A stretch of 64,000 nucleotides of DNA. Source: a virus. The position numbers and the translations under genes were made by a program. Below the pieces are notes generated by a model. That model saw only the letters and a program-made list of their open reading frames with translations, searched no databases and was not told the origin of the DNA. How positions within the stretch are numbered: position 1 is the stretch's first letter; the number at the start of each line of letters is the position of its first letter. The DNA lies in the IMG/VR virus record IMGVR_UViG_3300038436_000248, positions 8,854 through 72,853 of that record, one strand, 5' to 3'. Positions 1 to 64,000 of this stretch are shown piece by piece.

Positions 1-169
1 AGTGGGGCACAAACTTGTACAAAGACTCCGCAAGCTGAATGTCCGTTGCTTGCTTCTTACTCAGAACCAGCGCCCGCTGCCCGTTGTCGATGGTCTCCCA
101 CTTGAAACCCATCAGGTGTTCAGCGACCAAAATTCGGGCCTGGTGCTCCTCAATGTATACATCTTTCAT
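1..169 (-). CDS. Hypothetical protein, 5' part only (MKDVYIEEHQARILVAEHLMGFKW...), runs off the window
   Basis: ATG at 169 overlaps the TGA of the upstream gene (ATGA); frame open to the window edge. Confidence 0.6.
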   Translation of the reverse strand, partial: MKDVYIEEHQARILVAEHLMGFKWETIDNGQRALVLSKKQATDIQLAESLYKFVPH

Positions 170-351
170 CGCAGGGGGAACCTTATCTTTCTGCCTTTAT
201 AGGCTTCCACGTCTGTGCCACGCCAGAACTCAAAGACGCAAGGGATATTCAGTGAGCGCCCGTATTGCAGGGCGCTCTCCTGAGTATCAAATGGCTTTGA
301 GATAAGGGCTACCTGGAAAGGCAGCTCTAACACAAGATGCCACTTATCCAT
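166..351 (-). CDS. Small hypothetical protein (MDKWHLVLELP..., 61 aa)
   Basis: Start overlaps the stop of 344-877; stop overlaps the next start. Confidence 0.6.
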   Translation of the reverse strand: MDKWHLVLELPFQVALISKPFDTQESALQYGRSLNIPCVFEFWRGTDVEAYKGRKIRFPLR

Positions 352-877
352 TGACAATACTCCTCCAGCCGTTGTCCTGAACTGCGGCCAGCTCAACTGT
401 TTCTCCAGGGGAAGGATCCTCCAGGAGGAAAGACAAGTCGGTGTCGATATTGATTGCAGGCTCTTTGCCGAGCTTCAAGAATGGCATGGGGCTGCCTGCC
501 TTGTGCATTTTCCCTGCGATTCCCTTGAAGAGTTTGAGGTCCAGCTTTTTTGTAACTGCCACAGGGGCGTTCTCTTCACACCATTGGATGGCCTTTGCCT
601 CATCCTTGACCTCAAAGATTGTCTTATCCACCTTCTTTACACCCTTCACGAGACCTTCCTGCCCCAACTTCTTGAAGCGCTCCAGGGCGAATTGACGTAC
701 TTCAGCATCCAGGGTGGTCTCCTGTGCGCTGGCGGCTTTGAATTTGCTGCTTGCTTCCTGCCATGCAGGTGTACTGTGAAGCTGCTCCAGCAAGGCCTTC
801 TGTTCCGCTGAGGCTTCTTCTTTGGCCCGTCGGGTACGGGCCAGGCCAATGAGCGAATCTGTGAGTTTATTTTCCAT
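344..877 (-). CDS. Mu Gam / Gp157-like host-nuclease inhibitor (DNA-end protecting) family protein
   Basis: N-terminal coiled coil, then ...VKDEAKAIQWCEENAPVAVTKKLDLKLFK...PAINIDTD, resembling the Gam/Gp157 C-terminus; GGGAG RBS. Confidence 0.55.
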   Translation of the reverse strand: MENKLTDSLIGLARTRRAKEEASAEQKALLEQLHSTPAWQEASSKFKAASAQETTLDAEVRQFALERFKKLGQEGLVKGVKKVDKTIFEVKDEAKAIQWCEENAPVAVTKKLDLKLFKGIAGKMHKAGSPMPFLKLGKEPAINIDTDLSFLLEDPSPGETVELAAVQDNGWRSIVNG

Positions 878-1029
878 TACTGAGCTCCCTTTTTTGAATA
901 TTCAAGAACATCTTCAGAAAGTTCTTGTTACTGGTATAACTTGGTGCTTTTGCACCTGGAAGAAGCACAAGCACTAAGCCCTGATCATATGCCCATCGGG
1001 CTGTGGGTGTCATTTTAGAAACCTCTTCT

Positions 1030-1590
1030 TTAGTTGCTTCTCATCCCATACTTTTTTCTCCTCAGCCCAATGATGTGCCAGGTAGGGACCCGCAGGTCTT
1101 TTTCTTCGGAGAAGTGCAGAACTGCATACTGCTTGTCCTCACTGAACCCATGGATCACCCCTGTCTTTTCCATACAACGGGCGACATGTTCATTTTGGGG
1201 AGCACACAATAAGCGCACGGGCTGCCCAACAAACAGGCGTCTCCCATTTATGTCCTTTGGTAGCTCCGCCGGGATCTCTGCTTGCTTCAGCAGTACTTGT
1301 TGCGCCCTGTACGCAGGAGCTGCGACCTGGCTAAAGGTGTCAGCAATTTGTTTGGGGGGCGCATTTTTTGCCAGGCTGGCGCTTCCCGGCGCACGCACGC
1401 CCAGAGCTGATCTTGGGCCGGTTACCGTGAGGGTGATTTTGTCCTCCATTTCCTCCACCTCTACGGACACCTGCATCTTGTCTCCGTAAGCAAGCGTGCA
1501 TTTCTTTGGAGAATTGAAGGTGACTTCAACCTTTTTGAACAGCTCAGCGGCAGCAAAAACACGTTCTTGAAAATCATTTCCTATACCCAT
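1030..1590 (-). CDS. Hypothetical protein with C-terminal KOW/SH3-like segment
   Basis: 186-aa ORF coupled to the upstream gene; LFVGQPVRL...GVIHG pattern. Confidence 0.7.
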   Translation of the reverse strand: MGIGNDFQERVFAAAELFKKVEVTFNSPKKCTLAYGDKMQVSVEVEEMEDKITLTVTGPRSALGVRAPGSASLAKNAPPKQIADTFSQVAAPAYRAQQVLLKQAEIPAELPKDINGRRLFVGQPVRLLCAPQNEHVARCMEKTGVIHGFSEDKQYAVLHFSEEKDLRVPTWHIIGLRRKKYGMRSN

Positions 1591-2297
1591 AGGTCTATCA
1601 GCTCCAGGTAAAGTTCAGCGACGTAATCTTTATCCACTTCGTCAGGCAATTTGGAAATACTCAAGTTCTCCGTACACTGCTGGATCAAGCTTCCCGCACG
1701 ATCTTTGAACTGCTCCAGTGTCCATTCACCGTTCAGTATCTCTCTAAGGGAGATCCAGCAGTTCGGAATGGGGAACCGCATTTCTCCGTACATATCCAGC
1801 TGGAGAAACTGGTAGCATAATCTACAGGTATTCATGGCGGCCTTGGTATCATAGCCATAGGCATCAACGAGTACCTGGCGTTTTGAGGAGGCCTTGGACT
1901 TCCCGATGGCCTCTGTGAGCTGTCCGGATGCGTATTTCACGAATGCCTGGAGCGCATATTTTGTGATGAACCTGTCCCGTTCCCTGACAATGACATTCCA
2001 TGCGCCTGTTTGATAAAGGACATTATCCTGGGGGGCGAAAAGCAACTCAAGAATGTTTGGGTTCCCGTTGGCACACAGAAAGAGGAAGTGCTTCAGGGCG
2101 TAGTAGGCCTCATCAAGGTCTTTCCTTTGCAATACTTTGTCCTCTTCAAAAGGGTCATTGCGCATGGCTCTTGAAGGAACAAACACCCCCCGGATGTCCC
2201 AATCGGAATCGGGTTTATGTGTGCCATACAAACGACTGCCAGACAAAACTTTTGAAATCAGGTATTTCTCAACGGTATTCACTGTCACATGTTCCAT
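1581..2297 (-). CDS. Pol-beta superfamily nucleotidyltransferase (RlaP/YcgL-like, PF10127-type)
   Basis: GSRLYGTHKPDSDWDIRGVF signature, then GNPNILELLF and YDTKAAMNTCRL motifs. Confidence 0.85.
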   Translation of the reverse strand: MEHVTVNTVEKYLISKVLSGSRLYGTHKPDSDWDIRGVFVPSRAMRNDPFEEDKVLQRKDLDEAYYALKHFLFLCANGNPNILELLFAPQDNVLYQTGAWNVIVRERDRFITKYALQAFVKYASGQLTEAIGKSKASSKRQVLVDAYGYDTKAAMNTCRLCYQFLQLDMYGEMRFPIPNCWISLREILNGEWTLEQFKDRAGSLIQQCTENLSISKLPDEVDKDYVAELYLELIDLWV

Positions 2298-2302
2298 TAC
2301 GT

Positions 2303-2716
2303 TTATCCTCCTATCGGGGAGATCAATTCAATCCAACTGCACCAGATCGCACCATTGAAACCAGTGGTCACCTTTGTGTAGTTATACAGATCATTGGCGT
2401 ACCAGTTCTCTTTCCAGAAGGTGGTGAAGTCTCTCTCCCAGAAAGCGCCTGGCGCAGATGCTGCCACGATATTCCCACGAGCACTCCACAAGCTGAGCGT
2501 CCGCTCTTTTGGGTTGATGCAGTTCTCGATATATTTGATGTACTCCTCTGCATATTTCTGGTTTGAGAAGGCGTACAGCATGGAACCCTCAATGGGGGGC
2601 GTGGTCACCACGTTTGGCAGGTACTCCACGGCCCATGCAGAGGGAAAGGAGCTGAACATTCGCCCTTGGTTTTCTCCAGATATACATGCGTTTATTACTT
2701 TGTATATTATATCCAT
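2303..2716 (-). CDS. Hypothetical protein, probably leaderless
   Basis: 137-aa ORF; ATG lies 7 nt after an extended -10 box; no SD sequence. Confidence 0.7.
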   Translation of the reverse strand: MDIIYKVINACISGENQGRMFSSFPSAWAVEYLPNVVTTPPIEGSMLYAFSNQKYAEEYIKYIENCINPKERTLSLWSARGNIVAASAPGAFWERDFTTFWKENWYANDLYNYTKVTTGFNGAIWCSWIELISPIGG

Positions 2717-2723
2717 GTCAATT

Positions 2724-2735
2724 AGTATAGCATAG
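2724..2735 (-). promoter_or_regulatory. Extended -10 promoter CTATGCTATACT
   Basis: Same motif as at 4307 and 6015; TG-n-TATACT. Confidence 0.7.
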
Positions 2736-2759
2736 AATAGTAGAAAAGAAAAGGGAGGA

Positions 2760-3047
2760 TCAGTTCTTCAAGATCTCGTTCCACGGGATGCCACCAACAT
2801 CCTCTGCGTCAGAGTCGTCATCCTCCTGCGCAGGCAATTCCCAAGGCCAGAACCCTGTCTTTTGATAGATCTTTGCGGCCTGGCGGGCCTCTGCTTTGGT
2901 CAGGGTGTTTTGCATGATTATCTTGCCCGTAGCATTGATGAGCTCTCCCTTTTCCGTAACCAGGACTACGGCATTCTCATTGGTGAGCACTTCTGCTGTT
3001 TCGACCCAGCCACCATCGCTTAGAAACGTGTACAATTTTTTATCCAT
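2760..3047 (-). CDS. Hypothetical protein, acidic C-terminus
   Basis: 95-aa ORF with GAGGAG RBS. Confidence 0.7.
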   Translation of the reverse strand: MDKKLYTFLSDGGWVETAEVLTNENAVVLVTEKGELINATGKIIMQNTLTKAEARQAAKIYQKTGFWPWELPAQEDDDSDAEDVGGIPWNEILKN

Positions 3048-3056
3048 TGCTCCTCC

Positions 3057-3254
3057 TCAGATAATTAGAAAACTAAAACTTGTTATTCCTGCAATGATAA
3101 GGGCAATTATACCCACAATCACACAGGTGATCACAGCAAAGATGAACAACCCGATCAGGGTGGTTACAATAAGCTGAACGAAAGCGATCAGCATGGCAAG
3201 TACTGCGCAAAACACATTGAATAGATTGACAGACGCTTCAACGAATTTCAACAT
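3057..3254 (-). CDS. Small membrane protein
   Basis: 65 aa, almost entirely hydrophobic; AAGGAG RBS. Confidence 0.7.
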   Translation of the reverse strand: MLKFVEASVNLFNVFCAVLAMLIAFVQLIVTTLIGLFIFAVITCVIVGIIALIIAGITSFSFLII

Positions 3255-3527
3255 GACTCTCCTTTTCTAGTGGACGTCCGTTTTTCTTCCCCAGAGGGGA
3301 GATAACGGTGTAATAACCAAGCCACTGCAACTGTAAGCCGTAAAAAGTAGGCTTATGAAGGTACTTCCAAAGACCATCAAGGTCAGTTACGTTTGCTATG
3401 ATGTACCCATCTTGAAGGTGGGTGACAAACTCATAGCGGTCATGCTTTTTGTAGACCTGAAACAAGAGGGGTCTCCACCTGTACCTGCGAAGGTACCGAT
3501 AAACACTCACGGTCTTTTTTTTGCCAT
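3238..3527 (-). CDS. Hypothetical protein whose SD-preceded ATG is out of frame across an A8 tract
   Basis: AAGGAACC-ATG-GC-A8-GACC reads MAKKRP-stop; one extra A gives MAKKKTVSVYRY... in the long frame. Confidence 0.5.
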
Positions 3528-3536
3528 GGTTCCTTC

Positions 3537-3770
3537 TTAGAACTCCCGCAAGCTCCATAGGAGATCCTCCCTTCCAACACCAAGATACTGCGCTGCAACT
3601 TTGTACATATGCCTGATGCGGAAGGGCCTGGTACTACTGGACTGCATTGTTCCTAGCGCCTCCCCTCCGTAGCATACAGCCCAGAGGGTATTATCGGCAC
3701 GAGTGAATACGCAGACCCTTCCCTTATTTGAAACTTGCACCTGATTACAATTGATCTGTTTCATCTCCAT
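3537..3770 (-). CDS. Hypothetical protein
   Basis: ORF in the co-oriented array; start chosen at MEMKQ. Confidence 0.55.
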   Translation of the reverse strand: MEMKQINCNQVQVSNKGRVCVFTRADNTLWAVCYGGEALGTMQSSSTRPFRIRHMYKVAAQYLGVGREDLLWSLREF

Positions 3771-3912
3771 TTGCAGGCACCTCTTCCAGGGATATTGAGA
3801 ACGGGCTTTCGCACTTCTCACATACCACTTCAATGATCAGCGGATCATTCAGGTTTAGATGCTTGCAAACTGGACACTCCCAGATGCCCAGCGCTTCCCG
3901 TAAACTGGACAT
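3745..3912 (-). CDS. Small zinc-ribbon protein (CPVC...CEKC)
   Basis: MSSLREALGIWECPVCK...CEKCES; TAATG coupling to the upstream gene. Confidence 0.65.
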   Translation of the reverse strand: MSSLREALGIWECPVCKHLNLNDPLIIEVVCEKCESPFSISLEEVPANGDETDQL

Positions 3913-4280
3913 TAGAACACCTCTGCGGGGAGGACATTCCCCAGAACCGGAAGGGTGGCCTCCTGCGTCTCGAGGGCTGATTGAATCAGGTTGGTCAGCT
4001 CGACAAGTTGGCGGGAGTTTCCCATTACCCAATCACGGTACTTGCTCATGTTCCCAACGGGCACCCAATGGTTGTTCCCAGGGGTCATGTCCAAGGCCCA
4101 GACCAGCATGCTTTCCCGCCCCTGGGTAACGTACATATTTACCACGCCATTCCCACGAGAGAGGAAGACCCCGTGAACTTTCCCGTCTTGATCAGTGACC
4201 TTACAAAGCCAGTGGGTCTCTGCGGGCCATTGGGTTTTTACTACCTGATGGGCCAGTTCAAGCCAATTGATCTCTTTCAT
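3912..4280 (-). CDS. Hypothetical protein
   Basis: 122 aa; AAGGAGG RBS; directly downstream of the promoter at 4307-4335. Confidence 0.75.
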   Translation of the reverse strand: MKEINWLELAHQVVKTQWPAETHWLCKVTDQDGKVHGVFLSRGNGVVNMYVTQGRESMLVWALDMTPGNNHWVPVGNMSKYRDWVMGNSRQLVELTNLIQSALETQEATLPVLGNVLPAEVF

Positions 4281-4306
4281 TGCGCCTCCTTATTTCAGCA
4301 TGAGTA

Positions 4307-4335
4307 AGTATAGCATAGAAACAAGATATTGACAA
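4307..4335 (-). promoter_or_regulatory. Sigma70-type promoter TTGTCA-N17-TATACT with extended -10
   Basis: Minus strand CTTGTCAATATCTTGTTTCTATGCTATACT. Confidence 0.85.
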
Positions 4336-4358
4336 GGCATAAAAACTACTTTACTTTC

Positions 4359-4841
4359 CTACTGGTTGAGCATGATGCTGTAGCCCTTCAGGTTGTGGGT
4401 CTTGCCCTGGGGGGTAATGTTATGCAGGTCAATGGAAACCTGATCTGCTTGCGTGTACTCCATGGCGGAGCAGGCATTCTCAAAGGCCAGCAGGGCCATT
4501 TGCAGCACCGCACGTTTGGAGGTTTTAGGTGTGCCCTTTGTTTCCTGGAGGGCAATTGTTGCCTGCTGATGAAGAAGCTCAATATCCCAATTGGGGAGGG
4601 ATACTTCTTTGGCCGTTTTCGGGAGGGTCACTTCAGTACTGGCGGAGTTGTTTTCTTTCAGCCATGGGTCAAGGCCCTGCACTTCGTAGATTTTGCAGAT
4701 AGCATCTTCAATGGCTTCAAACCCGTGAAGCAGGCCTTCCAGTTCCTCATTGGCAGGGGAGTTTGCGGCCAGCTCAGCCAGGGTATCTACAATTTCTACC
4801 ATTTGAGACAAAGAGGTGGTGATTTTCAGTGTTTTTACCAT
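4359..4841 (-). CDS. Hypothetical protein
   Basis: MVKTLKITT..., AAGGAG RBS. Confidence 0.7.
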   Translation of the reverse strand: MVKTLKITTSLSQMVEIVDTLAELAANSPANEELEGLLHGFEAIEDAICKIYEVQGLDPWLKENNSASTEVTLPKTAKEVSLPNWDIELLHQQATIALQETKGTPKTSKRAVLQMALLAFENACSAMEYTQADQVSIDLHNITPQGKTHNLKGYSIMLNQ

Positions 4842-4901
4842 AAGGGTCTCCTTTTGATTGTTTGGGTGCCGCCAAATCAGGGGCACAATGAGGTAAGTTG
4901 G

Positions 4902-4933
4902 GTACGTTGGTACAAATTGGGGCTTACGCCCCA
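4902..4933 (-). repeat. Outlying copy of the double-hairpin element
   Basis: Sense TGGGGC-GTAA-GCCCCA ATTT GTAC-CAAC-GTAC, intergenic. Confidence 0.6.
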
Positions 4934-4949
4934 GAGTCCACATTTGGAC

Positions 4950-5234
4950 TCAACCCCTGCGGAAGAGGCCCCACTTGCGGCGGGTAGTGCGTTTGCTTTC
5001 CTCTGCCCCGCCCAGATCGGCACCCTGTGCAACCCAGGTGTTGATGTCAGGCCAGAAAACAAGGCGTGGGGTACCATCTTCAATGACGATATTTACCACG
5101 TCCCCATTGGGTTCGTACCATTTCCCCAGGCCTTCGATCTTGATGCTGATCACATCGGGGTGGCAGGTGACGGTCACTTCTCGTTGTGTACTCATTTGGG
5201 CGTCTGACAGGATTGATTTGATTCTTTTAGTCAT
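4950..5234 (-). CDS. Hypothetical protein
   Basis: 94 aa; GAGGAGG RBS. Confidence 0.7.
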   Translation of the reverse strand: MTKRIKSILSDAQMSTQREVTVTCHPDVISIKIEGLGKWYEPNGDVVNIVIEDGTPRLVFWPDINTWVAQGADLGGAEESKRTTRRKWGLFRRG

Positions 5235-5565
5235 GGATGACCTCCTCTGATATATTGAAGTGTTGCAGCATGTTCTTGATGCTCTCCCGCATGTTTTTTT
5301 TGCGGGCCCACCGGGCTTTGAGCAGGGTTTTCAAAGAGCCGATTTGTTCAGGAGTCGGGGGATGTTCTCCGTGGCATATAGTGCCATCCACGGAGTAGAA
5401 CAGCCAGCCATTCTTCGCCAGAGTTTCCCAGCTTTCATAGTTGAGCTCTGTTCCAATTTCTCCCACGCCCTCAGCGTCATTCAGCCGATCTCCCGTATGA
5501 ATAACGTACCCATCGGGTTTGATCCAGCCCATGTGTACCATAGACCGTTTTGTTTTCTCTGTCAT
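5227..5565 (-). CDS. Hypothetical protein
   Basis: 112 aa; overlapping start/stop coupling. Confidence 0.7.
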   Translation of the reverse strand: MTEKTKRSMVHMGWIKPDGYVIHTGDRLNDAEGVGEIGTELNYESWETLAKNGWLFYSVDGTICHGEHPPTPEQIGSLKTLLKARWARKKNMRESIKNMLQHFNISEEVIHD

Positions 5566-5927
5566 TCGTGCACCTCATTTTCAAGTTCTTCAAGATAATC
5601 TTCAACATGCCACCGCAGCAATTCTGCTCGACGGGACACTGCCCAGGCTTTCTGTGCGGGTGTGTACTTCTCAAAGAGTTCAGGATCATTCTCTCTTGGG
5701 TCAAGGGTCAGGAAAAAGAGAAGTTCATAAACTGTCCTCTCGCTTGCGGGGTTGATATGGGGAGCAGGGCAGAACCGTTCACCCTCAAAGAGTAGTTGAT
5801 CCCCATCGAAGAGGCGATAAGCCAGCTCATGCTTACCATACTCATCCTGCTTGCCAGTTGCGTACAGACGTACTGTGTACTGCTCATGCTGCCACTCAAT
5901 AAGCGGCGTTTGGTCAAAGGCACTCAT
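5562..5927 (-). CDS. Hypothetical protein
   Basis: 121 aa; GGAGG RBS. Confidence 0.75.
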   Translation of the reverse strand: MSAFDQTPLIEWQHEQYTVRLYATGKQDEYGKHELAYRLFDGDQLLFEGERFCPAPHINPASERTVYELLFFLTLDPRENDPELFEKYTPAQKAWAVSRRAELLRWHVEDYLEELENEVHE

Positions 5928-6014
5928 TTGAACCTCCGTGAATAACGAGTTGGATTACAGGGTGCAAATGGAGATATTCAATTTGTAAGGTACGGTTTTC
6001 TCAATTGCTGAATA

Positions 6015-6042
6015 AGTATAGCATAGAAACTGTATTACACAA
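6015..6042 (-). promoter_or_regulatory. Sigma70-type promoter TTGTGT-N16-TATACT
   Basis: Shares GTTTCTATGCTATACTTA with the 4307 promoter. Confidence 0.75.
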
Positions 6043-6093
6043 GGGTAAAGATGTCACAATATTTGCATGACATAGATCACCCGAAATGGGGGC

Positions 6094-6348
6094 TTATTCT
6101 GCCCCCTGCCTGAAGTGCACGACGGCTTCTTGCTTGTGATCTTGAATCGCCTGCGTGCATGCGTTTTTGATCGCCTCTGCCATGGCATCCACGGACACAT
6201 CCAGAGTACCAGTACTGATGCTCACAAACCAGGGCATACCATCAGAGGGCAAGCACAGGACAAACATACCAGGGAGGAGGCTAAGTACAAGGGGTTCTTG
6301 ATGCCCTGCTTTCACTGCCGCTGCTTCAACTTGTTCTTTCTCAACCAT
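6094..6348 (-). CDS. Hypothetical protein
   Basis: 84 aa; GGAGG RBS; stop sits in the loop of a GGGGGC/GCCCCC hairpin followed by ATTT. Confidence 0.7.
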   Translation of the reverse strand: MVEKEQVEAAAVKAGHQEPLVLSLLPGMFVLCLPSDGMPWFVSISTGTLDVSVDAMAEAIKNACTQAIQDHKQEAVVHFRQGAE

Positions 6349-6356
6349 ATTTCCTC

Positions 6357-6671
6357 CTAGTATAAAAGCTCGCCCATAACGATAGACAGGTGATGTTCCG
6401 CCCCGATGATCAGCGCCCTTTCAATGTACTCTTTATACGCACCCACGGAAAAGGTCATGCCCTGGGTTTTGATAAGGATTGTTGTCGTTACCTGTGAAGG
6501 GGTAAGGCACACAGCAAAGATTTCCTTTCTCTCGGAGTAGTCCATACATACAACAGTGCAATCCTCTATGCCTGCCTGGGCGCAAGCGGACTCAATTTTA
6601 TTCCGTTCTACTGACGCATAGGTACATCCTGATCCCTGTGCTGCCCGATCTGCCTTTTCTAAAGTGCTCAT
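6357..6671 (-). CDS. Hypothetical protein
   Basis: 104 aa; AGGAGG RBS. Confidence 0.7.
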   Translation of the reverse strand: MSTLEKADRAAQGSGCTYASVERNKIESACAQAGIEDCTVVCMDYSERKEIFAVCLTPSQVTTTILIKTQGMTFSVGAYKEYIERALIIGAEHHLSIVMGELLY

Positions 6672-6707
6672 TGAAACCTCCTGATAGATAGTGGTACGAT
6701 TTTGTTT

Positions 6708-7151
6708 TCACCAATCAAGCAAAGCAGAGTTGCTCACCCGAAGGGCCCTATGGGATTGAAAAGTCCCTCCTCTTGAAACGCTGGTTTGGGTGAAGCTGAC
6801 CTGAAGAAAGACCCTCACGTCCCCTACTGGCCTGACAACATCCACAGTAAAGAGTGCTGTTTCATATTCCGCCTCATCCTCCGGAGGCATGTGATAAACG
6901 CACCCCCAGACCTCTTTTACCATATTCCGGTTTGCCCACTCCTCAAGCTGCTCACTTCCAGAGAGAAAAACCTGCACCTCAGAAGTAGGCAAGGGCATTA
7001 TCAAAGGCGCACCACCAAGTGGCTGCCTGATAGACTGCAAAGCCTGAATACGATACTGCACACTATCCGAGTAACGGACAAGGGCATAAAAGCCACGGCT
7101 CTCCTGGACAGGGCCAGTAATCGACTGAAGGGGAACAACCAGGTATTTCAT
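6708..7151 (-). CDS. Hypothetical protein, KYLxxP paralogue family
   Basis: MKYLVVPL...ALVRYSDSVQYRIQAL. Confidence 0.7.
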   Translation of the reverse strand: MKYLVVPLQSITGPVQESRGFYALVRYSDSVQYRIQALQSIRQPLGGAPLIMPLPTSEVQVFLSGSEQLEEWANRNMVKEVWGCVYHMPPEDEAEYETALFTVDVVRPVGDVRVFLQVSFTQTSVSRGGTFQSHRALRVSNSALLDW

Positions 7152-7158
7152 ACTACCC

Positions 7159-7566
7159 TCACCTTTCCATGATCCAGGAAGCGCCAATCGACATAACAGG
7201 GGGAGTATTGGCCCCAACTTTCACATACAAGAACAATTCACTCCCCTCTGTCGCCCCATTTCTGCACAAAGACACAGCATAAGGCACAGCTCTCTTCAAA
7301 CCCTTCCCCAACGCAGGGAGACGATCCACAACCCCCCAAGCATACTCATTCACAAACTCATCCACCAGCTCCTCCAAGCGACCACTCTTCCCCCAAACCA
7401 ACTCCACCTCATGGGAAAGCAAAAAAAGCCACAAAGAGGGATGCCTGAGACAACTTATATCCCGCAAAGCCCGTATACGCTGCTCCATAGCAGAGGAATA
7501 CCGCACAAAAGCACACGTAGGGACTGTGTCAAGGGTGCCAGGGAAGGGAACAATCAAGTATTTCAT
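7159..7566 (-). CDS. Hypothetical protein, KYLxxP paralogue family
   Basis: MKYLIVPF...AFVRYSSAMEQRIRAL; GGAGG RBS. Confidence 0.7.
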   Translation of the reverse strand: MKYLIVPFPGTLDTVPTCAFVRYSSAMEQRIRALRDISCLRHPSLWLFLLSHEVELVWGKSGRLEELVDEFVNEYAWGVVDRLPALGKGLKRAVPYAVSLCRNGATEGSELFLYVKVGANTPPVMSIGASWIMER

Positions 7567-7617
7567 AAGGATACCAAGCCTCCAAAGGGTATAGAATGTG
7601 ACCATAGGAATACTTAT

Positions 7618-7631
7618 TTTTCACGTGAAAA
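7618..7631. promoter_or_regulatory. parS-like palindrome TTTTCACGTGAAAA
   Basis: Perfect 14-bp palindrome, intergenic; core TTTCACGTGAAA shared with bacterial parS. Confidence 0.6.
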
Positions 7632-7772
7632 CAAATTCTGAATCCCTATGTTCGGGGGGGTTGAAAATTTGGGGCGGGGGGTGGTAAAAAGTACCTGTTT
7701 TGCCCGCTCGCCCAACAGTAAGGGCCCCCCTCAACCCCTCACCGTAGCATTTTCCCCTGGAATATCCCTCCC

Positions 7773-8186
7773 CTAGCCCATAGGCACACCCCCTCTCACG
7801 ATGTGCATTGCTGCGGGTGAGAAGAGCACCCCGCTTTCATTGGTGACCATGAGGGTCCAGAGGCCCTTTCCCTTACGCAGGCGCAGGGTAGCCAGTTTGG
7901 GGTGATCTGTGGCTTGTTCCTTGCAGGGGTTCTCCGGGCACAGCACCCATGCTTTACTGTTACCCGTGTACTGTTTTTGCAGGGCATCATACAGGGTGGG
8001 GTTGGTGCACAGGTGTACACTGGCTTCAGGGAATATGACTTCGGTGTCACCCTTGCTTACGCCCGCACGGATGGATTTGACGGCTTCTTTTGCGATCAGT
8101 CCTGACACCTCCTCTGTGTAGGGGATTACTGCGATGCGGTTCACGTTGGACACAGCGGAGCGGACGGGGAGGATTAGGTATTGCAT
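7773..8186 (-). CDS. Hypothetical protein, KYLxxP paralogue family
   Basis: MQYLILPV...IAVIPYTEEV; AGGAG RBS. Confidence 0.7.
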   Translation of the reverse strand: MQYLILPVRSAVSNVNRIAVIPYTEEVSGLIAKEAVKSIRAGVSKGDTEVIFPEASVHLCTNPTLYDALQKQYTGNSKAWVLCPENPCKEQATDHPKLATLRLRKGKGLWTLMVTNESGVLFSPAAMHIVRGGVPMG

Positions 8187-8196
8187 AGGTCTCCTC

Positions 8197-8640
8197 TTAT
8201 TGGATGTCAGGGAGTTTGACAGGGACGGTGGGCAGCTCTTCCAGGCGGAAGTTGGTGGAGGAGAAGGCGATCCCTTCCCATGTCACCTCTACCAGCAGGT
8301 AGTCATTGGGGGTGTAGGCGATCATAACCTGGTCAAAGCGTACGTCAAAGTAACGATCACGGAAGATGTCCCGTTCGCACAGGAAGGCGGGCTCTCGAAA
8401 CTCCTGACGAATGCCCGGGACGTAACAAGGGTGGTAGACTCCCGGATAGAACTCAAGCAGCCCTTCTACTTCTTCATTCTTTACCCATCGGGTGAAGGGG
8501 GCGCCCCACTTGCCCTCTGTGCCCAACCGTTCAAAGGCTGCTTTTACACCCTGGGTGAGGGGGATGCGTGCGTAGGCACTTCTTATGTCCCCTTTAGGTT
8601 CAGGGGAGCGGTATGTCATGTGGAGGATAATACTATGCAT
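8197..8640 (-). CDS. Hypothetical protein
   Basis: 147 aa; AAGGA RBS; coupled to the upstream gene. Confidence 0.7.
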   Translation of the reverse strand: MHSIILHMTYRSPEPKGDIRSAYARIPLTQGVKAAFERLGTEGKWGAPFTRWVKNEEVEGLLEFYPGVYHPCYVPGIRQEFREPAFLCERDIFRDRYFDVRFDQVMIAYTPNDYLLVEVTWEGIAFSSTNFRLEELPTVPVKLPDIQ

Positions 8641-9070
8641 GGTGTCCTTCCTTTCTTGGGTAAACTTTCAGGCCTTGCGATTCCCGTGGGGGCATGTAGA
8701 CATCATCCAGGGTGAAGGCGTGGCTGGTGAGGAACTCCCCATTTGCCAGTACGGTTATGGTGCTTTCAGCCTGGGCTTGCGTGCCGTCTATTTCAAGGAT
8801 GACCCGATCTGGCCTGACTGCTTCCAGCTCTGATAGGGGGGAGTAGTTTGGTGTGACCACGCCGAACCTGTTCAGTAGGGGTATCCAGACGGGTTGGCAG
8901 TTGCGCTTTTCGATGATGATGTCCTTGTAAAAGAAGGCAGTGCCTGCTTTCAGTTCTACTTTGGTGCGGCGCTTCCGTGAGGACAACATGCTTTCCGCTA
9001 TTTCAGGGATGAGGCGGGCCGCTATATAGCAGCCCTCTCTCCCTTGCACGCCGATTGTAAAGGTGGGCAT
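8633..9070 (-). CDS. Hypothetical protein
   Basis: 145 aa; GAGG RBS. Confidence 0.7.
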   Translation of the reverse strand: MPTFTIGVQGREGCYIAARLIPEIAESMLSSRKRRTKVELKAGTAFFYKDIIIEKRNCQPVWIPLLNRFGVVTPNYSPLSELEAVRPDRVILEIDGTQAQAESTITVLANGEFLTSHAFTLDDVYMPPRESQGLKVYPRKEGHHA

Positions 9071-9073
9071 GAC

Positions 9074-9562
9074 TTATACCTCTTCCGGAGTGAAGATGCG
9101 GTGCAGTTCTTCAGCAGGGGTGACTTCTTGCTGCCCTGCAAAGAAAGCAGGGGGGATGGCTGCGTATTCACGGGTTGGGCCATACTCCTCAAAGGATACG
9201 AACCGCAGGTATCCGTGAACATTTTCTACCTGGACGGCGTGGGTTGCACCAGCTTGCCCCCCGTCAACATCTTCCAGAATCCCCTCGAATGGGTCACTTT
9301 CTGTGAGCAGGGCCAGATCGTCGTATTCCTCTTCATAGGTGGTTACGTCGATTACGTAGATTCTTGCAAGGGCTCTGGGAACTTCATGGCGCACAAGGAA
9401 CGGTTCCCCAAAGAGGGGTAGGGGTTCCGATGAGAGGCCCTCTAAAGCGTCCAGGCCTTCCCGCATTTCTTTCGTGAGTTCCACGACCAGAACTTCATTT
9501 GGATTTTCGTACTCGTCGTCGATATACGTGCAGGGCATTACAAGGTACTTGTTCTCTGACAT
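9074..9562 (-). CDS. Acidic hypothetical protein, probable KYLxxP family member
   Basis: MSENKYLVMPC...VLVVELTKEMREGLDAL; GGAGG RBS. Confidence 0.75.
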   Translation of the reverse strand: MSENKYLVMPCTYIDDEYENPNEVLVVELTKEMREGLDALEGLSSEPLPLFGEPFLVRHEVPRALARIYVIDVTTYEEEYDDLALLTESDPFEGILEDVDGGQAGATHAVQVENVHGYLRFVSFEEYGPTREYAAIPPAFFAGQQEVTPAEELHRIFTPEEV

Positions 9563-9574
9563 GGTTTCCTCCGT

Positions 9575-10162
9575 TTAGTTTGATTGTTCGGTTTCGTACT
9601 GCGCACAAACTGCGATGATGCGGGTCAGCAGGTCTACCGGGGCATATAGCAGGTTCAGTGACCCGTGGGTTGCTCCGCTGTGTAACTGGACACTTCCTTC
9701 AGTGAGACCATTCACCACCTCAAAAGACCCTTGAGTCTTCGTGCTGCACTTGCGCCCGTCAAAGACCCGCCCACCCACAGGGGCAACCAGATTCCCCAAT
9801 ACTTCTACTTCACGGTCAAGGATGGCCTGCCGCTTGTGGGCAAACTCAATGAGATTCCTCTGCATTTCGACGACATGGGCAACGAGCTTGCGCTGAATGT
9901 CTTTGGCGATGGCTTCAGCACCCCGCTTGACCGCTGCGGTGATGGTGATCTCGTTACCTATTCGACGCACCCCACCCTGATCTGCATGGGTATAGAACGG
10001 CCTGATCTCAATGCGATCTGTGGGCCACATGAAAGACAGCACCAGACCTGCCCCCGATTCCGCATGTGTCAGGAAAGCAACCTCTCCGTTGGGGGTGGCA
10101 TCCCACCCGTCAAGATGCTTTGCGATTCCCATAACCAGCTCTTCCATCGTCAGCTCACTCAT
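9575..10162 (-). CDS. Hypothetical protein, paralogue of 10155-11057
   Basis: GW...LTHAESGAGL...ITAAVKRGAEAIAKDIQRKL aligns with the next gene. Confidence 0.75.
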   Translation of the reverse strand: MSELTMEELVMGIAKHLDGWDATPNGEVAFLTHAESGAGLVLSFMWPTDRIEIRPFYTHADQGGVRRIGNEITITAAVKRGAEAIAKDIQRKLVAHVVEMQRNLIEFAHKRQAILDREVEVLGNLVAPVGGRVFDGRKCSTKTQGSFEVVNGLTEGSVQLHSGATHGSLNLLYAPVDLLTRIIAVCAQYETEQSN

Positions 10163-11057
10163 TGAATTCCTCCATGCAATCTACACAGACCCAGCCTTCA
10201 TGGTCATTGGGGAGGGGCTCTCCGCACATATCGCAGTTGTCCCCGTCATAGTCGATGATCTCTACTTCGACCCCGTCCGATTCCTCCGCAACCTCTGCAA
10301 CCCCACCCCGTACAGTGATCACCACTTTCTTTTTGTCCACATTTGGACTCTGCGCCCCACGCAGGCGCACCTCAGCAACTACACCCGATTCTGTGTCCCG
10401 TACTGTGCTATACCCGTCCGCAAGGTGCTCCACTTCCCACTCTGGGGTGATCTCCGTGATTGCATTCAAGGCATGAATAAGGTGCCAGGCTTGTTCTTTC
10501 GTGACACCCTCCCCAGACTTCAGCAGGGCAGCCATAACCGCCTCGGCCTGGTCACGGGTCAACCAGTGCATGGTCATGGAAACACCGGAGGTATAACGGG
10601 GATAGTCAAGGGAGATTCTTGCCTCCCCTACTGTGCACGATACACCGGACACATTCCTGCTGTGATCGTGCTCCAAGTGAAGGGCATCATACTTTTCTGT
10701 AAGGCCAGTGACCCATGCCGCCTGCTCATTGGCCGCTGCTTCCCGTTTGGCAACCCGTTCCTGCCCCGCAATGAAAGCCTCAATATATCCTGGCAGCACA
10801 CGCCGCCTGATCTCGTTGGCAATCGCTTCCGCAGGCCGTGAAGCGGACACGGATATTTTTTGATAGGTCTCCATGCCCCAGATACCATTGATGGCAGAGG
10901 ACACTTGCAACCGCCCCTTTTCCAGACGCATACTGATCTTTGCCCCCGTGGCAAGGTGCGCAAGGTAGCCATAGTGTTCGTACTCATCACAGACCGCCCA
11001 GCCCTCAAAGTAGAAGGCCACTTCCCCCAGAACCTGACTCAGCTTCACTTCGCCCAT
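10155..11057 (-). CDS. Multidomain hypothetical protein with C-terminal double zinc ribbon
   Basis: MGEVKL... after GGAGGAG; ...ISVSASRPAEAIANEIRRRV...; ends CDMCGEPL...CVDC. Confidence 0.75.
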   Translation of the reverse strand: MGEVKLSQVLGEVAFYFEGWAVCDEYEHYGYLAHLATGAKISMRLEKGRLQVSSAINGIWGMETYQKISVSASRPAEAIANEIRRRVLPGYIEAFIAGQERVAKREAAANEQAAWVTGLTEKYDALHLEHDHSRNVSGVSCTVGEARISLDYPRYTSGVSMTMHWLTRDQAEAVMAALLKSGEGVTKEQAWHLIHALNAITEITPEWEVEHLADGYSTVRDTESGVVAEVRLRGAQSPNVDKKKVVITVRGGVAEVAEESDGVEVEIIDYDGDNCDMCGEPLPNDHEGWVCVDCMEEFNE

Positions 11058-11128
11058 TTGCTCCTCCTGTTTTATCGTAAGGTTGAATAAGAATAGCATA
11101 CAAACTAAAAAAGGTGATAGGATGAATG

Positions 11129-11458
11129 TCACTCCTCCGGTATTACATGCGTCCTGTGTATTTCATCGTAACGCTTTTTATACATAGCATAGGAAGCCCG
11201 CTTCTTTTCCGTGATCACATACTCGAAAAGAGATTCCAGCTCACGACGCAAGGGAGCGGATTCCTCTGGGGTGGCTGGCCTGCTGCCCCGAATAACCCCG
11301 TCATAGTCCGCTGCCCCATGCTGCCCCACGTGCATATAACTCAAACAGTGGGGAGGGTAGTTGTCAGCGACCACTTCAGGGAATAGGGCAATGACTTCTT
11401 TCATTCCACTTTTGAATACTCTAAAGATAGCAGTGATGGGTTCGGGTTCAATTGGCAT
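11129..11458 (-). CDS. Conserved-looking phage hypothetical protein
   Basis: VIALFP...CLSYMHVGQH...RPATPEE pattern; AAGGAG RBS. Confidence 0.75.
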   Translation of the reverse strand: MPIEPEPITAIFRVFKSGMKEVIALFPEVVADNYPPHCLSYMHVGQHGAADYDGVIRGSRPATPEESAPLRRELESLFEYVITEKKRASYAMYKKRYDEIHRTHVIPEE

Positions 11459-11502
11459 GGCACACTCCTTGTATAATAACAGGGCTTTCCGAAGGTTGCA
11501 TA

Positions 11503-11531
11503 TTTATAGCATCGAAACTCTAATTCGTCAA
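11503..11531 (-). promoter_or_regulatory. Sigma70-type promoter TTGACG-N17-TATAAA, extended -10
   Basis: Minus strand TTGACGAATTAGAGTTTCGATGCTATAAA. Confidence 0.85.
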
Positions 11532-11545
11532 GGGTATTCGTTTAC

Positions 11546-11559
11546 TTTTCATGTGAAAA
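11546..11559. promoter_or_regulatory. parS-like site, one mismatch (TTTTCATGTGAAAA)
   Basis: 15 bp upstream of the -35 box of the 11503 promoter. Confidence 0.5.
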
Positions 11560-11899
11560 CTTTCTTTATTGTTCATATTTGGACTCTTTCCCCTTATAAT
11601 GAAGGGCTTCCTGTGGGGGCGATTCCCCTGCCGCCTGCCGCCTTCGGGGTGGTGCTCCTCCTGTCCCCTGTCCCCTGCCGGACGTCCAGCGCCACCGGGG
11701 GCGTGTCAAGCCTGCAACCAGGCACAATACGGCACACGGGATTATAAAAGGGGATGCGAAGGAAACTGGCTGCATCCAGGTTGAAGTGGGCTGTCCGTTG
11801 CCAACGTGACCACGCATGCGGGACGTGCCTGCGACGCAGACGATTCCCGTGCCCTGTATAGGTCTATCGTTCAAGGGCATTCCCTCTCGGAGTGAGGGT

Positions 11900-11934
11900 G
11901 ATCCTCTGGGGATCAAATAGCCCCTTGCGGGGCT
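11900..11934 (-). repeat. Outlying copy of the double-hairpin element with inverted first stem
   Basis: Sense AGCCCC-GCAA-GGGGCT ATTT GATCC-CCAGA-GGATC, 22 nt after a stop codon. Confidence 0.65.
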
Positions 11935-11956
11935 GGTGCTGCAGGTTACTGGCTTT

Positions 11957-12337
11957 CTAAGTGTGGGCACCCCTTCTTTGTAGGTCTGGCCTAAGCCAGA
12001 GGCGGTAGGCCTTTCCCTTCCAGGTGAAGTCCACGGGTTTCTTTATGGTGTACACAGGAGGCAGTTCACTCTCGTACATCCACAGAGTTTCATATTCATC
12101 TTCTTCATATGGTGCCTCTATACAGATCCAGATGTGGGATGGTTTGATGTCATCTGTACGTGTGTCCTTTCTGTACAGCCCAACCCATAACCGCATCTTA
12201 TCTGAGACAGGGATAATCGTGCGATCTTGCAGCAGGTAGTGCCTGTTGTTCACGAGCTCACCACGAAGCACTCTGCACCACGCTTCTATGTCAATGCTCT
12301 TTGTGTCAAGCTGGATCACAGTTGGTTCTTCTGGCAT
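11957..12337 (-). CDS. Hypothetical protein, tandem MP(E/D)-start paralogue family
   Basis: W..VLRG...LLQ...P.....RLWV.LY shared with 12316-12702. Confidence 0.75.
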   Translation of the reverse strand: MPEEPTVIQLDTKSIDIEAWCRVLRGELVNNRHYLLQDRTIIPVSDKMRLWVGLYRKDTRTDDIKPSHIWICIEAPYEEDEYETLWMYESELPPVYTIKKPVDFTWKGKAYRLWLRPDLQRRGAHT

Positions 12338-12702
12338 GGGGCTTCCTCTCTTTCTTGGGGCTCTTCTTGAAAGATCAGCGTATACTTCCTTCCCTCAAAC
12401 ACAAAGCAATAGGGCTCAGCCATTGTGTACAGTTTAGGCAGGAACCCTTTTGGCCTCCATTCTCCATCATCATCCAGCATCTCGATAATGGGGCTGATGT
12501 AAGCGGGCTTGAAGGGGTATTCGTTTGTGTCCTTTGCATAGATCGGCACCCATAGGCGGGCATGCTTATGGATTGGCAACCTGCAGGCAGCCTGCAGAAG
12601 CATCGCTCGTTGTGGCTGGTGATTCCCCCGCAATATCTTGCGCCACTGGTTTGTTGTTTCCTTGTCCATCCTGACCCGCAGTTCGATTGTTTTATCAGGC
12701 AT
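12316..12702 (-). CDS. Hypothetical protein, tandem paralogue family
   Basis: MPDKTIEL...WRKILRG...RLWVPIY...FEGRKYTLIF; AAGGAGG RBS. Confidence 0.75.
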   Translation of the reverse strand: MPDKTIELRVRMDKETTNQWRKILRGNHQPQRAMLLQAACRLPIHKHARLWVPIYAKDTNEYPFKPAYISPIIEMLDDDGEWRPKGFLPKLYTMAEPYCFVFEGRKYTLIFQEEPQEREEAPCQKNQL

Positions 12703-12719
12703 TTGGTTCCTCCTTTAGG

Positions 12720-13151
12720 TTACGGTACGTTTGCGTCTATCCATTTTTCGCAACAGTTGTTGCAAGGCTCCCCTTCGCACAGTGGTTCCCCACACACTTC
12801 ACAAACTTCTTCGGGATCTTCTTCCTTTGTGATGCGTTTTCCATTGTGGTAGAGGTGCACCTCGTAGGTTGTTCCCTGGCAGGTTGCAGTCATGGGGTGT
12901 TCCATGTCGTGCGCCATATTGCTTACAGCCAGGAGGTTATTTGATACTGGCTCGATGATCAGGAAGCCAAGGAATGGCCTGGCCGCATCAGGGAAACTCC
13001 CATACAAAAAGAAGTTGAGTCTCTTCGCTGGGCTTTGCCGAAGAACTGAGACCATCTCTGATGGGCGATCCTTCGACGTGAACACGGACAATATCCCCGT
13101 GAGCTCTTGCTCATTCAAGTCGAACTTGATCACATGGTTTGTTTCAGGCAT
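12720..13151 (-). CDS. Hypothetical protein, tandem paralogue family, with C-terminal zinc ribbon
   Basis: MPETNHVIKFDL...NGKRITKEED then CEVCGEPLCEGEPCNNC. Confidence 0.75.
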   Translation of the reverse strand: MPETNHVIKFDLNEQELTGILSVFTSKDRPSEMVSVLRQSPAKRLNFFLYGSFPDAARPFLGFLIIEPVSNNLLAVSNMAHDMEHPMTATCQGTTYEVHLYHNGKRITKEEDPEEVCEVCGEPLCEGEPCNNCCEKWIDANVP

Positions 13152-13506
13152 TTGGTTCCTCCTTTGTGATTTGCTCACCCCCACAAGTGAGGATGATCTT
13201 GTAAAGAACGCCCTCATATGTCAAAAACATAGGGTCTTCCAGGTTTGCGATCTTGTTCCCCTGAGCCAGGCAAGTTGGGCAGAGGACACCTTTGACTTCA
13301 ACCAGGCCCCATGCGGACGCTTGCAGGTATGCCTCATCACGAAGCTTATAGTTGTGGGACATTACAACTATATCGGTTTCTTCATTCAGAGGAACCCTTG
13401 CTATGGTGTTGATCAGTGCGTTTCCCGGTTCATCCAGAAAGCGTTCGAGATTGTCCTTCTGGGCGGGGTGAAGATCTATTAGTACAACACGGGTTTCTTC
13501 AGGCAT
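13144..13506 (-). CDS. Hypothetical protein, tandem paralogue family
   Basis: MPEETRVVLIDL...YEGVLYKIIL..GGEQITKEEPNA. Confidence 0.75.
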   Translation of the reverse strand: MPEETRVVLIDLHPAQKDNLERFLDEPGNALINTIARVPLNEETDIVVMSHNYKLRDEAYLQASAWGLVEVKGVLCPTCLAQGNKIANLEDPMFLTYEGVLYKIILTCGGEQITKEEPNA

Positions 13507-13518
13507 CTGATTTCTCCT

Positions 13519-13995
13519 TTAGATGTTCAGATAGGATACGTTGATGTACTCGGAGATTGTGCTTGTCACCACAACAAAGCAGTACTTGTTGGCAAGCACG
13601 AGCTCATGCTCATCTGAGAAGATGTTCACCTTCACCCGCCATTCGTGCTCGCTGGGGTTCAGGCCTGCGACGAACATCCACTGGCACCGAACAGATGCAG
13701 CGCCAGCAGCGTTGGCAAACAAGGCCACATCAAACAGATAGGTTGTGCTCTCCAGGTCTGTGTACACCTTGAGGATGCGCCCCTGTTCTGCCGGGGAGAT
13801 CTCCACTGACAAAGGCTCCAGGCGATCCTCATGTCTTTGGTGGTTTAGCTCTTCAATAAAGCATCCTCGACAGAGCAGCTCCATTTCCTCCAGTTCACCA
13901 GACAGAACCCAGGGGTACAGCCAAGTCACACGACCACATTTCAGACAGCGTGCAACAGTCCTTGCGTAGACGATCTCAACCTTTGTGTCAGTCAT
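13519..13995 (-). CDS. Hypothetical protein with N-terminal zinc ribbon
   Basis: MTDTKVE...CLKCG...LCRGC; AAGGAGG RBS. Confidence 0.7.
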   Translation of the reverse strand: MTDTKVEIVYARTVARCLKCGRVTWLYPWVLSGELEEMELLCRGCFIEELNHQRHEDRLEPLSVEISPAEQGRILKVYTDLESTTYLFDVALFANAAGAASVRCQWMFVAGLNPSEHEWRVKVNIFSDEHELVLANKYCFVVVTSTISEYINVSYLNI

Positions 13996-14347
13996 TTGAT
14001 TCCTCCTTGGTGATTGGTTGTCCATTACAGAACAGGATGTACTCATATTCTTCCTGCTCATCCGGTAATACCAGAACGTGCGGGCCAGCAAGAGACTCAC
14101 TGGCAGCAGTTGATCCAAGCCATTTCCATGCACGGGCTTCCCCGATGTAGGACGTGACTTCTATGCACATATAGGGCGTGTGCCCTCCCCCACGATTCCC
14201 TGCAAGATGGGCAGCCATGCCCCGGTAGGTGTGGATCCGAACACTCTGTTTCCTGTCCTCTTCACCAGGCTTTGATGGCCGTGACAGGAACTCTTCCCAC
14301 TTGCGCTTCTCGTTTTCCGTGAGATTGATGTGGATGGTGTACTTCAT
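13988..14347 (-). CDS. Hypothetical protein, tandem paralogue family
   Basis: MKYTIHINLTENEKRKWEEFL...YILFCNGQPITKEESND. Confidence 0.7.
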   Translation of the reverse strand: MKYTIHINLTENEKRKWEEFLSRPSKPGEEDRKQSVRIHTYRGMAAHLAGNRGGGHTPYMCIEVTSYIGEARAWKWLGSTAASESLAGPHVLVLPDEQEEYEYILFCNGQPITKEESND

Positions 14348-14368
14348 GGTAGCGGATGTGCAGTACAT

Positions 14369-14602
14369 TTACTCCTCCTCACATTCGGGGGCGTTGTCAT
14401 CGGCAAGAAGATCAATTCCTGTCAGGGTGTACAGATCCTGCCACTCTGCACCACAGTCCCTGCAGGCAATGTCCTGCCATGCGCTCATGCCGTCCGCCTG
14501 CACGAAGTCGATTGAACTGATGTTTGTGGAGCCACATTTTGGGCAGGCATTTCCGTTATGCCCTTTGTAGGTATCCCATAATTCTTGATTTGTTTTTGGC
14601 AT
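14369..14602 (-). CDS. Zinc-ribbon protein
   Basis: CPKCGS...CRDCGAEW; GAAAGGA RBS. Confidence 0.75.
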   Translation of the reverse strand: MPKTNQELWDTYKGHNGNACPKCGSTNISSIDFVQADGMSAWQDIACRDCGAEWQDLYTLTGIDLLADDNAPECEEE

Positions 14603-14661
14603 TTCCAATTCCTTTCGAGTCCAGCCACCGGATTGTGGCAAATGGGGCTTGCGCCCCTGCT

Positions 14662-15792
14662 CTATGCAACTTCCATCAACTCCTCTTCCTCATCTTCTTC
14701 ACACTCCCAGGGTTCTTCTTCCAGCACGTCAGGCTGTTCCAGGAGCTCATCTGCATCGAAGGTGTTGAGGTGGGCCTTCGCCTTGCGGGTCTCTTCAAGA
14801 TGATCCGTTCTCCACAGGTCTGCCTGAAAGCGACAGTCCCAGCAACCACTCCCATCCTCTCGCTGGCGGAAGAACTCCTTGGTGACCTCGGCCAGGAAGA
14901 TCGGGGAGTCATCCACAGTGCCAAACTCACACCAGCTCCCACGCCCACACACATCCATGAGCCGTCCATCTGGCAGATAGGTCAGGAAAGTTACCCCACC
15001 AGAGCCCTTGCTCCCACTGTCGGACATAGTGGAAACACCCACGCCACGTCCATTCGGTGCGATTCCTGATGTGTTGGTATAGAAAGGTTCCACATGTATC
15101 CAGGGGTCGCTTGAGTCTGGGGGAGGGGCATAGACCGTGTCCTCATCGGGGAACTCATACTCCCCATCTACACCGCAATCTTCACAGTAGCCATCAGGGA
15201 GCTTCTCTCCACATTCAGGGCATACACAGACCTCCTCATCAAACAGCGTTCCATCTTCCCATATCCCTTCAAGAGCTGTGTGGAGCTTGTCCCCTTGTCC
15301 GGTTGCGTAGTAGGGGATAGCCGCCCCTGTCAGGTAGTGCGGGCGGAACTCATTATGATAGGGGTCATTGGAGATACGCACAGAGATCCGATCACCAGTC
15401 TCCATGCACTCGCTTCTTCCGCTTTCCTCTACATAGGGCGCCATGATTTCCATAAAGCGCTTGGTGGCATCAGAGTCTGCCAGCCACCATCCATTGGTGG
15501 TCATCTCGAGGTCAACAGGCCAGTGACCCACAATGTTCAGGACATGTGCAAACTTTTCCATGTCCATTGTTGGCTCCCCACCAATCAGGTTTATTATCAC
15601 CTTTATTTCCAGGTCTTGAAGCAGGTCTACCTGCTGCTTTACTTTGTATAGCATATCATCCCCCATATAAACAGGGTCGCTCTTTGGCGAGCATTCATAC
15701 ATGCAGTGCCGACAGGCAAACGTGCAGGCTTCTGTCAACAGCAGGCTGATGGTCACACCATCTTCTTTGTACTTCTCAAGATGCACAGTCAT
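14662..15792 (-). CDS. Radical SAM protein with internal zinc-ribbon insertion
   Basis: CTFACRHC CxxxCxxC, LIGGEPT, TTNG, ISNDPYH; insert CPECGEKLPDGYCEDCG; GGAGG RBS before MTVHLEK. Confidence 0.88.
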   Translation of the reverse strand: MTVHLEKYKEDGVTISLLLTEACTFACRHCMYECSPKSDPVYMGDDMLYKVKQQVDLLQDLEIKVIINLIGGEPTMDMEKFAHVLNIVGHWPVDLEMTTNGWWLADSDATKRFMEIMAPYVEESGRSECMETGDRISVRISNDPYHNEFRPHYLTGAAIPYYATGQGDKLHTALEGIWEDGTLFDEEVCVCPECGEKLPDGYCEDCGVDGEYEFPDEDTVYAPPPDSSDPWIHVEPFYTNTSGIAPNGRGVGVSTMSDSGSKGSGGVTFLTYLPDGRLMDVCGRGSWCEFGTVDDSPIFLAEVTKEFFRQREDGSGCWDCRFQADLWRTDHLEETRKAKAHLNTFDADELLEQPDVLEEEPWECEEDEEEELMEVA

Positions 15793-15853
15793 GGGATACC
15801 TCCGTGTAATAAACGCTCCCGGATTGGAGCAAATCGGGGCCGAAGCCCCTGTG

Positions 15854-16420
15854 TTACACTGCTTGTGGTGCCCATTGCAGATCAGTGCGGATGACAGCAT
15901 CCATCAGGTATCCCTTGTTGAGCTTCGCCAGGCTGCAGGACACTCTTACGCCACCATCCACTTCCTGGGCAAGGCGGACATGGAAGGGCTTCTTACTCTC
16001 CACGTAGAAGAGTTTCACGGTACGCCCACTGTTGAAGGTGATCTCTTCAGGGAGTTCGATGAACGCTCCCTTCTTGACCTTCCCCCAATTCTCCGCCAGC
16101 CTGCGGTTGTCCTCCCGCCATTTGATAGCATGCGGGTACTCGGTAGGCGTGAGCTTGTCCAGGATGGATAGGGGACAGCCATACACATATGGACCAGACG
16201 ATTCGTCCATGTCCTTGAACGTGAGGTTGAAACCATCCCGGTTATTTGGTGTCCATTTGAGCATCACCACCAGGGCGAACACCGTACCGTCTGGCTTGCG
16301 CAGAGCCGCAAAGTACTTGTTGCGCTCAAGGTGGTCCTCAACCACTTCATACGGGCGTGCAAGCCCTCGCATGATCCGACGGCACTCCCCTTTACCGCAG
16401 CGCATTCCAGTCCAACCCAT
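15854..16420 (-). CDS. Conserved phage/MGE protein (DUF6927-like)
   Basis: MGWT start; FKDMDESSGPYVYGCPLSILDKLTPT...A..WR motif. Confidence 0.7.
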   Translation of the reverse strand: MGWTGMRCGKGECRRIMRGLARPYEVVEDHLERNKYFAALRKPDGTVFALVVMLKWTPNNRDGFNLTFKDMDESSGPYVYGCPLSILDKLTPTEYPHAIKWREDNRRLAENWGKVKKGAFIELPEEITFNSGRTVKLFYVESKKPFHVRLAQEVDGGVRVSCSLAKLNKGYLMDAVIRTDLQWAPQAV

Positions 16421-16803
16421 TAGTTCACCTCCGTTGGGTATCCCATATCCAGGGCGTCTTGATAGTACGGTGCGTAATGCCCTTTCTTGCGTTCTGTCTC
16501 AACAGCCTCTGCAAAGCCCTTGTACCCAAGCTCCAGGGCACGCTTTGCATTTGCGATGGCCTCTGCACGGACACGGCCTCTGTGCATCATATATCCCGTT
16601 TTGGCTTCAGTGATAATCCAATCCCCGGGAAGGCCAGACGGGGTAACATCCCTGCGAATGTGCGCATCCACAAACTCAAACCCAGGGATAACCACCTTGC
16701 TTGCGTTGCATGGGGTGAAGATTGCCCCGTTCACAACCTCAGACCCTTCCGGCGCAGGGCGCTCTGGATTATGCCGGGTGTAGTACCTTGCGTTTGCAGC
16801 CAT
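16420..16803 (-). CDS. Hypothetical protein
   Basis: MAANARYY...; GGAGG RBS; TAATG coupling. Confidence 0.7.
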   Translation of the reverse strand: MAANARYYTRHNPERPAPEGSEVVNGAIFTPCNASKVVIPGFEFVDAHIRRDVTPSGLPGDWIITEAKTGYMMHRGRVRAEAIANAKRALELGYKGFAEAVETERKKGHYAPYYQDALDMGYPTEVN

Positions 16804-16804
16804 C

Positions 16805-17107
16805 TTATTTTGCCTCCTGAGCGATTTCTTGTGCCCATTCCTCAGCTTCTGCACGAGCCCTGTTTAGGGTTGCGAATGAGCCACGACTATTGACGGTCAC
16901 AATGCCGTCCGAGAAAACACGGCGTACCTTGTACAAGCGCTTGCCGTGCGGCGGTTTGATGCTGTGAATAAAGAGTGCCCCACCATCCGGCAGGTTCCAG
17001 AGATCCGGATAGGTGATGTCTTTGAAGGCCCTGACCGCACCCTTGGAGAAGAAGTGGTGCCCAATCTTCTCATTCGCTTCTTTGATCTGCTCAACACTGT
17101 AGAACAT
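16805..17107 (-). CDS. Conserved phage hypothetical protein
   Basis: IKEANEKIGHHFFSKGAVRAF motif; GGAGG RBS. Confidence 0.75.
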   Translation of the reverse strand: MFYSVEQIKEANEKIGHHFFSKGAVRAFKDITYPDLWNLPDGGALFIHSIKPPHGKRLYKVRRVFSDGIVTVNSRGSFATLNRARAEAEEWAQEIAQEAK

Positions 17108-17166
17108 AGCAACCTCCATAAACTAGACGCTCCCGGATTGGAGCAAATAGGGGCCAGAGCCCCTGT

Positions 17167-17565
17167 TCATCCCAGAACTCTCCTCTTCTCAGGAGGGATG
17201 TAGTCTGGATGATCTTTGTACCTGGGGCAATATCCAGATGTTTCCAGCCATCCACGCAGTTCCTCCTGTACTTGTTTTGGGTGTGCAGTGATTTCATTGA
17301 GCACTCTTTGAACAGCCTGCTCTTTTGTTTCTCCATTCATTATGAGGTACCCTGTGCGCCCGTCGTATATTCGCCACAGGCACCCATAGGGGGAAGGAGT
17401 GGCCCACATATCATCAAACTGCTCGTATCCCTCAAGGACAACAGGCTCCCCGTTGGGTTCATGTACGAACATGGGCTCTCCATCTTTGTCCCTGATGTAC
17501 TCAACGTCCCATAGTGGGCTCTTCCGCTCACTCCACAGTACCCTGCGGTAATAACCTTCTGGCAT
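17167..17565 (-). CDS. Hypothetical protein
   Basis: MPEGYYRR...; AAGGAG RBS; bounded by hairpin elements on both sides. Confidence 0.75.
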   Translation of the reverse strand: MPEGYYRRVLWSERKSPLWDVEYIRDKDGEPMFVHEPNGEPVVLEGYEQFDDMWATPSPYGCLWRIYDGRTGYLIMNGETKEQAVQRVLNEITAHPKQVQEELRGWLETSGYCPRYKDHPDYIPPEKRRVLG

Positions 17566-17626
17566 AATTGCACTCCTTTTGTGTAGGGCTCCCGGATTGG
17601 AGCAAATCGGGGCCGAAGCCCCTTGG

Positions 17627-18031
17627 TTAGATGTACCCAAGTTTCTCTGCAACATCCTTCATGCTGTCCCAGAACAGATCCATGTAGGCGTCCTCCATTT
17701 CCTGTGCCATGTCATAAAGCTGATGGATGGTCGGCTTGAAGCCCAGGTGGCGTTCAACATCCTCAACGGACATGGCGGCGATATACATTGAACTTGCGGA
17801 GACCTGATTGGATTTCCAGGGGCCTACATAGTGTCCCTGGGCAATGTCGTTGAAGTTGTAACGAACTTCCTTGAAGTACGCACGGGACAGTGCTCCTGCA
17901 AGGCTCTCACATTGCTCCTCAAACAGGCTATCCACGAAGCCCTGGTTCTCAAGAACACACACGACGGGGGCTTGCTCCCATTTCTCACCAAACTGACGTG
18001 CTTTGAAGGTTGCTTTCTCGAAGGTAGGCAT
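17627..18031 (-). CDS. Hypothetical protein
   Basis: 134 aa; bounded by hairpin elements on both sides. Confidence 0.75.
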   Translation of the reverse strand: MPTFEKATFKARQFGEKWEQAPVVCVLENQGFVDSLFEEQCESLAGALSRAYFKEVRYNFNDIAQGHYVGPWKSNQVSASSMYIAAMSVEDVERHLGFKPTIHQLYDMAQEMEDAYMDLFWDSMKDVAEKLGYI

Positions 18032-18094
18032 TTCATTGTCCTTTCATTTGCAGCCACCGAATTGTGGCAAATGGCGGGATATACCCGCCAGGAT

Positions 18095-18457
18095 TTAGCT
18101 TTCACTTGGGAGGTGTAGCACCCAATATTCCCCCGATTGCCCTACCCAGATGTCAATGTCCCCGGGGATGTCCGTGAACTCGATCTTCTGGGATGTCAGG
18201 GGCCGGTAGTTCCCATCCTCACAGGTCAGCACAGCCCCACCTTCAGGAAGCTTTCGTAACTTCCAGACCTGGAAGGGCTCGTTGCGCAGCTTCTTGGCAT
18301 AGGATGCGATGGCGTCCATCAGCCAAAAGGCCTTGTATGTCTCAGCTGCGTACTTTGCCCCGTCCGTGAGCAGGTGGGTGGGATACAGTTGAGGGCTCCA
18401 GCGGTGATACGCCTCAGTCCCATAGAAGCCTTCCATTGAGTCGTTGAGTAAAGCCAT
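18095..18457 (-). CDS. Conserved protein (DUF6876-like)
   Basis: FYGTEAYHR...LTDGAKYAAE..KAFWLMDAIAS...FQVWKL motif. Confidence 0.75.
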   Translation of the reverse strand: MALLNDSMEGFYGTEAYHRWSPQLYPTHLLTDGAKYAAETYKAFWLMDAIASYAKKLRNEPFQVWKLRKLPEGGAVLTCEDGNYRPLTSQKIEFTDIPGDIDIWVGQSGEYWVLHLPSES

Positions 18458-18469
18458 GGTGATCCTCCT

Positions 18470-18688
18470 TTATTCCGCTTCAGTGATTTCGATGATCCGC
18501 CCCAGCGAGTCATCCTCAATAAGAACAGGCAAGTCACGTGCGCTGCCGTACACTTCCAGACCATCGTCGAGATACTCCTCGATCAGATCTTCCACAGTCT
18601 CCCGTGCTTCCCGAAGACTGTCACACTCAATCACGGTGTCCGCCAGGTACCCACCCTGTATCCCGTCAGTGACAATAAAGAGTGCCAT
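18470..18688 (-). CDS. Small acidic hypothetical protein
   Basis: 72 aa; GAAAGGAG RBS. Confidence 0.75.
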   Translation of the reverse strand: MALFIVTDGIQGGYLADTVIECDSLREARETVEDLIEEYLDDGLEVYGSARDLPVLIEDDSLGRIIEITEAE

Positions 18689-18754
18689 TTGAAGCTCCTT
18701 TCAGTAGTAAAACGGGCCCATCCATGGGCAAATAGGGGGCCAGAGCCCCCTGCA

Positions 18755-19108
18755 TTACTGTGCTGCCCTCACCATGTCAGCAGCTTCGATTGGAACGTAG
18801 GCGTTGATCTCTGCTGCATCCGCCTTGCGCACCAGCTCCTGACAGAACTTGACCGCCCACTCATTGCGGGCGTCATAGTGATTGCCACTCTCGGCTGCGT
18901 ACCAGAACAGCACGGACACCAGGAACTTGATGACCTCTTGCTGCAGGTAACGGTGCTGATACTTCAAGGCCTTGGCTGTTTCACGGGCCTTCAAGCGGTT
19001 GATGTTCGCCATGTCTCCAAGTAGCTCGCCCATAAACTCTGGCGTGACCTCTTTCCGTAGGTCATAAGCAGAGATGGCAGCATCATTGACGGTGATTGTT
19101 TTAGGCAT
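18755..19108 (-). CDS. Hypothetical protein
   Basis: MPKTITV...; GAAAGGAG RBS. Confidence 0.75.
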   Translation of the reverse strand: MPKTITVNDAAISAYDLRKEVTPEFMGELLGDMANINRLKARETAKALKYQHRYLQQEVIKFLVSVLFWYAAESGNHYDARNEWAVKFCQELVRKADAAEINAYVPIEAADMVRAAQ

Positions 19109-19155
19109 AGTGAAGCTCCTTTCAGGAGTAAAGAAGGTGCCCATCCGTGGGCAAA

Positions 19156-19509
19156 TCAGGGGCATGTAGCCCCTGTCCTGGATTCGATGACCCCCATGGT
19201 CAGGTCATATACACGGCGCAGGAAGTCCCTTTCCTGTATCGGCAGGAAGTAGTCTTCCTTGTAGGCCACGTCGAAGACACGAGCGTCCGGGCACTCATCA
19301 GGAGCAAAGACACCATGGCATGCCCAGCACTCTTCATTGTCCTGGCCGATCAGGACAGCGCCACAGTGTGGGCATTCTGTGAGGAGACCCGTCACCATCA
19401 CGGTGTTCTCAAGGTCTGAAACGAAGCCAATGGTCTCGATCTTGGCGGGGTTTGAACCATCCAGGTTCTCCAGGAAGCTCTTGGTTGAAGGGCGGATGTC
19501 AGTTTTCAT
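19156..19509 (-). CDS. Hypothetical protein with internal double zinc ribbon
   Basis: MKTDIRP...CPHCG...CWACHG; stop lies in the ATTT linker of a hairpin element. Confidence 0.7.
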   Translation of the reverse strand: MKTDIRPSTKSFLENLDGSNPAKIETIGFVSDLENTVMVTGLLTECPHCGAVLIGQDNEECWACHGVFAPDECPDARVFDVAYKEDYFLPIQERDFLRRVYDLTMGVIESRTGATCP

Positions 19510-19516
19510 GTGAAAA
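19503..19516. promoter_or_regulatory. parS-like site, one mismatch, overlapping a start codon
   Basis: AGTTTTCATGTGAAAAGT at 19501-19518. Confidence 0.45.
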
Positions 19517-19582
19517 GTTCCTTTCGGGAATGGTAGATAGGGATGTCCACATTTGGACAAATCGGGGGCAATGCCCCCTTGA

Positions 19583-19903
19583 TCAGTCAAACATCGTGCC
19601 AAAGCGCTGATTGTGAGCCTTCAGGCGGTCAGGGGTGATAGAGAACATGATCTCATTCACACGATCCACGAAGTCCTGGCTGCGCTTCTTTGAGCAGATC
19701 CCTGTAGGATCCACGTGCCGATCTTTTATTTCCCAATCCACCAGATGGGCAAGCCGTGCGTGGACCTGAGCGTACTCCATCAGGCTGTAGGAGTGGCCGT
19801 AATCATGCTCGGCGTACTCGACTTCAGGGAAGTGACCAGCCAGGAGGATCTCCCGCAGTTTTGCTTTTGTGGCGGTGTGAACGATCTTGTTTGTTTTAGG
19901 CAT
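19583..19903 (-). CDS. Hypothetical protein
   Basis: 106 aa; GAAAGGAG RBS. Confidence 0.75.
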   Translation of the reverse strand: MPKTNKIVHTATKAKLREILLAGHFPEVEYAEHDYGHSYSLMEYAQVHARLAHLVDWEIKDRHVDPTGICSKKRSQDFVDRVNEIMFSITPDRLKAHNQRFGTMFD

Positions 19904-19974
19904 AGCAATCTCCTTTCAAGAGACAAAGCGGTCTGTGCCCATCCGTGGGCAAATCGGGGGCATTGCCCCCTTGT

Positions 19975-20490
19975 CTAATCCATGTGGGTCCAGACACTCA
20001 TCTGGAAGCCCGCATCCCGAAAGACCTTGGCGAACGCTTCCGCAAAGGCCTGGTTCAGATCGTAGGATTGTCTGGCCGTACCATCCAGGCCAGCTTCTTC
20101 CGGGTGCCACGTAACACCCCGTGCGACTCCCCCGTAGTAGTGCTTGGAGAACTCATGGAACTTCGCAGCCCATTTAGCCAGGCTCGAATTGCCGGGGGTG
20201 ATGACCAGGGCGGCGTACCCGCAGGGGCCGTGCTTCACGACCTCTATCAGGCCCCTGTCAGGATCCACAACACCCATTGGGGTGCAGACGGTGTTCTTGA
20301 TGGCCTCAATCCCTGCGTTGTGAGCTTCCGCCCATAGCTTTGCAAACTGACTGTACCGATCTTCTCTCTCGGCAGCCTGATCGGCAATCATCTGCTTCCA
20401 GGCCTCACGTGCGGCCTTGCGATGCTCCTTGCAGTAGGAGCTACCCTTATGAGTCGGGTTTGAACATCCGTTATATTTGCAGGTAGTCAT
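19975..20490 (-). CDS. Conserved phage hypothetical protein with N-terminal Cys motif
   Basis: CKYNGC...YCKEH; GPCGYAALVI.PG...SYDLNQAFAEAFAKVF; GGAGG RBS. Confidence 0.75.
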   Translation of the reverse strand: MTTCKYNGCSNPTHKGSSYCKEHRKAAREAWKQMIADQAAEREDRYSQFAKLWAEAHNAGIEAIKNTVCTPMGVVDPDRGLIEVVKHGPCGYAALVITPGNSSLAKWAAKFHEFSKHYYGGVARGVTWHPEEAGLDGTARQSYDLNQAFAEAFAKVFRDAGFQMSVWTHMD

Positions 20491-20552
20491 GCGTTCCTCC
20501 GTATGGTTGATAGAGTTGGATTATACCACGCTGTATAAGTATAGCGTAAAAA

Positions 20553-21143
20553 CTAGAACAGGGGAAGCTGTTCTATGGATGTTCTGGCGAACACCCGTGT
20601 CCTTGCGGCCATCCATGTAACCGCCTGGATTTGATGGGGCATAAGCCCTGTGACCTCGGATGCTTCCAGGTACCCATCTGCGATCTCGTTGTATCGCTTA
20701 CCTGCCAGGGTGCCGGGGTTGACACTGAGGTCTCCCATGGCAATACGTGCTGCCCATACATCGACAGTCACCGCCTTGGAACTGTCAGGCCGCAGGATGT
20801 TATCCCAGAAGGACGTCACCTTGACCCCGCTCAGCACATCCAGATGGCCTGCAGCGATCTGAAAGGCCTTGAGCTTGTTCGTGCCATAAGTGGCAACCTT
20901 GATGCTGTTCGGGTGGATCCCGACCTTATGGGCACGCAGCACCGTCAAGGTGTCCGACAGATTGCGTTCCCACTTATTGCGTGGGCTCAATACTGCCAGG
21001 ACACCTGCCACGTTCTCGAGCGGCAGCATCAACTCAGTCGCCCAGGTGCGGCACCAGTTGTGCGCTTGCTGGTACCACGTCATCCCCGCCTGGCGGTCCA
21101 TGCCATCTGCACGGGTGAACAGGGCCATAATGTTCTCAAGCAT
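20553..21143 (-). CDS. Conserved phage protein (DUF7178-like; possible HhH-GPD-related fold)
   Basis: WY..A...AGVLAVLSPRNKWERN...KVTSFWDNI...VTVDVWAAR...QIQAVTW. Confidence 0.7.
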   Translation of the reverse strand: MLENIMALFTRADGMDRQAGMTWYQQAHNWCRTWATELMLPLENVAGVLAVLSPRNKWERNLSDTLTVLRAHKVGIHPNSIKVATYGTNKLKAFQIAAGHLDVLSGVKVTSFWDNILRPDSSKAVTVDVWAARIAMGDLSVNPGTLAGKRYNEIADGYLEASEVTGLMPHQIQAVTWMAARTRVFARTSIEQLPLF

Positions 21144-21203
21144 ACGTACCTCCGAAGAAAGTCACCGCCGAATTGCGGCAAATCAGGGGCATATGCCCCT
21201 GTC

Positions 21204-21566
21204 CTACTCAGTGAACGTTGTCCACGCCTTGAACAGGTCTTTATAGTTCACGGTGGCGGAGGGGTATGCCTCCGACTTCAGGAGTGCCCCGTGGCTGTAG
21301 AACGTCACGGAACAACCATAGGTGGCACGCCCATCTCCGAACGGGCAATCTTGCGTGACCAGGCCACGATCCTCCGGGATGCCCAACCCTGGGACGTAAT
21401 TCCTGACCACACACCCCTCAATTTGAGGGATGCACACAATATGTGGGGACCTCTTGACCAATCCCGCAAGCTCAATCATCTGGGCCAGGGTGCCCCTGTC
21501 AACTGCAAGGGTGTAAAGGAAGCTCACGCCATGCTGATTAGACTCAGATACGACAGTAATAAACAT
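21204..21566 (-). CDS. Hypothetical protein
   Basis: MFITVVS...; GGAGG RBS; bounded by hairpin elements. Confidence 0.7.
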   Translation of the reverse strand: MFITVVSESNQHGVSFLYTLAVDRGTLAQMIELAGLVKRSPHIVCIPQIEGCVVRNYVPGLGIPEDRGLVTQDCPFGDGRATYGCSVTFYSHGALLKSEAYPSATVNYKDLFKAWTTFTE

Positions 21567-21625
21567 ATGCACCTCCAAGGAAGAGTGCCACCGGATTGTG
21601 GCAAATAGGGGCATGCGCCCCTGTC

Positions 21626-21877
21626 TTATGCGTTCACCGTGAGGAAGTCTTCAAGGTGAAGGTTCTCGATTACCTGCCATGCAGGCACGTGGGCAATCAT
21701 CCCACTCTGGGATCTCACCAGGCCATCAGAATTGATCCAGCGTTCCGGGTCATCCTCATTTACGGCCTCAATCGCCTTTTTAGCAACGCCCATCCACTCG
21801 GGCATCGGGGGGTAGACGTTATGCTGCAGGTGATTCGTAAGAGCCACATGAAACCGAATTGCAGTTGCTCCAGTCAT
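21626..21877 (-). CDS. Hypothetical protein
   Basis: MTGATAIRF...; AAGGAG RBS; bounded by hairpin elements. Confidence 0.7.
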   Translation of the reverse strand: MTGATAIRFHVALTNHLQHNVYPPMPEWMGVAKKAIEAVNEDDPERWINSDGLVRSQSGMIAHVPAWQVIENLHLEDFLTVNA

Positions 21878-21923
21878 TTTCAACTCCTTTTGAAACGCCA
21901 CCGGATTGCGGCAAATGGGGGGC

Positions 21924-22106
21924 TTATCGCCCCTTGTGATACTCAACCATGGCGTCCCAGGCGTCACTCCATGAAGCATGGGGCCCAGAAACCATATCCC
22001 ATGACCCACGGCCATGCAGTGCGTCATTCCCTGGGGTCTCTGATACAATCGCGTACTCATCATTCCGATGTAGCACATAGAACTCAACATGTGTTTCTTC
22101 AGGCAT
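21924..22106 (-). CDS. Small hypothetical protein
   Basis: MPEETHVEF..., 60 aa; GAGGA RBS. Confidence 0.7.
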   Translation of the reverse strand: MPEETHVEFYVLHRNDEYAIVSETPGNDALHGRGSWDMVSGPHASWSDAWDAMVEYHKGR

Positions 22107-22107
22107 A

Positions 22108-22428
22108 CTATCCTCCTATATAGATCTTGCTGCGATTGCGGGGCTGATTTGAACCACGCAGGATGATATTGACAATATCGCCCCGCTTGGTACCGTCTGG
22201 GCGCTTGCAGACAATCCAGATCTCATCACCCCAGGCACCGGGTGCATTCACAGGCGCATCCAGGCGCTTCACGAACACCCAGGTCTCTTGCCCGACCTCA
22301 AGTTCAGGAATGCATTCCAGAACTGCAGCTGCTTCCTGCACGGTCACAAGACCCGCCAGGCGCAGGTGCAGGCGCTCCTGAAAATGGGCCGTGACTTTCA
22401 GGCCCGATTTGAAGAATGTTTTGAACAT
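22108..22428 (-). CDS. Hypothetical protein
   Basis: MFKTFF...TAHFQERL..R; AAGGAGG RBS. Confidence 0.7.
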   Translation of the reverse strand: MFKTFFKSGLKVTAHFQERLHLRLAGLVTVQEAAAVLECIPELEVGQETWVFVKRLDAPVNAPGAWGDEIWIVCKRPDGTKRGDIVNIILRGSNQPRNRSKIYIGG

Positions 22429-22467
22429 ACGTACCTCCTTGAAAATGGGGGGCACAAGGCCCCCTGA

Positions 22468-22695
22468 TTATTTGGACAGAATGCCCTGGACCACGTCCAG
22501 GTTTTGGCCGCCATTCATGCGGCCTACGACTGCAGTGGCACCATCAACCACTGCACCATTGACGGCACTTGATGCACCGTCGGAAGCCCCATCAAGGAGC
22601 TGGTTAGCTTCGTTTTCCATGCGCTCACCAAAGACCCCCAAGGCCGCCAGAATAATAATGACGGCAATCAAGAACAGCAAACCCAAGACTTTCAT
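22468..22695 (-). CDS. Small protein with N-terminal signal/TM helix
   Basis: MKVLGLLFLIAVIIILAALGVFG; GAAAGGA RBS. Confidence 0.7.
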   Translation of the reverse strand: MKVLGLLFLIAVIIILAALGVFGERMENEANQLLDGASDGASSAVNGAVVDGATAVVGRMNGGQNLDVVQGILSK

Positions 22696-22739
22696 CACAG
22701 ATCCTTTCTGAACAAGCTTGCCGGATTGCAAGCTTCAAA

Positions 22740-23260
22740 AATGCCCAAGCTACGCACTTGGGCACTTGTGAAGCCCCCGCAAGCGCAACCTTGCGGGTCT
22801 GATATGATTCCCCGGTCTCGTTCACCCCTTGACCAGGGTCGGTTTGTGCAATCGCACTGCACACAAGGGCTCTCATTATCTCTGGCCCCCGAAGGGGCAG
22901 CCACTGGCTCCGGCTCTTTTGGACAGCTCTCGGCTCCCCGGCGGTTTGCCCGCCAGGCCCGTGCCCTAAGATGACCGCTCCAGGCATCACCCGTTGTTTG
23001 ATTTCCCAGTTTGTTCATCTGGGGGGGTATCGCAGACCAGTTCCACGCTTTCCGCTCCGATTCCGTTACCGCTGGCGCTGCTCCCGTGTATGGCACTACC
23101 GTTCTCACATTACCCTCAGACTTCGAACCACTCGCCCGCTTAGGGCACACCTAAGCCGCCCCCCACCTACCGGATTCTCTAGTCCTACTCTATTCCTGAG
23201 TAAGGCCTTGCCAATTTTTAAAGTTCAGGTACTACCCAATAGGCCGTCCTTGGCCGCCCG
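22740..23260 (-). ncRNA. Candidate large structured non-coding RNA (about 500 nt)
   Basis: No credible ORF; many GC-rich hairpins, e.g. CCCC-TTCG-GGGG, CCCGCAAG/CTTGCGGG, GCTTAG/CTAAGC, GTGC-GATT-GCAC; ends in TGCCCAAG/CTTGGGCA-TTTTT. Confidence 0.5.
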
Positions 23261-23262
23261 GA

Positions 23263-23646
23263 CTACTTGCGTCCGCCGGGATTCTTCAAATTCGAGACCT
23301 TGATCAGGCCTTGGTACGTGACCACCCGCCCGCCCTTGCGATAGGTCACCCGCCCGGAAACCACGTTCACAAACAGGTGTCCAAAAGCTTCATTCGCACG
23401 GGCGTTGTAGCCCTCGCTGGCGTCCAGCTCCAGCTCTATCGGGTCAATCTGAAGCCACTTGGGCACCCGGCGCCCGTCCTTGTCAAGGGCTTTGCAATAG
23501 CCCTCAATTATCAGGACGTGAGTCCGCTCGGGCTTGGGCTTGGCGGGGGCGAGACTGCGAAACTCGCCCGTGTTGCCCAATTCCTTTGCTTCCCGGCGCC
23601 GGGCGGCGAGATCTGCCGCTTGACGCAATTTGCCCTCTTTACTCAT
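23263..23646 (-). CDS. First gene of the early array, basic hypothetical protein
   Basis: MSKEGKLRQ...; GAGG RBS. Confidence 0.7.
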   Translation of the reverse strand: MSKEGKLRQAADLAARRREAKELGNTGEFRSLAPAKPKPERTHVLIIEGYCKALDKDGRRVPKWLQIDPIELELDASEGYNARANEAFGHLFVNVVSGRVTYRKGGRVVTYQGLIKVSNLKNPGGRK

Positions 23647-23769
23647 TCCAGACCTCACCTTTCTGCCCCGCCGGGGCGCTGTGTTTTGTTCGATGACCTA
23701 ATAATAGCGATACCACACGGTATTAGGTTAGTAGATATTTGCATAGCCTAAAAATAGGTGGTGGGATGC

Positions 23770-24155
23770 CAGGTGCCAAAAAAGGGCAAAAACAGGGACG
23801 CCGTCCCCCAAAAGTGGCAAAAAATGGTGCCAAAGTGGGGGAGTGTTGGGGAAAAGTGCGCAGGAGCGCCCAAAGTGAATCCCCTCAGAAATCGGTGTTT
23901 TTGTTTTCAAATTTTTAAATTTTTCACGTGAAAATTTTCCGCCCCCCAAATTTCCCCCTCTCGCAACCCCCTCCCTTCGAGCGTCAAGAATTTCCTCCAT
24001 CCCACAGTTCCATTCTCATATGTTCCAAAGTTCCCCCCACGTCTCAGTGCCCTTCTCTATGCAGCATGGAATCTCTCACGCCCCCTTGATTTTTATCCCC
24101 CGCCGTTTTTGCTTTTCCCCCCGCCGTGCACATGAACTTATTGCCCCCCGCCGCT
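23770..24155. other. Non-coding junction with phased A-tracts, C/G tracts and CCCCCGCCG direct repeats (candidate terminus, pac site or origin)
   Basis: A-tracts about 10, 20 or 22 bp apart at about 23778-23875; CCCCCGCCG at 24097, 24118 and 24145; strand switch. Confidence 0.5.
23921..23934. promoter_or_regulatory. parS-like palindrome TTTTCACGTGAAAA
   Basis: Perfect palindrome in the junction region. Confidence 0.6.
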
Positions 24156-24367
24156 GTTCCACTTATATCAATGTCTGCATATCAGAAGGAATGCAAGCGA
24201 CTACCTCTATTGTTGTGAATCAGGTACAATGGTTAGTGGGATGGCCTTTGGACTACAAGCTTTGGATGGGTGGGAATATAATATCCTTGTATCAGGATGC
24301 TGAATAATCAGTAGTTGGTTGACTGTGATTGGTATTTCTTTGGGAAATGTAAAGGAAGCGTCAAGCC

Positions 24368-25321
24368 ATGGCAAAAACAAAAGGAAACAGTAATTTACAT
24401 TTATCCCGTGCTGGTAAGACTGATGAGTTTTACACAGAAATATCCCTCATTGAGAAAGAGCTCCGCCATTACAAACACTTTTTCAAGGGGAAGACGGTTT
24501 TTTGTAACTGTGATGATCCCCAAGAAAGTAATTTTTGGAAATATTTCGAATTGAATTTTGAACGACTTGAATTGAAAAAACTTATCTCCACCCATTACGA
24601 AACAGATATTCCGTCTTATAAACTGGAGCTCAAACAGGATGTCAACAATGACGGCAAGGTGACTGCGCTTGATATTATACATACCCCGCTCCGGCAGAAC
24701 GGGGACTTCCGAAGCCCCGAGTGCAAAGAGATTATGCAAAACGCAGATGTGATTGTTACCAACCCCCCCTTCTCTTTGTTTAGGGAATATGTTGCCCAGC
24801 TAATAGAATATGAAAAACATTTTTTAATAATTGGCAACCAGAATGCGATTACATACAAGGAAATTTTCCCTCTCTTCAAGGATAATAAAACATGGCTTGG
24901 TTATACGAGTGGGCATTTCTGGTTCAGAGTCCCCGATGACTATGAAGTAAAGAAAACAGACTTCAAAATTGATGAGGTGGGCAAGAAGTGGCGGCGCATG
25001 GGAAATATTTGCTGGTTTACAAATATTGATATAGAAAAACGTCACGAAAACCTCACGCTTTTTAGAAACTACACACCGGAAAAGTATCCCAAATATGATA
25101 ATTATGATGCCATCAATGTTGATAAAACAGTCGATATACCATGTGATTACTTTGGGGTCATGGGTGTGCCAATTACTTTTATTGACAAACACAATCCGGA
25201 ACAGTTTGAACTTTTAGGATTGGATGACCATAGATGCCCATGGCTTGGTCATGGTCCTTCTCTCAACGGCAAGACACTGTATAGGCGAATAATAATCCGC
25301 CGCCGACAGCAGGGTAATTAG
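24368..25321 (+). CDS. Adenine-specific DNA methyltransferase, EcoRI family
   Basis: KTDEFYT, VFCNCDDP..SNF..YF, GDFRSPEC, VIVTNPPFSLFREYV motifs. Confidence 0.92.
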   Translation: MAKTKGNSNLHLSRAGKTDEFYTEISLIEKELRHYKHFFKGKTVFCNCDDPQESNFWKYFELNFERLELKKLISTHYETDIPSYKLELKQDVNNDGKVTALDIIHTPLRQNGDFRSPECKEIMQNADVIVTNPPFSLFREYVAQLIEYEKHFLIIGNQNAITYKEIFPLFKDNKTWLGYTSGHFWFRVPDDYEVKKTDFKIDEVGKKWRRMGNICWFTNIDIEKRHENLTLFRNYTPEKYPKYDNYDAINVDKTVDIPCDYFGVMGVPITFIDKHNPEQFELLGLDDHRCPWLGHGPSLNGKTLYRRIIIRRRQQGN

Positions 25322-25329
25322 GAGTACCA

Positions 25330-26421
25330 ATGAAAATTGAATTGAATGAGATAAAGATTGAGGAAGTTGTGGACGGATATGCGGACAGCGCAGAAAATGG
25401 CGTTGTAGGCTATGGGGGATTGCTGAACATTCGTCCGGCTTTCCAGCGTGAGTTTATCTATAAAGAAAAGCAAAGGAATGAAGTTCTAAACACCGTTCGT
25501 CACAATTTCCCTCTGAACGTTATGTATTGGGTAAAAAGTGAGGGGGGTAAATTTGAGATGCTTGATGGACAACAGAGAACGATAAGTATTTGTCAATACA
25601 TCAATGGGGACTACTCAATCGACTATCAATATTTTCACAACCTCACTACAGACGAGCAGCGGCAGATATTAGAATACAAGCTGATGATTTATATTTGCGA
25701 TGGAACAGACAAGGAAAAACTGGACTGGTTCAAGATAATCAACATCGCTGGGGAGCAGCTGACAATGCAGGAATTGAGAAACGCCATTTATACAGGGGAG
25801 TGGCTGACAGATGCTAAAAAGTATTTTAGTAAAAGTGGTTGCCCCGCCTATAATATTGCCAGCCATTACCTGAAAGGATCAGCTATCCGGCAGGACTATC
25901 TTGAAACTGTAATTTACTGGATTGCAGCAAAGGAGAATAAACAAATTGAAGACTATATGGCTGAGCATCAACATGAACCTTCGGCCAATGAATTATGGCT
26001 CTACTTCAGTTCTGTTATAAATTGGGTGAAAGTCACATTCCCAAATTACCGCAGTGAAATGAAAGGGCTTGATTGGGGTTTGTATTACAATAAATTCGGT
26101 TCTGAAAAATACGACCCGAGAGCCCTTGAAAGCAGGGTTGTTTCCCTCATGGAAGATGAAGATGTAACACGCACTGCTGGAATTTATGAATACCTTCTTG
26201 ATGGTGAAGAGAAACATTTGAACATACGAGCATTTTCAAAAAAAATGAGGCGTGCGGGCTATGAGCGGCAAAAAGGGATTTGTCCCGTATGTAAAAAGCA
26301 TTTTGAGTATGAGGAAATGGAAGCAGACCATATAAAACCATGGCATGAAGGAGGGACTACATCTGCGGACAATTGCCAGATGTTATGCAAAGATGATAAC
26401 CGCAGAAAATCAGGGAAATGA
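25330..26421 (+). CDS. DUF262 (GmrS-like) plus C-terminal HNH endonuclease
   Basis: IRPAFQREFIY, EMLDGQQRT, WFKIINIAG; CPVCK...EADHIKPWHEGG...NCQMLCK.DN. Confidence 0.9.
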   Translation: MKIELNEIKIEEVVDGYADSAENGVVGYGGLLNIRPAFQREFIYKEKQRNEVLNTVRHNFPLNVMYWVKSEGGKFEMLDGQQRTISICQYINGDYSIDYQYFHNLTTDEQRQILEYKLMIYICDGTDKEKLDWFKIINIAGEQLTMQELRNAIYTGEWLTDAKKYFSKSGCPAYNIASHYLKGSAIRQDYLETVIYWIAAKENKQIEDYMAEHQHEPSANELWLYFSSVINWVKVTFPNYRSEMKGLDWGLYYNKFGSEKYDPRALESRVVSLMEDEDVTRTAGIYEYLLDGEEKHLNIRAFSKKMRRAGYERQKGICPVCKKHFEYEEMEADHIKPWHEGGTTSADNCQMLCKDDNRRKSGK

Positions 26422-26448
26422 AACACGTGCAGCGTAAAAGAAAAGACC

Positions 26449-26465
26449 AGCCTTATTGGGGCTGA
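26449..26465. terminator. Probable terminator hairpin between convergent genes
   Basis: CAGCC...GGCTG flanked by A-rich and T-rich sequence. Confidence 0.4.
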
Positions 26466-26494
26466 TCCTGTTTTGCTTATTTACTGCTGCGTTT

Positions 26495-26896
26495 TTACCC
26501 GTCCTGGGACTGCTCCATGGGCCTGCCGCATTTCGGGCAGTAGTTGTACCCATGTTCTTTCGGGGTGGCTATTTCAAAGATAAATGCCTCCCCACAGTTT
26601 GTTTCCCAACGATCCCCATATTCATCGTATACATATTTCCACAGACAAACGTCAGGGTTGTCCACTTTTGGATATGCCCTGGTGCTCCACTTTTTGATGG
26701 CCTCTTCCTTTGTGGGGAATAGATCTGTCATTGGCCCCTCCAGTGGACATGGGGCTGCTGCGCCCAGCGCTTCCTTCATCGGGTTCCAGGAGCATCCAGC
26801 AGTCCAACCACCAGCTCGTTCAATTGCTTCCCCAGGGTTTCCACAAAACGGGCATGATGGAATAGGGAGCTCTTTGGGTTCTTCAAGGGTATCCAT
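26495..26896 (-). CDS. Lar-like (restriction alleviation) zinc-finger protein
   Basis: CPFCG...C...CP...TKEEAIKKWSTR, plus C-terminal YCPKCG. Confidence 0.7.
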   Translation of the reverse strand: MDTLEEPKELPIPSCPFCGNPGEAIERAGGWTAGCSWNPMKEALGAAAPCPLEGPMTDLFPTKEEAIKKWSTRAYPKVDNPDVCLWKYVYDEYGDRWETNCGEAFIFEIATPKEHGYNYCPKCGRPMEQSQDG

Positions 26897-26903
26897 AAGC
26901 CTC

Positions 26904-27443
26904 CTAAAAAAGTTCTGTGAGAGAGCTGATGCCCTTCTTCATTTCACGGCTATCCTGCGCTGATGAGACATCTAATAGCATCTGCGTGGAAATCTGCTCC
27001 ATTCCAATTGAGCGGGAGAGGAGATCAAAATAATCCAGTGCCGCCTCTATGTCCTTCAAAATGATCGAAGTGGACTGCTTGACAAATGCGTGGTTGTGGG
27101 GGTTGGCGTCCTCCATGGTCACGACAATATGCTTGCCTGCCTGGAACGCCCACGCCATTTCCATGATCGTACCAATGGATACCCGCCCCGCCCAGAGAAA
27201 GTTTGCCCACATAATGTCCGCCTGGGAAACGAACCACTTGTCCCTGGACACAATCACGGGGTCTTCCAGAAGGGTTTTCATGCTATGCGCAGGTAAGTTT
27301 TCGTTTCTAAGGAGATCCATATCCATGAAGGGAAGGATTACCTGGTAGCCCATAGCTTCTAAGGCATCTTTTCTCCCAAGGAAGTCCTCCCGTATGGCTT
27401 CCTTGCTTTTCCCTGTGATAGGTCCTGCCAAATAGACTTTCAT
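26904..27443 (-). CDS. Nucleoside 2-deoxyribosyltransferase / nucleotide N-hydrolase family protein
   Basis: KVYLAGPITG...DKWFVSQAD...SIGTIMEMAWA. Confidence 0.85.
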   Translation of the reverse strand: MKVYLAGPITGKSKEAIREDFLGRKDALEAMGYQVILPFMDMDLLRNENLPAHSMKTLLEDPVIVSRDKWFVSQADIMWANFLWAGRVSIGTIMEMAWAFQAGKHIVVTMEDANPHNHAFVKQSTSIILKDIEAALDYFDLLSRSIGMEQISTQMLLDVSSAQDSREMKKGISSLTELF

Positions 27444-27452
27444 ATGGCCTCT

Positions 27453-27605
27453 CTAGTAGTACTCTTGCTGTGTGCGTTTGGCACACGCTGTCAGAACAAG
27501 GATGGCGATGTAGACCAGGAAAATGTGAATGTCCACGTGCTTTACTGATACCAGCATAAGCAGCGTGGACAACACTTGGATACTAAACAGGATTTTATTT
27601 CTCAT
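27453..27605 (-). CDS. Small membrane protein (50 aa)
   Basis: MRNKILFSIQVLSTLLMLVS...IFLVYIAILVLTA; AAGGAG RBS. Confidence 0.6.
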   Translation of the reverse strand: MRNKILFSIQVLSTLLMLVSVKHVDIHIFLVYIAILVLTACAKRTQQEYY

Positions 27606-27648
27606 TTATCTATGCTCCTTTACAGACTGCTTGAAATACTGTAAAGTA

Positions 27649-27660
27649 ATTATAGCATAG
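27649..27660 (-). promoter_or_regulatory. Extended -10 promoter CTATGCTATAAT
   Basis: Perfect TG-n-TATAAT, same family as the early promoters. Confidence 0.7.
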
Positions 27661-27674
27661 ATAATATATATTTA

Positions 27675-28100
27675 CTAGCCCCAGATCCCCCCTGTGCTGC
27701 CTCGTGAGGAATTTGTTTCATACAGTTCCTGGTAGGGCACGTCGATCAGTTTTGGCGTGAGGACAGGAAGAAGCACCAGCTGGGCTACAGCGTCCCCTCT
27801 CTGGAAAACAATGAAGCGGGGGTACGGATTTACGACACGGATCAGTATTTCCCCTTGGTACCCTGCATCAATAACGCCAGCGCCAATCAGGAAATCGTGA
27901 CGCCCCTTGGGCTTCGCCAGAAGCATTGTTCCTTCAGGGATGTCGAAGAAGGCGCCCGTTGGGACAATGCGGCTTGAGAACGGAGGGACAATCACTTTCT
28001 TGTTTGCGTGCACATCCACCCCTGCGTCGGATAAATGTTTGCGCTCAAGACGATCCCAATACATCGTTGTTGCATAGCGCAGTTCTTTTACATCGTGCAT
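27675..28100 (-). CDS. dut: Trimeric dUTPase
   Basis: VPTG, GVIDAGYQGEI, AVAQLV, RGSTGG motifs. Confidence 0.9.
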   Translation of the reverse strand: MHDVKELRYATTMYWDRLERKHLSDAGVDVHANKKVIVPPFSSRIVPTGAFFDIPEGTMLLAKPKGRHDFLIGAGVIDAGYQGEILIRVVNPYPRFIVFQRGDAVAQLVLLPVLTPKLIDVPYQELYETNSSRGSTGGIWG

Positions 28101-28717
28101 GGCTCTCCTCTTTCTGAAAGTTCTTCAACTTTATCTTCACTAAAAGCATTCCTGGTTATTCCAATCTGAACCACGGTCACAACAGATTGCATATCAATAT
28201 TGACCCCGTAGGTAGAGGATAAAAATTCTGTGGCATTCCCAGGGGTAATAATAAGCTTGTCATGCAGAAGAGACATACCTTTCAGTTCTTCCCTTGATAA
28301 ATCCTTGAGTGCTACCAGGCGTGTACTCTGCACTTCCCCACTAATCCTTGATTCCGTCCGAGTGTCGTTGATGTTGAAAATCTCTACGGGATCTCCAATA
28401 CGCATGCAGTACCCATATTCTTCAAATGGGCGAACAAGCGTTATTTCTGGAAAAGACTTTATCTCTTTCGGCAATTCCTCAAATACAGGCAATTGCCACG
28501 GTACAACAATAAACTGGTCAAACATCCTTGCGTCTCCCACACTAAAATAATTTGGTTTGTAGTAAACCACTTCAACGAATGCCTCCATGTGCCCCTGGCA
28601 GCCAAGGAGTTTCCAGCCATGTGCCCGGTGGTGAATCATGGAGGTCTCTACCCAAAAGGATATGTCCTTTGTTACAAGTAGCACAGCCCTTTGTTTGGAT
28701 ACAGCTTTAGTTTTCAT
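28088..28717 (-). CDS. Hypothetical protein with probable C-terminal ASCH/PUA-like domain
   Basis: IGDPVEIF...GEVQSTRLVALKDLSREEL pattern. Confidence 0.55.
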   Translation of the reverse strand: MKTKAVSKQRAVLLVTKDISFWVETSMIHHRAHGWKLLGCQGHMEAFVEVVYYKPNYFSVGDARMFDQFIVVPWQLPVFEELPKEIKSFPEITLVRPFEEYGYCMRIGDPVEIFNINDTRTESRISGEVQSTRLVALKDLSREELKGMSLLHDKLIITPGNATEFLSSTYGVNIDMQSVVTVVQIGITRNAFSEDKVEELSERGEPCTM

Positions 28718-29096
28718 GGATATTCTGCGCCAAAGCACCCCAGGCATCCTCTGGAGTGCTTTCAGGCCAGTTGTTGGAAAGAAGCAAACACCCAATTAGG
28801 GCATAGTTTGCCAAGTCCTCCAACGTGTCGTAAAGGGATTCCCCACAAGCGGAGCCTCTGGCACCTTTCAAAAGATTATGAAGCCTCGATGTTTTGTCAC
28901 CAATTCTTACAGCGACCCCTGCCAGGCCGCCTACGCCAATGTTATGTGGACCGTAGTCATGCTGTTTTTTTACGAAGGTTTCAAAAGACCTTGCGAGCAG
29001 CTGGAGGAACGCTTTCTCAAGTTCGACGCTCCCTGACAGGCCAGTTGGCTGAAAAGCGGGGTGATTGTACTCAGTATTTTGGATTTTGTCAACCAA
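28707..29096 (-). CDS. DUF1599 / nucleotide-modification-associated domain protein
   Basis: FVKKQHDYGPHN...VRIGDKTSRL.NL...ESLYDTLEDLANYALIG. Confidence 0.82.
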   Translation of the reverse strand: MVDKIQNTEYNHPAFQPTGLSGSVELEKAFLQLLARSFETFVKKQHDYGPHNIGVGGLAGVAVRIGDKTSRLHNLLKGARGSACGESLYDTLEDLANYALIGCLLLSNNWPESTPEDAWGALAQNIHEN

Positions 29097-29175
29097 GATA
29101 CACCTCTATTAGTTGATTGTGTGCTCCCATTTGAGAACATTCATGTATAATTACCCAATATAAAGGAGCCTGCAA

Positions 29176-29532
29176 ATGAAAATTATGCATTCCCCTGGTA
29201 TGGGCGTTCACTACGTCAACGATAATGTACAATTTTTCGAGGATGGTTCCTGGCAAACAGGAGATTCCTCTGATAATTGCATCCTTTGGCATGTACAGGT
29301 TATTTGTGAAGCATTTGGGTTGCCTCCTTTTTGGCAATTGTGGACAGAAGTGTATCCGGATGATCCACTAAACGAGTCGGACGGGGCGTTTATACTTTCT
29401 TCCGCTGAGCCTTACACGGCATTCTGTAACCCCTATAAAGACTTGGCACTTGTCCTAAAAGATCTTGCGGCAATTGGCAGGCAAGAGCTCGCAGTAGTCA
29501 TTTGCCAGTGTGTCAAAGACAGGGTGCATTAG
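29176..29532 (+). CDS. Hypothetical protein, opposite orientation to its neighbours
   Basis: 118 aa; AAGGAG RBS; TATAAT at 29146; no competing long minus-strand ORF. Confidence 0.6.
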   Translation: MKIMHSPGMGVHYVNDNVQFFEDGSWQTGDSSDNCILWHVQVICEAFGLPPFWQLWTEVYPDDPLNESDGAFILSSAEPYTAFCNPYKDLALVLKDLAAIGRQELAVVICQCVKDRVH

Positions 29533-29545
29533 CACCCCGTCTGTT

Positions 29546-29574
29546 ATTTTAGCACATATGTTCTACGATTTCAA
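29546..29574 (-). promoter_or_regulatory. Sigma70-type promoter TTGAAA-N17-TAAAAT, extended -10
   Basis: Minus strand TTGAAATCGTAGAACATATGTGCTAAAAT. Confidence 0.75.
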
Positions 29575-29585
29575 TTGTGAAAAGC

Positions 29586-31475
29586 CTATGTATTACATAG
29601 GCCAGTTCCGCAGTCTTTGCACTCCTTACACCCACCATGATGAATAAGTTCTCCACCACAGTTTGGACATACCTCCCCTTCCCCTTCTCTGTATAAAACA
29701 GCCTCGTCCCTGCTGCCGTCTCTGTAAACCGTGATGCCCTTCAGCCAAAGCTCCCATGCAAGCATATAAAGATCCGCAATATCCTGGACGGAAGCGTCCT
29801 TTGGAAGGTTCACAGTTTTGCTGATGGCTGAATCTACATGGCTCTGAATAGCTGCCTGCACCTTGATGTGGTCGCTCGGTGAAACCTCATAGGAGGTTTG
29901 CCAAACGGAATCAGGAATGCCCATGGAGCGGGACAGGAGAGCTCCTGGGTGGACATAATCCACAAAGGTATCCTCCCCATGGATGCGAGTACGCCGTTTG
30001 TATTCCAGGGCAAACACGGGCTCAATTCCGGAGGATGCACCAAGCAGATTTGAGATCGACCCCGTTGGGGCGATGCTGAGCAGTGTAATGTTCCGGGTAC
30101 CGTGCAGAATAATCTCTCTTTTCAGCTTGTCTGGAAGAGTTTTGTAGAACCCTTCTTCCACAATTTGGCTGCGAGTGTGGATGTCTGTGCCTTCCCATAC
30201 ACCACAGGCACCCCGCTCTTTCGCAAGGTGGATCGTTGTTTGGTAGGCGGTACGCTTGGCAGTTCCAAAAATCTCGTCCGCCAGATCTTCAGACTCTTCA
30301 TATCGCTCCCCAAGGAACGCTACCATATCAGCGTACCCCATAACGCCAAGACCAATCCTGCGCAGGGCAATATCCGATTCCATCTGTGTGTTTGTTACAG
30401 CCCTGTGATCCTGGATTTCTTTCTCAATCACATTGTCAAGAAAGGTTACTGCCATTTCTACGGTGTCCCGGAAGCCCTCAATGTCAAAATAAGCATCCTT
30501 CGTGAAGGGGTCTACTACGAAAGCTCCTAAATTGATAGAGCCCAGATTGCAAACGCCATCCTGGTCAAGCACAACTTCTGAGCAGGCATTCGTGCCAACG
30601 ACCTTCCACCGATCCCCAAAGGCGTCGGAGTTTGATAAATCCCGCTGCGTGTCAATAAACAACACTCCAGGTTCCGCTGAGCGCCAGGCGCATGCAGCCA
30701 GCTCTGTGAACAAATCAATTGCTCGCACGGTTTTTTTCACGTGAAAACTTTTGCCCCCGCTCTCTCCATCAAACGTCAATTCCCATGGCTGATCATTTTT
30801 TACTGCATACATAAAGTCATCAGAAACCATCACGCTGATGTTTGCGTTTTCTACACGCCCAGGGAGTGTTTTGATCCGTAAAAAGTCGTAGGGTACTTTA
30901 CCGGAAAACCTGCATTCCATGCATCCCCCGCCACGACATTTTGGGCACTCAACATCACCAGCGCCTGGCCTGTAAATATCAGGATGCTTCACATCCATAG
31001 AAAACAAAAGAGCAGCTCTGCGGCCTTCCTGCCCAATAACACCCCCAACATGATTGAATAATTCCATAAATGATAAGGCGCCAGTAGATGTCTTGGCAGC
31101 GTTCGCAACAGGGGAATCCTTTGGGCGCAGCTTGCTGATATTGACACCGATTCCCTGCCCTCTGCTGGAGGCTTTCATAATTGTGCTCATCGTTTTTGAA
31201 ATGCTTTCAATGGTGTCCCCTTCAACTGCGTGTGTTGTGCAATTCATCAAGGACAAACCCCCAACATCATCCCTGCCAGCAAAGGCCAGTATACGCCCAC
31301 CTGGGCAAAACTTTTTGCTGGAGAGGGCTTCGTAAATACGTTCCTCCATCTTCGCATCGCCAGCACAAAACGTTGCTGCCAGGAACTTGTGCATCCCATC
31401 AATATTTTTTGAAAATCTTCCTGCATATTTGGTCTCGTAGACCTCTTCTGCAAATGGGTCGGTAAAAAATGACAT
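29586..31475 (-). CDS. nrdJ: Ribonucleotide reductase, class II (adenosylcobalamin-dependent) type
   Basis: PGGRIL, NCTT, TNACSE, CNLGSINL, IAPTGSIS, SGIEP, ISKTVN, KGITVYRDGSR; no ATP cone; no NrdB in window; C-terminal Zn ribbon. Confidence 0.85.
   Translation of the reverse strand: MSFFTDPFAEEVYETKYAGRFSKNIDGMHKFLAATFCAGDAKMEERIYEALSSKKFCPGGRILAFAGRDDVGGLSLMNCTTHAVEGDTIESISKTMSTIMKASSRGQGIGVNISKLRPKDSPVANAAKTSTGALSFMELFNHVGGVIGQEGRRAALLFSMDVKHPDIYRPGAGDVECPKCRGGGCMECRFSGKVPYDFLRIKTLPGRVENANISVMVSDDFMYAVKNDQPWELTFDGESGGKSFHVKKTVRAIDLFTELAACAWRSAEPGVLFIDTQRDLSNSDAFGDRWKVVGTNACSEVVLDQDGVCNLGSINLGAFVVDPFTKDAYFDIEGFRDTVEMAVTFLDNVIEKEIQDHRAVTNTQMESDIALRRIGLGVMGYADMVAFLGERYEESEDLADEIFGTAKRTAYQTTIHLAKERGACGVWEGTDIHTRSQIVEEGFYKTLPDKLKREIILHGTRNITLLSIAPTGSISNLLGASSGIEPVFALEYKRRTRIHGEDTFVDYVHPGALLSRSMGIPDSVWQTSYEVSPSDHIKVQAAIQSHVDSAISKTVNLPKDASVQDIADLYMLAWELWLKGITVYRDGSRDEAVLYREGEGEVCPNCGGELIHHGGCKECKDCGTGLCNT
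30734..30747. promoter_or_regulatory. parS-like palindrome inside nrdJ
   Basis: TTTTCACGTGAAAA, encoding part of KSFHVKK. Confidence 0.5.
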
Positions 31476-31497
31476 AAGGCGTCTCCTGTATAGTTGA

Positions 31498-31522
31498 TAA
31501 AAACCCAGCGAAAGCAGGGTTT
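31498..31522 (-). terminator. Terminator-like hairpin just upstream of nrdJ
   Basis: Minus strand AAACCCTGC-TTTC-GCTGGGTTTTT, one mismatch. Confidence 0.5.
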
Positions 31523-31545
31523 ATTTACGGATATATTAGCATAGC

Positions 31546-31986
31546 CTATAAAATCTGAAAAAGTTTTATGTGGGTTCTTGGGTTTTCTGTATCCACCTGG
31601 CCGAAAACAAAATGCGTCTTTATCCAGCGGTCATCACTGACTACCTCAGACTTTTGAAGCAAGTCTTTGAGGAGCTCAATGGATACATCGGATCGGTTGG
31701 ATTGGTAAAAGATATTCGCCCACAGCATAAGAGGAAGTTTTTTGCTTCCAAATTTCTGCTTGAACTCCACCGGAGTGAGTGAAATGAATGCCTGGGCATA
31801 TGCCAGTGCATCTTCGCTTTTGATTACCAGGGGCTTCCCTGTTTTCTTGTTGGTTACAATCTGCCTTCCATTGTCTTTCCTGCGAAGGTTCCCAGGGACA
31901 ACAAAATCCACAATAAGCTTGTAGCGATCTGCAAAAACTTCCATTGGGTCAAATGGTGGATCAAATATCTGAACCTCTCCTGCCAT
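31546..31986 (-). CDS. rusA: RusA-like Holliday junction resolvase
   Basis: VPG...K.N...RSDVS.ELLKDLLQ...V.DDRWI...DTENPRT. Confidence 0.75.
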   Translation of the reverse strand: MAGEVQIFDPPFDPMEVFADRYKLIVDFVVPGNLRRKDNGRQIVTNKKTGKPLVIKSEDALAYAQAFISLTPVEFKQKFGSKKLPLMLWANIFYQSNRSDVSIELLKDLLQKSEVVSDDRWIKTHFVFGQVDTENPRTHIKLFQIL

Positions 31987-32347
31987 GTAATTGCTCCTTG
32001 ATAGGTTTATCGTTCATTGCTTTGCGCAAATCTTCTACCCAGGAAAGATTTGCACTTCCCCCAGGGAATTGAATAGGCAGCGGGTGGTGGCCTGGCAGGC
32101 TGCAAACACACATAAGGTTTTCGTGATGTTCCCGCCAGTCCCCCGCTGCCCTTCCTCTTGAGTATACGTGGTGTACCTGGGATGCCTGTCGAAGTTTGTT
32201 GTGCAGGAAGAAGCACACTACACAATAGCCTGCGTCACGCTGCTTTGCAAGCACATATTGGGCGTCCCTGTAATCTCTAAGATCCCTCTTCTTCGTCTCT
32301 TTCGCCCTGATGCGATCTTCTTTCGTTGGCTTGGGCGCACAAATCAT
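31961..32347 (-). CDS. HNH endonuclease
   Basis: RDAGYCVVC...QVHHVYSRG...ENLMCVC...H. Confidence 0.8.
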   Translation of the reverse strand: MICAPKPTKEDRIRAKETKKRDLRDYRDAQYVLAKQRDAGYCVVCFFLHNKLRQASQVHHVYSRGRAAGDWREHHENLMCVCSLPGHHPLPIQFPGGSANLSWVEDLRKAMNDKPIKEQLHGRRGSDI

Positions 32348-32829
32348 GCAACCGCCGCCAGCATCTGCTTGGCTTCTTTCTTTGTTTTAGGGGCGTCATC
32401 TAAACAGAAGTCCTCCCCCGCCTTTTTCTCTCTTGCTTTTGACGCCAAAGAATCCGCCAACTCATTCAGGGAGTTCCCGTTATGGCCCTGCACATGAATA
32501 GCGTGCACCTGATGAGTTCTCATAAGGGGGGCCAGCCGCTTCCAACGATCCTGATTCGTTTTCAGTAAACGTCCGCACTGGAGGGCTCTAATGCCCCGGA
32601 TAACATACATGCTATCTGTGTAGAGATCAACCACGCAAGGGAGCTTCAGTAACTCAAGCGCCTTGATCACTGCCTCTGCTTCAGAAACATTATTTGTCGC
32701 AACGGGTAAGTACCCGGAAATGCATCGGGTTTTCCCTTTGTATTGAAGGATTGCTGCCCATCCACCCTCACCAGGGTTTGGAAAGACTGAGCCATCCGTG
32801 TGAATGATTACTCTTCGGATCTCAGTCAT
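32344..32829 (-). CDS. rnhA: Ribonuclease HI
   Basis: IHTDGSVFPNPGEGGWA, TNNVSEAEA, LYTDSMYV, HVQGHNGNSLNELADSLA. Confidence 0.95.
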   Translation of the reverse strand: MTEIRRVIIHTDGSVFPNPGEGGWAAILQYKGKTRCISGYLPVATNNVSEAEAVIKALELLKLPCVVDLYTDSMYVIRGIRALQCGRLLKTNQDRWKRLAPLMRTHQVHAIHVQGHNGNSLNELADSLASKAREKKAGEDFCLDDAPKTKKEAKQMLAAVA

Positions 32830-33055
32830 CTGCGGCTCCTGTGTAGGATTCTCCAATTATGCCCGCAATATCAGCGGCGAGTTCCTGCGTTCTTTGATTT
32901 ACTAAATTGCCGAGTTCTTCTGGCCCGTACCCGAAGGCTTCTGCCAGCAACTTCTGCTCTTGGCTTACCTTTATGGACACTTCCAGGCGTGCCAATATCG
33001 GATGCTCCGATCCCTCGCTTGTAAGCTGAAATGGTAAAGTTATCTTTAGACTCAT
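32822..33055 (-). CDS. Hypothetical protein
   Basis: 77 aa; GGAG RBS; stop overlaps the rnhA start region. Confidence 0.6.
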   Translation of the reverse strand: MSLKITLPFQLTSEGSEHPILARLEVSIKVSQEQKLLAEAFGYGPEELGNLVNQRTQELAADIAGIIGESYTGAADD

Positions 33056-33359
33056 GGATCACTCCAGTTTTTGAAATAGTGACTCTTCTTGAAATGTCAT
33101 TCGCCATAATTTCTGGCGACACCCTATGTAAGCGCACATAGAGTAGTTCTCTCCAGGCTTGCTTTATTGCAGGGGCAACAATCTGGGTGACACCATTTTG
33201 AGCTTTTAGGATAACTCCTAATTTCTCCAATCGAGTCAGACAGTAAAACGCCCATGCCAAATGGTAAGCCGCTTCAACTGACCAATCCAACTCGATCTCT
33301 TCTGCCTCCCAGGAGATTTTCTTTGCAAGCTCCTCAATATCAGCTCCGTAGACTGGCAT
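32871..33359 (-). CDS. Hypothetical protein (C-terminal about 60 aa overlap the next gene and may be spurious)
   Basis: Plausible helical N-terminal 100 aa; long overlap with 32822-33055. Confidence 0.5.
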   Translation of the reverse strand: MPVYGADIEELAKKISWEAEEIELDWSVEAAYHLAWAFYCLTRLEKLGVILKAQNGVTQIVAPAIKQAWRELLYVRLHRVSPEIMANDISRRVTISKTGVIHESKDNFTISAYKRGIGASDIGTPGSVHKGKPRAEVAGRSLRVRARRTRQFSKSKNAGTRR

Positions 33360-33363
33360 GGGA

Positions 33364-34365
33364 CTACCCCTGGCTTATCCCATTATTATTGAGCCAATCA
33401 AGTCGCACACGGGACACTGTGGATTTTGGGAGTCCCGTAGCCCGAACAGTCTCAGCTACAGTTGGGACTCTCCCGGATACCTGGTACTCAGTGTCCAAAT
33501 GTGTACAAATTTCTGCCTTGTTGCGGGTGGCTCTTTTAGGGCCTAGTGAGACGTCCCGCCCATGTTTTGCCTCTGCCTGATAAAAACGTCCCATGTCCCG
33601 TCCCACTGGCTGTCCCACGTCCCGTCCCACTGGCTGTCCCAATTGGGACAAACGGGACTGCTTATTAGGGCTCTCGTCTTGTGGGCCACGGATGATACGA
33701 AGCTCTCCACGAGAGATTTTTCTCTCGTCTGATTTGGCCCAAGCGGCGTTCATTGAGGAAATGTATTTTGCGTACTCCCCTTTGAATGCACGCAAGTTTT
33801 CTTGATAGGCGGATAGCACAACCGCAATCTGCCCACCAAGCACATCGCCGCTCACGTACACAACAACAGAGGATCCCAGGCCCAGGATTATCGCAAGGAG
33901 ATACTGAAAGTACAGCAGGACAGAATGATCCATATTCTCCACAAGAGAGATAGATTGTCCCAGGCCCGCAATTGCTGAGATCATTGCCATAAAAACCAGG
34001 GCAACAACCAGGGTTCTTCCGGACGTTTTCTTTTCGTTTATTGCTCTGGCTGCAGCATAAACAACAATGCCACCCTCAATTGCGAATACTGCAGCACCAG
34101 CCTCAAGTTGTGCAAGAAGAACGGATCCGCTTGCAGCAGCAGCAAGGTAAAACATAGAGGCTGTGCGTGAAGCACCCAAAATGATTGCTGCAACAGATTG
34201 CAGCAAGTATAGCCAGAACATAAATCCAACACTGGTTATGTCAAGCGCCTTCGGTGTAACAGGAGGAGGCACACGAAGCTCATAGTTTGTTTTGAAGAGC
34301 TCGTATGCCTCCTGTTCTGCTTGTGCTACAACCGAGAGGCGGTCAGAAGTAACTGTTTCTCCCAT
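33364..34365 (-). CDS. Multi-TM protein with coiled coil, GQPVGRD repeats and C-terminal HTH
   Basis: Four hydrophobic helices; PTVAETVRATGLPKSTVSRVR HTH. Confidence 0.75.
   Translation of the reverse strand: MGETVTSDRLSVVAQAEQEAYELFKTNYELRVPPPVTPKALDITSVGFMFWLYLLQSVAAIILGASRTASMFYLAAAASGSVLLAQLEAGAAVFAIEGGIVVYAAARAINEKKTSGRTLVVALVFMAMISAIAGLGQSISLVENMDHSVLLYFQYLLAIILGLGSSVVVYVSGDVLGGQIAVVLSAYQENLRAFKGEYAKYISSMNAAWAKSDERKISRGELRIIRGPQDESPNKQSRLSQLGQPVGRDVGQPVGRDMGRFYQAEAKHGRDVSLGPKRATRNKAEICTHLDTEYQVSGRVPTVAETVRATGLPKSTVSRVRLDWLNNNGISQG
33595..33640. repeat. 24-bp tandem repeat GTCCCGTCCCACTGGCTGTCCCAC (about 2 copies)
   Basis: Direct reading; flanked by extra GTCCC/GGGAC words. Confidence 0.85.
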
Positions 34366-34383
34366 ACCGCCACCTTTCTTTTG

Positions 34384-34935
34384 TTAGAACGGGGGTTCCC
34401 AGGCGTCAGCTTCCTCGTAATCCATGGGGGCTTCCTGTGCAACTGGAGCCTGCCCACCACGGGGATACCCGCCGCCTTGCTGGTTCCCACCATTGCGATT
34501 CCAATTACCCCGCTGGTTTCCGCCACCATTGTTGCGGTTTCCTGAACCCTGCTGGTTCCAACCACCACCACGAGAAGAATTTTGGCGGGAACGACCACCA
34601 CCATTTCCGTTTGCTTCAGAGCCCGCAAAAGCCCAATCGGACACCTTCAAGTTGAAGGCTGTGACTTTGCTGCCGTTTTCCAGTGTGCGCTCGTAGGTAC
34701 TCAGAGTACCCTCCAGGGAAACTGCACGTCCGGCATGCACATACTCATTGAACGCCTCTGCCCGCTTGCCAAACATTGTGCAGTTGAACCAGTGCGTTTT
34801 CTTTTTGTCCCCGAAACCTTCTGTGACGGCGACTGAAAAGGACACCATTGCGGTTCCCTTTTCGTTTGGCAGGTACTGCATATTGGGATCTTTCCCAACG
34901 TTGCCCAGGATGTGAAAAGAATTATTTGCTGCCAT
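34384..34935 (-). CDS. ssb: Single-stranded DNA-binding protein
   Basis: GNVGKDP...FSVAV...THWFNCTMFGKRAE..., G/N-rich linker, acidic tail ending PPF. Confidence 0.95.
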   Translation of the reverse strand: MAANNSFHILGNVGKDPNMQYLPNEKGTAMVSFSVAVTEGFGDKKKTHWFNCTMFGKRAEAFNEYVHAGRAVSLEGTLSTYERTLENGSKVTAFNLKVSDWAFAGSEANGNGGGRSRQNSSRGGGWNQQGSGNRNNGGGNQRGNWNRNGGNQQGGGYPRGGQAPVAQEAPMDYEEADAWEPPF

Positions 34936-34970
34936 TTACCATTTTCTCCTTGTTTTCGTAAAGTAAGATT

Positions 34971-35549
34971 TTACAAATGCTGCATTCTTCGCCAGATCTC
35001 GTAGTAGTTTCTCCGGCACGATTCCGCACCACCACGGGCAAGATGAAGTTCTCCCTCTTCTTCAATACCGAGACCACGAGAAATACCTGCGCCATGGAAA
35101 CTTGGAAACTTCACGTTCGGATCCTTTGATGCAAGCTCCTTTGCCAGGTCAATTACATCTGTGCTCACTCGAGGAAAGCAGGCGAACTCCAGCTCCTGGG
35201 GCATAAGGTGCCACAGAAACTTCTGGTCAAACTTGGGGTTTTGTCCAATGAACTCCGTCGTTTCATGCGTGATATTGTGTTGAAGGATCCAGGACAGGAT
35301 CTTTTGAATTGCTTGAGGTCGGGGGACGCCAGTTTCCTGCAAGAGTTCCCAGGTAAAACCATTTACCTCAAGAGCTTTTGGGGAGGCATTTGCAAACTCC
35401 TCTTCTGTTGGCTGAATAACAAACTCCAGCATTTCGCTGTTCACGTCTGCATCAACCCTGTCCAGGATAAAACACCCGGAGAGTACGACGGAACCCTCGT
35501 CGGGCTTTAGACCTGTGGTTTCTAAATCTACGAACAACCTGTGCTTCAT
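34971..35549 (-). CDS. DEDDh 3'-5' exonuclease (DnaQ-like)
   Basis: FVDLETTGL, IGQNPKFDQKF, HLARGGAE. Confidence 0.88.
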   Translation of the reverse strand: MKHRLFVDLETTGLKPDEGSVVLSGCFILDRVDADVNSEMLEFVIQPTEEEFANASPKALEVNGFTWELLQETGVPRPQAIQKILSWILQHNITHETTEFIGQNPKFDQKFLWHLMPQELEFACFPRVSTDVIDLAKELASKDPNVKFPSFHGAGISRGLGIEEEGELHLARGGAESCRRNYYEIWRRMQHL

Positions 35550-35566
35550 TTTTTCTCACCTCCTGA

Positions 35567-35592
35567 AATAAAAAACCCCGCCTTGGCGGGGT
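35567..35592 (-). terminator. Intrinsic terminator closing the stable-RNA transcript
   Basis: ACCCCGCC-AA-GGCGGGGT followed by TTTTTATTT. Confidence 0.85.
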
Positions 35593-35636
35593 GGGATACA
35601 TATCTTTATGCAGCACCACGGCCATAAAGTAAATAA

Positions 35637-35729
35637 GTGTGACGGGCTAGGCGGACGAAAGGATCCATACGAGAAACTCATCTTCAAGGCACAGGACGGC
35701 AAATGGGAGAATGCCTGAGCCCGTCACAC
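35637..35729 (-). ncRNA. Long hairpin RNA (93 nt) directly 3' of tRNA-like element 2
   Basis: GTGTGACGGGCT-C-AGGC ... GCCT-AGCCCGTCACAC, a 16-bp closing stem with one bulged C. Confidence 0.55.
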
Positions 35730-35732
35730 GAC

Positions 35733-35804
35733 TCCTTTCGGCGGGGTTCAAACCCGCATCTCCCCCCGTTATGGCAGGCGGAATATCGGTTTTCCTACGA
35801 AAGG
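35733..35804 (-). tRNA. tRNA-like cloverleaf 2 (non-canonical; isotype unassignable)
   Basis: CCTTTCG TA GGAA-AACCGATA-TTCC G CCTGC-CATAACG-GGGGG AGAT GCGGG-TTTGAAC-CCCGC CGAAAGG A; 72 nt; no D-loop GG, no U33, one anticodon-stem mismatch, no CCA. Confidence 0.6.
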
Positions 35805-35892
35805 ATGTTGCAATCGGCCTGGCTGCTTGGGATTTGTAGATTTTCTTTATATCGCCAGACCTGCGGGTATACATAAGGCGCCGTAGCGCTTG

Positions 35893-35964
35893 AGCCACCC
35901 CCAGGAGTCGAACCTGGCCCCCCAGCATTCACTTCTACTGGCGTGCTCTATACACCAGGGCGGC
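35893..35964 (-). tRNA. tRNA-like cloverleaf 1 (non-canonical; 10-nt anticodon loop)
   Basis: GCCGCCC TG GTGT-ATAGA-GCAC G CCAGT-AGAAGTGAAT-GCTGG GGGG CCAGG-TTCGACT-CCTGG GGGTGGC T; canonical T-arm, 5-nt D-loop, no CCA. Confidence 0.7.
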
Positions 35965-36017
35965 TTGGTAATAAGGATATTCAGTTTGTAAAGAACCGTT
36001 TATCTTTATCTTTTATA

Positions 36018-36047
36018 AGTATAGCATGGTATGTTTGAATTTGTCAA
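36018..36047 (-). promoter_or_regulatory. Strong sigma70-type promoter TTGACA-N18-TATACT driving the tRNA-like cluster
   Basis: Minus strand TTGACAAATTCAAACATACCATGCTATACT; followed by a boxA-like leader. Confidence 0.85.
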
Positions 36048-36289
36048 GCATCATTTTTATTAGAAAAGGATTCTACTTTCACGCTCTTTACGGATTTAGA
36101 AGTGGCAATAATTACCGTGGGTAATATGTTGCCTATGTTTTGCAGTTCAAGGAGACTTTGATGGAGTTTCTGGGCAGTCTGATCCTCGTCTACAATAATG
36201 ATATGCAGTGATTCTCTGTCCAGGGTGAGAATGTGAAGCGCCAGGTCTTCTGTGGTTTTCTTGCTTTTTTTCTTGAATATGGAGAACAT
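36044..36289 (-). CDS. Hypothetical protein
   Basis: 81 aa; TAATG coupling with thyX. Confidence 0.7.
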   Translation of the reverse strand: MFSIFKKKSKKTTEDLALHILTLDRESLHIIIVDEDQTAQKLHQSLLELQNIGNILPTVIIATSKSVKSVKVESFSNKNDA

Positions 36290-36990
36290 TATTTTTTCCT
36301 TTCAAGCCAGACTGTGTGCAGCTCGGGGAGGTTCTCGTGGAGAAAGTACTCCAAAACTTCTGCGTACAAACGGGTTTCCTCCATGGCGTGTGGGGATAAC
36401 CGTTCTTCCAGCATATGAAACAACGCCTGCAAGCTTATTGTCATCGTCCAGGTAATATAGAGGGTGTTGACAGGAAGGAATAGACGTGCCATTTCAGGGG
36501 CAACGTTTTTATTCAGGGCCTTTTCGTAAAGATCCAGAGAGAGATCAATAAAATCAGACAAGTCCCCGGACAGCTCCAGTCCCTCTTCAAAATGCAAGCA
36601 CTCAGCGGACGATCCGTCTTTTGCTTTTCCTGCTGCCTGTCTCCACGACGCCGCCTTTGGAATGTAGAACCGTTCCTTGTCAACCTTTTTCATGTACCGC
36701 AAAGACATCTCAGACCATGCAGACATTGTGTCTGGCTGGGCCGTACCAATAACATAGCGCTGAATTTGGCGCATCACAATAAAGGGGGCTTTCATTTCAA
36801 AGGTGAGGAGTACATGTCGAAACGGGTGGTACTCTTTTCTGTCGATCAGCTTTTGAAGAAACTCACGGTGTTCTTTCTTGTAAAAACTCTCATGGGCATC
36901 AAATGACTGGCGTGCAGCATTGACAACCGTAAGCTCATCCCCGAGCACGCCTTTTAGATCTACATAACCCGATAACACTTTCTTTCTCAT
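36289..36990 (-). CDS. thyX: FAD-dependent thymidylate synthase
   Basis: VVNAARQSF, HPFRHV.LTFE..AP..VMRQ.QRY, SEMSLRY, APEMARLFLP. Confidence 0.92.
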   Translation of the reverse strand: MRKKVLSGYVDLKGVLGDELTVVNAARQSFDAHESFYKKEHREFLQKLIDRKEYHPFRHVLLTFEMKAPFIVMRQIQRYVIGTAQPDTMSAWSEMSLRYMKKVDKERFYIPKAASWRQAAGKAKDGSSAECLHFEEGLELSGDLSDFIDLSLDLYEKALNKNVAPEMARLFLPVNTLYITWTMTISLQALFHMLEERLSPHAMEETRLYAEVLEYFLHENLPELHTVWLERKK

Positions 36991-38054
36991 TGCTTCTGAT
37001 CCTCCATTATTTTGCGAGCGGCAATTCTTTTCTCATTGAGGGCGTGAAATTCCTTACCCTTCAAAAAATACCAGTTCTCCCACCCATTGCATGGGGCGCC
37101 ATCTGAAAGGGCTTTTCCGACCTGGTGAATAGATCCCCGGGCATCCCCTGCCATTAGAGACCCGTCCGCCATGACCAGTGCCGCAACCTGTTTCTTTTCC
37201 CCGAAAAACAGATAATCCCCGGGGTTTATAAGTCCAAGCTCCAACAGTTTCGGGAAAGGGACTTTCCGCTCTTTCGGGCGCTCAACCATGACCTCTACCA
37301 GTCCAAGGTGCTGCACGGAGGCTATCCTCTGCTTTGCAAGATCAATATACTCCGCAGAATTATCAATCCCAACAAAGCGTCTATGCAGCTTCTTTGCAAC
37401 CGCACCCGTTGTGCCTGTGCCAAGGAAAGGATCCAACACAAGGTCATCCTTTTTTGATGAGGACAAAATCACACGGTATAAAAGAGCTTCTGGCTTCTGA
37501 GTTGAGTGGGCCTTTTTGCCATCCTTCTTCAAGCGTTCCTTCCCGGAGCAAATAGGAAGTTCCCAATCACTTCTCATTTGCTTGTCCCCGTTCAGGGATT
37601 TCATGGCATGGTAATCAAAATAGGGCTTTCCAGATTTATTTTTTGCTGCCCAAATCAGAGTCTCGTGTGCATTGCAAAACCTGGTGCCCTTGAAGTTTGG
37701 CGTTGGATTGCTCTTGACCCATACAACATCATTGAGTAGCCAAAATCCAAGCTTCTGCATAAGATACCCAATCAGAAAAATGTTGTGATAAGAGCCAATA
37801 ACCCAAATGGATCCTGTGGGCTTCAAGACTCGCTGGCATTCGGCAAGCCAACTTTCACAGAATTTCAGATAAGATTCCTGATCAGGGAAGGAATCCCAAT
37901 CATCCCTTGTGCCATCAAATAAGGTTTGGTCTGGTCTATAAAGCTTTGTGTCTGATAACTGCAAGTTGTATGGGGGGTCTGCAAAGATCAAGTCTATTGA
38001 AGCTGTCTCAAGTGTTTTGAGAGTTTCGACAACATCTCCTTTTATAAGACTCAC
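36987..38054 (-). CDS. ccrM: CcrM/M.HinfI-like beta-class N6-adenine DNA methyltransferase (predicted GANTC)
   Basis: LIFADPPYNLQL, IWVIGSYHNIF, NPTPNFKGTRFCNAHETLIWA, QMRSDW, HSTQKPEALL, LDPFLGTGTT, plus CcrM-type C-terminal domain (GSIHQVG...CNGWENW). Confidence 0.9.
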   Translation of the reverse strand: MSLIKGDVVETLKTLETASIDLIFADPPYNLQLSDTKLYRPDQTLFDGTRDDWDSFPDQESYLKFCESWLAECQRVLKPTGSIWVIGSYHNIFLIGYLMQKLGFWLLNDVVWVKSNPTPNFKGTRFCNAHETLIWAAKNKSGKPYFDYHAMKSLNGDKQMRSDWELPICSGKERLKKDGKKAHSTQKPEALLYRVILSSSKKDDLVLDPFLGTGTTGAVAKKLHRRFVGIDNSAEYIDLAKQRIASVQHLGLVEVMVERPKERKVPFPKLLELGLINPGDYLFFGEKKQVAALVMADGSLMAGDARGSIHQVGKALSDGAPCNGWENWYFLKGKEFHALNEKRIAARKIMEDQKQ

Positions 38055-38149
38055 AACTAATATTCTCCTTTTCTATTATGGAATATCTCTATTTTTGAAA
38101 ACTTTATATTCTTGGGGGCTTCTCTACCAGCTGGAGTTCTATCAATAAT

Positions 38150-38830
38150 GGATAACCCCTCAGCCCCCTCAAGGGTATGGTTTCACGGAAGACAGCTCCC
38201 CCCACAGAAGGCAAACAGATACATTTTTCCTGTATGCTTCTGTGGGGGAAGGAACTGTATATTCATAGTATCACTATGCGGTGTTGATGGGTTGGGTCAC
38301 CCAAGGCTTGAAATGTGACAAGGAAGTCACACACCGATCCTCTCTCTCCTGCGCCTGCCGCACGTACAACTCCAAGCATTTCTGCTATCCTGCCCAGGTC
38401 CGTAATTTACCAGGAATCTGTCGCTACCTTCTCGGAGGCCCTTTGTAGGGGACATATTTGTTGTACGCCCTCGAATAACGGGACGGGGGGTTTCTTATGT
38501 TTAGACCTACTTCTTGCGTGATAACTTTGTAGGCTCTGGGATGTTATCACACCAATGGAGCGGCCTCTGTCTTCTTTACAGGTTCCCGCTCAGACGTTTT
38601 ACTTATGCCTCCGCCGTTGCCGCCGAGCGCATAAGAGCCAGCACAGTGATAAAAAACACATCGGGCAAACGTGTTTCGGCACACCAATCGACGTCCTATT
38701 TTGGCTCACTCCGACTGGCACGGGAGGGAGCGATGGAGAAGTAGGTTTGTAGATAATTGATGCTGTTCTTTTCGACCCATGCCCACGTGTTTGTTTACAG
38801 TGTGCACCCTACGAATTTGTTTTCTTTATG
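38150..38830. other. Long structured non-coding region (candidate large ncRNA or origin)
   Basis: 12-bp stem 38199-38210/38237-38248; 10-bp long-range stem 38505-38514/38737-38746 enclosing nested hairpins; no minus-strand ORF of 60 aa or more. Confidence 0.5.
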
Positions 38831-38920
38831 GCTATGGGCTCTTTGTTTTTATTGGGGGGTGCCCCGCATCATTCACACATATAAAAATGCCCTTTTTATA
38901 TGCGTTTTTATCTATGGTTA

Positions 38921-40867
38921 TTATATATCGTTATTACTGAAAGAGTCAAGCCCCTGTTTTATTTTTCCCTTTATCATCACATTTAGTATCACCCAGAAGA
39001 CATGTTCTTTTTTATGCTTCTCTACAGCCCTCTGCAGTTTTACTGATAACGGGAAGGGTATTGGGTTGTCCTCTTTATTCATTACACCTTTTACGAAATC
39101 AATAATTTGCTGTTCAGGAACCTCAGCAAGGATCGCAACAATATCAGCCGCCTCCTTGTCCCTCATATCAGACGGAGGAGCTTTTTGTTCCTCTTCTGCC
39201 ATGTCTTTTTCTTCATCCTTCACGGTCACTTTTGCAACTGCGGCCTTGAAATTTCTTTTACCCGTAGCCTCTGCGGCTGCCTGAAGGTACAACATAGAAT
39301 GCGCAAGGTGGTCTGCACGAATACTACGCCAGACGCCAACCTCAACCTCTGTTGATCCCCGTTTTCTTCGCTCTATATCTCTGCGAATTGCGCTTGCTTG
39401 ATCCATGAGAATTTCCACTTCCTGTAAGGGGGCAGCAGCGGATCCAGGAAGAGCAAACAAGCCATCCTTTATAGATTCCACAAGACCATCAAAACCCATA
39501 GTCCTGTCAATCAGGATTCCCTCAGGGATTTTCTTATCCCCAAACCGTATACTGTATGTCTGTTTTTGCTCCACATAGTCCGCCATCAAGATACGAGAGG
39601 GGAAGTCTGTTTGCAGCGCCTTTACAGAATGCCTGTTTGGGTCACCGTCAATAACAGCTCTCTTGATACGAAATGCTTTTATCAGCTTTGCTACTTTATC
39701 AAACCCCTCATCGAATGGCACAATCTCAATGTGGACAATTTTCAGTCGTCGAGATCCTTTTTCTATTTTGCCAACAACAAGTTGAAGTTGATTGCCTTGA
39801 TCCACACCCATATAGTATGTTGATGACCCATCATGGTGAGTCTCTGGTGCGTAGGGCTCATCAAAACAGTTCTCCAGGAAATCTGTGCGTTCCAAGGATC
39901 CCCCAGCGTATGTATAGGGCCTTCCAAGACGCTTTCTGTAGAACTCCGCCATGGTTTGATTTGGATCACGGAAATGCTTGTACATTACATGTGCAGGGGA
40001 TGTCATCATTTGTGAAATGTGATACCCAACAAGTTCCATTGATCTGTCCGGGCGCTGTGCAACCCACTGCCCTTGTTGAACATCCTCAAGAGTCAGCTCC
40101 CTGTTACACTTCACGCACCCATAGAAAACCTTATCAGGGTTGTCCGGGGGGCCAGATATACGGAGGGTCTTTTCCCAATCAAGGGGCTGCTTTTCTCCAC
40201 ACTGAGGACAGGGGACGAGCCATTCCCTTTGATCCGAGTCATTATAGACAGCATCAATCCCATAGTTCGGAAGGGTTGGCGTGGATAAATACATGAGTAT
40301 TTGCCAGGTACTCGCATCAAGGCGGTTGATTGCCGTACCAACATGCTCAGGAGCACAAAGATCCACTTCATCCAGGAGCAGAGCGTCTGCTGGCATTGAG
40401 CGGGGTTCTACACTACCCTCAAGCAGGAACAGATAGCTTTTACCTATCCGCTTTGTATACACGGAATTTGGCTTACCAAGCTTTGCTTTCAGGAAGGGGG
40501 AGTTGTCAATTACTGGATCAAGACGTGTATTTGAGAAGTCCTGGCAGTCTTTTTGGCGAGGCTCCATCATCATCACACGCACTTCCCAATAGCTTAGAAA
40601 GTGTAAGGCCTTTACAAGCGCCATAGTTGTAATGCCCGCTTGGGTTGATTTTGTGAAGCATACTTTTCTGGGCTCTCCGAAAGAATTTTTTTCAATCCTA
40701 TACGGGTTGACCATATTGTATGGCTCAACAATCCATTTACGTGAGCTGATTTCCCATTTCTTTCCGTCAAGCAAGTCCACATGGGAGATGCCAAAAGCAA
40801 GCGGATCCCGCTTGTTCAGGGAATCTAACTCAGCTGCGGGCAGCAAGTTACTCCCCATCTGTTGCAC
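38921..40867 (-). CDS. Terminase large subunit (GpA-like)
   Basis: KSTQAGIT Walker A, LLLDEVD Walker B, STPT coupling motif, CPQCG zinc knuckle, YYMGVDQG nuclease motif. Confidence 0.93.
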   Translation of the reverse strand: MQQMGSNLLPAAELDSLNKRDPLAFGISHVDLLDGKKWEISSRKWIVEPYNMVNPYRIEKNSFGEPRKVCFTKSTQAGITTMALVKALHFLSYWEVRVMMMEPRQKDCQDFSNTRLDPVIDNSPFLKAKLGKPNSVYTKRIGKSYLFLLEGSVEPRSMPADALLLDEVDLCAPEHVGTAINRLDASTWQILMYLSTPTLPNYGIDAVYNDSDQREWLVPCPQCGEKQPLDWEKTLRISGPPDNPDKVFYGCVKCNRELTLEDVQQGQWVAQRPDRSMELVGYHISQMMTSPAHVMYKHFRDPNQTMAEFYRKRLGRPYTYAGGSLERTDFLENCFDEPYAPETHHDGSSTYYMGVDQGNQLQLVVGKIEKGSRRLKIVHIEIVPFDEGFDKVAKLIKAFRIKRAVIDGDPNRHSVKALQTDFPSRILMADYVEQKQTYSIRFGDKKIPEGILIDRTMGFDGLVESIKDGLFALPGSAAAPLQEVEILMDQASAIRRDIERRKRGSTEVEVGVWRSIRADHLAHSMLYLQAAAEATGKRNFKAAVAKVTVKDEEKDMAEEEQKAPPSDMRDKEAADIVAILAEVPEQQIIDFVKGVMNKEDNPIPFPLSVKLQRAVEKHKKEHVFWVILNVMIKGKIKQGLDSFSNNDI

Positions 40868-41690
40868 CCCCCTGCGCAGGACGGTTTTTGTTTATGGATT
40901 TCAGGGTGCCCATGGGCAGCATGAATACAGTTTCATATTCATGGGACTTCATCTTGTGCTTGCCGATCACGTGTATACCTGGAGCCCACGTTCTATCTCC
41001 ACATATGTGACACAGGAGACCGTCTTCATTGACGTCAGCGGTACCTACTACACCAAAAGCAGAATTACCCTCATGGTCTAATAATGGGGCGTCCTCTTTG
41101 GAAATCTCTTCTACAACGAATACGCCCTCAATAGGTTCTTCTTCTTCCCTCTTTGCCGCAATACTGGACGCCAAGTACTCCAGGGCATCCTCTTTAGCTT
41201 TCAGCGTTTGATCCTCTCCCCGCATGTGAATATTCACATCAATTTCTTTTCCTGCAAACAAACCAAGAATGTATCTTGCATGCAGGCCCACTGCGGAAAC
41301 AAGTTTAGGATCTACTGTATCATCACGCAAACTAAGGCCGAGTATCTCTCCGGACTTTTCAACCGCCATAGCAAACTGCTGCTCCATGGTATTCATCCTC
41401 CATGCGGTGAGCAGCTTTCTTCCGTTTGATACGGCCATTGCCATTCTTGGGTATTTCGATAACCAGCCCTTTACTTCAGATGGTTTTGCTCCCAGCTCTT
41501 TTGCTATTTTGTATATGGGCCACCCACAGACCATCAGTTCTGTTGCCCGAATAACCTTGTCCGGAATGTCATCATCCACCAGGTCATCAACAATTGAATC
41601 CACAATACTAGCCCATTCAACATCTTGAATTGGGCCATCTATAACTGCTAGAGCTTTGTCTTTGGTTACGGGGTGTTTATTCGTCATCAA
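40848..41690 (-). CDS. Putative terminase small subunit: N-terminal HTH plus C-terminal Ros/MucR-like zinc finger
   Basis: GWPIYKIAKELG..PSEVKGW; LLCHICG...GIHV..KHKM..HEYETVF; directly upstream of terL. Confidence 0.55.
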   Translation of the reverse strand: MMTNKHPVTKDKALAVIDGPIQDVEWASIVDSIVDDLVDDDIPDKVIRATELMVCGWPIYKIAKELGAKPSEVKGWLSKYPRMAMAVSNGRKLLTAWRMNTMEQQFAMAVEKSGEILGLSLRDDTVDPKLVSAVGLHARYILGLFAGKEIDVNIHMRGEDQTLKAKEDALEYLASSIAAKREEEEPIEGVFVVEEISKEDAPLLDHEGNSAFGVVGTADVNEDGLLCHICGDRTWAPGIHVIGKHKMKSHEYETVFMLPMGTLKSINKNRPAQGGATDGE

Positions 41691-41934
41691 TCACATCCTC
41701 AAGCTGCGCTTTTGTGATCTCGGAGCGTGTGAGGTCTGTGAATGTGACTTCATGTTTTTTTACACGGCTCTCCCTTCGGCGCTTTCTTTGTTCATCACGC
41801 CACAAAAAGGAAAGCCATTCAGGCCAGCTTGCAATTTTGTTCCCGTAAATCTTCTCGCATTCAGAACAAATTGCAAACCGCCAAGTAATCATCTTCCCAC
41901 AACCACCGAGGCAAAAGTGCATTTTTCTACCCAT
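41677..41934 (-). CDS. Small Cys-containing hypothetical protein
   Basis: CLGGCG...CSECE; coupled to neighbours. Confidence 0.65.
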   Translation of the reverse strand: MGRKMHFCLGGCGKMITWRFAICSECEKIYGNKIASWPEWLSFLWRDEQRKRRRESRVKKHEVTFTDLTRSEITKAQLEDVIDDE

Positions 41935-42160
41935 AAGAACTACAAATGGGTTTAGCCCGAAGTTGTCCAGCTAAAGCATTTATAGCGTTCTTTTTATGTG
42001 CCCCGACGGTTGCCCTAGAAACCCCCAGCAGGGTGACGATGTGCTTTTGCTGAAATCCTGCATAGACAAGAGAAATGACAGCTACTTGCCCCTCAGGGAG
42101 CTCATCCATTGCCAGGGCAATTTCAGCTTCCAAAAATGATTCATCTATATTTTCATGCAT
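41927..42160 (-). CDS. Sigma-70 region-4 / LuxR-type HTH protein (stand-alone)
   Basis: MDELPEGQVAVISLVY.GF.QKHI..LLGVSRATV..HKKNAINAL. Confidence 0.8.
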   Translation of the reverse strand: MHENIDESFLEAEIALAMDELPEGQVAVISLVYAGFQQKHIVTLLGVSRATVGAHKKNAINALAGQLRAKPICSSYG

Positions 42161-42192
42161 ACCATTAGTCCGTTATTATATGTGTTTATATA

Positions 42193-42220
42193 AGCATAGC
42201 ACAAAAATCAAATTTGTCAA
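42193..42220 (-). promoter_or_regulatory. Promoter TTGACA-N16-TATGCT for the HTH/terminase operon
   Basis: Minus strand TTGACAAATTTGATTTTTGTGCTATGCT. Confidence 0.7.
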
Positions 42221-42263
42221 TCGTATATAGAAAGCAATTGTAGACTTTAGATGAGGCGTGTAA

Positions 42264-43850
42264 ATGACTGTATATCTACTTGGCGGAACAAAAGAAAAGA
42301 CCTTTCAGTCTAAATCAATAAGTGCCTTCCGGGGAGAGAACATGCTTTCAAAAAGTAGCCCCGCAGGGATGCACAAGTTTTATTTGTTTTGGGACCTGAT
42401 GGATACTGTTGAGGCTCATGGCTATCTACGGGCCTCAATGAGCATCATTGGTCGTTCAACCATTGGCACCTGGTGGAAGCTTGTAGAAAATCAGGAGGCC
42501 CTATCTGCGGCGACAGCTCGCAAAAAGAATCGCCTCTATCGGTTCTATAACTTTGAGGGGCGCTCCTGGGATAATATCAAGGACTTCCAAACACTCGCTC
42601 ACAAGTTCCTTCTTGCAGCGATGTACCTGCGCTACTTTGGGCAGGCAGCTTTTTACATTGTCAGAAACAAGGAAGGGGCAGCCATTGGCCTTGATACTCT
42701 TTATGGGTTTATCCAGCCCAACGTAGACTCTGAGGGATATTTCAAATCCCCTGCTTTTTACCAATACCCAACCCGCAATCCATCGGACAGAGTCGCCTTT
42801 GAAGATCCAAGGGATATTGTTTTTATTACAAATCCTGACTGGAATGGATACCCATCCGGCGGCACAGACATAGAATCCTTGTCTCAATTTGCCCTCCCAA
42901 CGGACATTTATTTACAAACAATCGCAAGGGAGTACTTGAAGAACAGAGATCGCCCTGAGCATTTATACATCCTCCCAAGTGATATTAGTGACGAGGCGTT
43001 CAATGACTTTTCAAACATGATCGCCACACGATACGCTGGCCCAAAGAATGTCGGGAAAGCTCCCATAGTTGTTCAAGGGGATCTCGAGGTAAAAGAGCTT
43101 TCTAAAATGCCTGCTGATCTTCCATACCAGGAGGCAAGAACTGCCGCACGGGAAGAGGTTTTGTCCGTTAGCGGTGTAAGCGGGGCTAAGCTTGGATTGA
43201 CAAATTCTCTTTCCTCAGCAAACTTTCGGGAAGCCCGTAGGGAATTTCACGAAACAGAGATGCTGCCTTTGTTTACGCTTATCGAACAAGGTTTCAATGA
43301 GCAGATCCATCTTCGAGAGTTCGGCATCAAGGGGTGGTTATTCAAATTCAATAACCCCGACTTCTTGACCGCTGTAGAAAAAGCCACTGTCCACATGCGC
43401 TACCACAATATGGGTGTTCTGAACCCGAATGAGATTCGGCTTGAATTAGGTCGGCGTCCAAGGGAGGACGAACAAGGGAATGCGTATATTGACCCTGTCC
43501 CGAACGATTCATTACCTGACGGGGAACAAGGCAGTCCTCCGGAAGGGCGGGAGGATAATCCAGATTCTCCCTCTCACGTAGGCGAGCCAACCCTGGACGA
43601 CCAGGATCCTCCACGAGGTGACCAGCATGACGAAGAGGGTCTTCTTTTGGCCTTACGAGATTGGGAGCAGTACTCCGTCAGCCGTATTCGTAGGGGGAAG
43701 GGCTTCCGCAAATTCTATGCAGAAGAAATACCAGCTTGTTTATCAGATGCCATCCAAGCCCAGCTTGAAAAGGCGGGCACAATACAAGAGGTTCGGAATA
43801 TCTTTTCAGAGGTCCGAAACCTAATTGAGGAAGAGGAAATCAATGCCTAA
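42264..43850 (+). CDS. Portal protein
   Basis: YFGQAAFYI, GPKNVGKAPIVV, VLSVSGVSGAKLG, E.F.E...PL...IE..FN, GVLNPNEIRLELG. Confidence 0.9.
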   Translation: MTVYLLGGTKEKTFQSKSISAFRGENMLSKSSPAGMHKFYLFWDLMDTVEAHGYLRASMSIIGRSTIGTWWKLVENQEALSAATARKKNRLYRFYNFEGRSWDNIKDFQTLAHKFLLAAMYLRYFGQAAFYIVRNKEGAAIGLDTLYGFIQPNVDSEGYFKSPAFYQYPTRNPSDRVAFEDPRDIVFITNPDWNGYPSGGTDIESLSQFALPTDIYLQTIAREYLKNRDRPEHLYILPSDISDEAFNDFSNMIATRYAGPKNVGKAPIVVQGDLEVKELSKMPADLPYQEARTAAREEVLSVSGVSGAKLGLTNSLSSANFREARREFHETEMLPLFTLIEQGFNEQIHLREFGIKGWLFKFNNPDFLTAVEKATVHMRYHNMGVLNPNEIRLELGRRPREDEQGNAYIDPVPNDSLPDGEQGSPPEGREDNPDSPSHVGEPTLDDQDPPRGDQHDEEGLLLALRDWEQYSVSRIRRGKGFRKFYAEEIPACLSDAIQAQLEKAGTIQEVRNIFSEVRNLIEEEEINA

Positions 43851-44133
43851 TGATCATAGTAGTAATGTTTGGGTTTGCGTAAAATGCTCCGCTCCGCTCG
43901 GAACCGTTTTTGGGGGGGAATTTATTCCTTCTGATGTTCCATCGAAAAACATTCGCACAAGTGGCCCTAATTTGCTTGTGACCTGTCCCAAATGCGGGGC
44001 ACAGAAAACCTGGTACACCGCAGATCAAACTGTTCGTGCGGTTTACCAATTGATAGAGGTCATTTCGTCCGCCATTGTAACCAGGGCTGTTCGCCAAGCG
44101 AGTGAAAAGACCCTGCCAACAAAGGGAGAGTAG
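43843..44133 (+). CDS. Zinc-ribbon protein
   Basis: CVKCSAPLG...TCPKCGA. Confidence 0.7.
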   Translation: MPNDHSSNVWVCVKCSAPLGTVFGGEFIPSDVPSKNIRTSGPNLLVTCPKCGAQKTWYTADQTVRAVYQLIEVISSAIVTRAVRQASEKTLPTKGE

Positions 44134-44175
44134 ACAAATTTTCCCTTATTCCGATTGGAGTAAATAGGACTAATT

Positions 44176-44439
44176 ATGAAAGATACTATTGTTCAGGTAA
44201 CCGGATTCACCGCCCCATTCCGAGGCTCTCCTGCAGAGATGTTTCTCAGCGAAGAGGATGCTGCTGTTCTGCACGAGCGATGGAATGACAGTGCTTGGAG
44301 TGAGCGTCTCGATTGCGGTGGTGGGGAATACTCAATTTCTTGTGAACAGATATTAGAGGTTCCTCTTCAGGACTTCGCCAGAGTTTATGGCAAGACCCTG
44401 TCGAGCAGAATCCTGTCCGCTGTCAGGGGGGGCATTTAG
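44176..44439 (+). CDS. Hypothetical protein
   Basis: 87 aa; AGGA RBS. Confidence 0.65.
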   Translation: MKDTIVQVTGFTAPFRGSPAEMFLSEEDAAVLHERWNDSAWSERLDCGGGEYSISCEQILEVPLQDFARVYGKTLSSRILSAVRGGI

Positions 44440-44440
44440 C

Positions 44441-45658
44441 ATGAAGCACATCGACAAGACTGCCCAGACTGTTGCAAGGAAAGTCATTGGTGTCCGTCTC
44501 TACAAGACCCTTGAAAAGCAGGATGATGGTTCTATTCTCATCCGAGGGAAGTTTACCTCTGACAACAAAGATGAGATCGGGGACATTATCACTCGTAGTG
44601 CTACGGAGGCAGCCATCCCCTCCTATCGGGCATGGGGAAACATCCGTTATATGCATCTCCCCCGCCCCGTTGGAAAAGTTACCCGGATCGGCACTGAGGA
44701 TGGCCTTGAATGGAACGAAGTAGAAATTCGAGTCATTGATCCACAGGCAGTATTTGAAGTTGAGAACGGACTGCTGACGGCTCTGTCCGTGGGTATCATT
44801 ATCAATTTTGAAGACATTGAACTTTCCCCTGATGAAGACGGGGGCTGGATTATCCATAATTACAAATTGGCAGAAATTTCTCTTGTTGATCATCCGGCGA
44901 ACTATGACGCAAAGCTTGATTTAGGCGCTATGCCAGACGCATTTCGCACATTGGCCCGAGAAAAAGGACTTCTGAAGGCCCTTGGTGAATATCAGAATTT
45001 AGGAGACCCCATGACACGTACAAAGAAAGACCTTACTCCCCAGGTTGAGGATACTGCTGAAGTTTCTGCAATGGCGCCTGAAGCCATCCTGGACGAAGAA
45101 GTGGTCGATAAGGCCATTGAGGCCCAGGAAGTTCCTGATGCCCCCGCAGAAGAAGTTGTCCCTGCAGAAGCTGAGAAAACCCTGGCTGACGCAGATATGC
45201 CGGAGGCCGCAGAGGTTATCTCGGAAGACAAAGATCTCCCTGAGGAAGAAGTCACCTTCGCAGAAATCCCTGCACCTGAAAAAGTTTCTTCTCCCATTCC
45301 CGATGCAAGTGAAGTTTTTCTTGCCGCAGCGAGCTCCTTGGAGAAGGTAGTGGCATCCCTTGAGGTTCACTTGAAAGCTTTGGCCCCGATTGCGCAGGAA
45401 GTCCCAGCGGAGGCTCCGAGTACAGCGGAGCGGTCTGTGGAGACTGCGGATCCAGCCGACAGCATTCGTGCACTCCAGGAGAAAGTCGCTTCTCTGGAAG
45501 CCCAGCTTGCCGATTTGGAAAAACCTTCCGCTCGAAAGGGTGTAATTCAAGCTGAGGGCGTGGAAGACGAGACTGTTGATGGTGATGAGAAGGAAACTCC
45601 TCAAGCCTCCACCTTGAGGGATGCGGTTCGCAATTACATGCTTTCCCGCAGCCAGTAA
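44441..45658 (+). CDS. HK97-family prohead protease fused to an acidic scaffold
   Basis: DEIGDII, IRYMH..RPVG, ALSVG, LAEISLVDHPAN; E/A-rich coiled-coil C-terminus. Confidence 0.9.
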   Translation: MKHIDKTAQTVARKVIGVRLYKTLEKQDDGSILIRGKFTSDNKDEIGDIITRSATEAAIPSYRAWGNIRYMHLPRPVGKVTRIGTEDGLEWNEVEIRVIDPQAVFEVENGLLTALSVGIIINFEDIELSPDEDGGWIIHNYKLAEISLVDHPANYDAKLDLGAMPDAFRTLAREKGLLKALGEYQNLGDPMTRTKKDLTPQVEDTAEVSAMAPEAILDEEVVDKAIEAQEVPDAPAEEVVPAEAEKTLADADMPEAAEVISEDKDLPEEEVTFAEIPAPEKVSSPIPDASEVFLAAASSLEKVVASLEVHLKALAPIAQEVPAEAPSTAERSVETADPADSIRALQEKVASLEAQLADLEKPSARKGVIQAEGVEDETVDGDEKETPQASTLRDAVRNYMLSRSQ

Positions 45659-45705
45659 TCTGATTTTACGCTGTCCATATTTAGACAAATACAAGGAATT
45701 TGAAA

Positions 45706-47025
45706 ATGCCCAAACCTTTTGAACTTCGCAAAGCTTTGACCACCTCTTCGGAAAGCGGAGCAGCCTTGCTGCCCTGCGATCTGGAGAACTTCTTGAACGA
45801 AGAGCTCCTGGAGCTGCAGCCCCTGGCCGTTCTCCTGGATGTTGTCCCCGCCAAGAGTCTCATGCACGAATACACCGTGCGCACCTCCCATCCGCAGGGT
45901 TGGTTTGAGGGTGAGACGACCCCTGCAAATCCTTTGAACTCCACCTACAAGCGGAAGTTCACCCAGCTCAAGATCCAGCGTATTTGGGGCTCCGTGCCAG
46001 GCTTCCAGCAGGCCTTGTCCGAGGAGTTCATTGACGCTTTGGAAGCAGAGCTCCGTGGCTCACTTGAGGGCATGTCAAATGTCCTGGAATACGGTTGTAT
46101 GTGGGGCGCAGCGGATGACCTGGGATTCACTGGCGATGCCTATCAGTACTCCGGCCTGTTCGCTCATTTGGCGGCCTACGCTGAGGAAAACATCATCAGC
46201 GCAGGTGGTGCCAAGATCAGCCTGGACGCCTTGGATGAGGTTGTGGCAACTGTCACTCGCTTCCGTGGCGTGGACAGCGACCTCAAGCTGTGGCTGATGG
46301 GCCTGCGCATGAAGCAGGTGCTGGATGGCTTGCAGACCAAGGTCTCCATCCCCCTGACCAACTCGGTGCTTGCAGACGGCAAGATCACCATGCGCAACTA
46401 TGCCGACATCCCGATCAATCCCACCGCCTACACTGTGCCCGCATCCGTGAGCACCTCCCCGGCTGATCTGGCTGGCACTGCTGCCGCAGGCGGTACTCTG
46501 GGCGCTGGCTCCTACACCTACCGGATCTCCTCGGTGACCGTGATGGGTGAACAGGAAGCCTCTGCCGCCACCAGCGCAGTAGTACTCGCTGACGCAAACA
46601 AGAAGGTCAACCTGGCCTGGAGCAAAGATCCGAACGCCAAGTTGTACTACATCTGGCGCCAGAAAGCCACTGCTGGCTGGCAGCTGATCGACATCGTCCC
46701 TGCCCTGACCTACTCCGCAGACGGCACGGTCAATGGCGCCATCGAGACCTATGTCGATGACGGCACCAAGACCCCCCGCAACATCAAGCCTCTGGAAGCA
46801 GGCGAGCAGAACATCTTCCTGGCGAACCGCCACAAGGATCGTGGCGTGCAGTTCCTGGGCAAGATGGACGACATGGGCGTCCCCATGGACAACCTGTTCT
46901 CCTACGTCGAGTTGGCCCGTGTCAAGGACACCTATGACTACATGCTCAAGGGATACCTGGGCTTCCGGGCGAAGTACCCGAATACTGCGGGTGCAATTCT
47001 CCGCAACGTGAAGCTGAAGGCGTAA
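45706..47025 (+). CDS. Major capsid protein (HK97 fold) with inserted Ig/FN3-like domain
   Basis: Position after the protease; SGAALLP..LE, strong codon bias, terminator after the stop; insert YTYRISSV...VNLAWS...YYIWRQ...YVDDG. Confidence 0.88.
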   Translation: MPKPFELRKALTTSSESGAALLPCDLENFLNEELLELQPLAVLLDVVPAKSLMHEYTVRTSHPQGWFEGETTPANPLNSTYKRKFTQLKIQRIWGSVPGFQQALSEEFIDALEAELRGSLEGMSNVLEYGCMWGAADDLGFTGDAYQYSGLFAHLAAYAEENIISAGGAKISLDALDEVVATVTRFRGVDSDLKLWLMGLRMKQVLDGLQTKVSIPLTNSVLADGKITMRNYADIPINPTAYTVPASVSTSPADLAGTAAAGGTLGAGSYTYRISSVTVMGEQEASAATSAVVLADANKKVNLAWSKDPNAKLYYIWRQKATAGWQLIDIVPALTYSADGTVNGAIETYVDDGTKTPRNIKPLEAGEQNIFLANRHKDRGVQFLGKMDDMGVPMDNLFSYVELARVKDTYDYMLKGYLGFRAKYPNTAGAILRNVKLKA

Positions 47026-47043
47026 GCCAAAAGCAGGTAAATC

Positions 47044-47070
47044 TGGGGAGGCGAGAGCCTCCCCATTTTT
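47044..47070 (+). terminator. Intrinsic terminator after the capsid gene
   Basis: TGGGGAGGC-GAGA-GCCTCCCCA-TTTTT. Confidence 0.9.
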
Positions 47071-47092
47071 ATTCACAACACACCCCACAAAT

Positions 47093-47110
47093 AGTTTTCA
47101 CGTGAAAACT
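47093..47110. promoter_or_regulatory. parS-like 18-bp perfect palindrome AGTTTTCACGTGAAAACT
   Basis: Intergenic, after the capsid terminator. Confidence 0.65.
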
Positions 47111-47177
47111 CCTATACAAAAAATTCCTCCACAGATTGTAGATATTAGAAGTCTACATTTAGACATTTGGAGATGTT

Positions 47178-47771
47178 ATGGCCTGGACATTATGTAAGAA
47201 AGAAGACGTCATTGCCCTCTCACCTTCCTCTGCTGCGAGCATCCCAGATTTTTTTAGTGACATCGTAGAGGGGTTGATCCGTGAGAGGCTTGGCGCACCT
47301 GGTATCGGGACGCACAGCCTTGTGGAACGAGAGCAGCATAGAGGGACTGGCACGAATATGCTTTTTGTGAACAGGCCTCCCATTATTGGTGTATCTGAAT
47401 TACGCATCCACAACAACCTAATTCCTCCTGATAGCTTCCTTGTAGGAAAACGAGCCCTGGAGTTGAAATATGGCATGTTCCCAGATGACTGCTATGACAT
47501 TTTTGTTTCCTATGAGTCCGGAACATTTATGCCTGAAGGTGAAGAAGACACTACGCTTTATGTTGAATCGTCCGTGCGCCTGGCAGCAGCCTCTATGATC
47601 GTTGCCTTACTGAACTATCGTGGCAAGGCAGGAGCAGACCAAAGCATCAAGTGGTCTAATGTGGATCAGAAAGAAGGGGAGGCGTCCCCGAATGTAAACA
47701 TCGGCCTAACGTCACACCTCACAAAGATCATGGATCGCATGCTGAAGAGAGAGACCATCAAGGTGCGGTAA
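47178..47771 (+). CDS. Head-tail adaptor/connector protein
   Basis: Position; ...EQHRG.G...LFVNRPPII.V..L...V.Y.SG...VRLAAASMI pattern. Confidence 0.7.
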   Translation: MAWTLCKKEDVIALSPSSAASIPDFFSDIVEGLIRERLGAPGIGTHSLVEREQHRGTGTNMLFVNRPPIIGVSELRIHNNLIPPDSFLVGKRALELKYGMFPDDCYDIFVSYESGTFMPEGEEDTTLYVESSVRLAAASMIVALLNYRGKAGADQSIKWSNVDQKEGEASPNVNIGLTSHLTKIMDRMLKRETIKVR

Positions 47772-48583
47772 TGCCAGAACCAATAGCCAATATTTACATC
47801 TCTTACAGCAGCAGGGAGATAAAAAGGTATCCTCGGGGTCAGGCAGTGCAGGTCAGGCTTGACAGGGTCGCAGAGGATTTCTCAAAAGAGGCCTCTTACT
47901 ATACCTTGAGGCTTTTTCAAACGTGGCTGGCCCCTAAAGGCAAATACAACGTGGGCTATAAAGGGCGGGCCGCCAAGGCTTTATATGTTTCCCAGATACC
48001 CATGGGTTCAAAAAAATCCTGGGCTGTCCTGGAAAAGCCTACCCCATCTGGTACCGCAATAAAAGAAGGTCGCATGGGCAACCCCAACAAGTGGTGGAAA
48101 AAGCCCAAGGAGCTGAACCCAAATCGTGGCAGGTATAAGGGGGGCAAGGTAAAGCGCACAAACACGTTCAATTACGGTCCAAACACATTTCTCGGGCGTA
48201 TCCAGGGATGGATTAGGGCACGGGGGCTCTCTCATTTCATCGCAGATGACGGAAAGAAGAAGAACTCCAAACGCATGCTGCGGGACGCAACCTTTCGTGT
48301 TGCTCGGGAGCTCGTAACCTACGGTGCATCAGGCGACTATTCCAAGAGAGGTTTGCCATTTACGAGCCGCAGAGGGCGGGGTGTGTTTGACTATCCCTCC
48401 TATTTTTCAAGCCATCTCAGCGCATATCATATGGACAAAATTTACAAAAATGGCCCCTACACTGAGCAGGTTGTGGACATTATGAACGATGCAGCGATAG
48501 ACCATCTGGACAGCTGGTTCAAAAATATACATCGAACAGGCTATTACAAGAAAGCTATCATGTCCTCATGGAGTACGAATTAG
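47771..48583 (+). CDS. Putative neck/tail completion protein (basic)
   Basis: Position between adaptor and tail terminator; K/R-rich. Confidence 0.5.
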   Translation: MPEPIANIYISYSSREIKRYPRGQAVQVRLDRVAEDFSKEASYYTLRLFQTWLAPKGKYNVGYKGRAAKALYVSQIPMGSKKSWAVLEKPTPSGTAIKEGRMGNPNKWWKKPKELNPNRGRYKGGKVKRTNTFNYGPNTFLGRIQGWIRARGLSHFIADDGKKKNSKRMLRDATFRVARELVTYGASGDYSKRGLPFTSRRGRGVFDYPSYFSSHLSAYHMDKIYKNGPYTEQVVDIMNDAAIDHLDSWFKNIHRTGYYKKAIMSSWSTN

Positions 48584-48592
48584 GAGTATACG

Positions 48593-49027
48593 GTGAGTTA
48601 CAGCGCTATCGAAGAAGAACTACGGAAGTGTTTTATAAATCATTTTCCAGAGCTATCAGAAGCCACCTGCAAGATCTCTGACCTGGATGGTGTATTTCTT
48701 AGCATGATGGAAAAGGATTTGCCGCTTGGTTGCATCCTTGATTTTGCCGGGGGCGGTAAGCAGCCAGTTCACCCTTTCAAAGATCCTATCTGGTCATGGG
48801 AAATAGGTGGGGTCTTTTACATCCGCTTTATGGGAGACCCTAAAAAAACAGACGACTTGTTGCGGGAGACTGTGGATGGCCTCCAGACTGTTTTGGATAA
48901 GGATCCCAGGCTCAACGGGACTTCTGCCCTGGCAACAATGATCGTCATAGAGCCCCCTGAGCCAGGGAAAATAAATGACATGCCTTTTTATTTTCTCCCG
49001 TTTCTTGTCAGGGCTTTAGATAAATAG
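48593..49027 (+). CDS. Putative tail terminator protein
   Basis: 144 aa; position upstream of the tail tube; DPRLNG motif. Confidence 0.55.
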   Translation: MSYSAIEEELRKCFINHFPELSEATCKISDLDGVFLSMMEKDLPLGCILDFAGGGKQPVHPFKDPIWSWEIGGVFYIRFMGDPKKTDDLLRETVDGLQTVLDKDPRLNGTSALATMIVIEPPEPGKINDMPFYFLPFLVRALDK

Positions 49028-49035
49028 GAGACAAC

Positions 49036-49431
49036 ATGGGTAAAAAAACTTATTTCCAAACGAAAGAAGATCCTCAAGAAGTCCTTCCTGATGCAGATGA
49101 AGTTCAGGGCGCTGCTATCGCAGAAAGCGATGGGGGATCCCAGGAAGAATTTGTTGAAGCCGAGTTTGTGATGACAAACCCTGTCGCAGAACAGTGGCTA
49201 AAAAACGCAGGCTTTCGGAAAGTCGAATCATTTTCATCCATCCGGTTTGCTGTTGAATCAGATGTGGCAGATTTTGAACGCATGGCCGCATTCCTGGCTG
49301 AAAAGGCCCTGCGAAAAGACGGCAGCCTTTTTGTTCCAGAAAGCAAAAGATCCTTGGGCGCATTCAACCGCATGGTGCGGGACAGGGATGCTGCTGGCTC
49401 CCTGGTGGTCTTGAAGAAGCCGAACAAATAA
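49036..49431 (+). CDS. Hypothetical protein
   Basis: 131 aa; AGGAG RBS. Confidence 0.7.
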   Translation: MGKKTYFQTKEDPQEVLPDADEVQGAAIAESDGGSQEEFVEAEFVMTNPVAEQWLKNAGFRKVESFSSIRFAVESDVADFERMAAFLAEKALRKDGSLFVPESKRSLGAFNRMVRDRDAAGSLVVLKKPNK

Positions 49432-49564
49432 GCAAAATGTATTCGTTTTGGTTTGTAGGTAGTGAGAGAGTTTGTATGTGAGAGAGTTCCACGTAAATTA
49501 TTGAGAATTTTTCGTCCGAGTGTGAAGGAGGGCGCTTTCTATGAAATAAAAGGAAGGTATATAA

Positions 49565-49984
49565 ATGGCTGCTATTGTAGGGATTGACGCCAAGATTGAG
49601 GTTTCCACTGACAATGGTGTGACTTGGGTAGAGATGCCCCAGCGCAATAATTTCCAAATCAACATTCAGGTGGACACCGCTGAGCACAAAACTTTCAAAG
49701 CATCACTTGCTGAGGCATGGAAGAACAGTGCTCGCACATGGATGAGCTGGTCAGGCTCAATGAGCGGTTATTACGACGATGCAGATACCACAATTTTTGA
49801 CAGCGTCGTTGAAGGTGCCGCAGTGAAATTACGGTTTTATACCAGTCGCAACTCCCCTGGGAAGCGCTGGGTGGGCACTGGAATTTTGACCAGCATCAAC
49901 CACACAACCAATACAGATGACTTCGCAAGTTTGGACGTGGACTTTTCAGGAAATGGTCCCCTGCTCCAAGAAGCCGTCGCCTAA
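49565..49984 (+). CDS. Major tail (tube) protein
   Basis: W...WSGSMSGYYD...G.GILTSI...SLDVDFSGNGPL pattern; terminator follows. Confidence 0.85.
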   Translation: MAAIVGIDAKIEVSTDNGVTWVEMPQRNNFQINIQVDTAEHKTFKASLAEAWKNSARTWMSWSGSMSGYYDDADTTIFDSVVEGAAVKLRFYTSRNSPGKRWVGTGILTSINHTTNTDDFASLDVDFSGNGPLLQEAVA

Positions 49985-50009
49985 TTATTGGTACCGCATT
50001 ATTGGTAAT

Positions 50010-50043
50010 CCGTCCCCTGCCTTGTCTGGGGACGGTTTATTTT
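50010..50043 (+). terminator. Intrinsic terminator after the tail tube gene
   Basis: CCGTCCCC...GGGGACGG-TTTATTTT. Confidence 0.8.
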
Positions 50044-50054
50044 AGGAGAGAAGA

Positions 50055-50462
50055 ATGGAAGAAAATAAAACTGTATTTACGGTTGGAGAAAAAGAGTACG
50101 ACGTTGTGAAGACGGGCATCGGCCAGGCGCAGCAGGTAGCAAATCTGAGCAACTGGTTATCCAAGCACGGATCCAGCGTAGCAAAGACCTTGTCTCTCGA
50201 GGGAGATAGCTTCTCCGCAGAAAATGTACTGGAAATCGCCACCGCATTACTTGGATCCCTGGACACGGAGAGCATGCTCAGCCTGTTCATCATCGTGTTT
50301 GGTTGTTCAAGAAAAGAAACAGAGGCATATTTCGACATTTCCCTGCTTTTGGAAGGTGCTGTTGCCCTGTTTGAGAATCAGCCCTCCTTCAAAAGGATCA
50401 TTGATCGTTTTTTCTCAGGGCACACCTCACAGCCTGCTATGGAAGAATCCTCCACGCAATAA
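50055..50462 (+). CDS. Tail assembly chaperone (G)
   Basis: Between tube and tape measure; ends ...IDRFFSG... with slippery T TTT TTC at 50408-50414. Confidence 0.8.
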   Translation: MEENKTVFTVGEKEYDVVKTGIGQAQQVANLSNWLSKHGSSVAKTLSLEGDSFSAENVLEIATALLGSLDTESMLSLFIIVFGCSRKETEAYFDISLLLEGAVALFENQPSFKRIIDRFFSGHTSQPAMEESSTQ

Positions 50463-50809
50463 GATCTGCCTATGGCTGGTCTGATGAGCAAATCCTGGAT
50501 GCTTACGAGTTGTTTGGTGAGCCCTGGCTTCAGCAGACATACAACTACATTCAGGAAGATAAGACCTACTTCTTTACATCTTTGCTGAATTTGATGCCTC
50601 TTGCAAGAACACCCTTATCAAGAGAATCTGGGAATGCATTAGGGAAGTGGAGAGATACATTAGAAAAATCATTTGCTGAGTTGACGCCCAACCACCGCAA
50701 GAGAAACGCTTTGCAAGGCAGAGTGAAGAGCGGAGAGGTTGTTGTGATTGCCGATGCGTTTGAACGTAAGCACCCCATGTTCACAGGAGTGGACATAACT
50801 GAGGGATGA
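50408..50809 (+). CDS. Tail assembly chaperone -1 frameshift extension (GT)
   Basis: The -1 frame opens right after a TGA at the heptamer and reads FFLRAHL...AIRSAYGWSDEQILD...; no separate RBS. Confidence 0.75.
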   Translation, partial: FFLRAHLTACYGRILHAIRSAYGWSDEQILDAYELFGEPWLQQTYNYIQEDKTYFFTSLLNLMPLARTPLSRESGNALGKWRDTLEKSFAELTPNHRKRNALQGRVKSGEVVVIADAFERKHPMFTGVDITEG

Positions 50810-50813
50810 TAAT

Positions 50814-53800
50814 ATGGCAAGAAACAACGTAGTAAACTTTCTACTCAATGTCCAGGCCAATGCAAGTGGTGTTGCAGGGGTACTCAATGGCGTAACAAAG
50901 CAACTTACCAGTGTGCAAAAAGCAGCTTCTACCGCCCTGACAGGGCCAGGGCGGCAGTCTGCTACCCCTCAAACCTCCTCACCCACCAATAATTCAGTCT
51001 CCCGAGAGCTGGGGCCGATTCAGCCGTACACGCAGAGAGCGGCTGAGGTTCTGAATACTGTTGTCCCACAGATGATTGCTGATGCGGACAAGGTTGCCAG
51101 CTACATAAGCAAACGGTTACCCGCTGGCATTTCTGAAGCAGCTACCAAAATGAAGGCAGTGGAAATTACCTATGCCTCAGAAAGTGTACAGCGAGCTGTT
51201 GATGCAGCAGAAAAGAAAGTTGCTGCTGAGAAGGAGGCATTGGATAAGGTTGCCCGGCTCACTGAAAAGAAAGCCGTACTGCAGGGGAAATACAACCGAG
51301 CCAGAGTCAACAAGCCAAAGTACGCTGCTGAACTTACGGTCACTGAGGGTGAACTCAAAAAGGCCACCGGAGATTATGAGAAGGCCGCAAAAGAACGCCT
51401 GAACGCAACAAAAAAAGTTGAAGCAGAAATCTCTAAGGTTGTAAAAAATGCAGCCTCAGCGAACTCTGCAGCTCGCAGGGAAGAAACAAAAGACGCTATC
51501 GCTGAAGCTAAAAAGCTCAACGCAGAAAAGAAGAACTCCGAAGGGAAAGCTTTCCAGATGGGGGCGCAGTACAAACAGGTAGCGAACGCCATAAAGACCT
51601 CCTTCTCTGCTGCAGGGAGTGCAATCAAGAGCATGGCTGGCGTTGTTGAGGCGTCTGCGAACTCTGTAAGGTACATTACCCAGGGTATATCAGAGGCTGG
51701 CAGGGCCCTCTTGTACTCTGTTGCTATTCCTGCAGGGGCTGCTCTAACAAAGTCCACCATGTTTGCAGTCGAGTTTGAATCTGCAATGACCCGTGTTCGC
51801 AAAACAACGGGACTTACAAAGCGGGAGATTGCAGAGCTCGGCGCATTCGCCCAGGAATTTTCACAATACACCCCGACAAACCAGGTGGGTATTGCTGAGT
51901 ATATGGAGCAAATTGGTCAGCTCGGTGTGCGTAGCGTCAATGGCTTGAAGCGCCTGGCTGTCGTTTCGGAAAAGCTGTCAGCATCCACTGACATTGACTC
52001 TAAAGAGGTTGCGCTTTCTATCGGGCGTATTGCCAATGCTTTTGGGTACAACCTGAACACGGAGCAGGGTGTAAAGAATGTAGAGCGCCTGGCGAGTGTA
52101 GTCAACTTATTGGAAAACACTACAGCTTCTTCCGCTGGAGAGATCATTACAGCCATGGAAGATGTTGCCGCCGTTGGCAACATGCTGAAGATCCCCGAGC
52201 AGAAACTTGCTGCCATTGTTGCCACGATGATTTCATCTGGCACGGAAGCAAGCACGGCTGGCACGCAGCTCACCAGATGGTATACAACGATCATTCGGAA
52301 AACTGAAGAGTTTGCGAAGATCATGGATGGGTATACCAATGAAGTAGGAGAATCCTACGATGACATGGAGAGCGTCATCAACAAGATCAATGTTGATCCG
52401 GTAGGCGCTCTCACAGACGCAATTGACGCTTTGTACCGCACAGGGGATGATGAACGGGCGCAAAAACTTGCGAACTTCTTTGAGGTTTCCGGCCATGTAG
52501 GCGGTAAAGTTGCTGTTCTTGCAGGCTCCTATAATAACCTGAAAGACGCCATCAAGGCTGCGTCTGCAGAGTGGGAAAATGGCACGTCCCTCAATGAGGA
52601 ATATAACATTGCGGTGATGACGACAGATTCCCATTTGAAAGCCTTGAAGAATAACTTGAGCATGCTCGCAAATACTGTAGGTTCCGTCCTGCTGCCTGTC
52701 ATTACGAAAGGAACAGAGTACGCTATTCCTCTCATTCAAATGCTGGCAAAATCTTTTTCAAGCCTGGATCGGAAAACACAGCTCCTCATTATTGGCGTGC
52801 CCTTATTGGTTGCTGTGCTGACACCTGTGCTGTTGCTATTCGGCCAACTAGGGCATGCAGCCTCCCTGATGATGATGGGCGTCCTGACATCTTTTGGTAC
52901 CGTAGGAAAAGTAGTAACCTCTGTAAGCAGGCTCCTATTTAGCGCTCTTCCTGCACTGATCTCCTCCCTAACAACTGCAGGGGGTGCTGCTGCCGGATTG
53001 ACCGGAATCGGATCCTCTCTATTGGGATTGGTTGGCCCCATTGCTGCTGTTATTGCTGTCATAGGTGGGGCGATTTTTGCGATCAAATCCTTGCAGGCCG
53101 CTGGCGTTGACATTTCCAAGTTCTTTCTCGACCTTGCCATGAAAGCTCAGAAGTGGGGCGAGAACTTCTCCAAGATGATTGGGAATGGCATTCTTGGTGG
53201 AGGCGTCCGCTTTGTTGCCACTGCTGCCTCAAAGGTAGCAAAAATGATCGCAAGGTTCTTCGAATCACATTCTCCCCCGGAGACAGGCCCCTTATCAACA
53301 ATTGATCAATGGGGCAGATCCCTCATGGCTACATACCTTGAGGGCTTCGCCCTTGCAGATTTCGGTATCCTATCTGATGTGGCTGGCACAATCCGCCGGA
53401 TGCTGGATATTTCCCATGTATTGGGTGAGATCGGGGAAGAGGCAATTGTTCCTGCGCTGCGGCAGGCAAAGACAGATATTGCCAATTTGATTGTCACCTT
53501 CAATAAAACCGGAGAGGTTGCGGCTGATGTTCTTGGCAAGATCGCCTCTAATTTTGGTGCGCTCGGAAAAGATGTACAGCACCTGATTGAGCTGTGGCTT
53601 GATTATGAGAAAATTCAGCGACGTATTGCTGAACTTGAGAAAGCCAAGAAAAAGACCCTATGGATATATGATGACGAGATTGCCAAAATCTCTCAGATGA
53701 ATATATCTGCGGAACAAAAAGCAGAGCTCATGCGCCAGGCCATGTACAACAGGGACCAAGAGCTCCGCACAATTGAAAAGCAGCTAAAGATCGAAGAGGA

Positions 53801-55295
53801 AAACGCTGCAGCGGCCAAAGAAAAGCTGGATTGGCAGAAGGCCTTTATTGACGCCCAGCTGGATGACCTGGAGTTGCTGAAGGACATCAAAAAAGCAACT
53901 CAAGATGTGGCTGACATTATGTCCGGTCTCAGTTTCCCAATGCCTGATCCCCAGGAGGGAGGGGAAGCAGTGGAGGAGATCACGGGCTATTTCAATGACC
54001 TACAAGAGGCTATTGATGGTGCTCGTGGCAAGCTCGCCTATTTCTTCATGGGTTTCCGAGGGGAAGAGTTTAGCCCACAGGACAGGAAATTGATTCGGGA
54101 TGATGACCCGGAGGCATACAAAGAGATTTCTAACCTGTATGATATGGGCAAAGATGCAGCGAAGGCCTGGGAGAACTTCTCTGGCATTCTGGATGGCTTC
54201 AACAATGGCCCCCTGGCGGGTTTGATTTCTGGATCCTCCGGTCTAAAAGACAGTCCCTTGTTCAAATTATTTGGCGGGGGCAAAGAAGAGGGAAGCAAAG
54301 AGCAGGGCGGTGGCCCGCTGAGCGAAGACAGCCAATTTATGCGATCTCTTGCCAATGCGAGAGTACAAATTGAGCTCTTCAAGGTGTCTTTCGGAGGGCT
54401 GCTAGTAACTCTTGGCCCTCTCGCCAGCGTGCTATTTGGCCTTCTCGGTGCTGTTATTGGCACGGCCATCAACTTTATTGTTGGTGCCTTCAGTGTTTTC
54501 ATGGACGTTCAGCTCCTCCTGCAGGGCACAGTAGTGAACTTTATCGCCATCCTTGATGGCCTGGGCCAGATAATCAAAGGCATCTTTACGGGTAACGTCG
54601 GAGAAATAATTGATGGTATTTCAAAAATGATAACAAGTTTCCTCACGCTCCTCTTGGGTTTCGCCAGGCAGACTCTTCTTATTCTGGTAAGAGGGGGAGG
54701 CGTCTTAGTTGATGCTGCCCTTGGCATACTTGGGGGTCTTATCACCGCTGTCGTTTCCTTATTCTTGGGGGATGAAGCAGGAAAGGCCGTAGGAGAATGG
54801 TTTGCCAAAGCTCGAACGGAAGTAGAGAGGATCTTTGGCGGAATTGTCACCTGGGTGGAGGAACGGGCTGGTTATCTCCTGGGTGTTATCAACGGGGTCA
54901 AGGAAGCCTTTGCAGGAATAAAAGATCGTGTGCCAGGAGGAACGCAGCAGACATCGAACTCCGGCACAGTAAAGCTCCCGGGCACCGCAGGCATGTCTAT
55001 AAACTTAGCCAGGGAACGAGGGATGGCTACTGGTGGCATCGCCATGGGGCCGACGCATGCCCTGATTGCGGAAGGAGGGGAGCCAGAAGTTGTTTCCCCC
55101 TTATCCAAGCTGCCACAGCTGTTCTCAGAGCTTTATGGAGACATGCATTTCAAAGAAGAGCCTGCGCAGACTATTCAAATCAACATCAATAACCCATCTG
55201 TGCGCAACGATCAGGACATTGAAAAGATCGCACGGCAGGTAGAGCGTGCCCTTAGCCGAAGAGCATCTAATAGCATGCGAATGGGCACAACGTAG
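50814..55295 (+). CDS. Tape measure protein (TP901-type core)
   Basis: 1493 aa; FESAMTRVRKTTG...; helical A/G-rich repeats; GGIAMGPT.ALIAEGG.PEVV.PLS C-terminus. Confidence 0.95.
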   Translation: MARNNVVNFLLNVQANASGVAGVLNGVTKQLTSVQKAASTALTGPGRQSATPQTSSPTNNSVSRELGPIQPYTQRAAEVLNTVVPQMIADADKVASYISKRLPAGISEAATKMKAVEITYASESVQRAVDAAEKKVAAEKEALDKVARLTEKKAVLQGKYNRARVNKPKYAAELTVTEGELKKATGDYEKAAKERLNATKKVEAEISKVVKNAASANSAARREETKDAIAEAKKLNAEKKNSEGKAFQMGAQYKQVANAIKTSFSAAGSAIKSMAGVVEASANSVRYITQGISEAGRALLYSVAIPAGAALTKSTMFAVEFESAMTRVRKTTGLTKREIAELGAFAQEFSQYTPTNQVGIAEYMEQIGQLGVRSVNGLKRLAVVSEKLSASTDIDSKEVALSIGRIANAFGYNLNTEQGVKNVERLASVVNLLENTTASSAGEIITAMEDVAAVGNMLKIPEQKLAAIVATMISSGTEASTAGTQLTRWYTTIIRKTEEFAKIMDGYTNEVGESYDDMESVINKINVDPVGALTDAIDALYRTGDDERAQKLANFFEVSGHVGGKVAVLAGSYNNLKDAIKAASAEWENGTSLNEEYNIAVMTTDSHLKALKNNLSMLANTVGSVLLPVITKGTEYAIPLIQMLAKSFSSLDRKTQLLIIGVPLLVAVLTPVLLLFGQLGHAASLMMMGVLTSFGTVGKVVTSVSRLLFSALPALISSLTTAGGAAAGLTGIGSSLLGLVGPIAAVIAVIGGAIFAIKSLQAAGVDISKFFLDLAMKAQKWGENFSKMIGNGILGGGVRFVATAASKVAKMIARFFESHSPPETGPLSTIDQWGRSLMATYLEGFALADFGILSDVAGTIRRMLDISHVLGEIGEEAIVPALRQAKTDIANLIVTFNKTGEVAADVLGKIASNFGALGKDVQHLIELWLDYEKIQRRIAELEKAKKKTLWIYDDEIAKISQMNISAEQKAELMRQAMYNRDQELRTIEKQLKIEEENAAAAKEKLDWQKAFIDAQLDDLELLKDIKKATQDVADIMSGLSFPMPDPQEGGEAVEEITGYFNDLQEAIDGARGKLAYFFMGFRGEEFSPQDRKLIRDDDPEAYKEISNLYDMGKDAAKAWENFSGILDGFNNGPLAGLISGSSGLKDSPLFKLFGGGKEEGSKEQGGGPLSEDSQFMRSLANARVQIELFKVSFGGLLVTLGPLASVLFGLLGAVIGTAINFIVGAFSVFMDVQLLLQGTVVNFIAILDGLGQIIKGIFTGNVGEIIDGISKMITSFLTLLLGFARQTLLILVRGGGVLVDAALGILGGLITAVVSLFLGDEAGKAVGEWFAKARTEVERIFGGIVTWVEERAGYLLGVINGVKEAFAGIKDRVPGGTQQTSNSGTVKLPGTAGMSINLARERGMATGGIAMGPTHALIAEGGEPEVVSPLSKLPQLFSELYGDMHFKEEPAQTIQININNPSVRNDQDIEKIARQVERALSRRASNSMRMGTT

Positions 55296-55303
55296 GAGTG
55301 ACG

Positions 55304-56746
55304 ATGGCATTCTATTTACGATTACAAAACGACACAGAAACAGCCGACTTTTTAGGAGACGAGTTTCTTCTAACAGACGGAGGCCTGCAAGTAGACGCAC
55401 CGGAGAGCCGTGATATTTGGGGTGGTGATTCTGTTTACGCCCATGGTGCACAGCTGATCAGCTCAAAGTTTGGCACCCGGACGTTCAAGATTACCTTCTC
55501 GGTCTTTGGGGACACCAGAGATTCTCTCCTTGGAAATATTGCCCTACTTGACCGCCTGATTGATGCAGCACGAAGGCGCTCCATTGAGGAATCTGGCAGC
55601 AGGGTGGAGCTTGTGTACGCCTGGGAAAGCACCTCCAGGAAGAGCTACTTCGAGGTACTCAGCGGCACACTGATTTGGCCGGAGAACGTAATGTCAGTTG
55701 AACAGGTTCACCAGCAAACTGACCAGGGCTGGGTGATTTATGATATGGAGTTGTCCCTTATAGTCAACCCATTCTCCACCCCTGTCTCTCCTGTGAGCGG
55801 AGTCCCCTATCCCGTCACCATTTCTAATGACACTGGTGCCGGAGAGTCTATATTTGTACAAAATGACGGCGTAGGAAACTGGATTGACATCCCGGGTGAG
55901 GTATTACAAAGCTCTTTCCCCCTATTTACTTCTATCTCCATGCAGAGCGATTCTGGTGAGGCGGAGAAAACCTCAAAGGTGTACATTGGCGTCCGAAAAG
56001 GGAACAAAGATTTTGTCAGCTTCCTTGATGATAAATCCGCTGCTCATGTAATTACGGGAGCCACACAAACAGCAGACGCAGATTACTCCGCAGGTGGGAC
56101 ATACACCCAACTGCCATTCTCTGGGGTTGCGGAACAGGTACTCATCAGGTGGGATCTCTCCGATGAACAAATAGAGGCCACCCAGGGTGCGTTCAGATTA
56201 TTTGGGCGCTGCAAGGATAACACTTACTGGAGCCCTGATGCAAACTACGCCATTGGCGTATATTACCAGGATACCTTGCTGCACAAAACGGAATGGCGGG
56301 CACCAATCGAGAGTGACGTGACCCTCTTCGACTTTGGTACAGTGTTCTTGCCTCCGTGGCTTGGATCTATGGAAGGACTTGCGGGTCTCTCTATTGCTAT
56401 TCTTGGCATGCGAAAGCTTGCGGGCTCCACGACGATCAACCTTGACTATCTTTCCCTGCTTCCCCAGGACGGGGGTTACAGAGTTTTGAATTTCCGTGGG
56501 GGAGGCATGGGGCAGTTCGAGTACCTTGTCGATGATTCCTGGAGTGGCGTAACCTATCATGTGAACCTGGCCGGAAAAAAGTCAGGCCTTCCTTATGGGC
56601 TTATGGAGCCTATCACACTGCAACCAAAAACCGGGCAGCGTTTGTACTTTCTAATGGAAGGCACGGCAGGTTCCACGGAGATCTCCAGAAAACTCAAAGT
56701 TTCCCTTGGGGTTGTTCCTACTTACATGGTGCTTGCATGTTACTAA
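55304..56746 (+). CDS. Distal tail (Dit)-like protein
   Basis: Directly after the tape measure; beta-rich 480 aa. Confidence 0.65.
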   Translation: MAFYLRLQNDTETADFLGDEFLLTDGGLQVDAPESRDIWGGDSVYAHGAQLISSKFGTRTFKITFSVFGDTRDSLLGNIALLDRLIDAARRRSIEESGSRVELVYAWESTSRKSYFEVLSGTLIWPENVMSVEQVHQQTDQGWVIYDMELSLIVNPFSTPVSPVSGVPYPVTISNDTGAGESIFVQNDGVGNWIDIPGEVLQSSFPLFTSISMQSDSGEAEKTSKVYIGVRKGNKDFVSFLDDKSAAHVITGATQTADADYSAGGTYTQLPFSGVAEQVLIRWDLSDEQIEATQGAFRLFGRCKDNTYWSPDANYAIGVYYQDTLLHKTEWRAPIESDVTLFDFGTVFLPPWLGSMEGLAGLSIAILGMRKLAGSTTINLDYLSLLPQDGGYRVLNFRGGGMGQFEYLVDDSWSGVTYHVNLAGKKSGLPYGLMEPITLQPKTGQRLYFLMEGTAGSTEISRKLKVSLGVVPTYMVLACY

Positions 56747-57885
56747 CGGTTGCTTTATGGTCGGATCCCGCTGAGCGGGTGCAAGATTTTGTGGAAGCCA
56801 CATCCAGGCATAAGGATCTCTCGTTTGGCACCTCTGCAATGGGAGGCTTTGGTGACGCATCTTTCACAATTTCCGCTGGCGGGTGGGCGGCAGTTCGATG
56901 GTACAGATCCTACCTGGGGCATCACATGGTCATCTTTGACCACTTCGGGAGACGCTTATATGAAGGCCGCATTGAAGACACTGACACATTCTCTGGCGGG
57001 GTGAAAATAAATGCCCTTGGCTATTACTCACACGGCCAGGAGCTCACCCATGGGATGATCTATCCTGCGGGATCTCCAAAGACGGCCTCTGATGTGGTCA
57101 AGGACACGATCAATATTGCCTGGGAAACCTCCAGAATATGGAACCCAGATACTTCTATGGTGCATCAGCTCCATTCAGATATTGCTCCACAGGATTTCAC
57201 CATGGGAAAGAAACTCTCCCACGCCATGGAGGTCTGCATCCAATTTGGTAACGATGCAATCATCCCAAAGCCTATGTATGTAGCAGTGTGGGAGAACCGG
57301 AGGGTCTATTTTTACGAGGAGCCAGACGTCACCAACGCCCCTCACTGGAGAGTGTATCGGAGGGACTTCTCTAATCAAGAGGGTCTTTCCCTCAGCAGAA
57401 CACGGGGCAAGGTATGGAACAAGCTCCAGGTTGTCTACGATGATCCTCTAATCGGGACAACGTTTACACAGTGGGCAGAAAACAAAGACAGTCAGCGACT
57501 CTTTGGTATCCGTGAAGGAACGCTGAACATTGGACAGGCTCTCCCGGGGATTGCAGAGACCGTAAGGGATCTTGCTTTGAACTCCTATTCTTTCCCTGAG
57601 CAATCTTCTTCCTTCGGCGTGAGCGGCAGAGTATACAACGGGGCTGGCGCCCCAGATTATCCCTACATGGTACGGGCGGGGCAGATCCTCCAGATAGCAG
57701 ATTACGATCCATCCGCAGCACAGTTGGTCAGTGGATCCTCCGGCCTGGATAGCTCCACGGTTTTCATCTCCAGGACAGACTACAGGGCGGATGAAAATTC
57801 GTTGGTGTTGGAGTTGGGCAAGAGAAATGTCCAGCTCGACTTATTGATGGCCCGCCTTGGATTAGGGGCAGGGAGTGTGTCGTAG
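56737..57885 (+). CDS. Tail hub / Tal-like protein
   Basis: Position; GFGDASFTI, YEGRIED, NKLQVVY, SQRLFGIRE patterns. Confidence 0.65.
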   Translation: MLLTVALWSDPAERVQDFVEATSRHKDLSFGTSAMGGFGDASFTISAGGWAAVRWYRSYLGHHMVIFDHFGRRLYEGRIEDTDTFSGGVKINALGYYSHGQELTHGMIYPAGSPKTASDVVKDTINIAWETSRIWNPDTSMVHQLHSDIAPQDFTMGKKLSHAMEVCIQFGNDAIIPKPMYVAVWENRRVYFYEEPDVTNAPHWRVYRRDFSNQEGLSLSRTRGKVWNKLQVVYDDPLIGTTFTQWAENKDSQRLFGIREGTLNIGQALPGIAETVRDLALNSYSFPEQSSSFGVSGRVYNGAGAPDYPYMVRAGQILQIADYDPSAAQLVSGSSGLDSSTVFISRTDYRADENSLVLELGKRNVQLDLLMARLGLGAGSVS

Positions 57886-60041
57886 TGTTACCACAGGAAA
57901 TTGAACAACTAAAAGTACATTTTCTTTCCAAGCTGGGTGGTGTTATTAGTGGGAGCATCACACCGAATCAGACCAATCAGCACAACCTTGGTTCTGATGC
58001 CTATAGATGGAAGACCCTATACGTCCAGACACTCATTGCGGACAATGTGCAAGGTGGTAGTGGCGCAGACGCCTCAACACTAAATGGCTTTACTGCATCC
58101 CAGACACCCCAGCCCAACACAATCCTCCCTCTGGATGGTATTGGCGTTTTCCCTGTTGGCGTATACAACCGTGCCCTGCTCGTAGATGGGACACGTGGCC
58201 TCATGGGGAACCTTGTTGTAGGGTCAGGGTATATGATTGACAACCTTGACCTGGACATTCATAACCATAGCGGGATTTTCGGCCTTGGGAACAAGATAAG
58301 TCACACCAATCTATTGAACCTGGATGCAGACGGCCATCCTCAGTATACCCAAAGGGCACAGGACGAGATCGTTACTGGTGACTGGATGTTTACCCACCTG
58401 CTTGATAGATCTGCAGGGTGGAAGTTCCTGCCTGACGAGTACACCTTCAAAGCTGTGCCCCATAATATGGCCTTCACCGCTACACCAAGTGAAGCAAAGA
58501 TGGTTATTGGGCATAACAACGCCATCACCATTTTGTCCAATAGCACAAACGCAAAAATACAGGTGGGATCCGGAAATTCCTCTATAACTCTTAGCGGCAC
58601 AGACCCGAACTACCGCCTGTGGGCTGGTGCTGTTCTCCCTGAAAACGCCACATTCTCAGTGGACAAAAATGGAGGCATGAAAGCTTCTGGGGGCACAATT
58701 GCTGGGTGGCAAATACTTTCTGGCGAGCTTCTTGGGGAGCACATGACCCTGTACTCTGGGGGTGAGATCATTCTTGGAGATGGGGCGATCAATGCGGAGC
58801 GTGAGGACGTAACCGTTCTGTCTGCTATTGACGGGAACGGGTGGCGCTTATGGTCTGGGCATTCCGATCCATCTCTGGCATCCTTCAAGATCAACCGCTG
58901 GGGGCAGGCGTTCTTCAAAGATGCCTATGTAGAAGGTGTTCTAAGAAGTTCAAACTTTGTTTCAGGAACCTCTGGTTTTCATGTTGATGGGACAGGCAGA
59001 GCGGAGTTCAATAATATTACTGCCCGTGGGCGTATTGATGCTGTAATTTGTGCGGAGCGGACGATCTCTGCTATGTCTGGCATGCTGATCATTTCTGAAG
59101 CTGCAGCATTGGCGGCTGACGTCTCTCTTGAAGATACCTACATCTATGTGGATGCAGACGCATTTGGCAAGGATGATATTCTGCGGATCCAGCCAAACAG
59201 GAACGCTTCCGAGTGGATGCGGGTAACATCCCCTGCAGCGGAAATGGGAGATTCCTATCGGTATGCTGTGATCCGTGACCTGAGCGGGGATGGCAAGTGT
59301 GCTTTCCAGGCAGGGGACACCATAGTGCGTGTTGGAACTGCAGTACAGGCCAACCCTATGTATCCCTATGGGTCTGGTGAAGAGGGTGCCGAGTATGGCT
59401 CTTACCAACCAGCAGGCTCGGGCACCAAAACAGATGGAGGCTGGCTTGTTCTTGAGGGATCTGGCGGGTTTGGTCCTTACTTTGGCGTAGAACGTCGTCG
59501 TGGCCCACTGTATGATCAGTACGAATCAGTTGTACGCATTGGAAACCTCCAGGGCACCCTTGATTACACAGAGCAAGTTTACGGGGCTGTGATCGGAAAC
59601 GCAGGCCAGTATCTTGCCTACGACCAAACAAACGGCTTGCGGATCAAAACCCGTTCCGGCGCAGTCTCCATTGATGAAGACGGAATCGAGGCTGATGTAT
59701 TTTCTATGACGACTGGCTCAGGAGAGCCCAGCTTCGTAGAAGATCGAGCACGCTTCTACGTTTACCGAAACACAGGATCACAACCCCAGGTTGGCATCAA
59801 AATAAAAGTTGACGGCTTTGAGAAGCACATTCAAAAAGTCGGGGACATGAGCATGGAAGACTATGACACCGATAGAAACGGTGTCGTCGATCTGGCAGAA
59901 GCAGCTCTAAGTGCTCCATGGAGTGGTTTGACTGGTACTCCGAGTGCCTTCACTCCCGCAGCACACACGCACGCCCCGAATGACATTGTAGGTATTGAGA
60001 ATGCCATGGACATGATTCAGAGATCCTGGTTTGGATTATAG
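57885..60041 (+). CDS. Central tail fibre / host-specificity protein
   Basis: 718 aa; FSVDKNG/FKINRWG/FHVDGTGRAEFNN repeats; HPQY and HTH motifs. Confidence 0.75.
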   Translation: MLPQEIEQLKVHFLSKLGGVISGSITPNQTNQHNLGSDAYRWKTLYVQTLIADNVQGGSGADASTLNGFTASQTPQPNTILPLDGIGVFPVGVYNRALLVDGTRGLMGNLVVGSGYMIDNLDLDIHNHSGIFGLGNKISHTNLLNLDADGHPQYTQRAQDEIVTGDWMFTHLLDRSAGWKFLPDEYTFKAVPHNMAFTATPSEAKMVIGHNNAITILSNSTNAKIQVGSGNSSITLSGTDPNYRLWAGAVLPENATFSVDKNGGMKASGGTIAGWQILSGELLGEHMTLYSGGEIILGDGAINAEREDVTVLSAIDGNGWRLWSGHSDPSLASFKINRWGQAFFKDAYVEGVLRSSNFVSGTSGFHVDGTGRAEFNNITARGRIDAVICAERTISAMSGMLIISEAAALAADVSLEDTYIYVDADAFGKDDILRIQPNRNASEWMRVTSPAAEMGDSYRYAVIRDLSGDGKCAFQAGDTIVRVGTAVQANPMYPYGSGEEGAEYGSYQPAGSGTKTDGGWLVLEGSGGFGPYFGVERRRGPLYDQYESVVRIGNLQGTLDYTEQVYGAVIGNAGQYLAYDQTNGLRIKTRSGAVSIDEDGIEADVFSMTTGSGEPSFVEDRARFYVYRNTGSQPQVGIKIKVDGFEKHIQKVGDMSMEDYDTDRNGVVDLAEAALSAPWSGLTGTPSAFTPAAHTHAPNDIVGIENAMDMIQRSWFGL

Positions 60042-60049
60042 GAGGCTGT

Positions 60050-60373
60050 ATGTTTGTTGAGAAAACCATCGTTGGGAATTTTTCAAACGCCGTTCCAATT
60101 TCCCTGCTTGAAGGACAGGCAGCGAAAAGAATCGCAGTGCGTTTTGCTTCATTCCATAACAGGGACACCGCTCCTGTCACAGTCACTTTCAGTTTTGAGA
60201 GGCAATCCGTATCATTTCCGATCACCAAAGTCACTCTCCAACCGGGTGAGACTTTTGTTTTCGATTCATTGCTGGTTTTGGAAGGGACTTCCGACAAGTT
60301 GATTGGGGTTCTTGCCGCAACTGTCACTTCCTTTCAGCCCGCCTTTGTTATCACTTACGCTGAGGTGACGTAA
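60050..60373 (+). CDS. Small tail-associated hypothetical protein
   Basis: 107 aa; GGAGG RBS. Confidence 0.7.
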   Translation: MFVEKTIVGNFSNAVPISLLEGQAAKRIAVRFASFHNRDTAPVTVTFSFERQSVSFPITKVTLQPGETFVFDSLLVLEGTSDKLIGVLAATVTSFQPAFVITYAEVT

Positions 60374-60882
60374 TGCACGTCATTTCTGCAAATGGGGGCA
60401 TCAAGGGTGGTGTTTCCGGACTATCCATATTTACAATAGGAGCCGATGGGGTCCCTAAAATAACGGGGATCGGCGCCTGCGTTGGGAGGAACGCCCCACA
60501 AAATATCCTTGGGGGTGCCCAGAGGCAAATCCTATATGACACACTTGTATATGATACGGGTGGGTTTATCCAGGGAGGGGATTTGACTCAACTGCGTGCC
60601 CCAGAGGATGGGTTATACACTGTCAGCACTACATTGGGCCTTGATGCTTATGCCTCTGGCAGTTATTTTGGAGCACTTTATCTAACGACAAGTGGATCCT
60701 CTTCAAAGGACACCAAATCTATCCCGGCGAACAAGTGGCCTGGTTTTACTGTAAGCTACACAACACGCCTTCTAAAAGGCGGCGCAGCGCATGTTTGGTT
60801 CTTACATGATCTGAACTCCGTGAACCTTTCCATCAACTACGGGGCATCTGTTGCCTGGCTAAGCATGCTAAGGGTTGGCTAA
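60373..60882 (+). CDS. Putative C1q-like/beta-sandwich tail protein
   Basis: ILYDTLVYDTGGF...RAPEDGLYTVS pattern; TAATG coupling. Confidence 0.55.
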   Translation: MHVISANGGIKGGVSGLSIFTIGADGVPKITGIGACVGRNAPQNILGGAQRQILYDTLVYDTGGFIQGGDLTQLRAPEDGLYTVSTTLGLDAYASGSYFGALYLTTSGSSSKDTKSIPANKWPGFTVSYTTRLLKGGAAHVWFLHDLNSVNLSINYGASVAWLSMLRVG

Positions 60883-60884
60883 AG

Positions 60885-62081
60885 ATGAATTATCCAGCAA
60901 GTTATGATACAGCAGCAACTACATTTGGCACTTTGCGGGATCTGGTTGTCCTTCATCTATCCACAGAAGTATCTGAGACGGATGACGTTTTCACTTTTGA
61001 TGAAAGTCTACATGTGGACAATCTCTCTGCCAATACGTTCCTCTCTTTGCCAGGGGAGACTGTTCGCATTACATCCAAGGGTGTAAATGGATCCGGGGCG
61101 GTGAATGTCGAGCGGGCTATTAGTGGATCTGCAAAGACCCACGAAGCAGGTACGGTTGCTACACAGGAAATTACTTCGGGTACTGTGGAGATATTGAAGG
61201 GCCTGATCATAGCGGCACAAAAGTATAGAGGGCTAGTTGGCTCAGCGCTACCAGCCTCCTGCGTGCCCGGAGAAGCCTTCATTCATTCAGACGGAAACCT
61301 CTATGTTTGTTTCACCGACAACACATGGACAAAGATCACCCGGCCCAATCATGCAGAGTACACAGGCCTGGAAGCAGAAGACGCCCACACAATTTACTAC
61401 AAACCCTCCGACTTTCCTGCCTGGCATGCATCCATCCCTGGGGAGCATCTGACAAACTCTGCGTCCCACAACCATTCAAGTGAGTTACTCAATGGGCTGC
61501 CTGTCCGAAAGTTTTCATGTGGAAACTTTGCAGACATCCCAGCCGCCAAGAATATTGGGGACGTATTTTTTGCTTTAGACCAGAACTCCTTGTATTTTTC
61601 CTACGACGGATCCTCCTGGAGCAGATACGAGAGCTCACCCAAGGGAACGACGCTCCTATTTGACACCGAATGCCCTGAAGGTTGGGTGCGTGTGGAAGAA
61701 CTGGATGGTCGATTCCCCCGTGGGGCAACTGCGGGACGCTGGGCGAACCTTGTTTCCGGCGGCTCATTAGAGCATTCCCATGTCATGCCCACCCCAATCA
61801 GCCATACGCATACTGTAGCAGCTGTAGCCATGTACTCCCAACCATCCGGGGCTCACACGCATTCCCTCTCGTTGACCGCTGGCTCTGGGGCACAGACTGC
61901 TCCGTATCAGATCACAAACTACAATATCACAAATTTGACCTCCAGCGAAGCTGGCAGCCATTCTCATTCTGTGACCATTCCTGCGACGAACACTCACAGC
62001 GCAGGGAAGGCAACAGCAAACACGAAATCTGTTGAGCACTTACCCTCATACAAGAAACTTTTATTCTGTAGAAAGACTTAG
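60885..62081 (+). CDS. Tail fibre/collar-like protein, paralogue 1
   Basis: YPASYD..., LIIAAQKY, CPEGW....ELDGRFPRGA, HxH repeats, LPSYKKLLFCRK. Confidence 0.8.
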   Translation: MNYPASYDTAATTFGTLRDLVVLHLSTEVSETDDVFTFDESLHVDNLSANTFLSLPGETVRITSKGVNGSGAVNVERAISGSAKTHEAGTVATQEITSGTVEILKGLIIAAQKYRGLVGSALPASCVPGEAFIHSDGNLYVCFTDNTWTKITRPNHAEYTGLEAEDAHTIYYKPSDFPAWHASIPGEHLTNSASHNHSSELLNGLPVRKFSCGNFADIPAAKNIGDVFFALDQNSLYFSYDGSSWSRYESSPKGTTLLFDTECPEGWVRVEELDGRFPRGATAGRWANLVSGGSLEHSHVMPTPISHTHTVAAVAMYSQPSGAHTHSLSLTAGSGAQTAPYQITNYNITNLTSSEAGSHSHSVTIPATNTHSAGKATANTKSVEHLPSYKKLLFCRKT

Positions 62082-62088
62082 GAGAACT

Positions 62089-62418
62089 ATGTTAGATAGC
62101 AGAGTGTGTATCACCGTTGACGGCGGAACAATCAGTATCAATTATCAAGACGTGAGCGTCCTGGATGTTGTGGAAATCCTGGAAAGGCTGCTATTTGTCA
62201 GCAGGGCATATCTGACAATAAGCAAGCCCTTGTCCTCCGAAAAAGTCAAGCTCATTCTGGAGCCACACTTTCCTGGGGACAAAAAGATATGCATTGCTTT
62301 TGATGGCAAAGAAAGAATCGATGCTCACTCAAATGGATTGAGCGAATGGGAGACTACCTGCGCACTGCAGTGGGCGTCCACTTATATGCAGGCAGTTCTT
62401 TTGGGGCTAAAGGAGTAG
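62089..62418 (+). CDS. Hypothetical protein
   Basis: MLDSRV...; AGGAG RBS. Confidence 0.65.
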   Translation: MLDSRVCITVDGGTISINYQDVSVLDVVEILERLLFVSRAYLTISKPLSSEKVKLILEPHFPGDKKICIAFDGKERIDAHSNGLSEWETTCALQWASTYMQAVLLGLKE

Positions 62419-62420
62419 GC

Positions 62421-63644
62421 ATGCAAGGCAACGTTTTGTACCCCTCAAGTTATGATGGGCCATCTTCATTGTTCGGGGCCGCTGGAGATAACCAGGTCTT
62501 TACGGTGAAATACCCAATCAATGTTGATGCCATGCAAATTACCGTCAATGAGGATCTCTCTTCATTGGCCCTACCTACGATCTTGGTTTTCTTTGGTGGG
62601 GAAATTTGGTATGTCAAAGAGGGAGACGTTGCACAAAATGGACTTGGGGATTGGGTTATTCAGTTATCCAACCCCTATCAAAGAGCAATAAATGGAAGCC
62701 AGCTGCAGCCTCATTCAATTGGTGAAGAGATCTACACGGGGTTCACTGCGGATATTCATATCACCCTAAAGCGTGCCCTGATTGCCGCACAAAAATATGG
62801 CTTCCTTATTGGTACTGAGAGCGCAAGATCACTTACCAGTCCACTTGCAGGGATGGCTTATTTCTGCGCAGATTCCGGCAAGGTTTATTACTGCTTCACA
62901 GAGGGCAATTGGAAATGGATCAATAGGGCAACCCACGCCACTATTGCGGGCACAGATCAAAATGACCACCCTCAATATGCACAAGTGGCCGATTTTGCTG
63001 GGCAGCATGATTTCTCCGGGCACATTGCAGGCGGGGACAACCATGATCATACCTCGCCAAACCAGGGAGCCCCGATCAGGAGAGTAAGAAGTGGCCTGGC
63101 CGAGGATCAAGGGAACCCTGTTTGTGTAGGGGATACCTATTTCTCCGTGGATGTTGGTGGTGATGGCAGGCTTAGCGTTTCTGTTGACGGAGAGAACTGG
63201 ACGGATGTTTCTGGTGTCCCGAGCGGGGCGATTGCTGCGTTTCCCTCCGCATGCCCCGATGGTTGGGTAAGGTACACAGAGCTGGACAATCGCATTCCGT
63301 TTGCGGCAAACACGCCAGGCGAATCGGGGGGAACTGTGCAGCACAAGCACGTGTACGACGAGATTGTACAGCACTACCATTCCGTTTCCTCCAGCACTGT
63401 CTCTTTGTCCACGATAGGCACCCACTCTCACGTTCTCAATCGCCGGGGAAGTGCAGGGAGCCAGACCGCCCCTGCGATTTATGGTGGGACAGGCACGGAA
63501 GAAACCACCACTGGCGGATCCCATACACATAGTGTCGTGGTACTTGGACGGGCAACCGATTATGCGGGTGCAGCAAGTGCGGAAACAGGGCTTGGATCCA
63601 CCTTGCCCCCATATCAAGAAGTCGTTTTTTGCAAGAAGGTGTAA
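62421..63644 (+). CDS. Tail fibre/collar-like protein, paralogue 2
   Basis: YPSSYD..., ALIAAQKY, CPDGW.RYTELDNRIP, HxH repeats, LPPYQEVVFCKK. Confidence 0.8.
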   Translation: MQGNVLYPSSYDGPSSLFGAAGDNQVFTVKYPINVDAMQITVNEDLSSLALPTILVFFGGEIWYVKEGDVAQNGLGDWVIQLSNPYQRAINGSQLQPHSIGEEIYTGFTADIHITLKRALIAAQKYGFLIGTESARSLTSPLAGMAYFCADSGKVYYCFTEGNWKWINRATHATIAGTDQNDHPQYAQVADFAGQHDFSGHIAGGDNHDHTSPNQGAPIRRVRSGLAEDQGNPVCVGDTYFSVDVGGDGRLSVSVDGENWTDVSGVPSGAIAAFPSACPDGWVRYTELDNRIPFAANTPGESGGTVQHKHVYDEIVQHYHSVSSSTVSLSTIGTHSHVLNRRGSAGSQTAPAIYGGTGTEETTTGGSHTHSVVVLGRATDYAGAASAETGLGSTLPPYQEVVFCKKV

Positions 63645-63645
63645 C

Positions 63646-64000
63646 ATGGCCGAGCCGACAACCTCTTTTTATCCTGACGCCTTTGACAATGATCTATCTC
63701 TCTATGGGGATCTCCAAGATCAGAGAAACCTTTCGTTGATTGTGGACGCCACCGATACAGCTACCACGCTTTACTTTGATGGAATCGAAGGCGTAGATTT
63801 GCCTACATATATTCGGTTCATGGACGGTGAGATCGTTTATGTGGAGGAAACAAACTTCGACAAGACCGCTTTCGTGAACGTCCTGCGGGGTGCTTGTGGA
63901 TCAACACCAGTGTCTCACAGCATTGGAAGTGGGGCTTACCTGGTACTGACCGCAAAGCATATCAATGTACTCAAGAATGCAGCTTTGATTGCGCAGAAAT
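63646..64000 (+). CDS. Tail fibre/collar-like protein, paralogue 3 (truncated by window end)
   Basis: MAEPTTSFYPDAFDNDLSLYG...VLRG...SH...LTAKHINVLKNAALIAQK. Confidence 0.75.
   Translation, partial: MAEPTTSFYPDAFDNDLSLYGDLQDQRNLSLIVDATDTATTLYFDGIEGVDLPTYIRFMDGEIVYVEETNFDKTAFVNVLRGACGSTPVSHSIGSGAYLVLTAKHINVLKNAALIAQK

Follow-up and report, generated by a model that had tools for sequence, protein, structure and literature searches.

The question raised by this locus is which protein reads a set of parS-like palindromes that are scattered along a phage genome, and to what effect. The window, i.e. the whole 64-kb stretch of DNA that was analysed, is part of an 85.7-kb provirus record that is 96% complete. 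A motif scan of the window finds perfect copies of TTTTCACGTGAAAA at 7618, 23921, 30734 and 47095, one-mismatch copies (CACGTG>CATGTG) at 11546 and 19503, and a two-mismatch copy at 61512, which confirms all seven coordinates and mismatch counts given in an earlier sequence-only reading of the same DNA. A fifth perfect copy lies 215 bp to the left of the window, and near-identical contigs contain a sixth, some 75 nt away from the attR tRNA. In total, six to eight parS-like copies are present along the phage genome. They are spaced 4-16 kb apart over the whole prophage and do not cluster near an origin or a parAB locus. The description of the sites as parS-like is also correct. Their 12-bp core, TTTCACGTGAAA, is identical to the core of canonical parS (tGTTNCACGTGAAACa), and the difference is at position 1 of the 14-bp core, where all six perfect copies carry T...A and canonical parS has G...C.

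The excess of these copies is clear. Seven matches with at most two mismatches are seen in the window, compared with 0.27 expected from dinucleotide shuffles, and 0 of 100 shuffles reach seven. The motif was picked after being noticed, a caveat that had been raised from the start, and the excess was re-tested in an independent complete relative, G001 (93.8 kb). Here, TTNCACGTGNAA is seen 5 times versus 0.20 expected (maximum 2 in 200 shuffles), which answers the caveat, and seven dispersed sites are found at two mismatches or fewer. The 6-mer CACGTG is by itself common, with 18 copies in the 85.7-kb record, so the signal resides in the full 14-mer. The same count shows that the 6-mer is not avoided, and restriction-site avoidance can be ruled out as the cause of the palindromes. 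The usage of 6-mer palindromes in these phages is strongly skewed.

The copies are also enriched in intergenic DNA. With generous ORF calls, four of the seven good copies (sites A to G, including site A outside the window) are intergenic, while the non-coding share of the genome by these calls is only 6.9% (P = 7e-4). Site B (7618..7631, perfect) lies where two leftward genes are separated by 206 nt, and by the gene calls of L009 it is 52 nt upstream of a 135-aa gene's ATG. Not more than 40 bp from it there is a C-rich CCCCAAATTT element, and a syntenic counterpart with one mismatch (CACATG) exists in L013, a relative with 78% ParB identity. Site C (11546..11559, one mismatch, TTTTCATGTGAAAA) is intergenic. 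By eye, TTGACG-17-TATAAA can be read 14 nt downstream of it on the gene (minus) strand; this is unreported by the promoter scan, which demands T at position 6 of the -10 element. At site D (19503..19516), the single mismatch creates a minus-strand ATG that opens a 117-aa frame, and before the site on that strand there are a GC hairpin and, 28 nt off, a second motif, GTCCAAATGTGGAC.

Site E (23921..23934) is a perfect copy at a strand-switch junction heading a leftward gene block, and a 90-aa ORF called across it is doubtful. An AT-rich stretch and C-runs lie next to it, as do repeated CCAAAGTGG-like units, which have an origin-like appearance. Site F (30734..30747) is the sole clearly intragenic perfect copy. 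It was placed inside nrdJ before, and the ORF in question (29586-31475, minus strand) indeed matches class II ribonucleotide reductases. Site G (47093..47110) lies after the major capsid gene, 30 nt past the capsid-gene terminator (47044-47065), and before the next head/tail gene, 70 nt ahead of the ATG at 47178. Its perfect copy extends to an 18-bp palindrome, AGTTTTCACGTGAAAACT, as had been noticed. Site H (61512..61525, two mismatches, TTTTCATGTGGAAA), inside a 398-aa tail-region gene, is doubtful, as chance alone could explain this copy (about 0.27 expected at two mismatches or fewer). Promoter scans find no sigma-70 consensus promoter on the gene strand at sites B, C, D and G, and the idea of a promoter operator at each of the sites was therefore dropped.

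The protein that reads these sites is probably encoded next to one of them. According to the sequence-only reading there is no ParB in the window. This is literally true, but a parB start codon is located merely 248 bp to the left of window position 1, and the accompanying idea of a phage ParB encoded outside the window turns out to be right. The gene (G000:C1:7824-8606, minus strand) encodes a protein of 260 aa with a ParB_N and an HTH_ParB domain. Its promoter, TTGACC-17-TATACT (G000:C1:8666-8638, minus strand), matches the consensus at 10 of 12 positions and is directly followed by the fifth perfect palindrome, site A (G000:C1:8625-8638), by AGGAGG and by the ATG. In window numbering, parB, promoter and site A extend from -1029 to -215, i.e. 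beyond the left edge, and the 3' part of a 119-aa gene (1..169, minus strand) at that edge lies directly upstream of the promoter. The layout of -10 element, palindrome, SD and ATG is kept at 78%, 59% and 44% ParB identity despite diverged flanking DNA. Judged from this arrangement, ParB most likely represses its own synthesis, with site A covering the transcription start region of parB. In five relatives with 36-43% ParB identity (L019, L021, L119, L120 and G002), no operator is seen at the parB promoter, and the motif is mostly missing in the 9-40 kb of each that was searched. A conserved 62-aa gene without a family match follows parB, and neither PHROGs nor Pfam provides a function for the genes around it.

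The domain assignment of the phage ParB is well supported: PF02195 (ParB_N) is matched at E 8.2e-10, PF17762 (HTH_ParB) at E 1.5e-7 (32 bits, cut-off 22.6) and TIGR00180 with 67.8 bits (cut-off 58.45). Its nearest solved relatives are Spo0J, ParB, Noc and KorB, and the top Foldseek matches of an AF2 model (pLDDT 87) are ParB-CTPgS, Noc, Spo0J and KorB. Box II, GHRR (GxxR), is unchanged across 16 relatives, and Box III is degenerate (NNERK, not ENxxR). The nucleotide specificity of ParB-like proteins cannot be read from sequence (PMC12704722). The modelled C-terminus, where the ParB superfamily has its dimerisation domain, lies past a disordered linker and consists of two long helices (209-229 and 236-259) that have no Pfam match. 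At the other end, alignments to solved ParBs begin at their residues 42-54, the phage ParB is short by about 30 N-terminal residues, and a regular-expression search finds no LG(R/K)GL ParA-binding motif in it. The ParB of the host lineage has LGKGL.

The residues expected to contact DNA are strongly changed. The specificity positions R173, T179, A184 and G201 of Caulobacter ParB align to S124, A130, E135 and S152 of the phage protein, and the DNA contacts K171/S172/R173/N178/G201/R204 are replaced by T/T/S/L/S/E. In parS binders, R173 is invariant and hydrogen-bonds guanine 1 of parS, and neither R173 nor G201 varies across ParB orthologues (PMC7383237). With nearly all DNA-contact residues differing, the reason for the identity of the 12-bp core with that of parS is not obvious, and on the basis of the alignment this identity appears puzzling. 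Covariation between recognition helix and site in the relatives was uninformative, as VSLAL and PSAIEPLL are nearly invariant even in relatives whose searched DNA is without the motif.

Searching the record for parB, parA and an integrase, as proposed earlier, identifies parB and a tyrosine integrase. ParA is not found, as there is no match to PF13614 or PF01656 at E<=1 in the 85.7 kb. The prophage is integrated at tRNA-Gly and its ends are a 44-nt repeat of the 5' part of this tRNA gene, as seen in two contigs from separate assemblies (97.3 and 94.7 kb). The 94.7-kb contig has host DNA on either side, and the 97.3-kb contig has it on the side of the integrase. These flanks are from Anaerolineaceae, and the integrated prophage is roughly 89 kb. 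The phage is temperate and belongs to an Anaerolineaceae bacterium. The ParB of the host lineage is fully canonical, and four of five Anaerolineaceae MAGs each have two clustered perfect sites of the canonical type, GTTTCACGTGAAAC. The perfect phage variant is found in none of the five (17 Mb), so the phage motif is not a host regulon motif. This argues against a host-lineage parS variant, one of the origins suggested before for the altered flanks. The host-lineage MAG G004 contains a one-mismatch copy with neither phage genes nor a ParB in its vicinity, which appears to be a chance occurrence.

We suggest that an autoregulating orphan phage ParB, working in the manner of KorB and BisD, uses the palindromes as private parS-like loading sites and operators, a reading that the sequence makes probable. 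ParB bound to site A, over the parB transcription start, would shut down parB, and the remaining five to seven sites, mostly intergenic, would be nucleation points for ParB that are confined to phage DNA. If KorB of RK2 and BisD of ICEclc are a guide, nucleotide-bound ParB clamps could then slide from the sites and regulate or organise the phage DNA. The G>T change in each half-site, together with Ser in place of Arg173, would keep the phage and host ParB systems apart. We infer from these features that the phage ParB binds the sites, represses its own gene and slides in a nucleotide-dependent way, and its biological role is likewise a proposal. A genome-wide operator role of the sites is weakly indicated, because a clear sigma-70 promoter is present only at the parB-proximal site. 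The earlier reading had treated ParB binding and a phage repressor's operator as alternatives; the two probably coincide here, with ParB as autorepressor.

Other explanations have to be weighed against private ParB sites. The palindrome could be the operator of some other, unrecognised phage repressor or activator. The same phages contain a second dispersed palindrome, GTCCACAT(G/T)TGGAC (form GTCCACATTTGGAC), sometimes 30-45 bp or less from the first, and this could be the ParB target instead of TTTTCACGTGAAAA. The majority of this phage's proteins fall into no family, which leaves room for such a regulator, and the ParB relatives at 36-43% identity are without the first motif in the DNA at hand. 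However, the core of the first palindrome is identical to the class of sites read by HTH_ParB proteins, the sole recognisable sequence-specific DNA binder adjoins one copy in a layout kept down to 44% identity, and no XRE-type HTH is present anywhere in the record. Another regulator is therefore unlikely. Alternatively, the sites might be parS mimics. By loading host ParB, and via it SMC or ParA, they could serve in the positioning, segregation or condensation of phage DNA or titrate host ParB, with the phage ParB doing something else. The core is the same as in the canonical parS used by the host-lineage genomes, whose ParB is canonical too, and retention of this core is otherwise puzzling given the contact residues of the phage ParB. 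However, a true mimic is expected to be canonical, and the six perfect copies as well as those of the relatives have T rather than the G that canonical R173 reads (PMC7383237). In addition, an integrated prophage needs no partition, and the conserved site on the phage parB promoter suits autoregulation better. Loading or titration of host ParB, which had been among the first suggestions, is thus disfavoured, and we consider it quite unlikely.

The IR sites of phage N15 are dispersed over the N15 genome. By analogy with IR1-4, the palindromes could form a dispersed centromere by which the phage ParB partitions a plasmid or pseudolysogenic form with the help of a host or unrecognised ATPase. A ParB-family protein together with dispersed palindromes would fit, as the SopB protein of N15 works with four separate IRs (PMC7205306), and so would the position of site E at a junction where an AT-rich stretch and origin-like repeats occur. 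But the phage encodes an integrase, the 97.3- and 94.7-kb contigs show it inserted at tRNA-Gly, no ParA/SopA-type ATPase is found, and the phage ParB lacks both the ParA-interaction motif and about 30 N-terminal residues. These observations make a centromere very unlikely and speak against the extrachromosomal prophage in need of segregation that had been proposed. Finally, there might be no protein dedicated to binding the palindromes, which would then stem from chance, composition or restriction. The strong skews of 6-mer palindromes might allow for this, but seven copies versus 0.27 expected, the independent excess in G001, the conserved placement at the parB promoter, the intergenic enrichment and the lack of CACGTG avoidance make it hardly credible.

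The private ParB sites that we favour can be compared with several known systems. KorB-OB of the IncP plasmid RK2 is alike in the ParB-family NTPase fold with an HTH and in the dispersed palindrome, which is short and recurs roughly a dozen times across RK2, in some cases at promoters (PMC11790492). KorB acts on transcription and is a structural match of the phage ParB. However, KorB has a ParA partner, IncC, and a ParA-interacting N-terminal peptide, and doubles as partition protein, while the phage has no ParA. KorB also needs the clamp-locking KorA for strong repression, and no KorA-like partner is recognised in the phage. Further, the phage element integrates and only one of its sites is clearly at a promoter. 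BisD-bisS of ICEclc shares an orphan ParB-like protein, an integrated element and private parS-like palindromes that differ from the parS of the host, and BisD is a CTP clamp that acts across tens of kb of ICEclc DNA (PMC12409273). It differs in that BisD, unlike the phage ParB, carries an additional domain, an activator domain, and in that it has a partner, BisC, and activates genes, and in that bisS consists of two 23-bp sites 2 kb apart and not of six to eight dispersed 14-bp sites.

Chromosomal ParB-parS (Spo0J; TIGR00180) has the domain order, the fold, GxRR and the 12-bp site core in common with the phage system, which however lacks ParA and LG(R/K)GL and has S and S for R173 and G201, and its sites are dispersed and not clustered at the origin. 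Noc-NBS of Bacillota involves a ParA-less ParB paralogue with a site change at position 1, a matching change at residue 173 and many dispersed sites (PMC7383237, PMC8429893). However, Noc belongs to the host and bears a membrane-targeting helix, position 6 is altered as well in NBS (A>C), and the specificity signature is QKKR in Noc and SAES in the phage ParB. N15, with its phage-encoded ParB-family protein SopB and four separate IR palindromes (PMC7205306), is a linear plasmid prophage with SopA that does not integrate, unlike this phage, which integrates and has no ParA. Prophages and plasmids commonly carry orphan ParB-like proteins, of which almost none has a known site or role (PMC12704722). 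The phage ParB fits this class: it is prophage-encoded and has the canonical domain organisation without a ParA-binding motif. The survey gives orphan ParBs no sites or functions, whereas the DNA of this phage reveals candidate cognate sites, in their full set, together with an autoregulatory layout and a separation from host parS.

The host parS differs from the phage site at the exact position that sets ParB/Noc specificity. The locus could therefore serve to study how a mobile element builds a ParB system without host cross-talk. It is small and testable, with one 260-aa protein, a 14-bp site and a one-base variant, and could reveal whether ParA-less phage ParBs work as sliding-clamp regulators of the KorB/BisD kind. 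Orthogonal pairs of ParB and site are also useful for DNA labelling. It can further be speculated, although we regard this as rather unlikely, that the orphan ParB clamp is the master regulator or genome organiser of a Chloroflexota phage lineage without a recognisable CI/Cro-type repressor. Sliding clamps could span the prophage from private sites every 4-16 kb, and a single base change per half-site and a rebuilt DNA-reading head would separate it from the host system. If true, KorB/BisD would have a counterpart in a phage, and nature would offer a case of ParB specificity leaving parS by a non-Noc route.

By megablast, 20 kb of the window match no GenBank phage, and the phage is, by this comparison, a new lineage. 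The sequencing runs that contain phage sequence are DNA only and from one hydrocarbon-metagenome study, with no RNA run among them. An exact 14-mer scan of IMG/VR returns more than 118 stretches; 117 are single-copy and one (L126) has two copies in tandem. This ParB is found in 0 of the 80 of these stretches that were fetched. Lone 14-mers are thus common chance events without this ParB, and multi-copy carriage is specific to the phage group. A search with a narrow ParB alignment identifies two relatives in IMG/VR. The 18-mer has only three exact matches in IMG/VR, two of them in related contigs, and the AGTTTTCACGTGAAAACT-type 18-mer occurs as four copies in 20 kb of the relative L020.

The 14-bp palindrome TTTTCACGTGAAAA is present in the window as four perfect copies, at 7618, 23921, 30734 and 47095 (sites B, E, F and G), and the motif scan also found two copies with one mismatch, at 11546 and 19503 (sites C and D, both CATGTG for CACGTG), and one with two mismatches at 61512 (site H). 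The copies reported in the sequence-only reading are thus confirmed, and seven matches at two mismatches or fewer compare with 0.27 expected from dinucleotide shuffles. The hexamer CACGTG, with 18 copies in the record, has no unusual frequency, so the excess is a property of the whole 14-mer. Site G is part of a longer 18-bp palindrome, AGTTTTCACGTGAAAACT, and site F lies within the class II ribonucleotide reductase gene. The window spans bases 8854-72853 of an 85,676-bp IMG/VR provirus record (G000), which has one further perfect copy, making five in all; this site A lies at record positions 8625-8638, 215 bp beyond the window's left edge. Nearly identical contigs in other assemblies, 98.9% identical over 8.6 kb, reach further left than the record, and in these a sixth perfect copy precedes a tRNA-Gly(TCC) gene by about 75 nt. 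The gaps between consecutive sites are 12.2, 7.8, 3.9, 8.0, 4.4, 6.8, 16.4 and 14.4 kb.

Of the seven good copies in the record, four fall between genes (P = 7e-4, with permissive ORF calling under which non-coding DNA amounts to only 6.9%), and the same is probably true of sites D and E. A 117-aa frame takes its ATG from site D, and site G is 30 nt from the capsid-gene terminator. Site E lies inside a strand-switch junction of about 650 bp (window 23700-24360) with C-runs, CCAAAGTGG-like repeat units, an AT-rich stretch and CCCCCGCCG repeats; this junction is probably non-coding and looks like an origin or control region. The sequence CCCCAAATTT occurs in C-rich runs on the minus strand at 7674 and on the plus strand at 23944, the sole two copies in the 85.7-kb record, each at most 40 bp from a perfect palindrome (sites B and E).

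A phage ParB encoded outside the window had been proposed, and searching all six frames of the record with the Pfam model ParB_N gives a single match, on the minus strand at record 8340-8603. The corresponding ORF (record 7824-8606, minus strand, 260 aa) has its start codon 248 bp to the left of the window's first base. The protein contains ParB_N (8e-10) and HTH_ParB (1.5e-7) domains and passes the TIGR00180 cut-off. By sequence, the nearest solved structures are Thermus Spo0J (4.8e-15), Helicobacter and Caulobacter ParB, Noc and KorB, while an AlphaFold2 model (pLDDT 87) matches structures of ParB-CTPgS, Noc, Spo0J, ParB-parS and KorB. Box II is GHRR, without variation across 16 relatives, and Box III is degenerate (NNERK). 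Alignments with the solved ParBs start at residues 42-54 of the latter, and the ParA-binding motif LG(R/K)GL is absent from the phage protein.

Upstream of parB, the minus strand reads TTGACC, a 17-nt spacer, TATACT, the palindrome, ATAAAAC, AGGAGG and ATG. The palindrome of site A directly abuts the -10 element, its first base being the last T of TATACT, and a protein on this site would occlude the start of parB transcription. The order of -10, palindrome, ribosome-binding site and ATG is kept in the metagenomic relatives L013 and L014 (ParB 78% identical) and L017 (59%), as well as in G001, a complete 93.8-kb provirus with a 44% identical ParB (TTGACT-17-TATAAT, TATTCACGTGAAAATA, AAGGAG, ATG). 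The surrounding DNA has diverged in L017 and G001, yet the palindrome is retained, which on this sequence comparison places it under selection. Every relative encodes a family A DNA polymerase about five genes downstream of parB. Scans of the gene strand showed a sigma-70 consensus promoter at the parB site but at none of the other sites examined, so a promoter-operator role is not claimed for every site.

The G001 genome also has seven sites at two mismatches or fewer, scattered over 12.7-86.3 kb, and five copies of the relaxed pattern TTNCACGTGNAA against 0.20 expected. As G001 played no part in defining the motif, the caveat that the motif was chosen post hoc is removed. Another relative, L020 (ParB 41%), has four AGTTTYCACGTGAAAACT copies within 20 kb. 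However, the relatives L019, L021, L119, L120 and G002 (ParB 36-43%; 9-40 kb searched in each) have no operator at the parB promoter and are mostly without the motif, so the association is limited to a part of the protein family. Two of these, L021 (14089-17022) and L119 (3260-6346), have family A DNA polymerases with a LAGLIDADG or intein insertion, of 977 and 1028 aa compared with 619 aa in this phage. In all of IMG/VR the 18-mer has only three exact matches, two of them on contigs with structural genes homologous to this phage. Lone 14-mer copies there are frequent chance events, and none of 80 fetched stretches bearing the 14-mer encodes the phage ParB. The unrelated viral contig L126 carries TTTTCACGTGAAAA twice in perfect form (3076-3110), 21 bp apart, and no detectable relative of the phage ParB; the two copies may be paired operators of another system.

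It had been proposed that the sites load host or phage ParB to segregate an extrachromosomal prophage, position its DNA or titrate host ParB, and that their altered flanks may reflect a host-lineage variant of parS. A scan of the remaining record did find parB and, at the right end, a tyrosine integrase gene, but no ParA-type ATPase (PF13614, PF01656) anywhere. Two assembled contigs, of 97.3 and 94.7 kb, show host genes and a hybrid tRNA-Gly, whose 3' end does not pair, ahead of the integrase; the far prophage end has an intact tRNA-Gly followed by tRNA remnants and more genes. A 44-nt repeat at both ends, outside the window (L024:12150-12800, L027:7640-8130), is the first 44 nt (5' part) of the tRNA-Gly(TCC) gene. 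The prophage is therefore integrated at this gene, with a length of about 89 kb. The DNA upstream of the intact tRNA is now phage-derived and includes the sixth palindrome; additional tRNA 3' remnants farther downstream suggest earlier integrations. Plasmid partition is thus unlikely for an integrated prophage without ParA and with a ParB that lacks the ParA-binding motif.

The source sample is a hydrocarbon metagenome, and one host protein encoded next to the prophage has 83-84% identity to proteins from uncultured Anaerolineaceae MAGs. Five such MAGs were scanned for the host parS: canonical GTTTCACGTGAAAC has exactly two perfect copies, 38-680 bp apart, in each of four, and none of the five has a perfect TTTTCACGTGAAAA. 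The variant is thus neither the host-lineage parS nor a host regulon motif. Loading of host ParB is unlikely. Host-lineage ParB is canonical (LGKGL, GERRLRAA, ENVQR, KSR...N...GHAR). The sites are indeed parS-like, the sole change in the 14-bp core being T for G at position 1 and its mirror. In Caulobacter ParB, R173 makes a hydrogen bond to guanine 1 of parS (PMC7383237); R173, T179, A184 and G201 align to S124, A130, E135 and S152 of the phage protein, changes that fit a private specificity. A caveat is that other conserved contacts also differ (K171/S172/N178/R204 to T/T/L/E): the DNA-reading head is rebuilt and not changed at a single point, and yet, surprisingly, the 12-bp core is still identical to that of parS.

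The phage ParB might possibly have an alternative target, a second dispersed near-palindrome, GTCCACAT(G/T)TGGAC, with 8 copies at two mismatches or fewer against 0.24 expected. Exact GTCCACATTTGGAC is found at window 4936, 10335 and 19545; variant forms lie at window 33493, near 47150 and at 61006, and beyond the window at G000 1712, 75567 and 81719. It often adjoins GC hairpins, lies twice 30-45 bp from a parS-like site (D and G), and has its perfect form GTCCACATGTGGAC in the relatives L020, L022/G001 (11 copies) and L023.

We suggest that the parS-like palindromes are the sites of the phage ParB, which is likely to bind each of them as a dimer. Occupation of site A would lower parB transcription, and negative autoregulation is a reasonably probable outcome. 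More tentatively, the other sites could load nucleotide-bound ParB clamps that slide and regulate or organise the phage DNA. Models for this are KorB, a sliding clamp from its 12 dispersed operators on RK2 (PMC11790492), and BisD, which is loaded at bisS and acts as a sliding clamp on ICEclc, an integrated element like this prophage (PMC12409273). The record has no detectable XRE-type repressor, which would allow ParB to be a main regulator, although most phage genes are without annotation. A 2025 survey found orphan ParBs without the ParA motif, whose sites and roles are not known, to be enriched on prophages and plasmids (PMC12704722). The phage ParB is a member of this class; what is new is a readable candidate site set, a conserved, putatively autoregulatory layout at parB, sites dispersed across an integrating phage genome, and a phage site one base off the canonical host parS.

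Among the 64 possible six-base palindromes, at least 12 are wholly missing from G000, and likewise from G001 (median count 8-12), which indicates strong restriction-site avoidance in both phages. An opposite-strand island of two genes with low GC (about 0.43-0.45), at window 24368-26421, encodes an EcoRI-family adenine methylase (6e-125) and a GmrSD_N/HNH nuclease. Finally, the tRNA-like genes at window 35732-35805 and 35892-35964 both have an abnormal anticodon loop and are called tRNA-??? by ARAGORN.

What the first reader, a model, noticed from the sequence alone, without database searches (positions are those of the whole stretch)
14624..22764. Early genes are cut into cassettes by about 15 covarying double-hairpin elements (GGGGC..GCCCC-AUUU-stem/AAUCCG loop)
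Seen in sequence: an element of about 35 nt sits between a stop codon and the next SD at 14624, 15815, 17129, 17588, 18053, 18716, 19139, 19545, 19937, 21164, 21587, 21897 and 22714. Outliers are at 4902 and 11900, and first-stem-only copies at 6084 and 22442. The stems covary (GCCAC/GTGGC, GCTCC/GGAGC, GCCCA/TGGGC, GTCCA/TGGAC, AAGCTTGC/GCAAGCTT; the first stem is fully inverted at 11900). The AT-rich linker ending ATTT(T) is nearly invariant and the second loop is AATCCG/AATTCG in 9 copies. Two copies have G-U pairs only in the minus (sense) strand, which points to an mRNA (or minus-strand ssDNA) structure. Spacing is 270-1310 nt, enclosing 1-3 unrelated genes. Inference: a processing-and-stabilisation code in which a cut in the AU linker leaves each message with a 3' and a 5' protective hairpin. 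This would be analogous to T7/SPO1 RNase III sites but with a different architecture. Alternatively the repeats are recombination joints that let accessory genes be shuffled like cassettes. I do not recognise this element as a described family.
Basis: partly seen in the sequence, partly recalled or inferred. Interest (0 to 1): 0.85.

Follow-up and report, generated by a model that had tools for sequence, protein, structure and literature searches.

The report
Double-hairpin gene-cassette joints in phage
A temperate phage from a hydrocarbon metagenome separates its small early genes with 13 copies of a ~36-base double hairpin that is readable only on the mRNA strand. Related phages gain, lose and reorder genes at these copies, so the element is probably an mRNA punctuation mark and also serves as a recombination joint.

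Summary
Thirteen full elements lie on the minus (sense) strand at exactly the reported coordinates. Each consists of a GC hairpin, an invariant AUUU-G linker and a second hairpin. There are also 2 outliers and 2 copies with only the first stem. The core pattern gives 13 hits against 0.03 expected by chance. Hairpin 2 covaries at 4 of 5 pairs with 100% pairing, and no Rfam family matches. The genome is an 85.7-kb integrase- and ParB-bearing provirus with no RNA polymerase of its own. The elements lack a sigma70 -10 box, and they differ from the genome's canonical terminators, which carry six or more U.

New evidence comes from relatives. Genomes 97% identical to the window lack one ORFan cassette (17165-17587). 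Their single remaining element joins the upstream flank of one window copy to the downstream flank of the other, so the crossover lay inside the element. Relatives at 80% and 70% identity show cassette loss, replacement and reordering next to elements.

My verdict is a promoter-less, double-hairpin variant of PeSL-type mobile regulatory cassettes. The recombination role is shown. The RNA role is inferred (leaky terminator or 3' cap, a cut in AUUU, then a 5' cap); no RNA data exist. This scan has noted PeSL-like cassettes in other phages, but not this element.

The parts
22714..22763 (-). Head-of-array element, long variant: 8-bp hairpin 1, AUUUUUG, 8-bp hairpin 2 with AAUCCG loop. Ends the ~480-nt non-coding leader and precedes the 75-aa gene.
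   Evidence: (MFE -30.7 kcal/mol, z -4.6)
22441..22465 (-). First-stem-only copy (GC hairpin + AUUUUC, then the SD directly)
21897..21933 (-). Element (hairpin 2 GCCGC/GUGGC with a G.U pair). The stop codon of the 60-aa gene lies in the loop of hairpin 1.
21587..21622 (-). Element (GCCAC/GUGGC, loop AAUCCG)
21164..21201 (-). Element (GCCGC/GCGGU with a G.U pair, loop AAUUCG), upstream of DUF7178
19937..19970 (-). Element, B-type hairpin 2 (GCCCA CGGA UGGGC). Hairpin 2 is identical at the orthologous site in both relatives.
19545..19578 (-). Element (GUCCA AAUG UGGAC)
19139..19175 (-). Element (GCCCA CGGA UGGGC). The UGA stop of the 117-aa gene is the spacer in front of UUU.
18716..18751 (-). 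Element (GCCCA UGGA UGGGC)
18053..18089 (-). Element with a variant stem 1 (GGCGGG/CCCGCC) and GCCAC AAUUCG GUGGC
   Evidence: (partial hit)
17588..17622 (-). Element upstream of ORFan g132 (UUCG loop; GCUCC AAUCCG GGAGC); left repeat of the cassette indel
17165..17587 (-). The g132 cassette (gene 17167-17565 plus one element's worth of sequence). Absent from 97%-identical genomes L025-L028 and from runs X1-X4.
17129..17164 (-). Element downstream of g132; right repeat of the cassette indel
15815..15849 (-). Element upstream of the radical-SAM gene (UUCG loop)
14624..14657 (-). Element downstream of the radical-SAM gene (GCAA loop)
11897..11936 (-). Outlier: stem 1 inverted (GCCCC GCAA GGGGC), AUUU, then GAUCC..GGAUC. 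Orthologous copy at L007:8105-8144.
   Evidence: E 0.06
4899..4935 (-). Outlier: UGGGGC GUAA GCCCCA, AUUU, 4-bp hairpin 2
   Evidence: E 0.0015
6067..6106 (-). Weak copy: hairpin 1 + AUUU, with a doubtful second stem
20495..20552 (-). The one junction inside the array that has a sigma70-type promoter (extended -10, TGgTATAAT) instead of an element. It shows that host-type promoters look different from the element.
   Evidence: read directly; same position in distant relative L079 has TTGACA-17-TATAAT

Best explanation
The elements are cis-acting modules of the sense-strand RNA. They sit between translation units of a long early transcript that is made by the host RNA polymerase. Hairpin 1 has a G/C stem, usually a UNCG or GNRA tetraloop, and starts 2-5 nt after the stop codon. 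It acts as a leaky terminator and/or a 3'-end cap for the upstream message. The invariant, single-stranded AUUU-G is where the RNA is released or, more likely, cut by a host endoribonuclease specific for single-stranded RNA (RNase E/G-type or RNase Y-type). Hairpin 2 has a covarying 5-bp stem and a loop conserved between orthologues. It positions that event and caps the 5' end of the downstream message, 18-35 nt ahead of its start codon. Because about 36 nt are shared by all copies in one orientation, homologous recombination between copies deletes, inserts and reorders whole gene-plus-element cassettes without breaking expression. Shown: the family, its RNA-type structure, its difference from promoters and from full terminators, and recombination inside it. 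Inferred: the cut, the protective roles and the enzyme. Sub-odds: real structured sense-strand element 0.9; used as recombination joint 0.85; endonucleolytic processing in the linker about 0.35-0.4.
For: Family and structure: (13 hits against 0.03 expected; all on the sense strand; 100% pairing; 4 of 5 compensatory pairs in hairpin 2; the double hairpin is the MFE in every copy).

RNA rather than duplex DNA:
- The 3 wobble pairs are G.U on the sense strand only, and there is no A.C.
- 12 of the 17 four-base loops of hairpin 1 are UNCG or GNRA with a C-G closing pair. Their complements (CGAA, UUGC) belong to neither class. The orthologous site after g171 carries AAU, UUCG and GCAA in the three lineages.

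The linker is single-stranded: P(unpaired) is typically 0.9 or more for A-U-U when folded in a 144-nt context.

Constraint: in six orthologous window/L007 pairs, linker plus hairpin 2 differ at 4 of about 118 nt, against about 20% in the surrounding DNA, while the loop of hairpin 1 differs in 4 of 6 pairs.

Not a promoter: no -10 box at a usable distance, none of the elements is called by the promoter scan, and any start would fall in or past the SD. No phage RNA polymerase was found.

Not a full terminator: only 3 U follow the stem, whereas operon-end terminators in the same genome have 7-9-bp stems followed by 5-7 U. The model does not hit those terminators.

The linker fits known nuclease rules. 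RNase E prefers RN|WUU in single strands with U at +2 (PMC5222698): G-A|U-U-U is present in 6 of 13 copies and A-U|U-U-G in all. RNase Y cleaves an intergenic site a few nt upstream of a required stem and stabilises the downstream fragment (PMC5449607).

Recombination:
- L025-L028 (97-98% identical) lack 17165-17587. The two alignment blocks overlap by 36 nt, which is the element.
- The single element left carries the UUCG loop and G spacer of copy 17607 and the downstream flank of copy 17148.
- L007 lacks the g120 cassette, with both breakpoints in elements.
- In L011 the homologues of g83 and g120 lie after the DUF7178-g171 block and in reverse order, each still bounded by elements.

Architecture in more distant relatives: a GC hairpin, then AUU(U/G), then a second hairpin of 4-24 bp recurs in L079 and G002:C16.
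Against: No RNA data exist for this phage, so no 5' or 3' end is mapped; the cut is pure inference.

The host is unknown. The only genome-borne relatives of the terminase are in two Chloroflexota MAGs. Those MAGs have RNase Y, but no RNase E/G was found (the MAGs are incomplete). RNase Y has a weak sequence consensus (PMC11780869), which fits poorly with an invariant AUUUG. Its sae determinant is a 24-bp duplex, not 5 bp.

Four window copies carry different hairpin-2 loops (CGGA, UGGA, AAUG), so a single loop-specific reader is unlikely.

Whole-gene indels must end in intergenic DNA, and 13 of 18 junctions here carry an element. Breakpoints at elements are therefore not in themselves enriched over junctions. 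Two of six window/L007 breakpoints, and the second window/L025 indel (12357-12704), are not at elements. The strong case rests on the chimeric junction of one cassette.

The single element left in L025-L028 reads AAUUCG in its hairpin-2 loop, whereas both window copies that flank g132 read AAUCCG. It is therefore not a plain chimera of the two window copies and needs one further base change.

Copies are related by descent, so the counts of tetraloops and covarying cells overstate the number of independent events.
Confidence: 0.5

Rival explanations
1. Attenuators only. Hairpin 1 plus UUU is a deliberately weak intrinsic terminator after each translation unit. It sets a descending or translation-dependent transcription gradient, since a ribosome at a stop codon 2-5 nt away would melt the stem. 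Hairpin 2 is a second weak stop or an insulator, and no cleavage occurs.
For: GC stem with a stable tetraloop followed by U's. Some hairpin-2 copies are followed by U-rich tails and are called terminator-like by the simple scan. The head copy at 22742 has 5 U and looks like a real terminator. Stop-to-stem distances are 2-5 nt. Hairpin-1-only copies exist (22443, 6087).
Against: The U-run is fixed at 3 in 12 of 13 copies and never drifts longer, while real terminators in this genome have 5-7 U. Thirteen in series would starve the replication genes downstream. The model gives no reason for the invariant A and G around UUU. It also does not explain the covariation and the 3% orthologue divergence of hairpin 2 including its loop.
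Confidence: 0.2
2. Hairpin 2 is an operator for an RNA-binding protein. This could be a boxB-like site for an N-type antiterminator that lets polymerase pass the hairpin-1 stops in relay, or a site for a translational repressor of early genes.
For: Hairpin 2 is the size of boxB (5-bp stem, 4-6-nt loop). Its loop is conserved between orthologues. The phage is temperate (integrase). The first early gene (23263-23646), upstream of the first stop-like element, has a basic N-terminal stretch.
Against: Three loop classes coexist, and a loop-reading protein would not tolerate them. The basic stretch is not conserved in L011. That protein has no Pfam or PHROG match. Known nut systems need one or two sites, not 13. 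The distance to the SD varies from 18 to 35 nt, which is awkward for occlusion.
Confidence: 0.12
3. A dedicated DNA-level site. This could be an integron-attC-like target of a site-specific recombinase, a folded single-strand site, or an N4-type hairpin promoter extruded from duplex DNA.
For: The array is cassette-like, with same-orientation structured repeats and covarying stems, as attC sites have. The B-type loop CGGAU is the reverse complement of the A-type AUCCG, a change typical of DNA-level hairpin flipping.
Against: The only tyrosine recombinase is an ordinary end-of-prophage integrase about 53 kb away. There are two short separate hairpins rather than one long imperfect hairpin with extrahelical bases. 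RNA-specific tetraloops and G.U pairs favour RNA. There is no virion RNA polymerase or any other polymerase. The junction in L025 is what plain homologous recombination predicts.
Confidence: 0.06
4. Ordinary PeSLs: each element contains a host-type early promoter plus a stem-loop, so every cassette is its own transcription unit.
For: ATTTGCC contains a TTGCCA-like -35 hexamer in 5 copies. PeSLs also carry G/C-run stem-loops and end in an SD (PMC2839356).
Against: A TAnnnT hexamer 15-19 nt downstream is found in at most 2 of 13 copies, and a start there would fall in or after the SD. The real promoter in the array (about 20500-20550) looks quite different. Covariation in the would-be spacer is not expected of a promoter.
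Confidence: 0.04
5. T7/SPO1-type RNase III processing sites.
For: Intercistronic position in an early operon. The distant relative L079 has ~24-bp second hairpins that would suit RNase III.
Against: In the window the stems are 5-8 bp and separate, well below the roughly two helical turns that RNase III needs (established knowledge; long-range duplexes in PMC11780869). No longer alternative pairing is predicted.
Confidence: 0.03

Closest known systems
PeSLs (promoter-early stem-loops), the mobile regulatory cassettes of T4-type phages (Arbiol et al. 2010, PMC2839356; Comeau et al. 2014, PMC4122927)
   Same: A repeated module of under 100 nt lies between stop and SD of small, mostly ORFan genes in a plastic early region. 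It has a G/C-run stem-loop. Indels, replacements and shuffling between related phages occur at the modules. A deletion leaves one chimeric module.
   Different: No sigma70 promoter. Two hairpins joined by an invariant AUUU. The second stem covaries. The module is much shorter (about 36 nt). The phage is a temperate siphovirus-like provirus from an uncultured host, not a T4-like myovirus. Mini-circles were not tested.
RNase Y intergenic processing sites (S. aureus saePQRS, PMC5449607; B. subtilis maps, PMC11780869)
   Same: An intercistronic site where a stem a few nt downstream of a single-stranded cut site is the determinant. Cleavage uncouples the fates of upstream and downstream cistrons. 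RNase Y is present in the only candidate-host MAGs.
   Different: The sae determinant is a 24-bp duplex 6 nt from the cut, whereas here there is a 5-6-bp stem 0-4 nt away. RNase Y shows little sequence preference, whereas AUUUG is invariant here. No cleavage was shown.
RNase E/G sites (RN|WUU, U+2 ruler; PMC5222698)
   Same: A single-stranded A/U segment flanked by stems. AUUUG contains the motif with U at +2 in every copy.
   Different: No RNase E/G was found in the candidate-host MAGs. No repeated, dedicated RNase E cassette signal of this form is known to me.
T7 early-mRNA RNase III sites
   Same: They punctuate a polycistronic early transcript and leave a protective 3' hairpin.
   Different: They need a duplex of about 20 bp or more, and the cut is inside the stem. 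Stems in the window are too short.
Integron attC sites
   Same: One structured, covarying repeat per gene cassette, all in one orientation.
   Different: attC is a single 55-140-nt imperfect hairpin of the bottom DNA strand, recognised by an adjacent integron integrase. Here there are two short RNA-type hairpins and no dedicated recombinase.
Start-associated sequences and extended SAS of Cluster K mycobacteriophages (PMC3203893)
   Same: 11-19 one-orientation repeats sit just upstream of a subset of genes of a temperate siphovirus. About half carry an inverted repeat with a variable spacer. Their function is unknown.
   Different: The SAS overlaps the SD and start codon and is conserved in sequence. 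There is no GC terminator-like hairpin, and no cassette shuffling has been reported at them.
Bacterial REP/BIME elements (established knowledge)
   Same: Intercistronic palindromic repeats that protect upstream mRNA 3' ends and promote rearrangements.
   Different: They are chromosomal, occur in both orientations, and have a dedicated RAYT transposase. The candidate-host MAGs contain no such family matching this model.

Membership tests
PeSL (T4-type mobile regulatory cassette) | Repeated intergenic module flanking small accessory ORFs in a plastic early region | tested here: met
   13 copies over 8.2 kb between 19 small genes, mostly without known function
PeSL (T4-type mobile regulatory cassette) | Contains a strong sigma70-like early promoter (-35, -10, AT-rich upstream part) | tested here: not met
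   No -10 hexamer at a usable spacing in 11 or more of 13 copies. The scan calls none of the elements (read).
PeSL (T4-type mobile regulatory cassette) | G/C-run stem-loop acting as terminator or attenuator | tested here: inconclusive
   The stem-loop is present and stable. Terminator activity cannot be tested here. The U-run is only 3, against 5-7 in the genome's own terminators.
PeSL (T4-type mobile regulatory cassette) | Indels and replacements between relatives bounded by the modules, leaving a chimeric module | tested here: met
   g132 cassette: 36-nt overlap and a chimeric element in L025-L028. The g120 cassette and the permutations in L007 and L011.
PeSL (T4-type mobile regulatory cassette) | Excised cassette mini-circles | not testable with these tools
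   Only assembled contigs of four runs are available, and they hold the deleted form only.
Canonical intrinsic terminator | GC-rich hairpin immediately followed by a U-tract of about 5 or more | tested here: not met
   3 U in 12 of 13 copies, so hairpin 1 is not called by the scan. Canonical examples elsewhere in the genome are listed.
RNase III site (T7/SPO1 type) | Duplex of about two helical turns | tested here: not met
   Stems are 5-8 bp, and no longer pairing appears in context folds.
RNase E/G site | Single-stranded RN|WUU with U at +2 | tested here: met
   AUUUG is unpaired. The motif rule is taken from PMC5222698.
RNase E/G site | Enzyme present in the host and cleavage observed | tested here: inconclusive
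   The host is unknown. PF10150 was not found in two incomplete Chloroflexota MAGs that carry terminase relatives. No RNA data.
RNase Y site (sae type) | Required stem a few nt downstream of a single-stranded cut site | tested here: inconclusive
   The arrangement is present, but the stem is 5-6 bp against 24 bp in sae (PMC5449607). RNase Y is present in both MAGs. Cleavage is untested.
Integron attC / cassette array | Single long imperfect hairpin plus an adjacent integron-type integrase | tested here: not met
   Two short hairpins. The only PF00589 gene is at genome 84714-85676, the prophage end.
N4-type hairpin promoter | A virion or phage RNA polymerase that reads DNA hairpins | tested here: not met
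   No ORF over 720 aa except the tape measure, and no polymerase domain in the ORFs scanned.
Any Rfam 15 family | Match at the gathering score or at E<0.5 | tested here: not met
   0 matches at gathering. Only an unrelated sub-threshold hit at 35733-35805.

The most novel reading that the evidence does not exclude
The double hairpin is a dedicated 'cut here' signal. A host or phage endoribonuclease cleaves the invariant AUUU and converts one long early transcript into hairpin-capped single-cassette messages. Each cassette carries its own 5' and 3' RNA ends, so any cassette can be moved by recombination between copies and still be expressed. This would be a promoter-independent, post-transcriptional counterpart of PeSLs and integron cassettes, with versions of the same design (a second stem of 5 to 24 bp) across a lineage of uncultured, possibly Chloroflexota-infecting phages.
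Probability: 0.3. Interest if true: 0.75.

Novelty: new variant of a known kind. Interest (0 to 1): 0.55.

Why it matters
Phage early regions are where anti-defence and host-takeover genes turn over fastest, and how they are swapped without wrecking expression is only partly understood. PeSLs solved this for T4-type phages by moving a promoter and a terminator with each gene. Here the portable unit has no promoter. If the RNA reading is right, expression of a newly acquired gene is secured after transcription, by portable RNA ends. That would be a different solution to the same problem, in a temperate phage of an uncultured host.

Practically, the covariance model gives a marker for cassette boundaries in this lineage. 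The array could be cloned to test what a stop-hairpin-AUUU-hairpin-SD module does to mRNA ends and half-lives. The chimeric junction in near-identical genomes is a clean natural example of recombination on about 36 nt of homology.

Tried and rejected
- Close relatives in public phage records and IMG/VR: none by megablast, by two DNA patterns or by terminase peptides. The terminase reaches only 27% identity in the phage collection.
- Metagenome pattern scan for the A-type linker plus hairpin 2: 45 loci, each with one match, about the number expected by chance. The model finds no full element and no array in them.
- Candidate-host MAGs: the model finds only scattered weak hits, so the element is not a host REP-like family there.
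I walked along the contig by exact-protein look-ups instead.
- Apparent deletion variant L010: it is only a contig that starts inside the neighbouring gene, not a deletion.
- RNA evidence: no RNA run holds the phage. The four DNA runs hold only the form without g132, so coexistence of both forms in one sample could not be shown.
- Trans-acting ribozyme or antisense RNA (lead from note e1-3293241): no ribozyme in the Rfam E-value scan. No same-strand complement to the linker or loop in the leader. The AAUCCGG near the predicted start of the leader is not in a hairpin.
- Dedicated recombinase (lead from e1-3541497): only the prophage integrase. No annealase or recombinase was recognised in the ORFs scanned.
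- N-like antiterminator: the basic N-terminus of the first early protein is not conserved in L011, and the protein has no family match.
- Homologues of g132, sought to trace cassette mobility: none other than itself.
- Host flank of the provirus: the look-up of a protein near the end found nothing.
- Sigma54-like and sigma70-like readings of the linker were checked by eye and dropped.

Full report
THE OBSERVATION

Reading 14500-23000 on the minus strand shows the same module again and again. After a stop codon comes a G/C hairpin (mostly GGGGC-loop-GCCCC). Then follow 0-2 nt, the invariant A-U-U-U-G, a second 5-bp hairpin whose first base is that G, 18-35 variable nt containing a strong Shine-Dalgarno sequence, and the next ATG. 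The core pattern occurs 13 times, always on the minus strand, against 0.03 expected.

A generic hairpin-ATTT-hairpin scan of the whole genome (85,676 bp, one contig; window = 8854-72853) finds the family only between window 4917 and 22742. The two outliers (4917; 11918 with stem 1 inverted) and the two first-stem-only copies (22443, 6087) are also as described.

Every standard copy folds into the double hairpin as its minimum-free-energy structure, at -19 to -24 kcal/mol. In a 144-nt context the A-U-U of the linker stays unpaired with probability typically 0.9 or more.

A covariance model from six copies, run without filters, finds 22 hits at E<1e-3 in the window and two relatives. All are on the sense strand. 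There is nothing in the rest of the genome.

On the model-fitted alignment 100% of cells pair. Four of the five pairs of hairpin 2 show changes on both sides, no shuffle out of 500 reaches the observed covariation, and sliding the partners destroys it. The stem types GCCAC/GUGGC, GCUCC/GGAGC, GCCCA/UGGGC, GUCCA/UGGAC and GCCGC/GCGGC can be read directly, so this does not depend on the fitted alignment. Hairpin 1 hardly varies in its stem. Rfam has no match.

THE GENOME

The record is a provirus, 96% complete by IMG/VR/CheckV. Its recognised genes are:
- a gpA-type terminase, a portal, a protease-like protein and a 1493-aa tape measure;
- ribonucleotide reductase, an N6/N4 methylase, SSB and a DNA polymerase A;
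- ParB just left of the window;
- a tyrosine integrase at its right end.

No ORF other than the tape measure exceeds 718 aa, and no RNA-polymerase domain was found. Early transcription must therefore use the host enzyme. The minus-strand genes run from about 23,800 leftward for more than 30 kb. The elements occupy the promoter-proximal 9 kb, with stragglers further on. The source is a hydrocarbon metagenome.

Across one genome per GTDB species, the only contigs encoding a relative of the terminase belong to two Chloroflexota MAGs, one Anaerolineales and one Chloroflexia. That makes Chloroflexota a tentative host phylum. Both MAGs encode RNase Y, and no RNase E/G domain was found in them (the MAGs are incomplete).

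WHAT THE ELEMENT IS NOT

It is not a host-type promoter. ATTTGCC can be read as a -35-like TTGCCA, but a TAnnnT hexamer at 15-19 nt is present in at most two copies. Any start there would fall in or behind the SD. The scan calls none of the elements. The one junction in the array that does carry a promoter (about 20500-20550, TGgTATAAT) has no element.

It is not an ordinary terminator. Operon-end terminators in this genome have 7-9-bp stems followed by 5-7 U. The element has exactly three U in 12 of 13 copies, followed at once by G and a second stem.

It is not an RNase III site, because the stems are too short. It is also neither an attC-type nor an N4-type site (see the membership table).

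WHY RNA

- The three wobble pairs in hairpin 2 (window 21183 and 21916, L011:5090) are G.U on the sense strand. They would be A.C mismatches on the other strand, and no A.C occurs.
- Of the 17 four-base loops of hairpin 1 in the window and two relatives, 12 are UNCG or GNRA closed by C-G (cUUCGg, cGCAAg). About 5% would be expected, and their complements are ordinary sequences.
- At the orthologous site after the 171-aa gene the three lineages have AAU, UUCG and GCAA on an unchanged stem. The loop therefore evolves freely, but towards stable RNA loops.

By contrast, linker plus hairpin 2, loop included, differ at only 4 of about 118 positions in six orthologous window/L007 pairs, where the surrounding DNA is about 20% diverged. 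These are the most constrained non-coding bases in the region.

RELATIVES AND RECOMBINATION

Exact-protein look-ups gave three tiers of relatives.

(i) L025-L029 are 95-98% identical to the window. In 21 kb they differ from it by two large indels. One removes window 17165-17587, that is the ORFan g132 plus one element. The two alignment blocks overlap by 36 nt, the length of the element. The single element left has the UUCG loop and G spacer of copy 17607 and the downstream flank of copy 17148. This is the signature of a crossover within the shared AUUUGCUCCAAU.CGGGAGC stretch, in either direction. The left element carries AAUUCG in its hairpin-2 loop where both window copies have AAUCCG, so one further base change has to be assumed. 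The four public runs that hold the phage carry only this shorter form. g132 has no homologue anywhere else. The other indel (12357-12704) lies in a tandem paralogue array and does not involve an element.

(ii) L007 is about 80% identical. It has five elements plus the 11918-type outlier. It lacks the 120-aa cassette, with both breakpoints in elements (21587 and 21206). It replaces the 60-aa gene, with the right breakpoint at an element. In place of nine window genes and six elements (19935-16421) it has one 61-aa remnant of the 120-aa gene; the left breakpoint is at an element and the right one is not.

(iii) L011 is about 70% identical. It has five elements. The homologues of the 83-aa and 120-aa genes, which precede DUF7178 in the window, follow the DUF7178-g171 block there, in the opposite order. 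Each is still flanked by elements. Several window cassettes are absent.

Genes not separated by an element are translationally coupled, with overlapping or abutting stop and start codons. A cassette is therefore one to three coupled genes plus one element.

One caveat applies. Whole-gene indels have to end between genes, and most junctions here carry an element. The coincidence of breakpoints with elements is therefore weak evidence by itself. The chimeric junction in (i) is the strong evidence.

WIDER DESIGN

Two more distant relatives show the same layout in other sequences.
- L079 (DUF7178 45% identical) has a GC hairpin, UAUUGUGAA and a hairpin of about 24 bp before the SD at four junctions.
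- A small-gene block on the Chloroflexia contig has three copies of a GC tetraloop hairpin, AUU(U/G) and a 4-6-bp hairpin.
- An AT-rich relative (L080) has none.

The pattern scan of JGI metagenomes gave only single, chance-level matches, so the window's sequence family is confined to its own lineage.

MECHANISM

What is shown: a sense-strand, RNA-type double hairpin at the boundary of translation units; strong constraint on AUUU-G and on hairpin 2; no promoter; not a full terminator; and recombination within the element.

What I infer: hairpin 1 ends or caps the upstream message, the single-stranded AUUU is cut, and hairpin 2 guides the cut and caps the downstream message.

The inference rests on precedent. 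RNase E prefers RN|WUU in single strands with U at +2 (PMC5222698). The linker offers A-U|U-U-G in all copies and G-A|U-U-U in six. RNase Y cuts the intergenic sae site a few nucleotides upstream of a required stem and thereby stabilises the downstream part (PMC5449607). Neither enzyme is established for the unknown host, and no RNA ends can be examined. I put the cut at 0.35-0.4 and the pure-attenuator alternative at 0.2.

The stop-to-stem distance of 2-5 nt means that a terminating ribosome would melt hairpin 1. In either model, therefore, the element should behave differently on translated and untranslated RNA.

COMPARISON AND NOVELTY

The closest known system is the PeSL of T4-type phages. 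PeSLs are repeated intergenic promoter-plus-stem-loop modules at which relatives gain, lose and swap ORFans, and excision leaves a chimeric module (PMC2839356, PMC4122927). The present element shares position, stem-loop and evolutionary behaviour, but it fails the defining promoter test. It adds a second, covarying hairpin and an invariant linker. I therefore file it as a new variant of a known kind, not as a PeSL.

Earlier notes of this scan describe PeSL-like promoter-hairpin cassettes in several other phage groups. None concerns this element.

Noticed in passing
L003:3244-7030 (= L008:806-4592); corresponds to window ~26430-26500: The 80%-identical relative carries an OLD-family ATPase/TOPRIM gene and a UvrD-type helicase (a Gabija-like pair) next to the EcoRI-methylase/GmrSD-HNH pair. 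The window phage lacks this insertion.
   Followed up: no
genome 7824-8606 (L013), about 250 bp left of window position 1: A ParB gene (ParB_N plus HTH_ParB) lies just outside the window.
   Followed up: partly
genome 84714-85676 (L014:11915-12877), minus strand: A tyrosine integrase sits at the end of the record, which IMG/VR classes as a provirus (96% complete). The phage therefore has both integration and partition genes.
   Followed up: no
window 12357-12704: Second large indel against the 97%-identical genomes. One member of the tandem paralogue array is missing there, joined through the repeated RBS junction and not through a double-hairpin element.
   Followed up: partly
window 20495-20552 (minus); L079:2700-2787: A sigma70-type promoter with extended -10 lies between DUF7178 and the 171-aa gene. 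At the same junction the distant relative has a perfect TTGACA-17-TATAAT whose -35 lies inside a hairpin, which is the PeSL-like arrangement.
   Followed up: partly
L079:1012-1086, 1853-1985, 3041-3204, 3673-3873; L033:8371, 12315, 13079: Distant relatives have the same stop-hairpin-AUU(U/G)-hairpin-SD layout with unrelated sequences. In L079 the second hairpin is about 24 bp, long enough for RNase III or for the RNase Y duplex determinant.
   Followed up: partly
window 22764-23262 (minus): A non-coding leader of about 480 nt lies between the first early gene and the first element. It has a promoter-like TTGGCA-16-TAGAGT at 23214-23187 and an AAUCCGG motif near the predicted start. It has no Rfam match, and the motif is not in a hairpin.
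   Followed up: partly
window 21924-21926 and 19156-19158: Two stop codons lie inside the element: TAA in the loop of hairpin 1, and UGA as the spacer before UUU. In those copies hairpin 1 is coding sequence.
   Followed up: yes
window 19937-19950, 19139-19152, 18716-18729 compared with the A-type copies: The B-type hairpin-2 core CGGAU is the reverse complement of the A-type AUCCG, as if the centre of the palindrome had been flipped at the DNA level. The significance is unknown.
   Followed up: no
window 35733-35805 (minus): Sub-threshold Rfam hit to skipping-rope RNA (26 bits, gathering score 36.7, E 0.07), at the place another note describes as tRNA-shaped RNAs.
   Followed up: no
window 23750-23870 (minus): The control region upstream of the first early gene holds several TTTGGCAC / TTTTGCCAC-like units. 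They resemble the ATTTGCCAC of A-type elements, which may be coincidence or may reflect a shared DNA-binding site.
   Followed up: no

Follow-up and report, generated by a model that had tools for sequence, protein, structure and literature searches.

A structured RNA between the first two genes of a phage early operon and its possible role in transcription elongation

A gap of 567 nt (22696-23262) separates the first two genes of a phage early operon, which raises the question of what this DNA is for: does it encode a protein, a structured RNA or a signal in the DNA itself? The window, by which we mean the whole stretch of 64,000 nt analysed here, belongs to an IMG/VR provirus record of 85.7 kb. 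On its minus strand, an ORF for a protein of 127 aa, ending at 23263, is followed by the gap, by a 75-aa ORF starting at 22695 (the two ends from which the bounds of the gap follow) and by a long array of small genes. Genes for ParB and a family-A DNA polymerase (DNA polymerase A) lie on the same strand as this early array, beyond the start of the window, and since the direction of transcription does not change up to them, the leftward unit is longer than 30 kb. A tyrosine integrase at the opposite end of the record marks the phage as temperate. The flanks of the record (positions 1-8853 and 72854-85676) are still phage, with a GH25 lysozyme as well as the tyrosine integrase at one end, and neither host genes nor tRNAs were found in them despite the provirus label.

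Relatives of the locus and its coding potential

Relatives of the flanking proteins were found in three further lineages only (L044-L049, L050-L053 and L054), all of them metagenome assemblies, in which the 127-aa protein is 76%, 75% and 58% identical, respectively. The gap is kept at the same place in all four lineages, with 567 nt in the window and 568, 570 or 612 nt in the others, and in every lineage the 127-aa gene stands directly upstream of the RNA described below. Neither queries with the 127-aa, the 106-aa and the DUF7178 proteins against 5.8 billion proteins nor a profile search of 1.84 billion representative proteins led beyond these lineages; IMG/VR protein and pattern scans gave no further homologues, no match emerged from a blastn search of 50,697 phage records, and no DNA resembling the RNA was seen at 42 distant DUF7178 loci. 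Scans of metagenomes and genomes with a loose pattern yielded chance matches only, none of them confirmed by nhmmer. The sequencing runs listed as containing part of the window comprise four DNA runs from one hydrocarbon-metagenome study and no RNA run. All known members of the phage clade come from environmental metagenomes, hydrocarbon-associated ones among them.

The frame-specific difference in GC content, which amounts to 0.3-0.4 in the flanking genes, is 0.02-0.12 across 23260-22780. Between the window and L050, substitutions in the gap are spread flatly over the codon positions of a 151-aa frame (32/32/36), compared with 11/9/46 in the 106-aa gene and 16/8/36 in the 75-aa gene. Only the window and L044 have a long sense frame, which in L044 exceeds the 151 codons of the window, the longest frames in L050 and L054 having 107 and 82 codons; the indels in the gap have lengths that are not multiples of three, and Pfam holds no match for the 151-aa frame. 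The absence of frame-specific GC, the flat substitutions and the breaking of the frame in L050 and L054 bear out the earlier suggestion, made from the sequence alone, that the gap is non-coding; instead of a frame at 22695-23150 kept with a synonymous pattern of substitution, the homologues conserve structure. It should also be noted that, in some contigs with an identical sequence, public gene calls exist in this region, namely a 227-aa sense ORF in L046 (941-1624), which fuses the L044-type frame to the 75-aa gene, and a 77-aa antisense ORF within the RNA region of L044 (5673-5906); both are most likely false calls in GC-rich non-coding RNA.

Nucleotide identity between the window and L050 is 81.7% in the gap and 73.7-79.4% in the neighbouring genes, and between the window and L054 it is 48% and 45-65%, so that the gap diverges at about the same rate as its neighbours. 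The near-identity of the gap in the window and L044 is uninformative, because both phages are 95-100% identical almost everywhere. Across ~4 kb this range is left only in two patches of 72-81% identity, one at 23550-23250, which takes up two-thirds of the 127-aa gene on its C-terminal side and in which L044 stands nearer to L050, and one at 22855-22560, comprising the 3' hairpins of the RNA and the gene of the 75-aa membrane protein; both have the appearance of mosaic exchange or of diversifying patches.

Conserved structure on the operon sense strand

Three covariance models of at most 176 columns, one for each domain (R1, R2 and R3), were built from the window, L044 and L050, and L054 was held out as a test. 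An alignment fitted to a model is biased towards the structure of that model, but the controls, shuffles and helices with slid partners, argue for a real signal. MAFFT realignment misplaced the 5' part of L054. Fold stability reached z = -2.45 on the minus strand, where none of 100 shuffles was as stable, and z = -1.78 on the plus strand. The hairpin-rich, structured nature of the region was confirmed, the strongest evidence being helices that the relatives keep through compensatory changes: homologue search and covariation together support about 17 helices, with about 34 base pairs changed on both sides, from the sequences of the four lineages.

For the central domain, model R1 detects L054 with 42.5 bits (E 5.6e-07); in the four-lineage alignment 94.6% of the cells are paired and nine pairs are doubly changed, values that none of 500 shuffles reaches, and controls with the partner moved by 1-3 columns retain 30-55% paired cells and 0-2 doubly changed pairs. 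The model of the 3' domain, R2 (22734-22907), finds L054 with 77.3 bits (E 1.2e-21), and here 98.9% of the cells are paired and 12 pairs doubly changed (0/500 shuffles; 0-1 doubly changed pairs in the slid controls). The 5' domain of L054 was matched by R3 only in part; doubly changed pairs make up six of seven in P2 and three of four in h3, and P5 is found in all lineages with differing sequences (GCAG-C-GCCAG/CUGGU-CUGC, GCAA-A-CCCCG/CGGGG-UUGC and CUAG-UAA-GCGA/UCGC-CUGG). Paired positions hold 37 G·U cells and a single A·C cell, an asymmetry which indicates that the structure is read on the minus strand, i.e. the sense strand of the operon. We are highly confident that the gap has been selected as an RNA structure. 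A transcript with the polarity of the operon would be a large multi-domain RNA with a core of ~450 nt (23185-22735) and conserved upstream elements reaching to 23262 (Table 1).

Table 1. Features of the locus in the window (minus-strand features read from high to low coordinates)
Feature	Position	Strand	Remarks
First gene of leftward operon, 127-aa protein	23263..23643	-	ORF list
Conserved upstream segment	23186..23262	-	Alignment A1, promoter scan, hairpin check
Motif GUAGUACCUGAAC	23235-23223	-	Conserved upstream segment
boxA-like CUUUAAAAA	23223-23215	-	CUUUAACAA in L044, CCUUAACAA in L054
Promoter-like TTGGCA-16-TAGAGT	23214-23187	-	Consensus promoter scan
13-nt box GGAAUAGAGUAGG	23196-23184	-	Invariant in 4/4 lineages
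5' domain	23027..23185	-	Model R3, alignment A10, helix table of all lineages
Hairpin P2	23156-23150/23144-23138	-	5' domain; compensated in L054
Single-stranded block CUGAGGGUAAUG	23119-23108	-	5' domain; invariant or nearly so
Hairpin h3	23096-23086	-	5' domain; compensated in L054
Helix P5	23081-23072/23040-23032	-	Encloses GC-NGAAA-GC hairpin 23055-23047
Central domain	22908..23026	-	Model R1, alignment A7
Hairpin D	23023-23005	-	Central domain, which also holds conserved linker GGGAAAUCAAACAA
Hairpin Pq	22993-22981	-	Central domain; enlarged in L054 by 34-nt insert
Long irregular stem b1-b4	22977-22959 with 22933-22911	-	Central domain; hairpin F as cap
Hairpin F, CCUGGCGG-GCAAA-CCGCCGGG	22957-22937	-	GCAAA loop
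3' domain	22772..22907	-	Model R2, alignment A9; includes variable hairpins
UUCG hairpin GCCCC-UUCG-GGGGC	22898-22885	-	Variable hairpin of 3' domain
Junction-closing helix AGCCC/GGGCU	22871-22867 with 22776-22772	-	Carries c2, c3, c4
Hairpin c2	22863-22845	-	3' domain; missing in L054
Hairpin c3	22838-22810	-	3' domain; conserved 13-nt loop
Hairpin c4	22796-22777	-	3' domain; linker AAUCAUAUCAGA between c3 and c4
Terminal hairpin	22735..22771	-	15-16 bp, U run, terminator-like; helix 6 of A9
Second hairpin AAGCUUGC-AAUCCG-GCAAGCUU	22714..22735	-	Directly after terminal hairpin
Second gene, 75-aa hydrophobic membrane protein	22468..22695	-	RBS 22708-22703

The UUCG-capped and the GCAA-containing hairpin noted at the first inspection were both recovered. 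Outside the supported helices, several blocks are invariant or nearly so: CUGAGGGUAAUG, GGGAAAUCAAACAA, the c3 loop, the linker CAUAU and the NGAAA and GCAAA loops. The variable parts, such as the extra hairpin of 34 nt on Pq in L054, where c2 is absent, resemble expansion segments. The loop of c3 (22830-22818) reads A(A/C)GGGG(U/G)(G/C)AA(C/U)GA, and its AGGGG word is common to the 5' arms of the intergenic GGGGC hairpins of the operon; judged by its letters, it could in principle compete for the CCCC 3' arms of these hairpins.

Some further pairings were dropped, as they are unsupported in L054: a long-range helix of 10 bp between 23148-23139 and 22970-22961, a helix of a G run and a C run closing the 5' domain, a pseudoknot of the c3 loop with the C run 5' of hairpin D and an ACG/CGU helix which RNAalifold placed around the NGAAA hairpin. 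The same holds for pairing of CUGAGGGUAAUG with CCUCAG, a word present only in L054 and without support there.

The conserved segment of 77 nt between the stop of the 127-aa gene and the core contains two motifs that each occur once in the window. Its promoter-like site is found in three lineages (TTGGCA, TCGACA or TTGACA, then 16 nt and TAGAGT); the -35 hexamer is absent in L054. The invariant box GGAAUAGAGUAGG can be read in two ways, as the -10 region of this promoter or as the loop and 3' arm of a possible 7-bp hairpin (23204-23198 with 23190-23184). The E. coli rrn boxA with its spacer reads ugcucuuuaacaauuua (PMC2724277), and CUUUAA(A/C)AA corresponds to its 3' half and spacer, the GCUC half being missing, as measured against the E. 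coli sequence, from which the host's boxA may differ. A possible hairpin with the loop AGGAAUA lies 8-10 nt 3' of CUUUAA(A/C)AA.

Hairpin elements, transcription signals and the upstream protein

The terminal hairpin of the RNA has 15 pairs in the alignment of the 3' domain, 98.3% of them paired across lineages and two compensated, and its tail reads UUUUUG in the window, UUUCUUG in L050 and UUUGUG in L054, the U run being paired with an A-rich 5' arm. A U-tailed hairpin directly followed by the longest AAUCCG hairpin, as the sequence-only reading described it, is indeed present at this place; however, the consensus terminator scan did not call the terminal hairpin, the U run of which is short. 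The arms of the AAUCCG hairpin covary (GCUCAC/GUGAGC in L044, GCUCGU/GCGAGC in L054). Together, the two hairpins form a double-hairpin element, of which theirs is the first copy and also the longest. The element consists of a GGGGC-loop-GCCCC hairpin, (N)AUUUG and then a second hairpin, and a regular-expression search found it after at least 14 downstream genes on the minus strand (window 14600-22000 and 4900). The same elements occur in L044, L050 and L054; their second hairpins carry the loop AAUCCG, ACGGAU or AAAUGU on covarying arms. With tails of no more than AUUUG, the intergenic hairpins may terminate weakly, or may instead be signals of RNA stability or processing.

In the consensus scan, no terminator-like site was called on the minus strand from the stop of the 127-aa gene to the RNA, and no promoter-like site from the RNA to the 75-aa gene. 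With no such promoter 3' of the RNA, the downstream genes depend on read-through. Within the downstream array there are 14 promoter-like sites against 13.4 expected from shuffles, and as they do not exceed chance, expression of the array needs passage of the terminal hairpin of the RNA and then of the later elements. A further promoter-like site (23779-23751) precedes the 127-aa gene, and just 5' of it lies a terminator-like hairpin, GGGGACGGCGUCCC with a U run at 23808-23794 (minus strand), which is kept in L044 and L050 and may insulate the early operon. A low-GC cassette with an EcoRI-type methyltransferase and a GmrSD-HNH nuclease, oriented divergently from the early promoter, also occurs at the same place in L044 (2250-4303) and L050 (2202-4264), so that it cannot be a recent insertion confined to this phage.

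The 127-aa protein is modelled by AlphaFold2 with a pLDDT of 70 as a basic N-terminal helix (residues 3-23) and a six-strand beta domain, the strands of which run from residue 43 onward. It matches no Pfam family (E up to 0.01) and no PHROG, and neither PF17362 (ConAn1) nor an N family was found; Foldseek against the PDB gave nothing below E 0.18 and thus no fold match, ESM Atlas gave only leads scoring below 0.85, and tblastn against 72,556 plasmids gave no match. When the window is compared with L044, the RNA shows 97-100% identity, against strong divergence in the C-terminal part of the protein, so that protein and RNA do not co-vary tightly.

Elongation control and its alternatives

Against Rfam 15, which includes GOLLD, ROOL, OLE, riboswitches, introns, RNase P and tmRNA, the whole window gave no match at the gathering thresholds, and relaxing the threshold to E up to 10 brought up only chance fragments of 10-14 bits in the window, L050 and L054; ARAGORN called no tRNA or tmRNA at the RNA locus. 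As no lineage examined matches a known family, GOLLD and ROOL included, the RNA represents a new one. GOLLD and ROOL are large ornate RNAs associated with phages (PMC12286853, PMC5737381). The present RNA resembles them in its several hundred nucleotides, its many helices, its association with a phage and its lack of an assigned function, but it lies within an operon between genes rather than near tRNA genes, is confined to four lineages and matches neither covariance model.

Three groups of known systems invite comparison with regard to the position of the RNA. In conAn of pLS20, a bipartite antitermination system of conjugative plasmids, a non-coding RNA region of ~300-380 nt lies directly behind the small gene that opens a very long operon; the RNA (conAn2) antiterminates in cis only, the upstream protein ConAn1 provides processivity, the operon contains several terminators, and GC-rich single-stranded parts as well as stem-loops are essential in the RNA (PMC8191782). 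The locus shares this arrangement in having the 567-nt gap after the first gene, an operon of more than 30 kb and at least 14 elements of GC hairpin and AUUUG as putative terminators; it differs in that the 127-aa protein lacks the ConAn1 domain (PF17362), in belonging to a phage and not to a Gram-positive plasmid, and in an RNA that is larger and far more elaborately paired. With the cro-nutR-tR1 region of lambda it has in common the order of first gene, RNA site, terminator (here a terminator-like hairpin) and rest of the early operon, and with N/Nus an upstream protein beginning with a basic helix, a boxA-like 3' half and a hairpin 8-10 nt further on. However, the boxA of lambdoid nut sites (CGCUCUUA or UGCUCUUUA) is represented only by CUUUAA(A/C)AA, allowing for a host boxA that may differ, the loop AGGAAUA is no GAAAA-type or GNRA-like boxB, the protein has no match to N, and the element is 10-15 times as long as nut. 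The put RNA of HK022 and the Bacillus EAR are cis-acting structured RNAs at the head of operons which render the polymerase resistant to terminators (PMC9378689; PMC8191782). A structured RNA at the operon head is found here too, and action in cis is proposed by analogy; no similarity in sequence or structure was seen, and the present RNA is much larger. Put consists of two stem-loops of ~70 nt in total, and EAR measures ~120 nt. To our knowledge, put, EAR and conAn2 are the few RNA-based systems of elongation control known up to now, and the large ornate phage RNAs are still without a function.

The sequence-only reading had proposed either a large ncRNA or an antiterminator or leader, and the conserved structure, the ~17 compensated helices and the status as a new family support that proposal. 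Given what precedes the RNA (no terminator-like site), what follows it (no promoter) and its ending in the first double-hairpin copy, the sequence context leans to a leader or antiterminator. Because the conAn-like arrangement combines a small first gene, a large RNA and an operon studded with hairpins, we favour, tentatively and short of thinking it probable, a cis-acting control of elongation, possibly exerted with the 127-aa protein and analogous to conAn, put and nut without being a member of any of them. The RNA would act in cis, on the transcription complex from which it has just emerged; the polymerase would thereby pass the terminal hairpin of the RNA itself and then the terminator-like double hairpins after nearly every gene of the leftward operon of more than 30 kb. 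This would amount to processive antitermination or control of read-through, with the 127-aa protein as a possible cofactor. Action on elongation, action in cis and participation of the protein are all three what we infer; the fixed position of the RNA, its placement on the sense strand and the 3' end which it has in common with the repeated double-hairpin element are observed.

Several points speak against elongation control. The ~450 nt and 17 helices far exceed put and EAR, and the RNA looks more like a free-standing ornate RNA; the terminal hairpin was not called by the terminator scan, and AUUUG tails are weak for terminators; the promoter-like site and the terminal hairpin would define an independent gene; and the protein has no family match and does not co-vary tightly with the RNA. 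A more specific version, namely that the locus embodies a new class of RNA-based processive antiterminator of ~450 nt, working alone or with the unrelated 127-aa protein as an independent phage counterpart of conAn, appears to us rather doubtful.

The main rival, possible albeit less likely in our view, is a free-standing gene for a large ncRNA acting in trans, which would start at the promoter-like site (23214-23187), end at the terminal hairpin (22771-22735) and be made early or in the lysogen; its product would have a target in host or phage, e.g. in host takeover or counter-defence, or would assemble with itself like GOLLD and ROOL, which are likewise phage-associated (PMC12286853, PMC5737381). 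Ornate RNAs typically have such a size and such a number of helices, contacts in trans could be made by the long conserved single-stranded blocks and loops, and the long terminal hairpin with its U run would define the 3' end. The promoter-like site, present in three lineages with its -10 hexamer inside the 13-nt box that is invariant in all four, lacks its -35 hexamer in L054, however, and as no terminator-like site was called after the upstream gene, the RNA would at least also be part of the operon transcript. Efficient termination at the hairpin would moreover leave the next genes without a promoter, and Rfam shows no match to the known ornate RNAs. A free-standing ncRNA from which read-through feeds the operon and elongation control are not mutually exclusive.

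RNA-based immunity is known from satellite phage P4 and from P1 c4, where a piece of a leader pairs with complementary boxes. A leader of this kind, from which a processed piece would bring about premature termination in the lysogen, would suit a temperate phage with an integrase and no evident repressor-like gene beside the early promoter. In the window, GUGCCCUAAG (23148-23139) is complementary to CUUAGGGCAC (22970-22961) at 10/10 positions, and the terminal hairpin has the related GUGCCCAAG as its 5' arm. This long-range complementarity weakens in L050 and L054, however, and the competing local helices P2 and b3 are kept by compensation, which makes an immunity or attenuation leader improbable.

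A DNA-level element, be it a replication origin, a packaging site or an operator array, is more improbable still: the locus is near the strand-switch region and the motifs conserved in the 77 nt upstream fit no supported helix, but neither iterons nor repeats were found, and compensatory pairing and the 37:1 asymmetry of G·U over A·C are meaningful only for a single-stranded minus-strand transcript. A protein-coding gene or decayed pseudogene in the 22695-23150 frame, suggested by 151 open codons in the window, a longer frame in L044 and the joined 227-aa call in L046, is refuted by a frame broken in L050 and L054, flat substitutions, non-triplet indels, no Pfam match and no frame-specific GC.

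If the RNA were indeed a new class of antiterminator, host polymerase would be reprogrammed to pass more than a dozen hairpin elements over more than 30 kb. Clear covariation and a fixed position make the function of large phage RNAs directly testable at this locus. In this phage clade the RNA would be a conserved regulatory checkpoint through which transcription enters the early operon.
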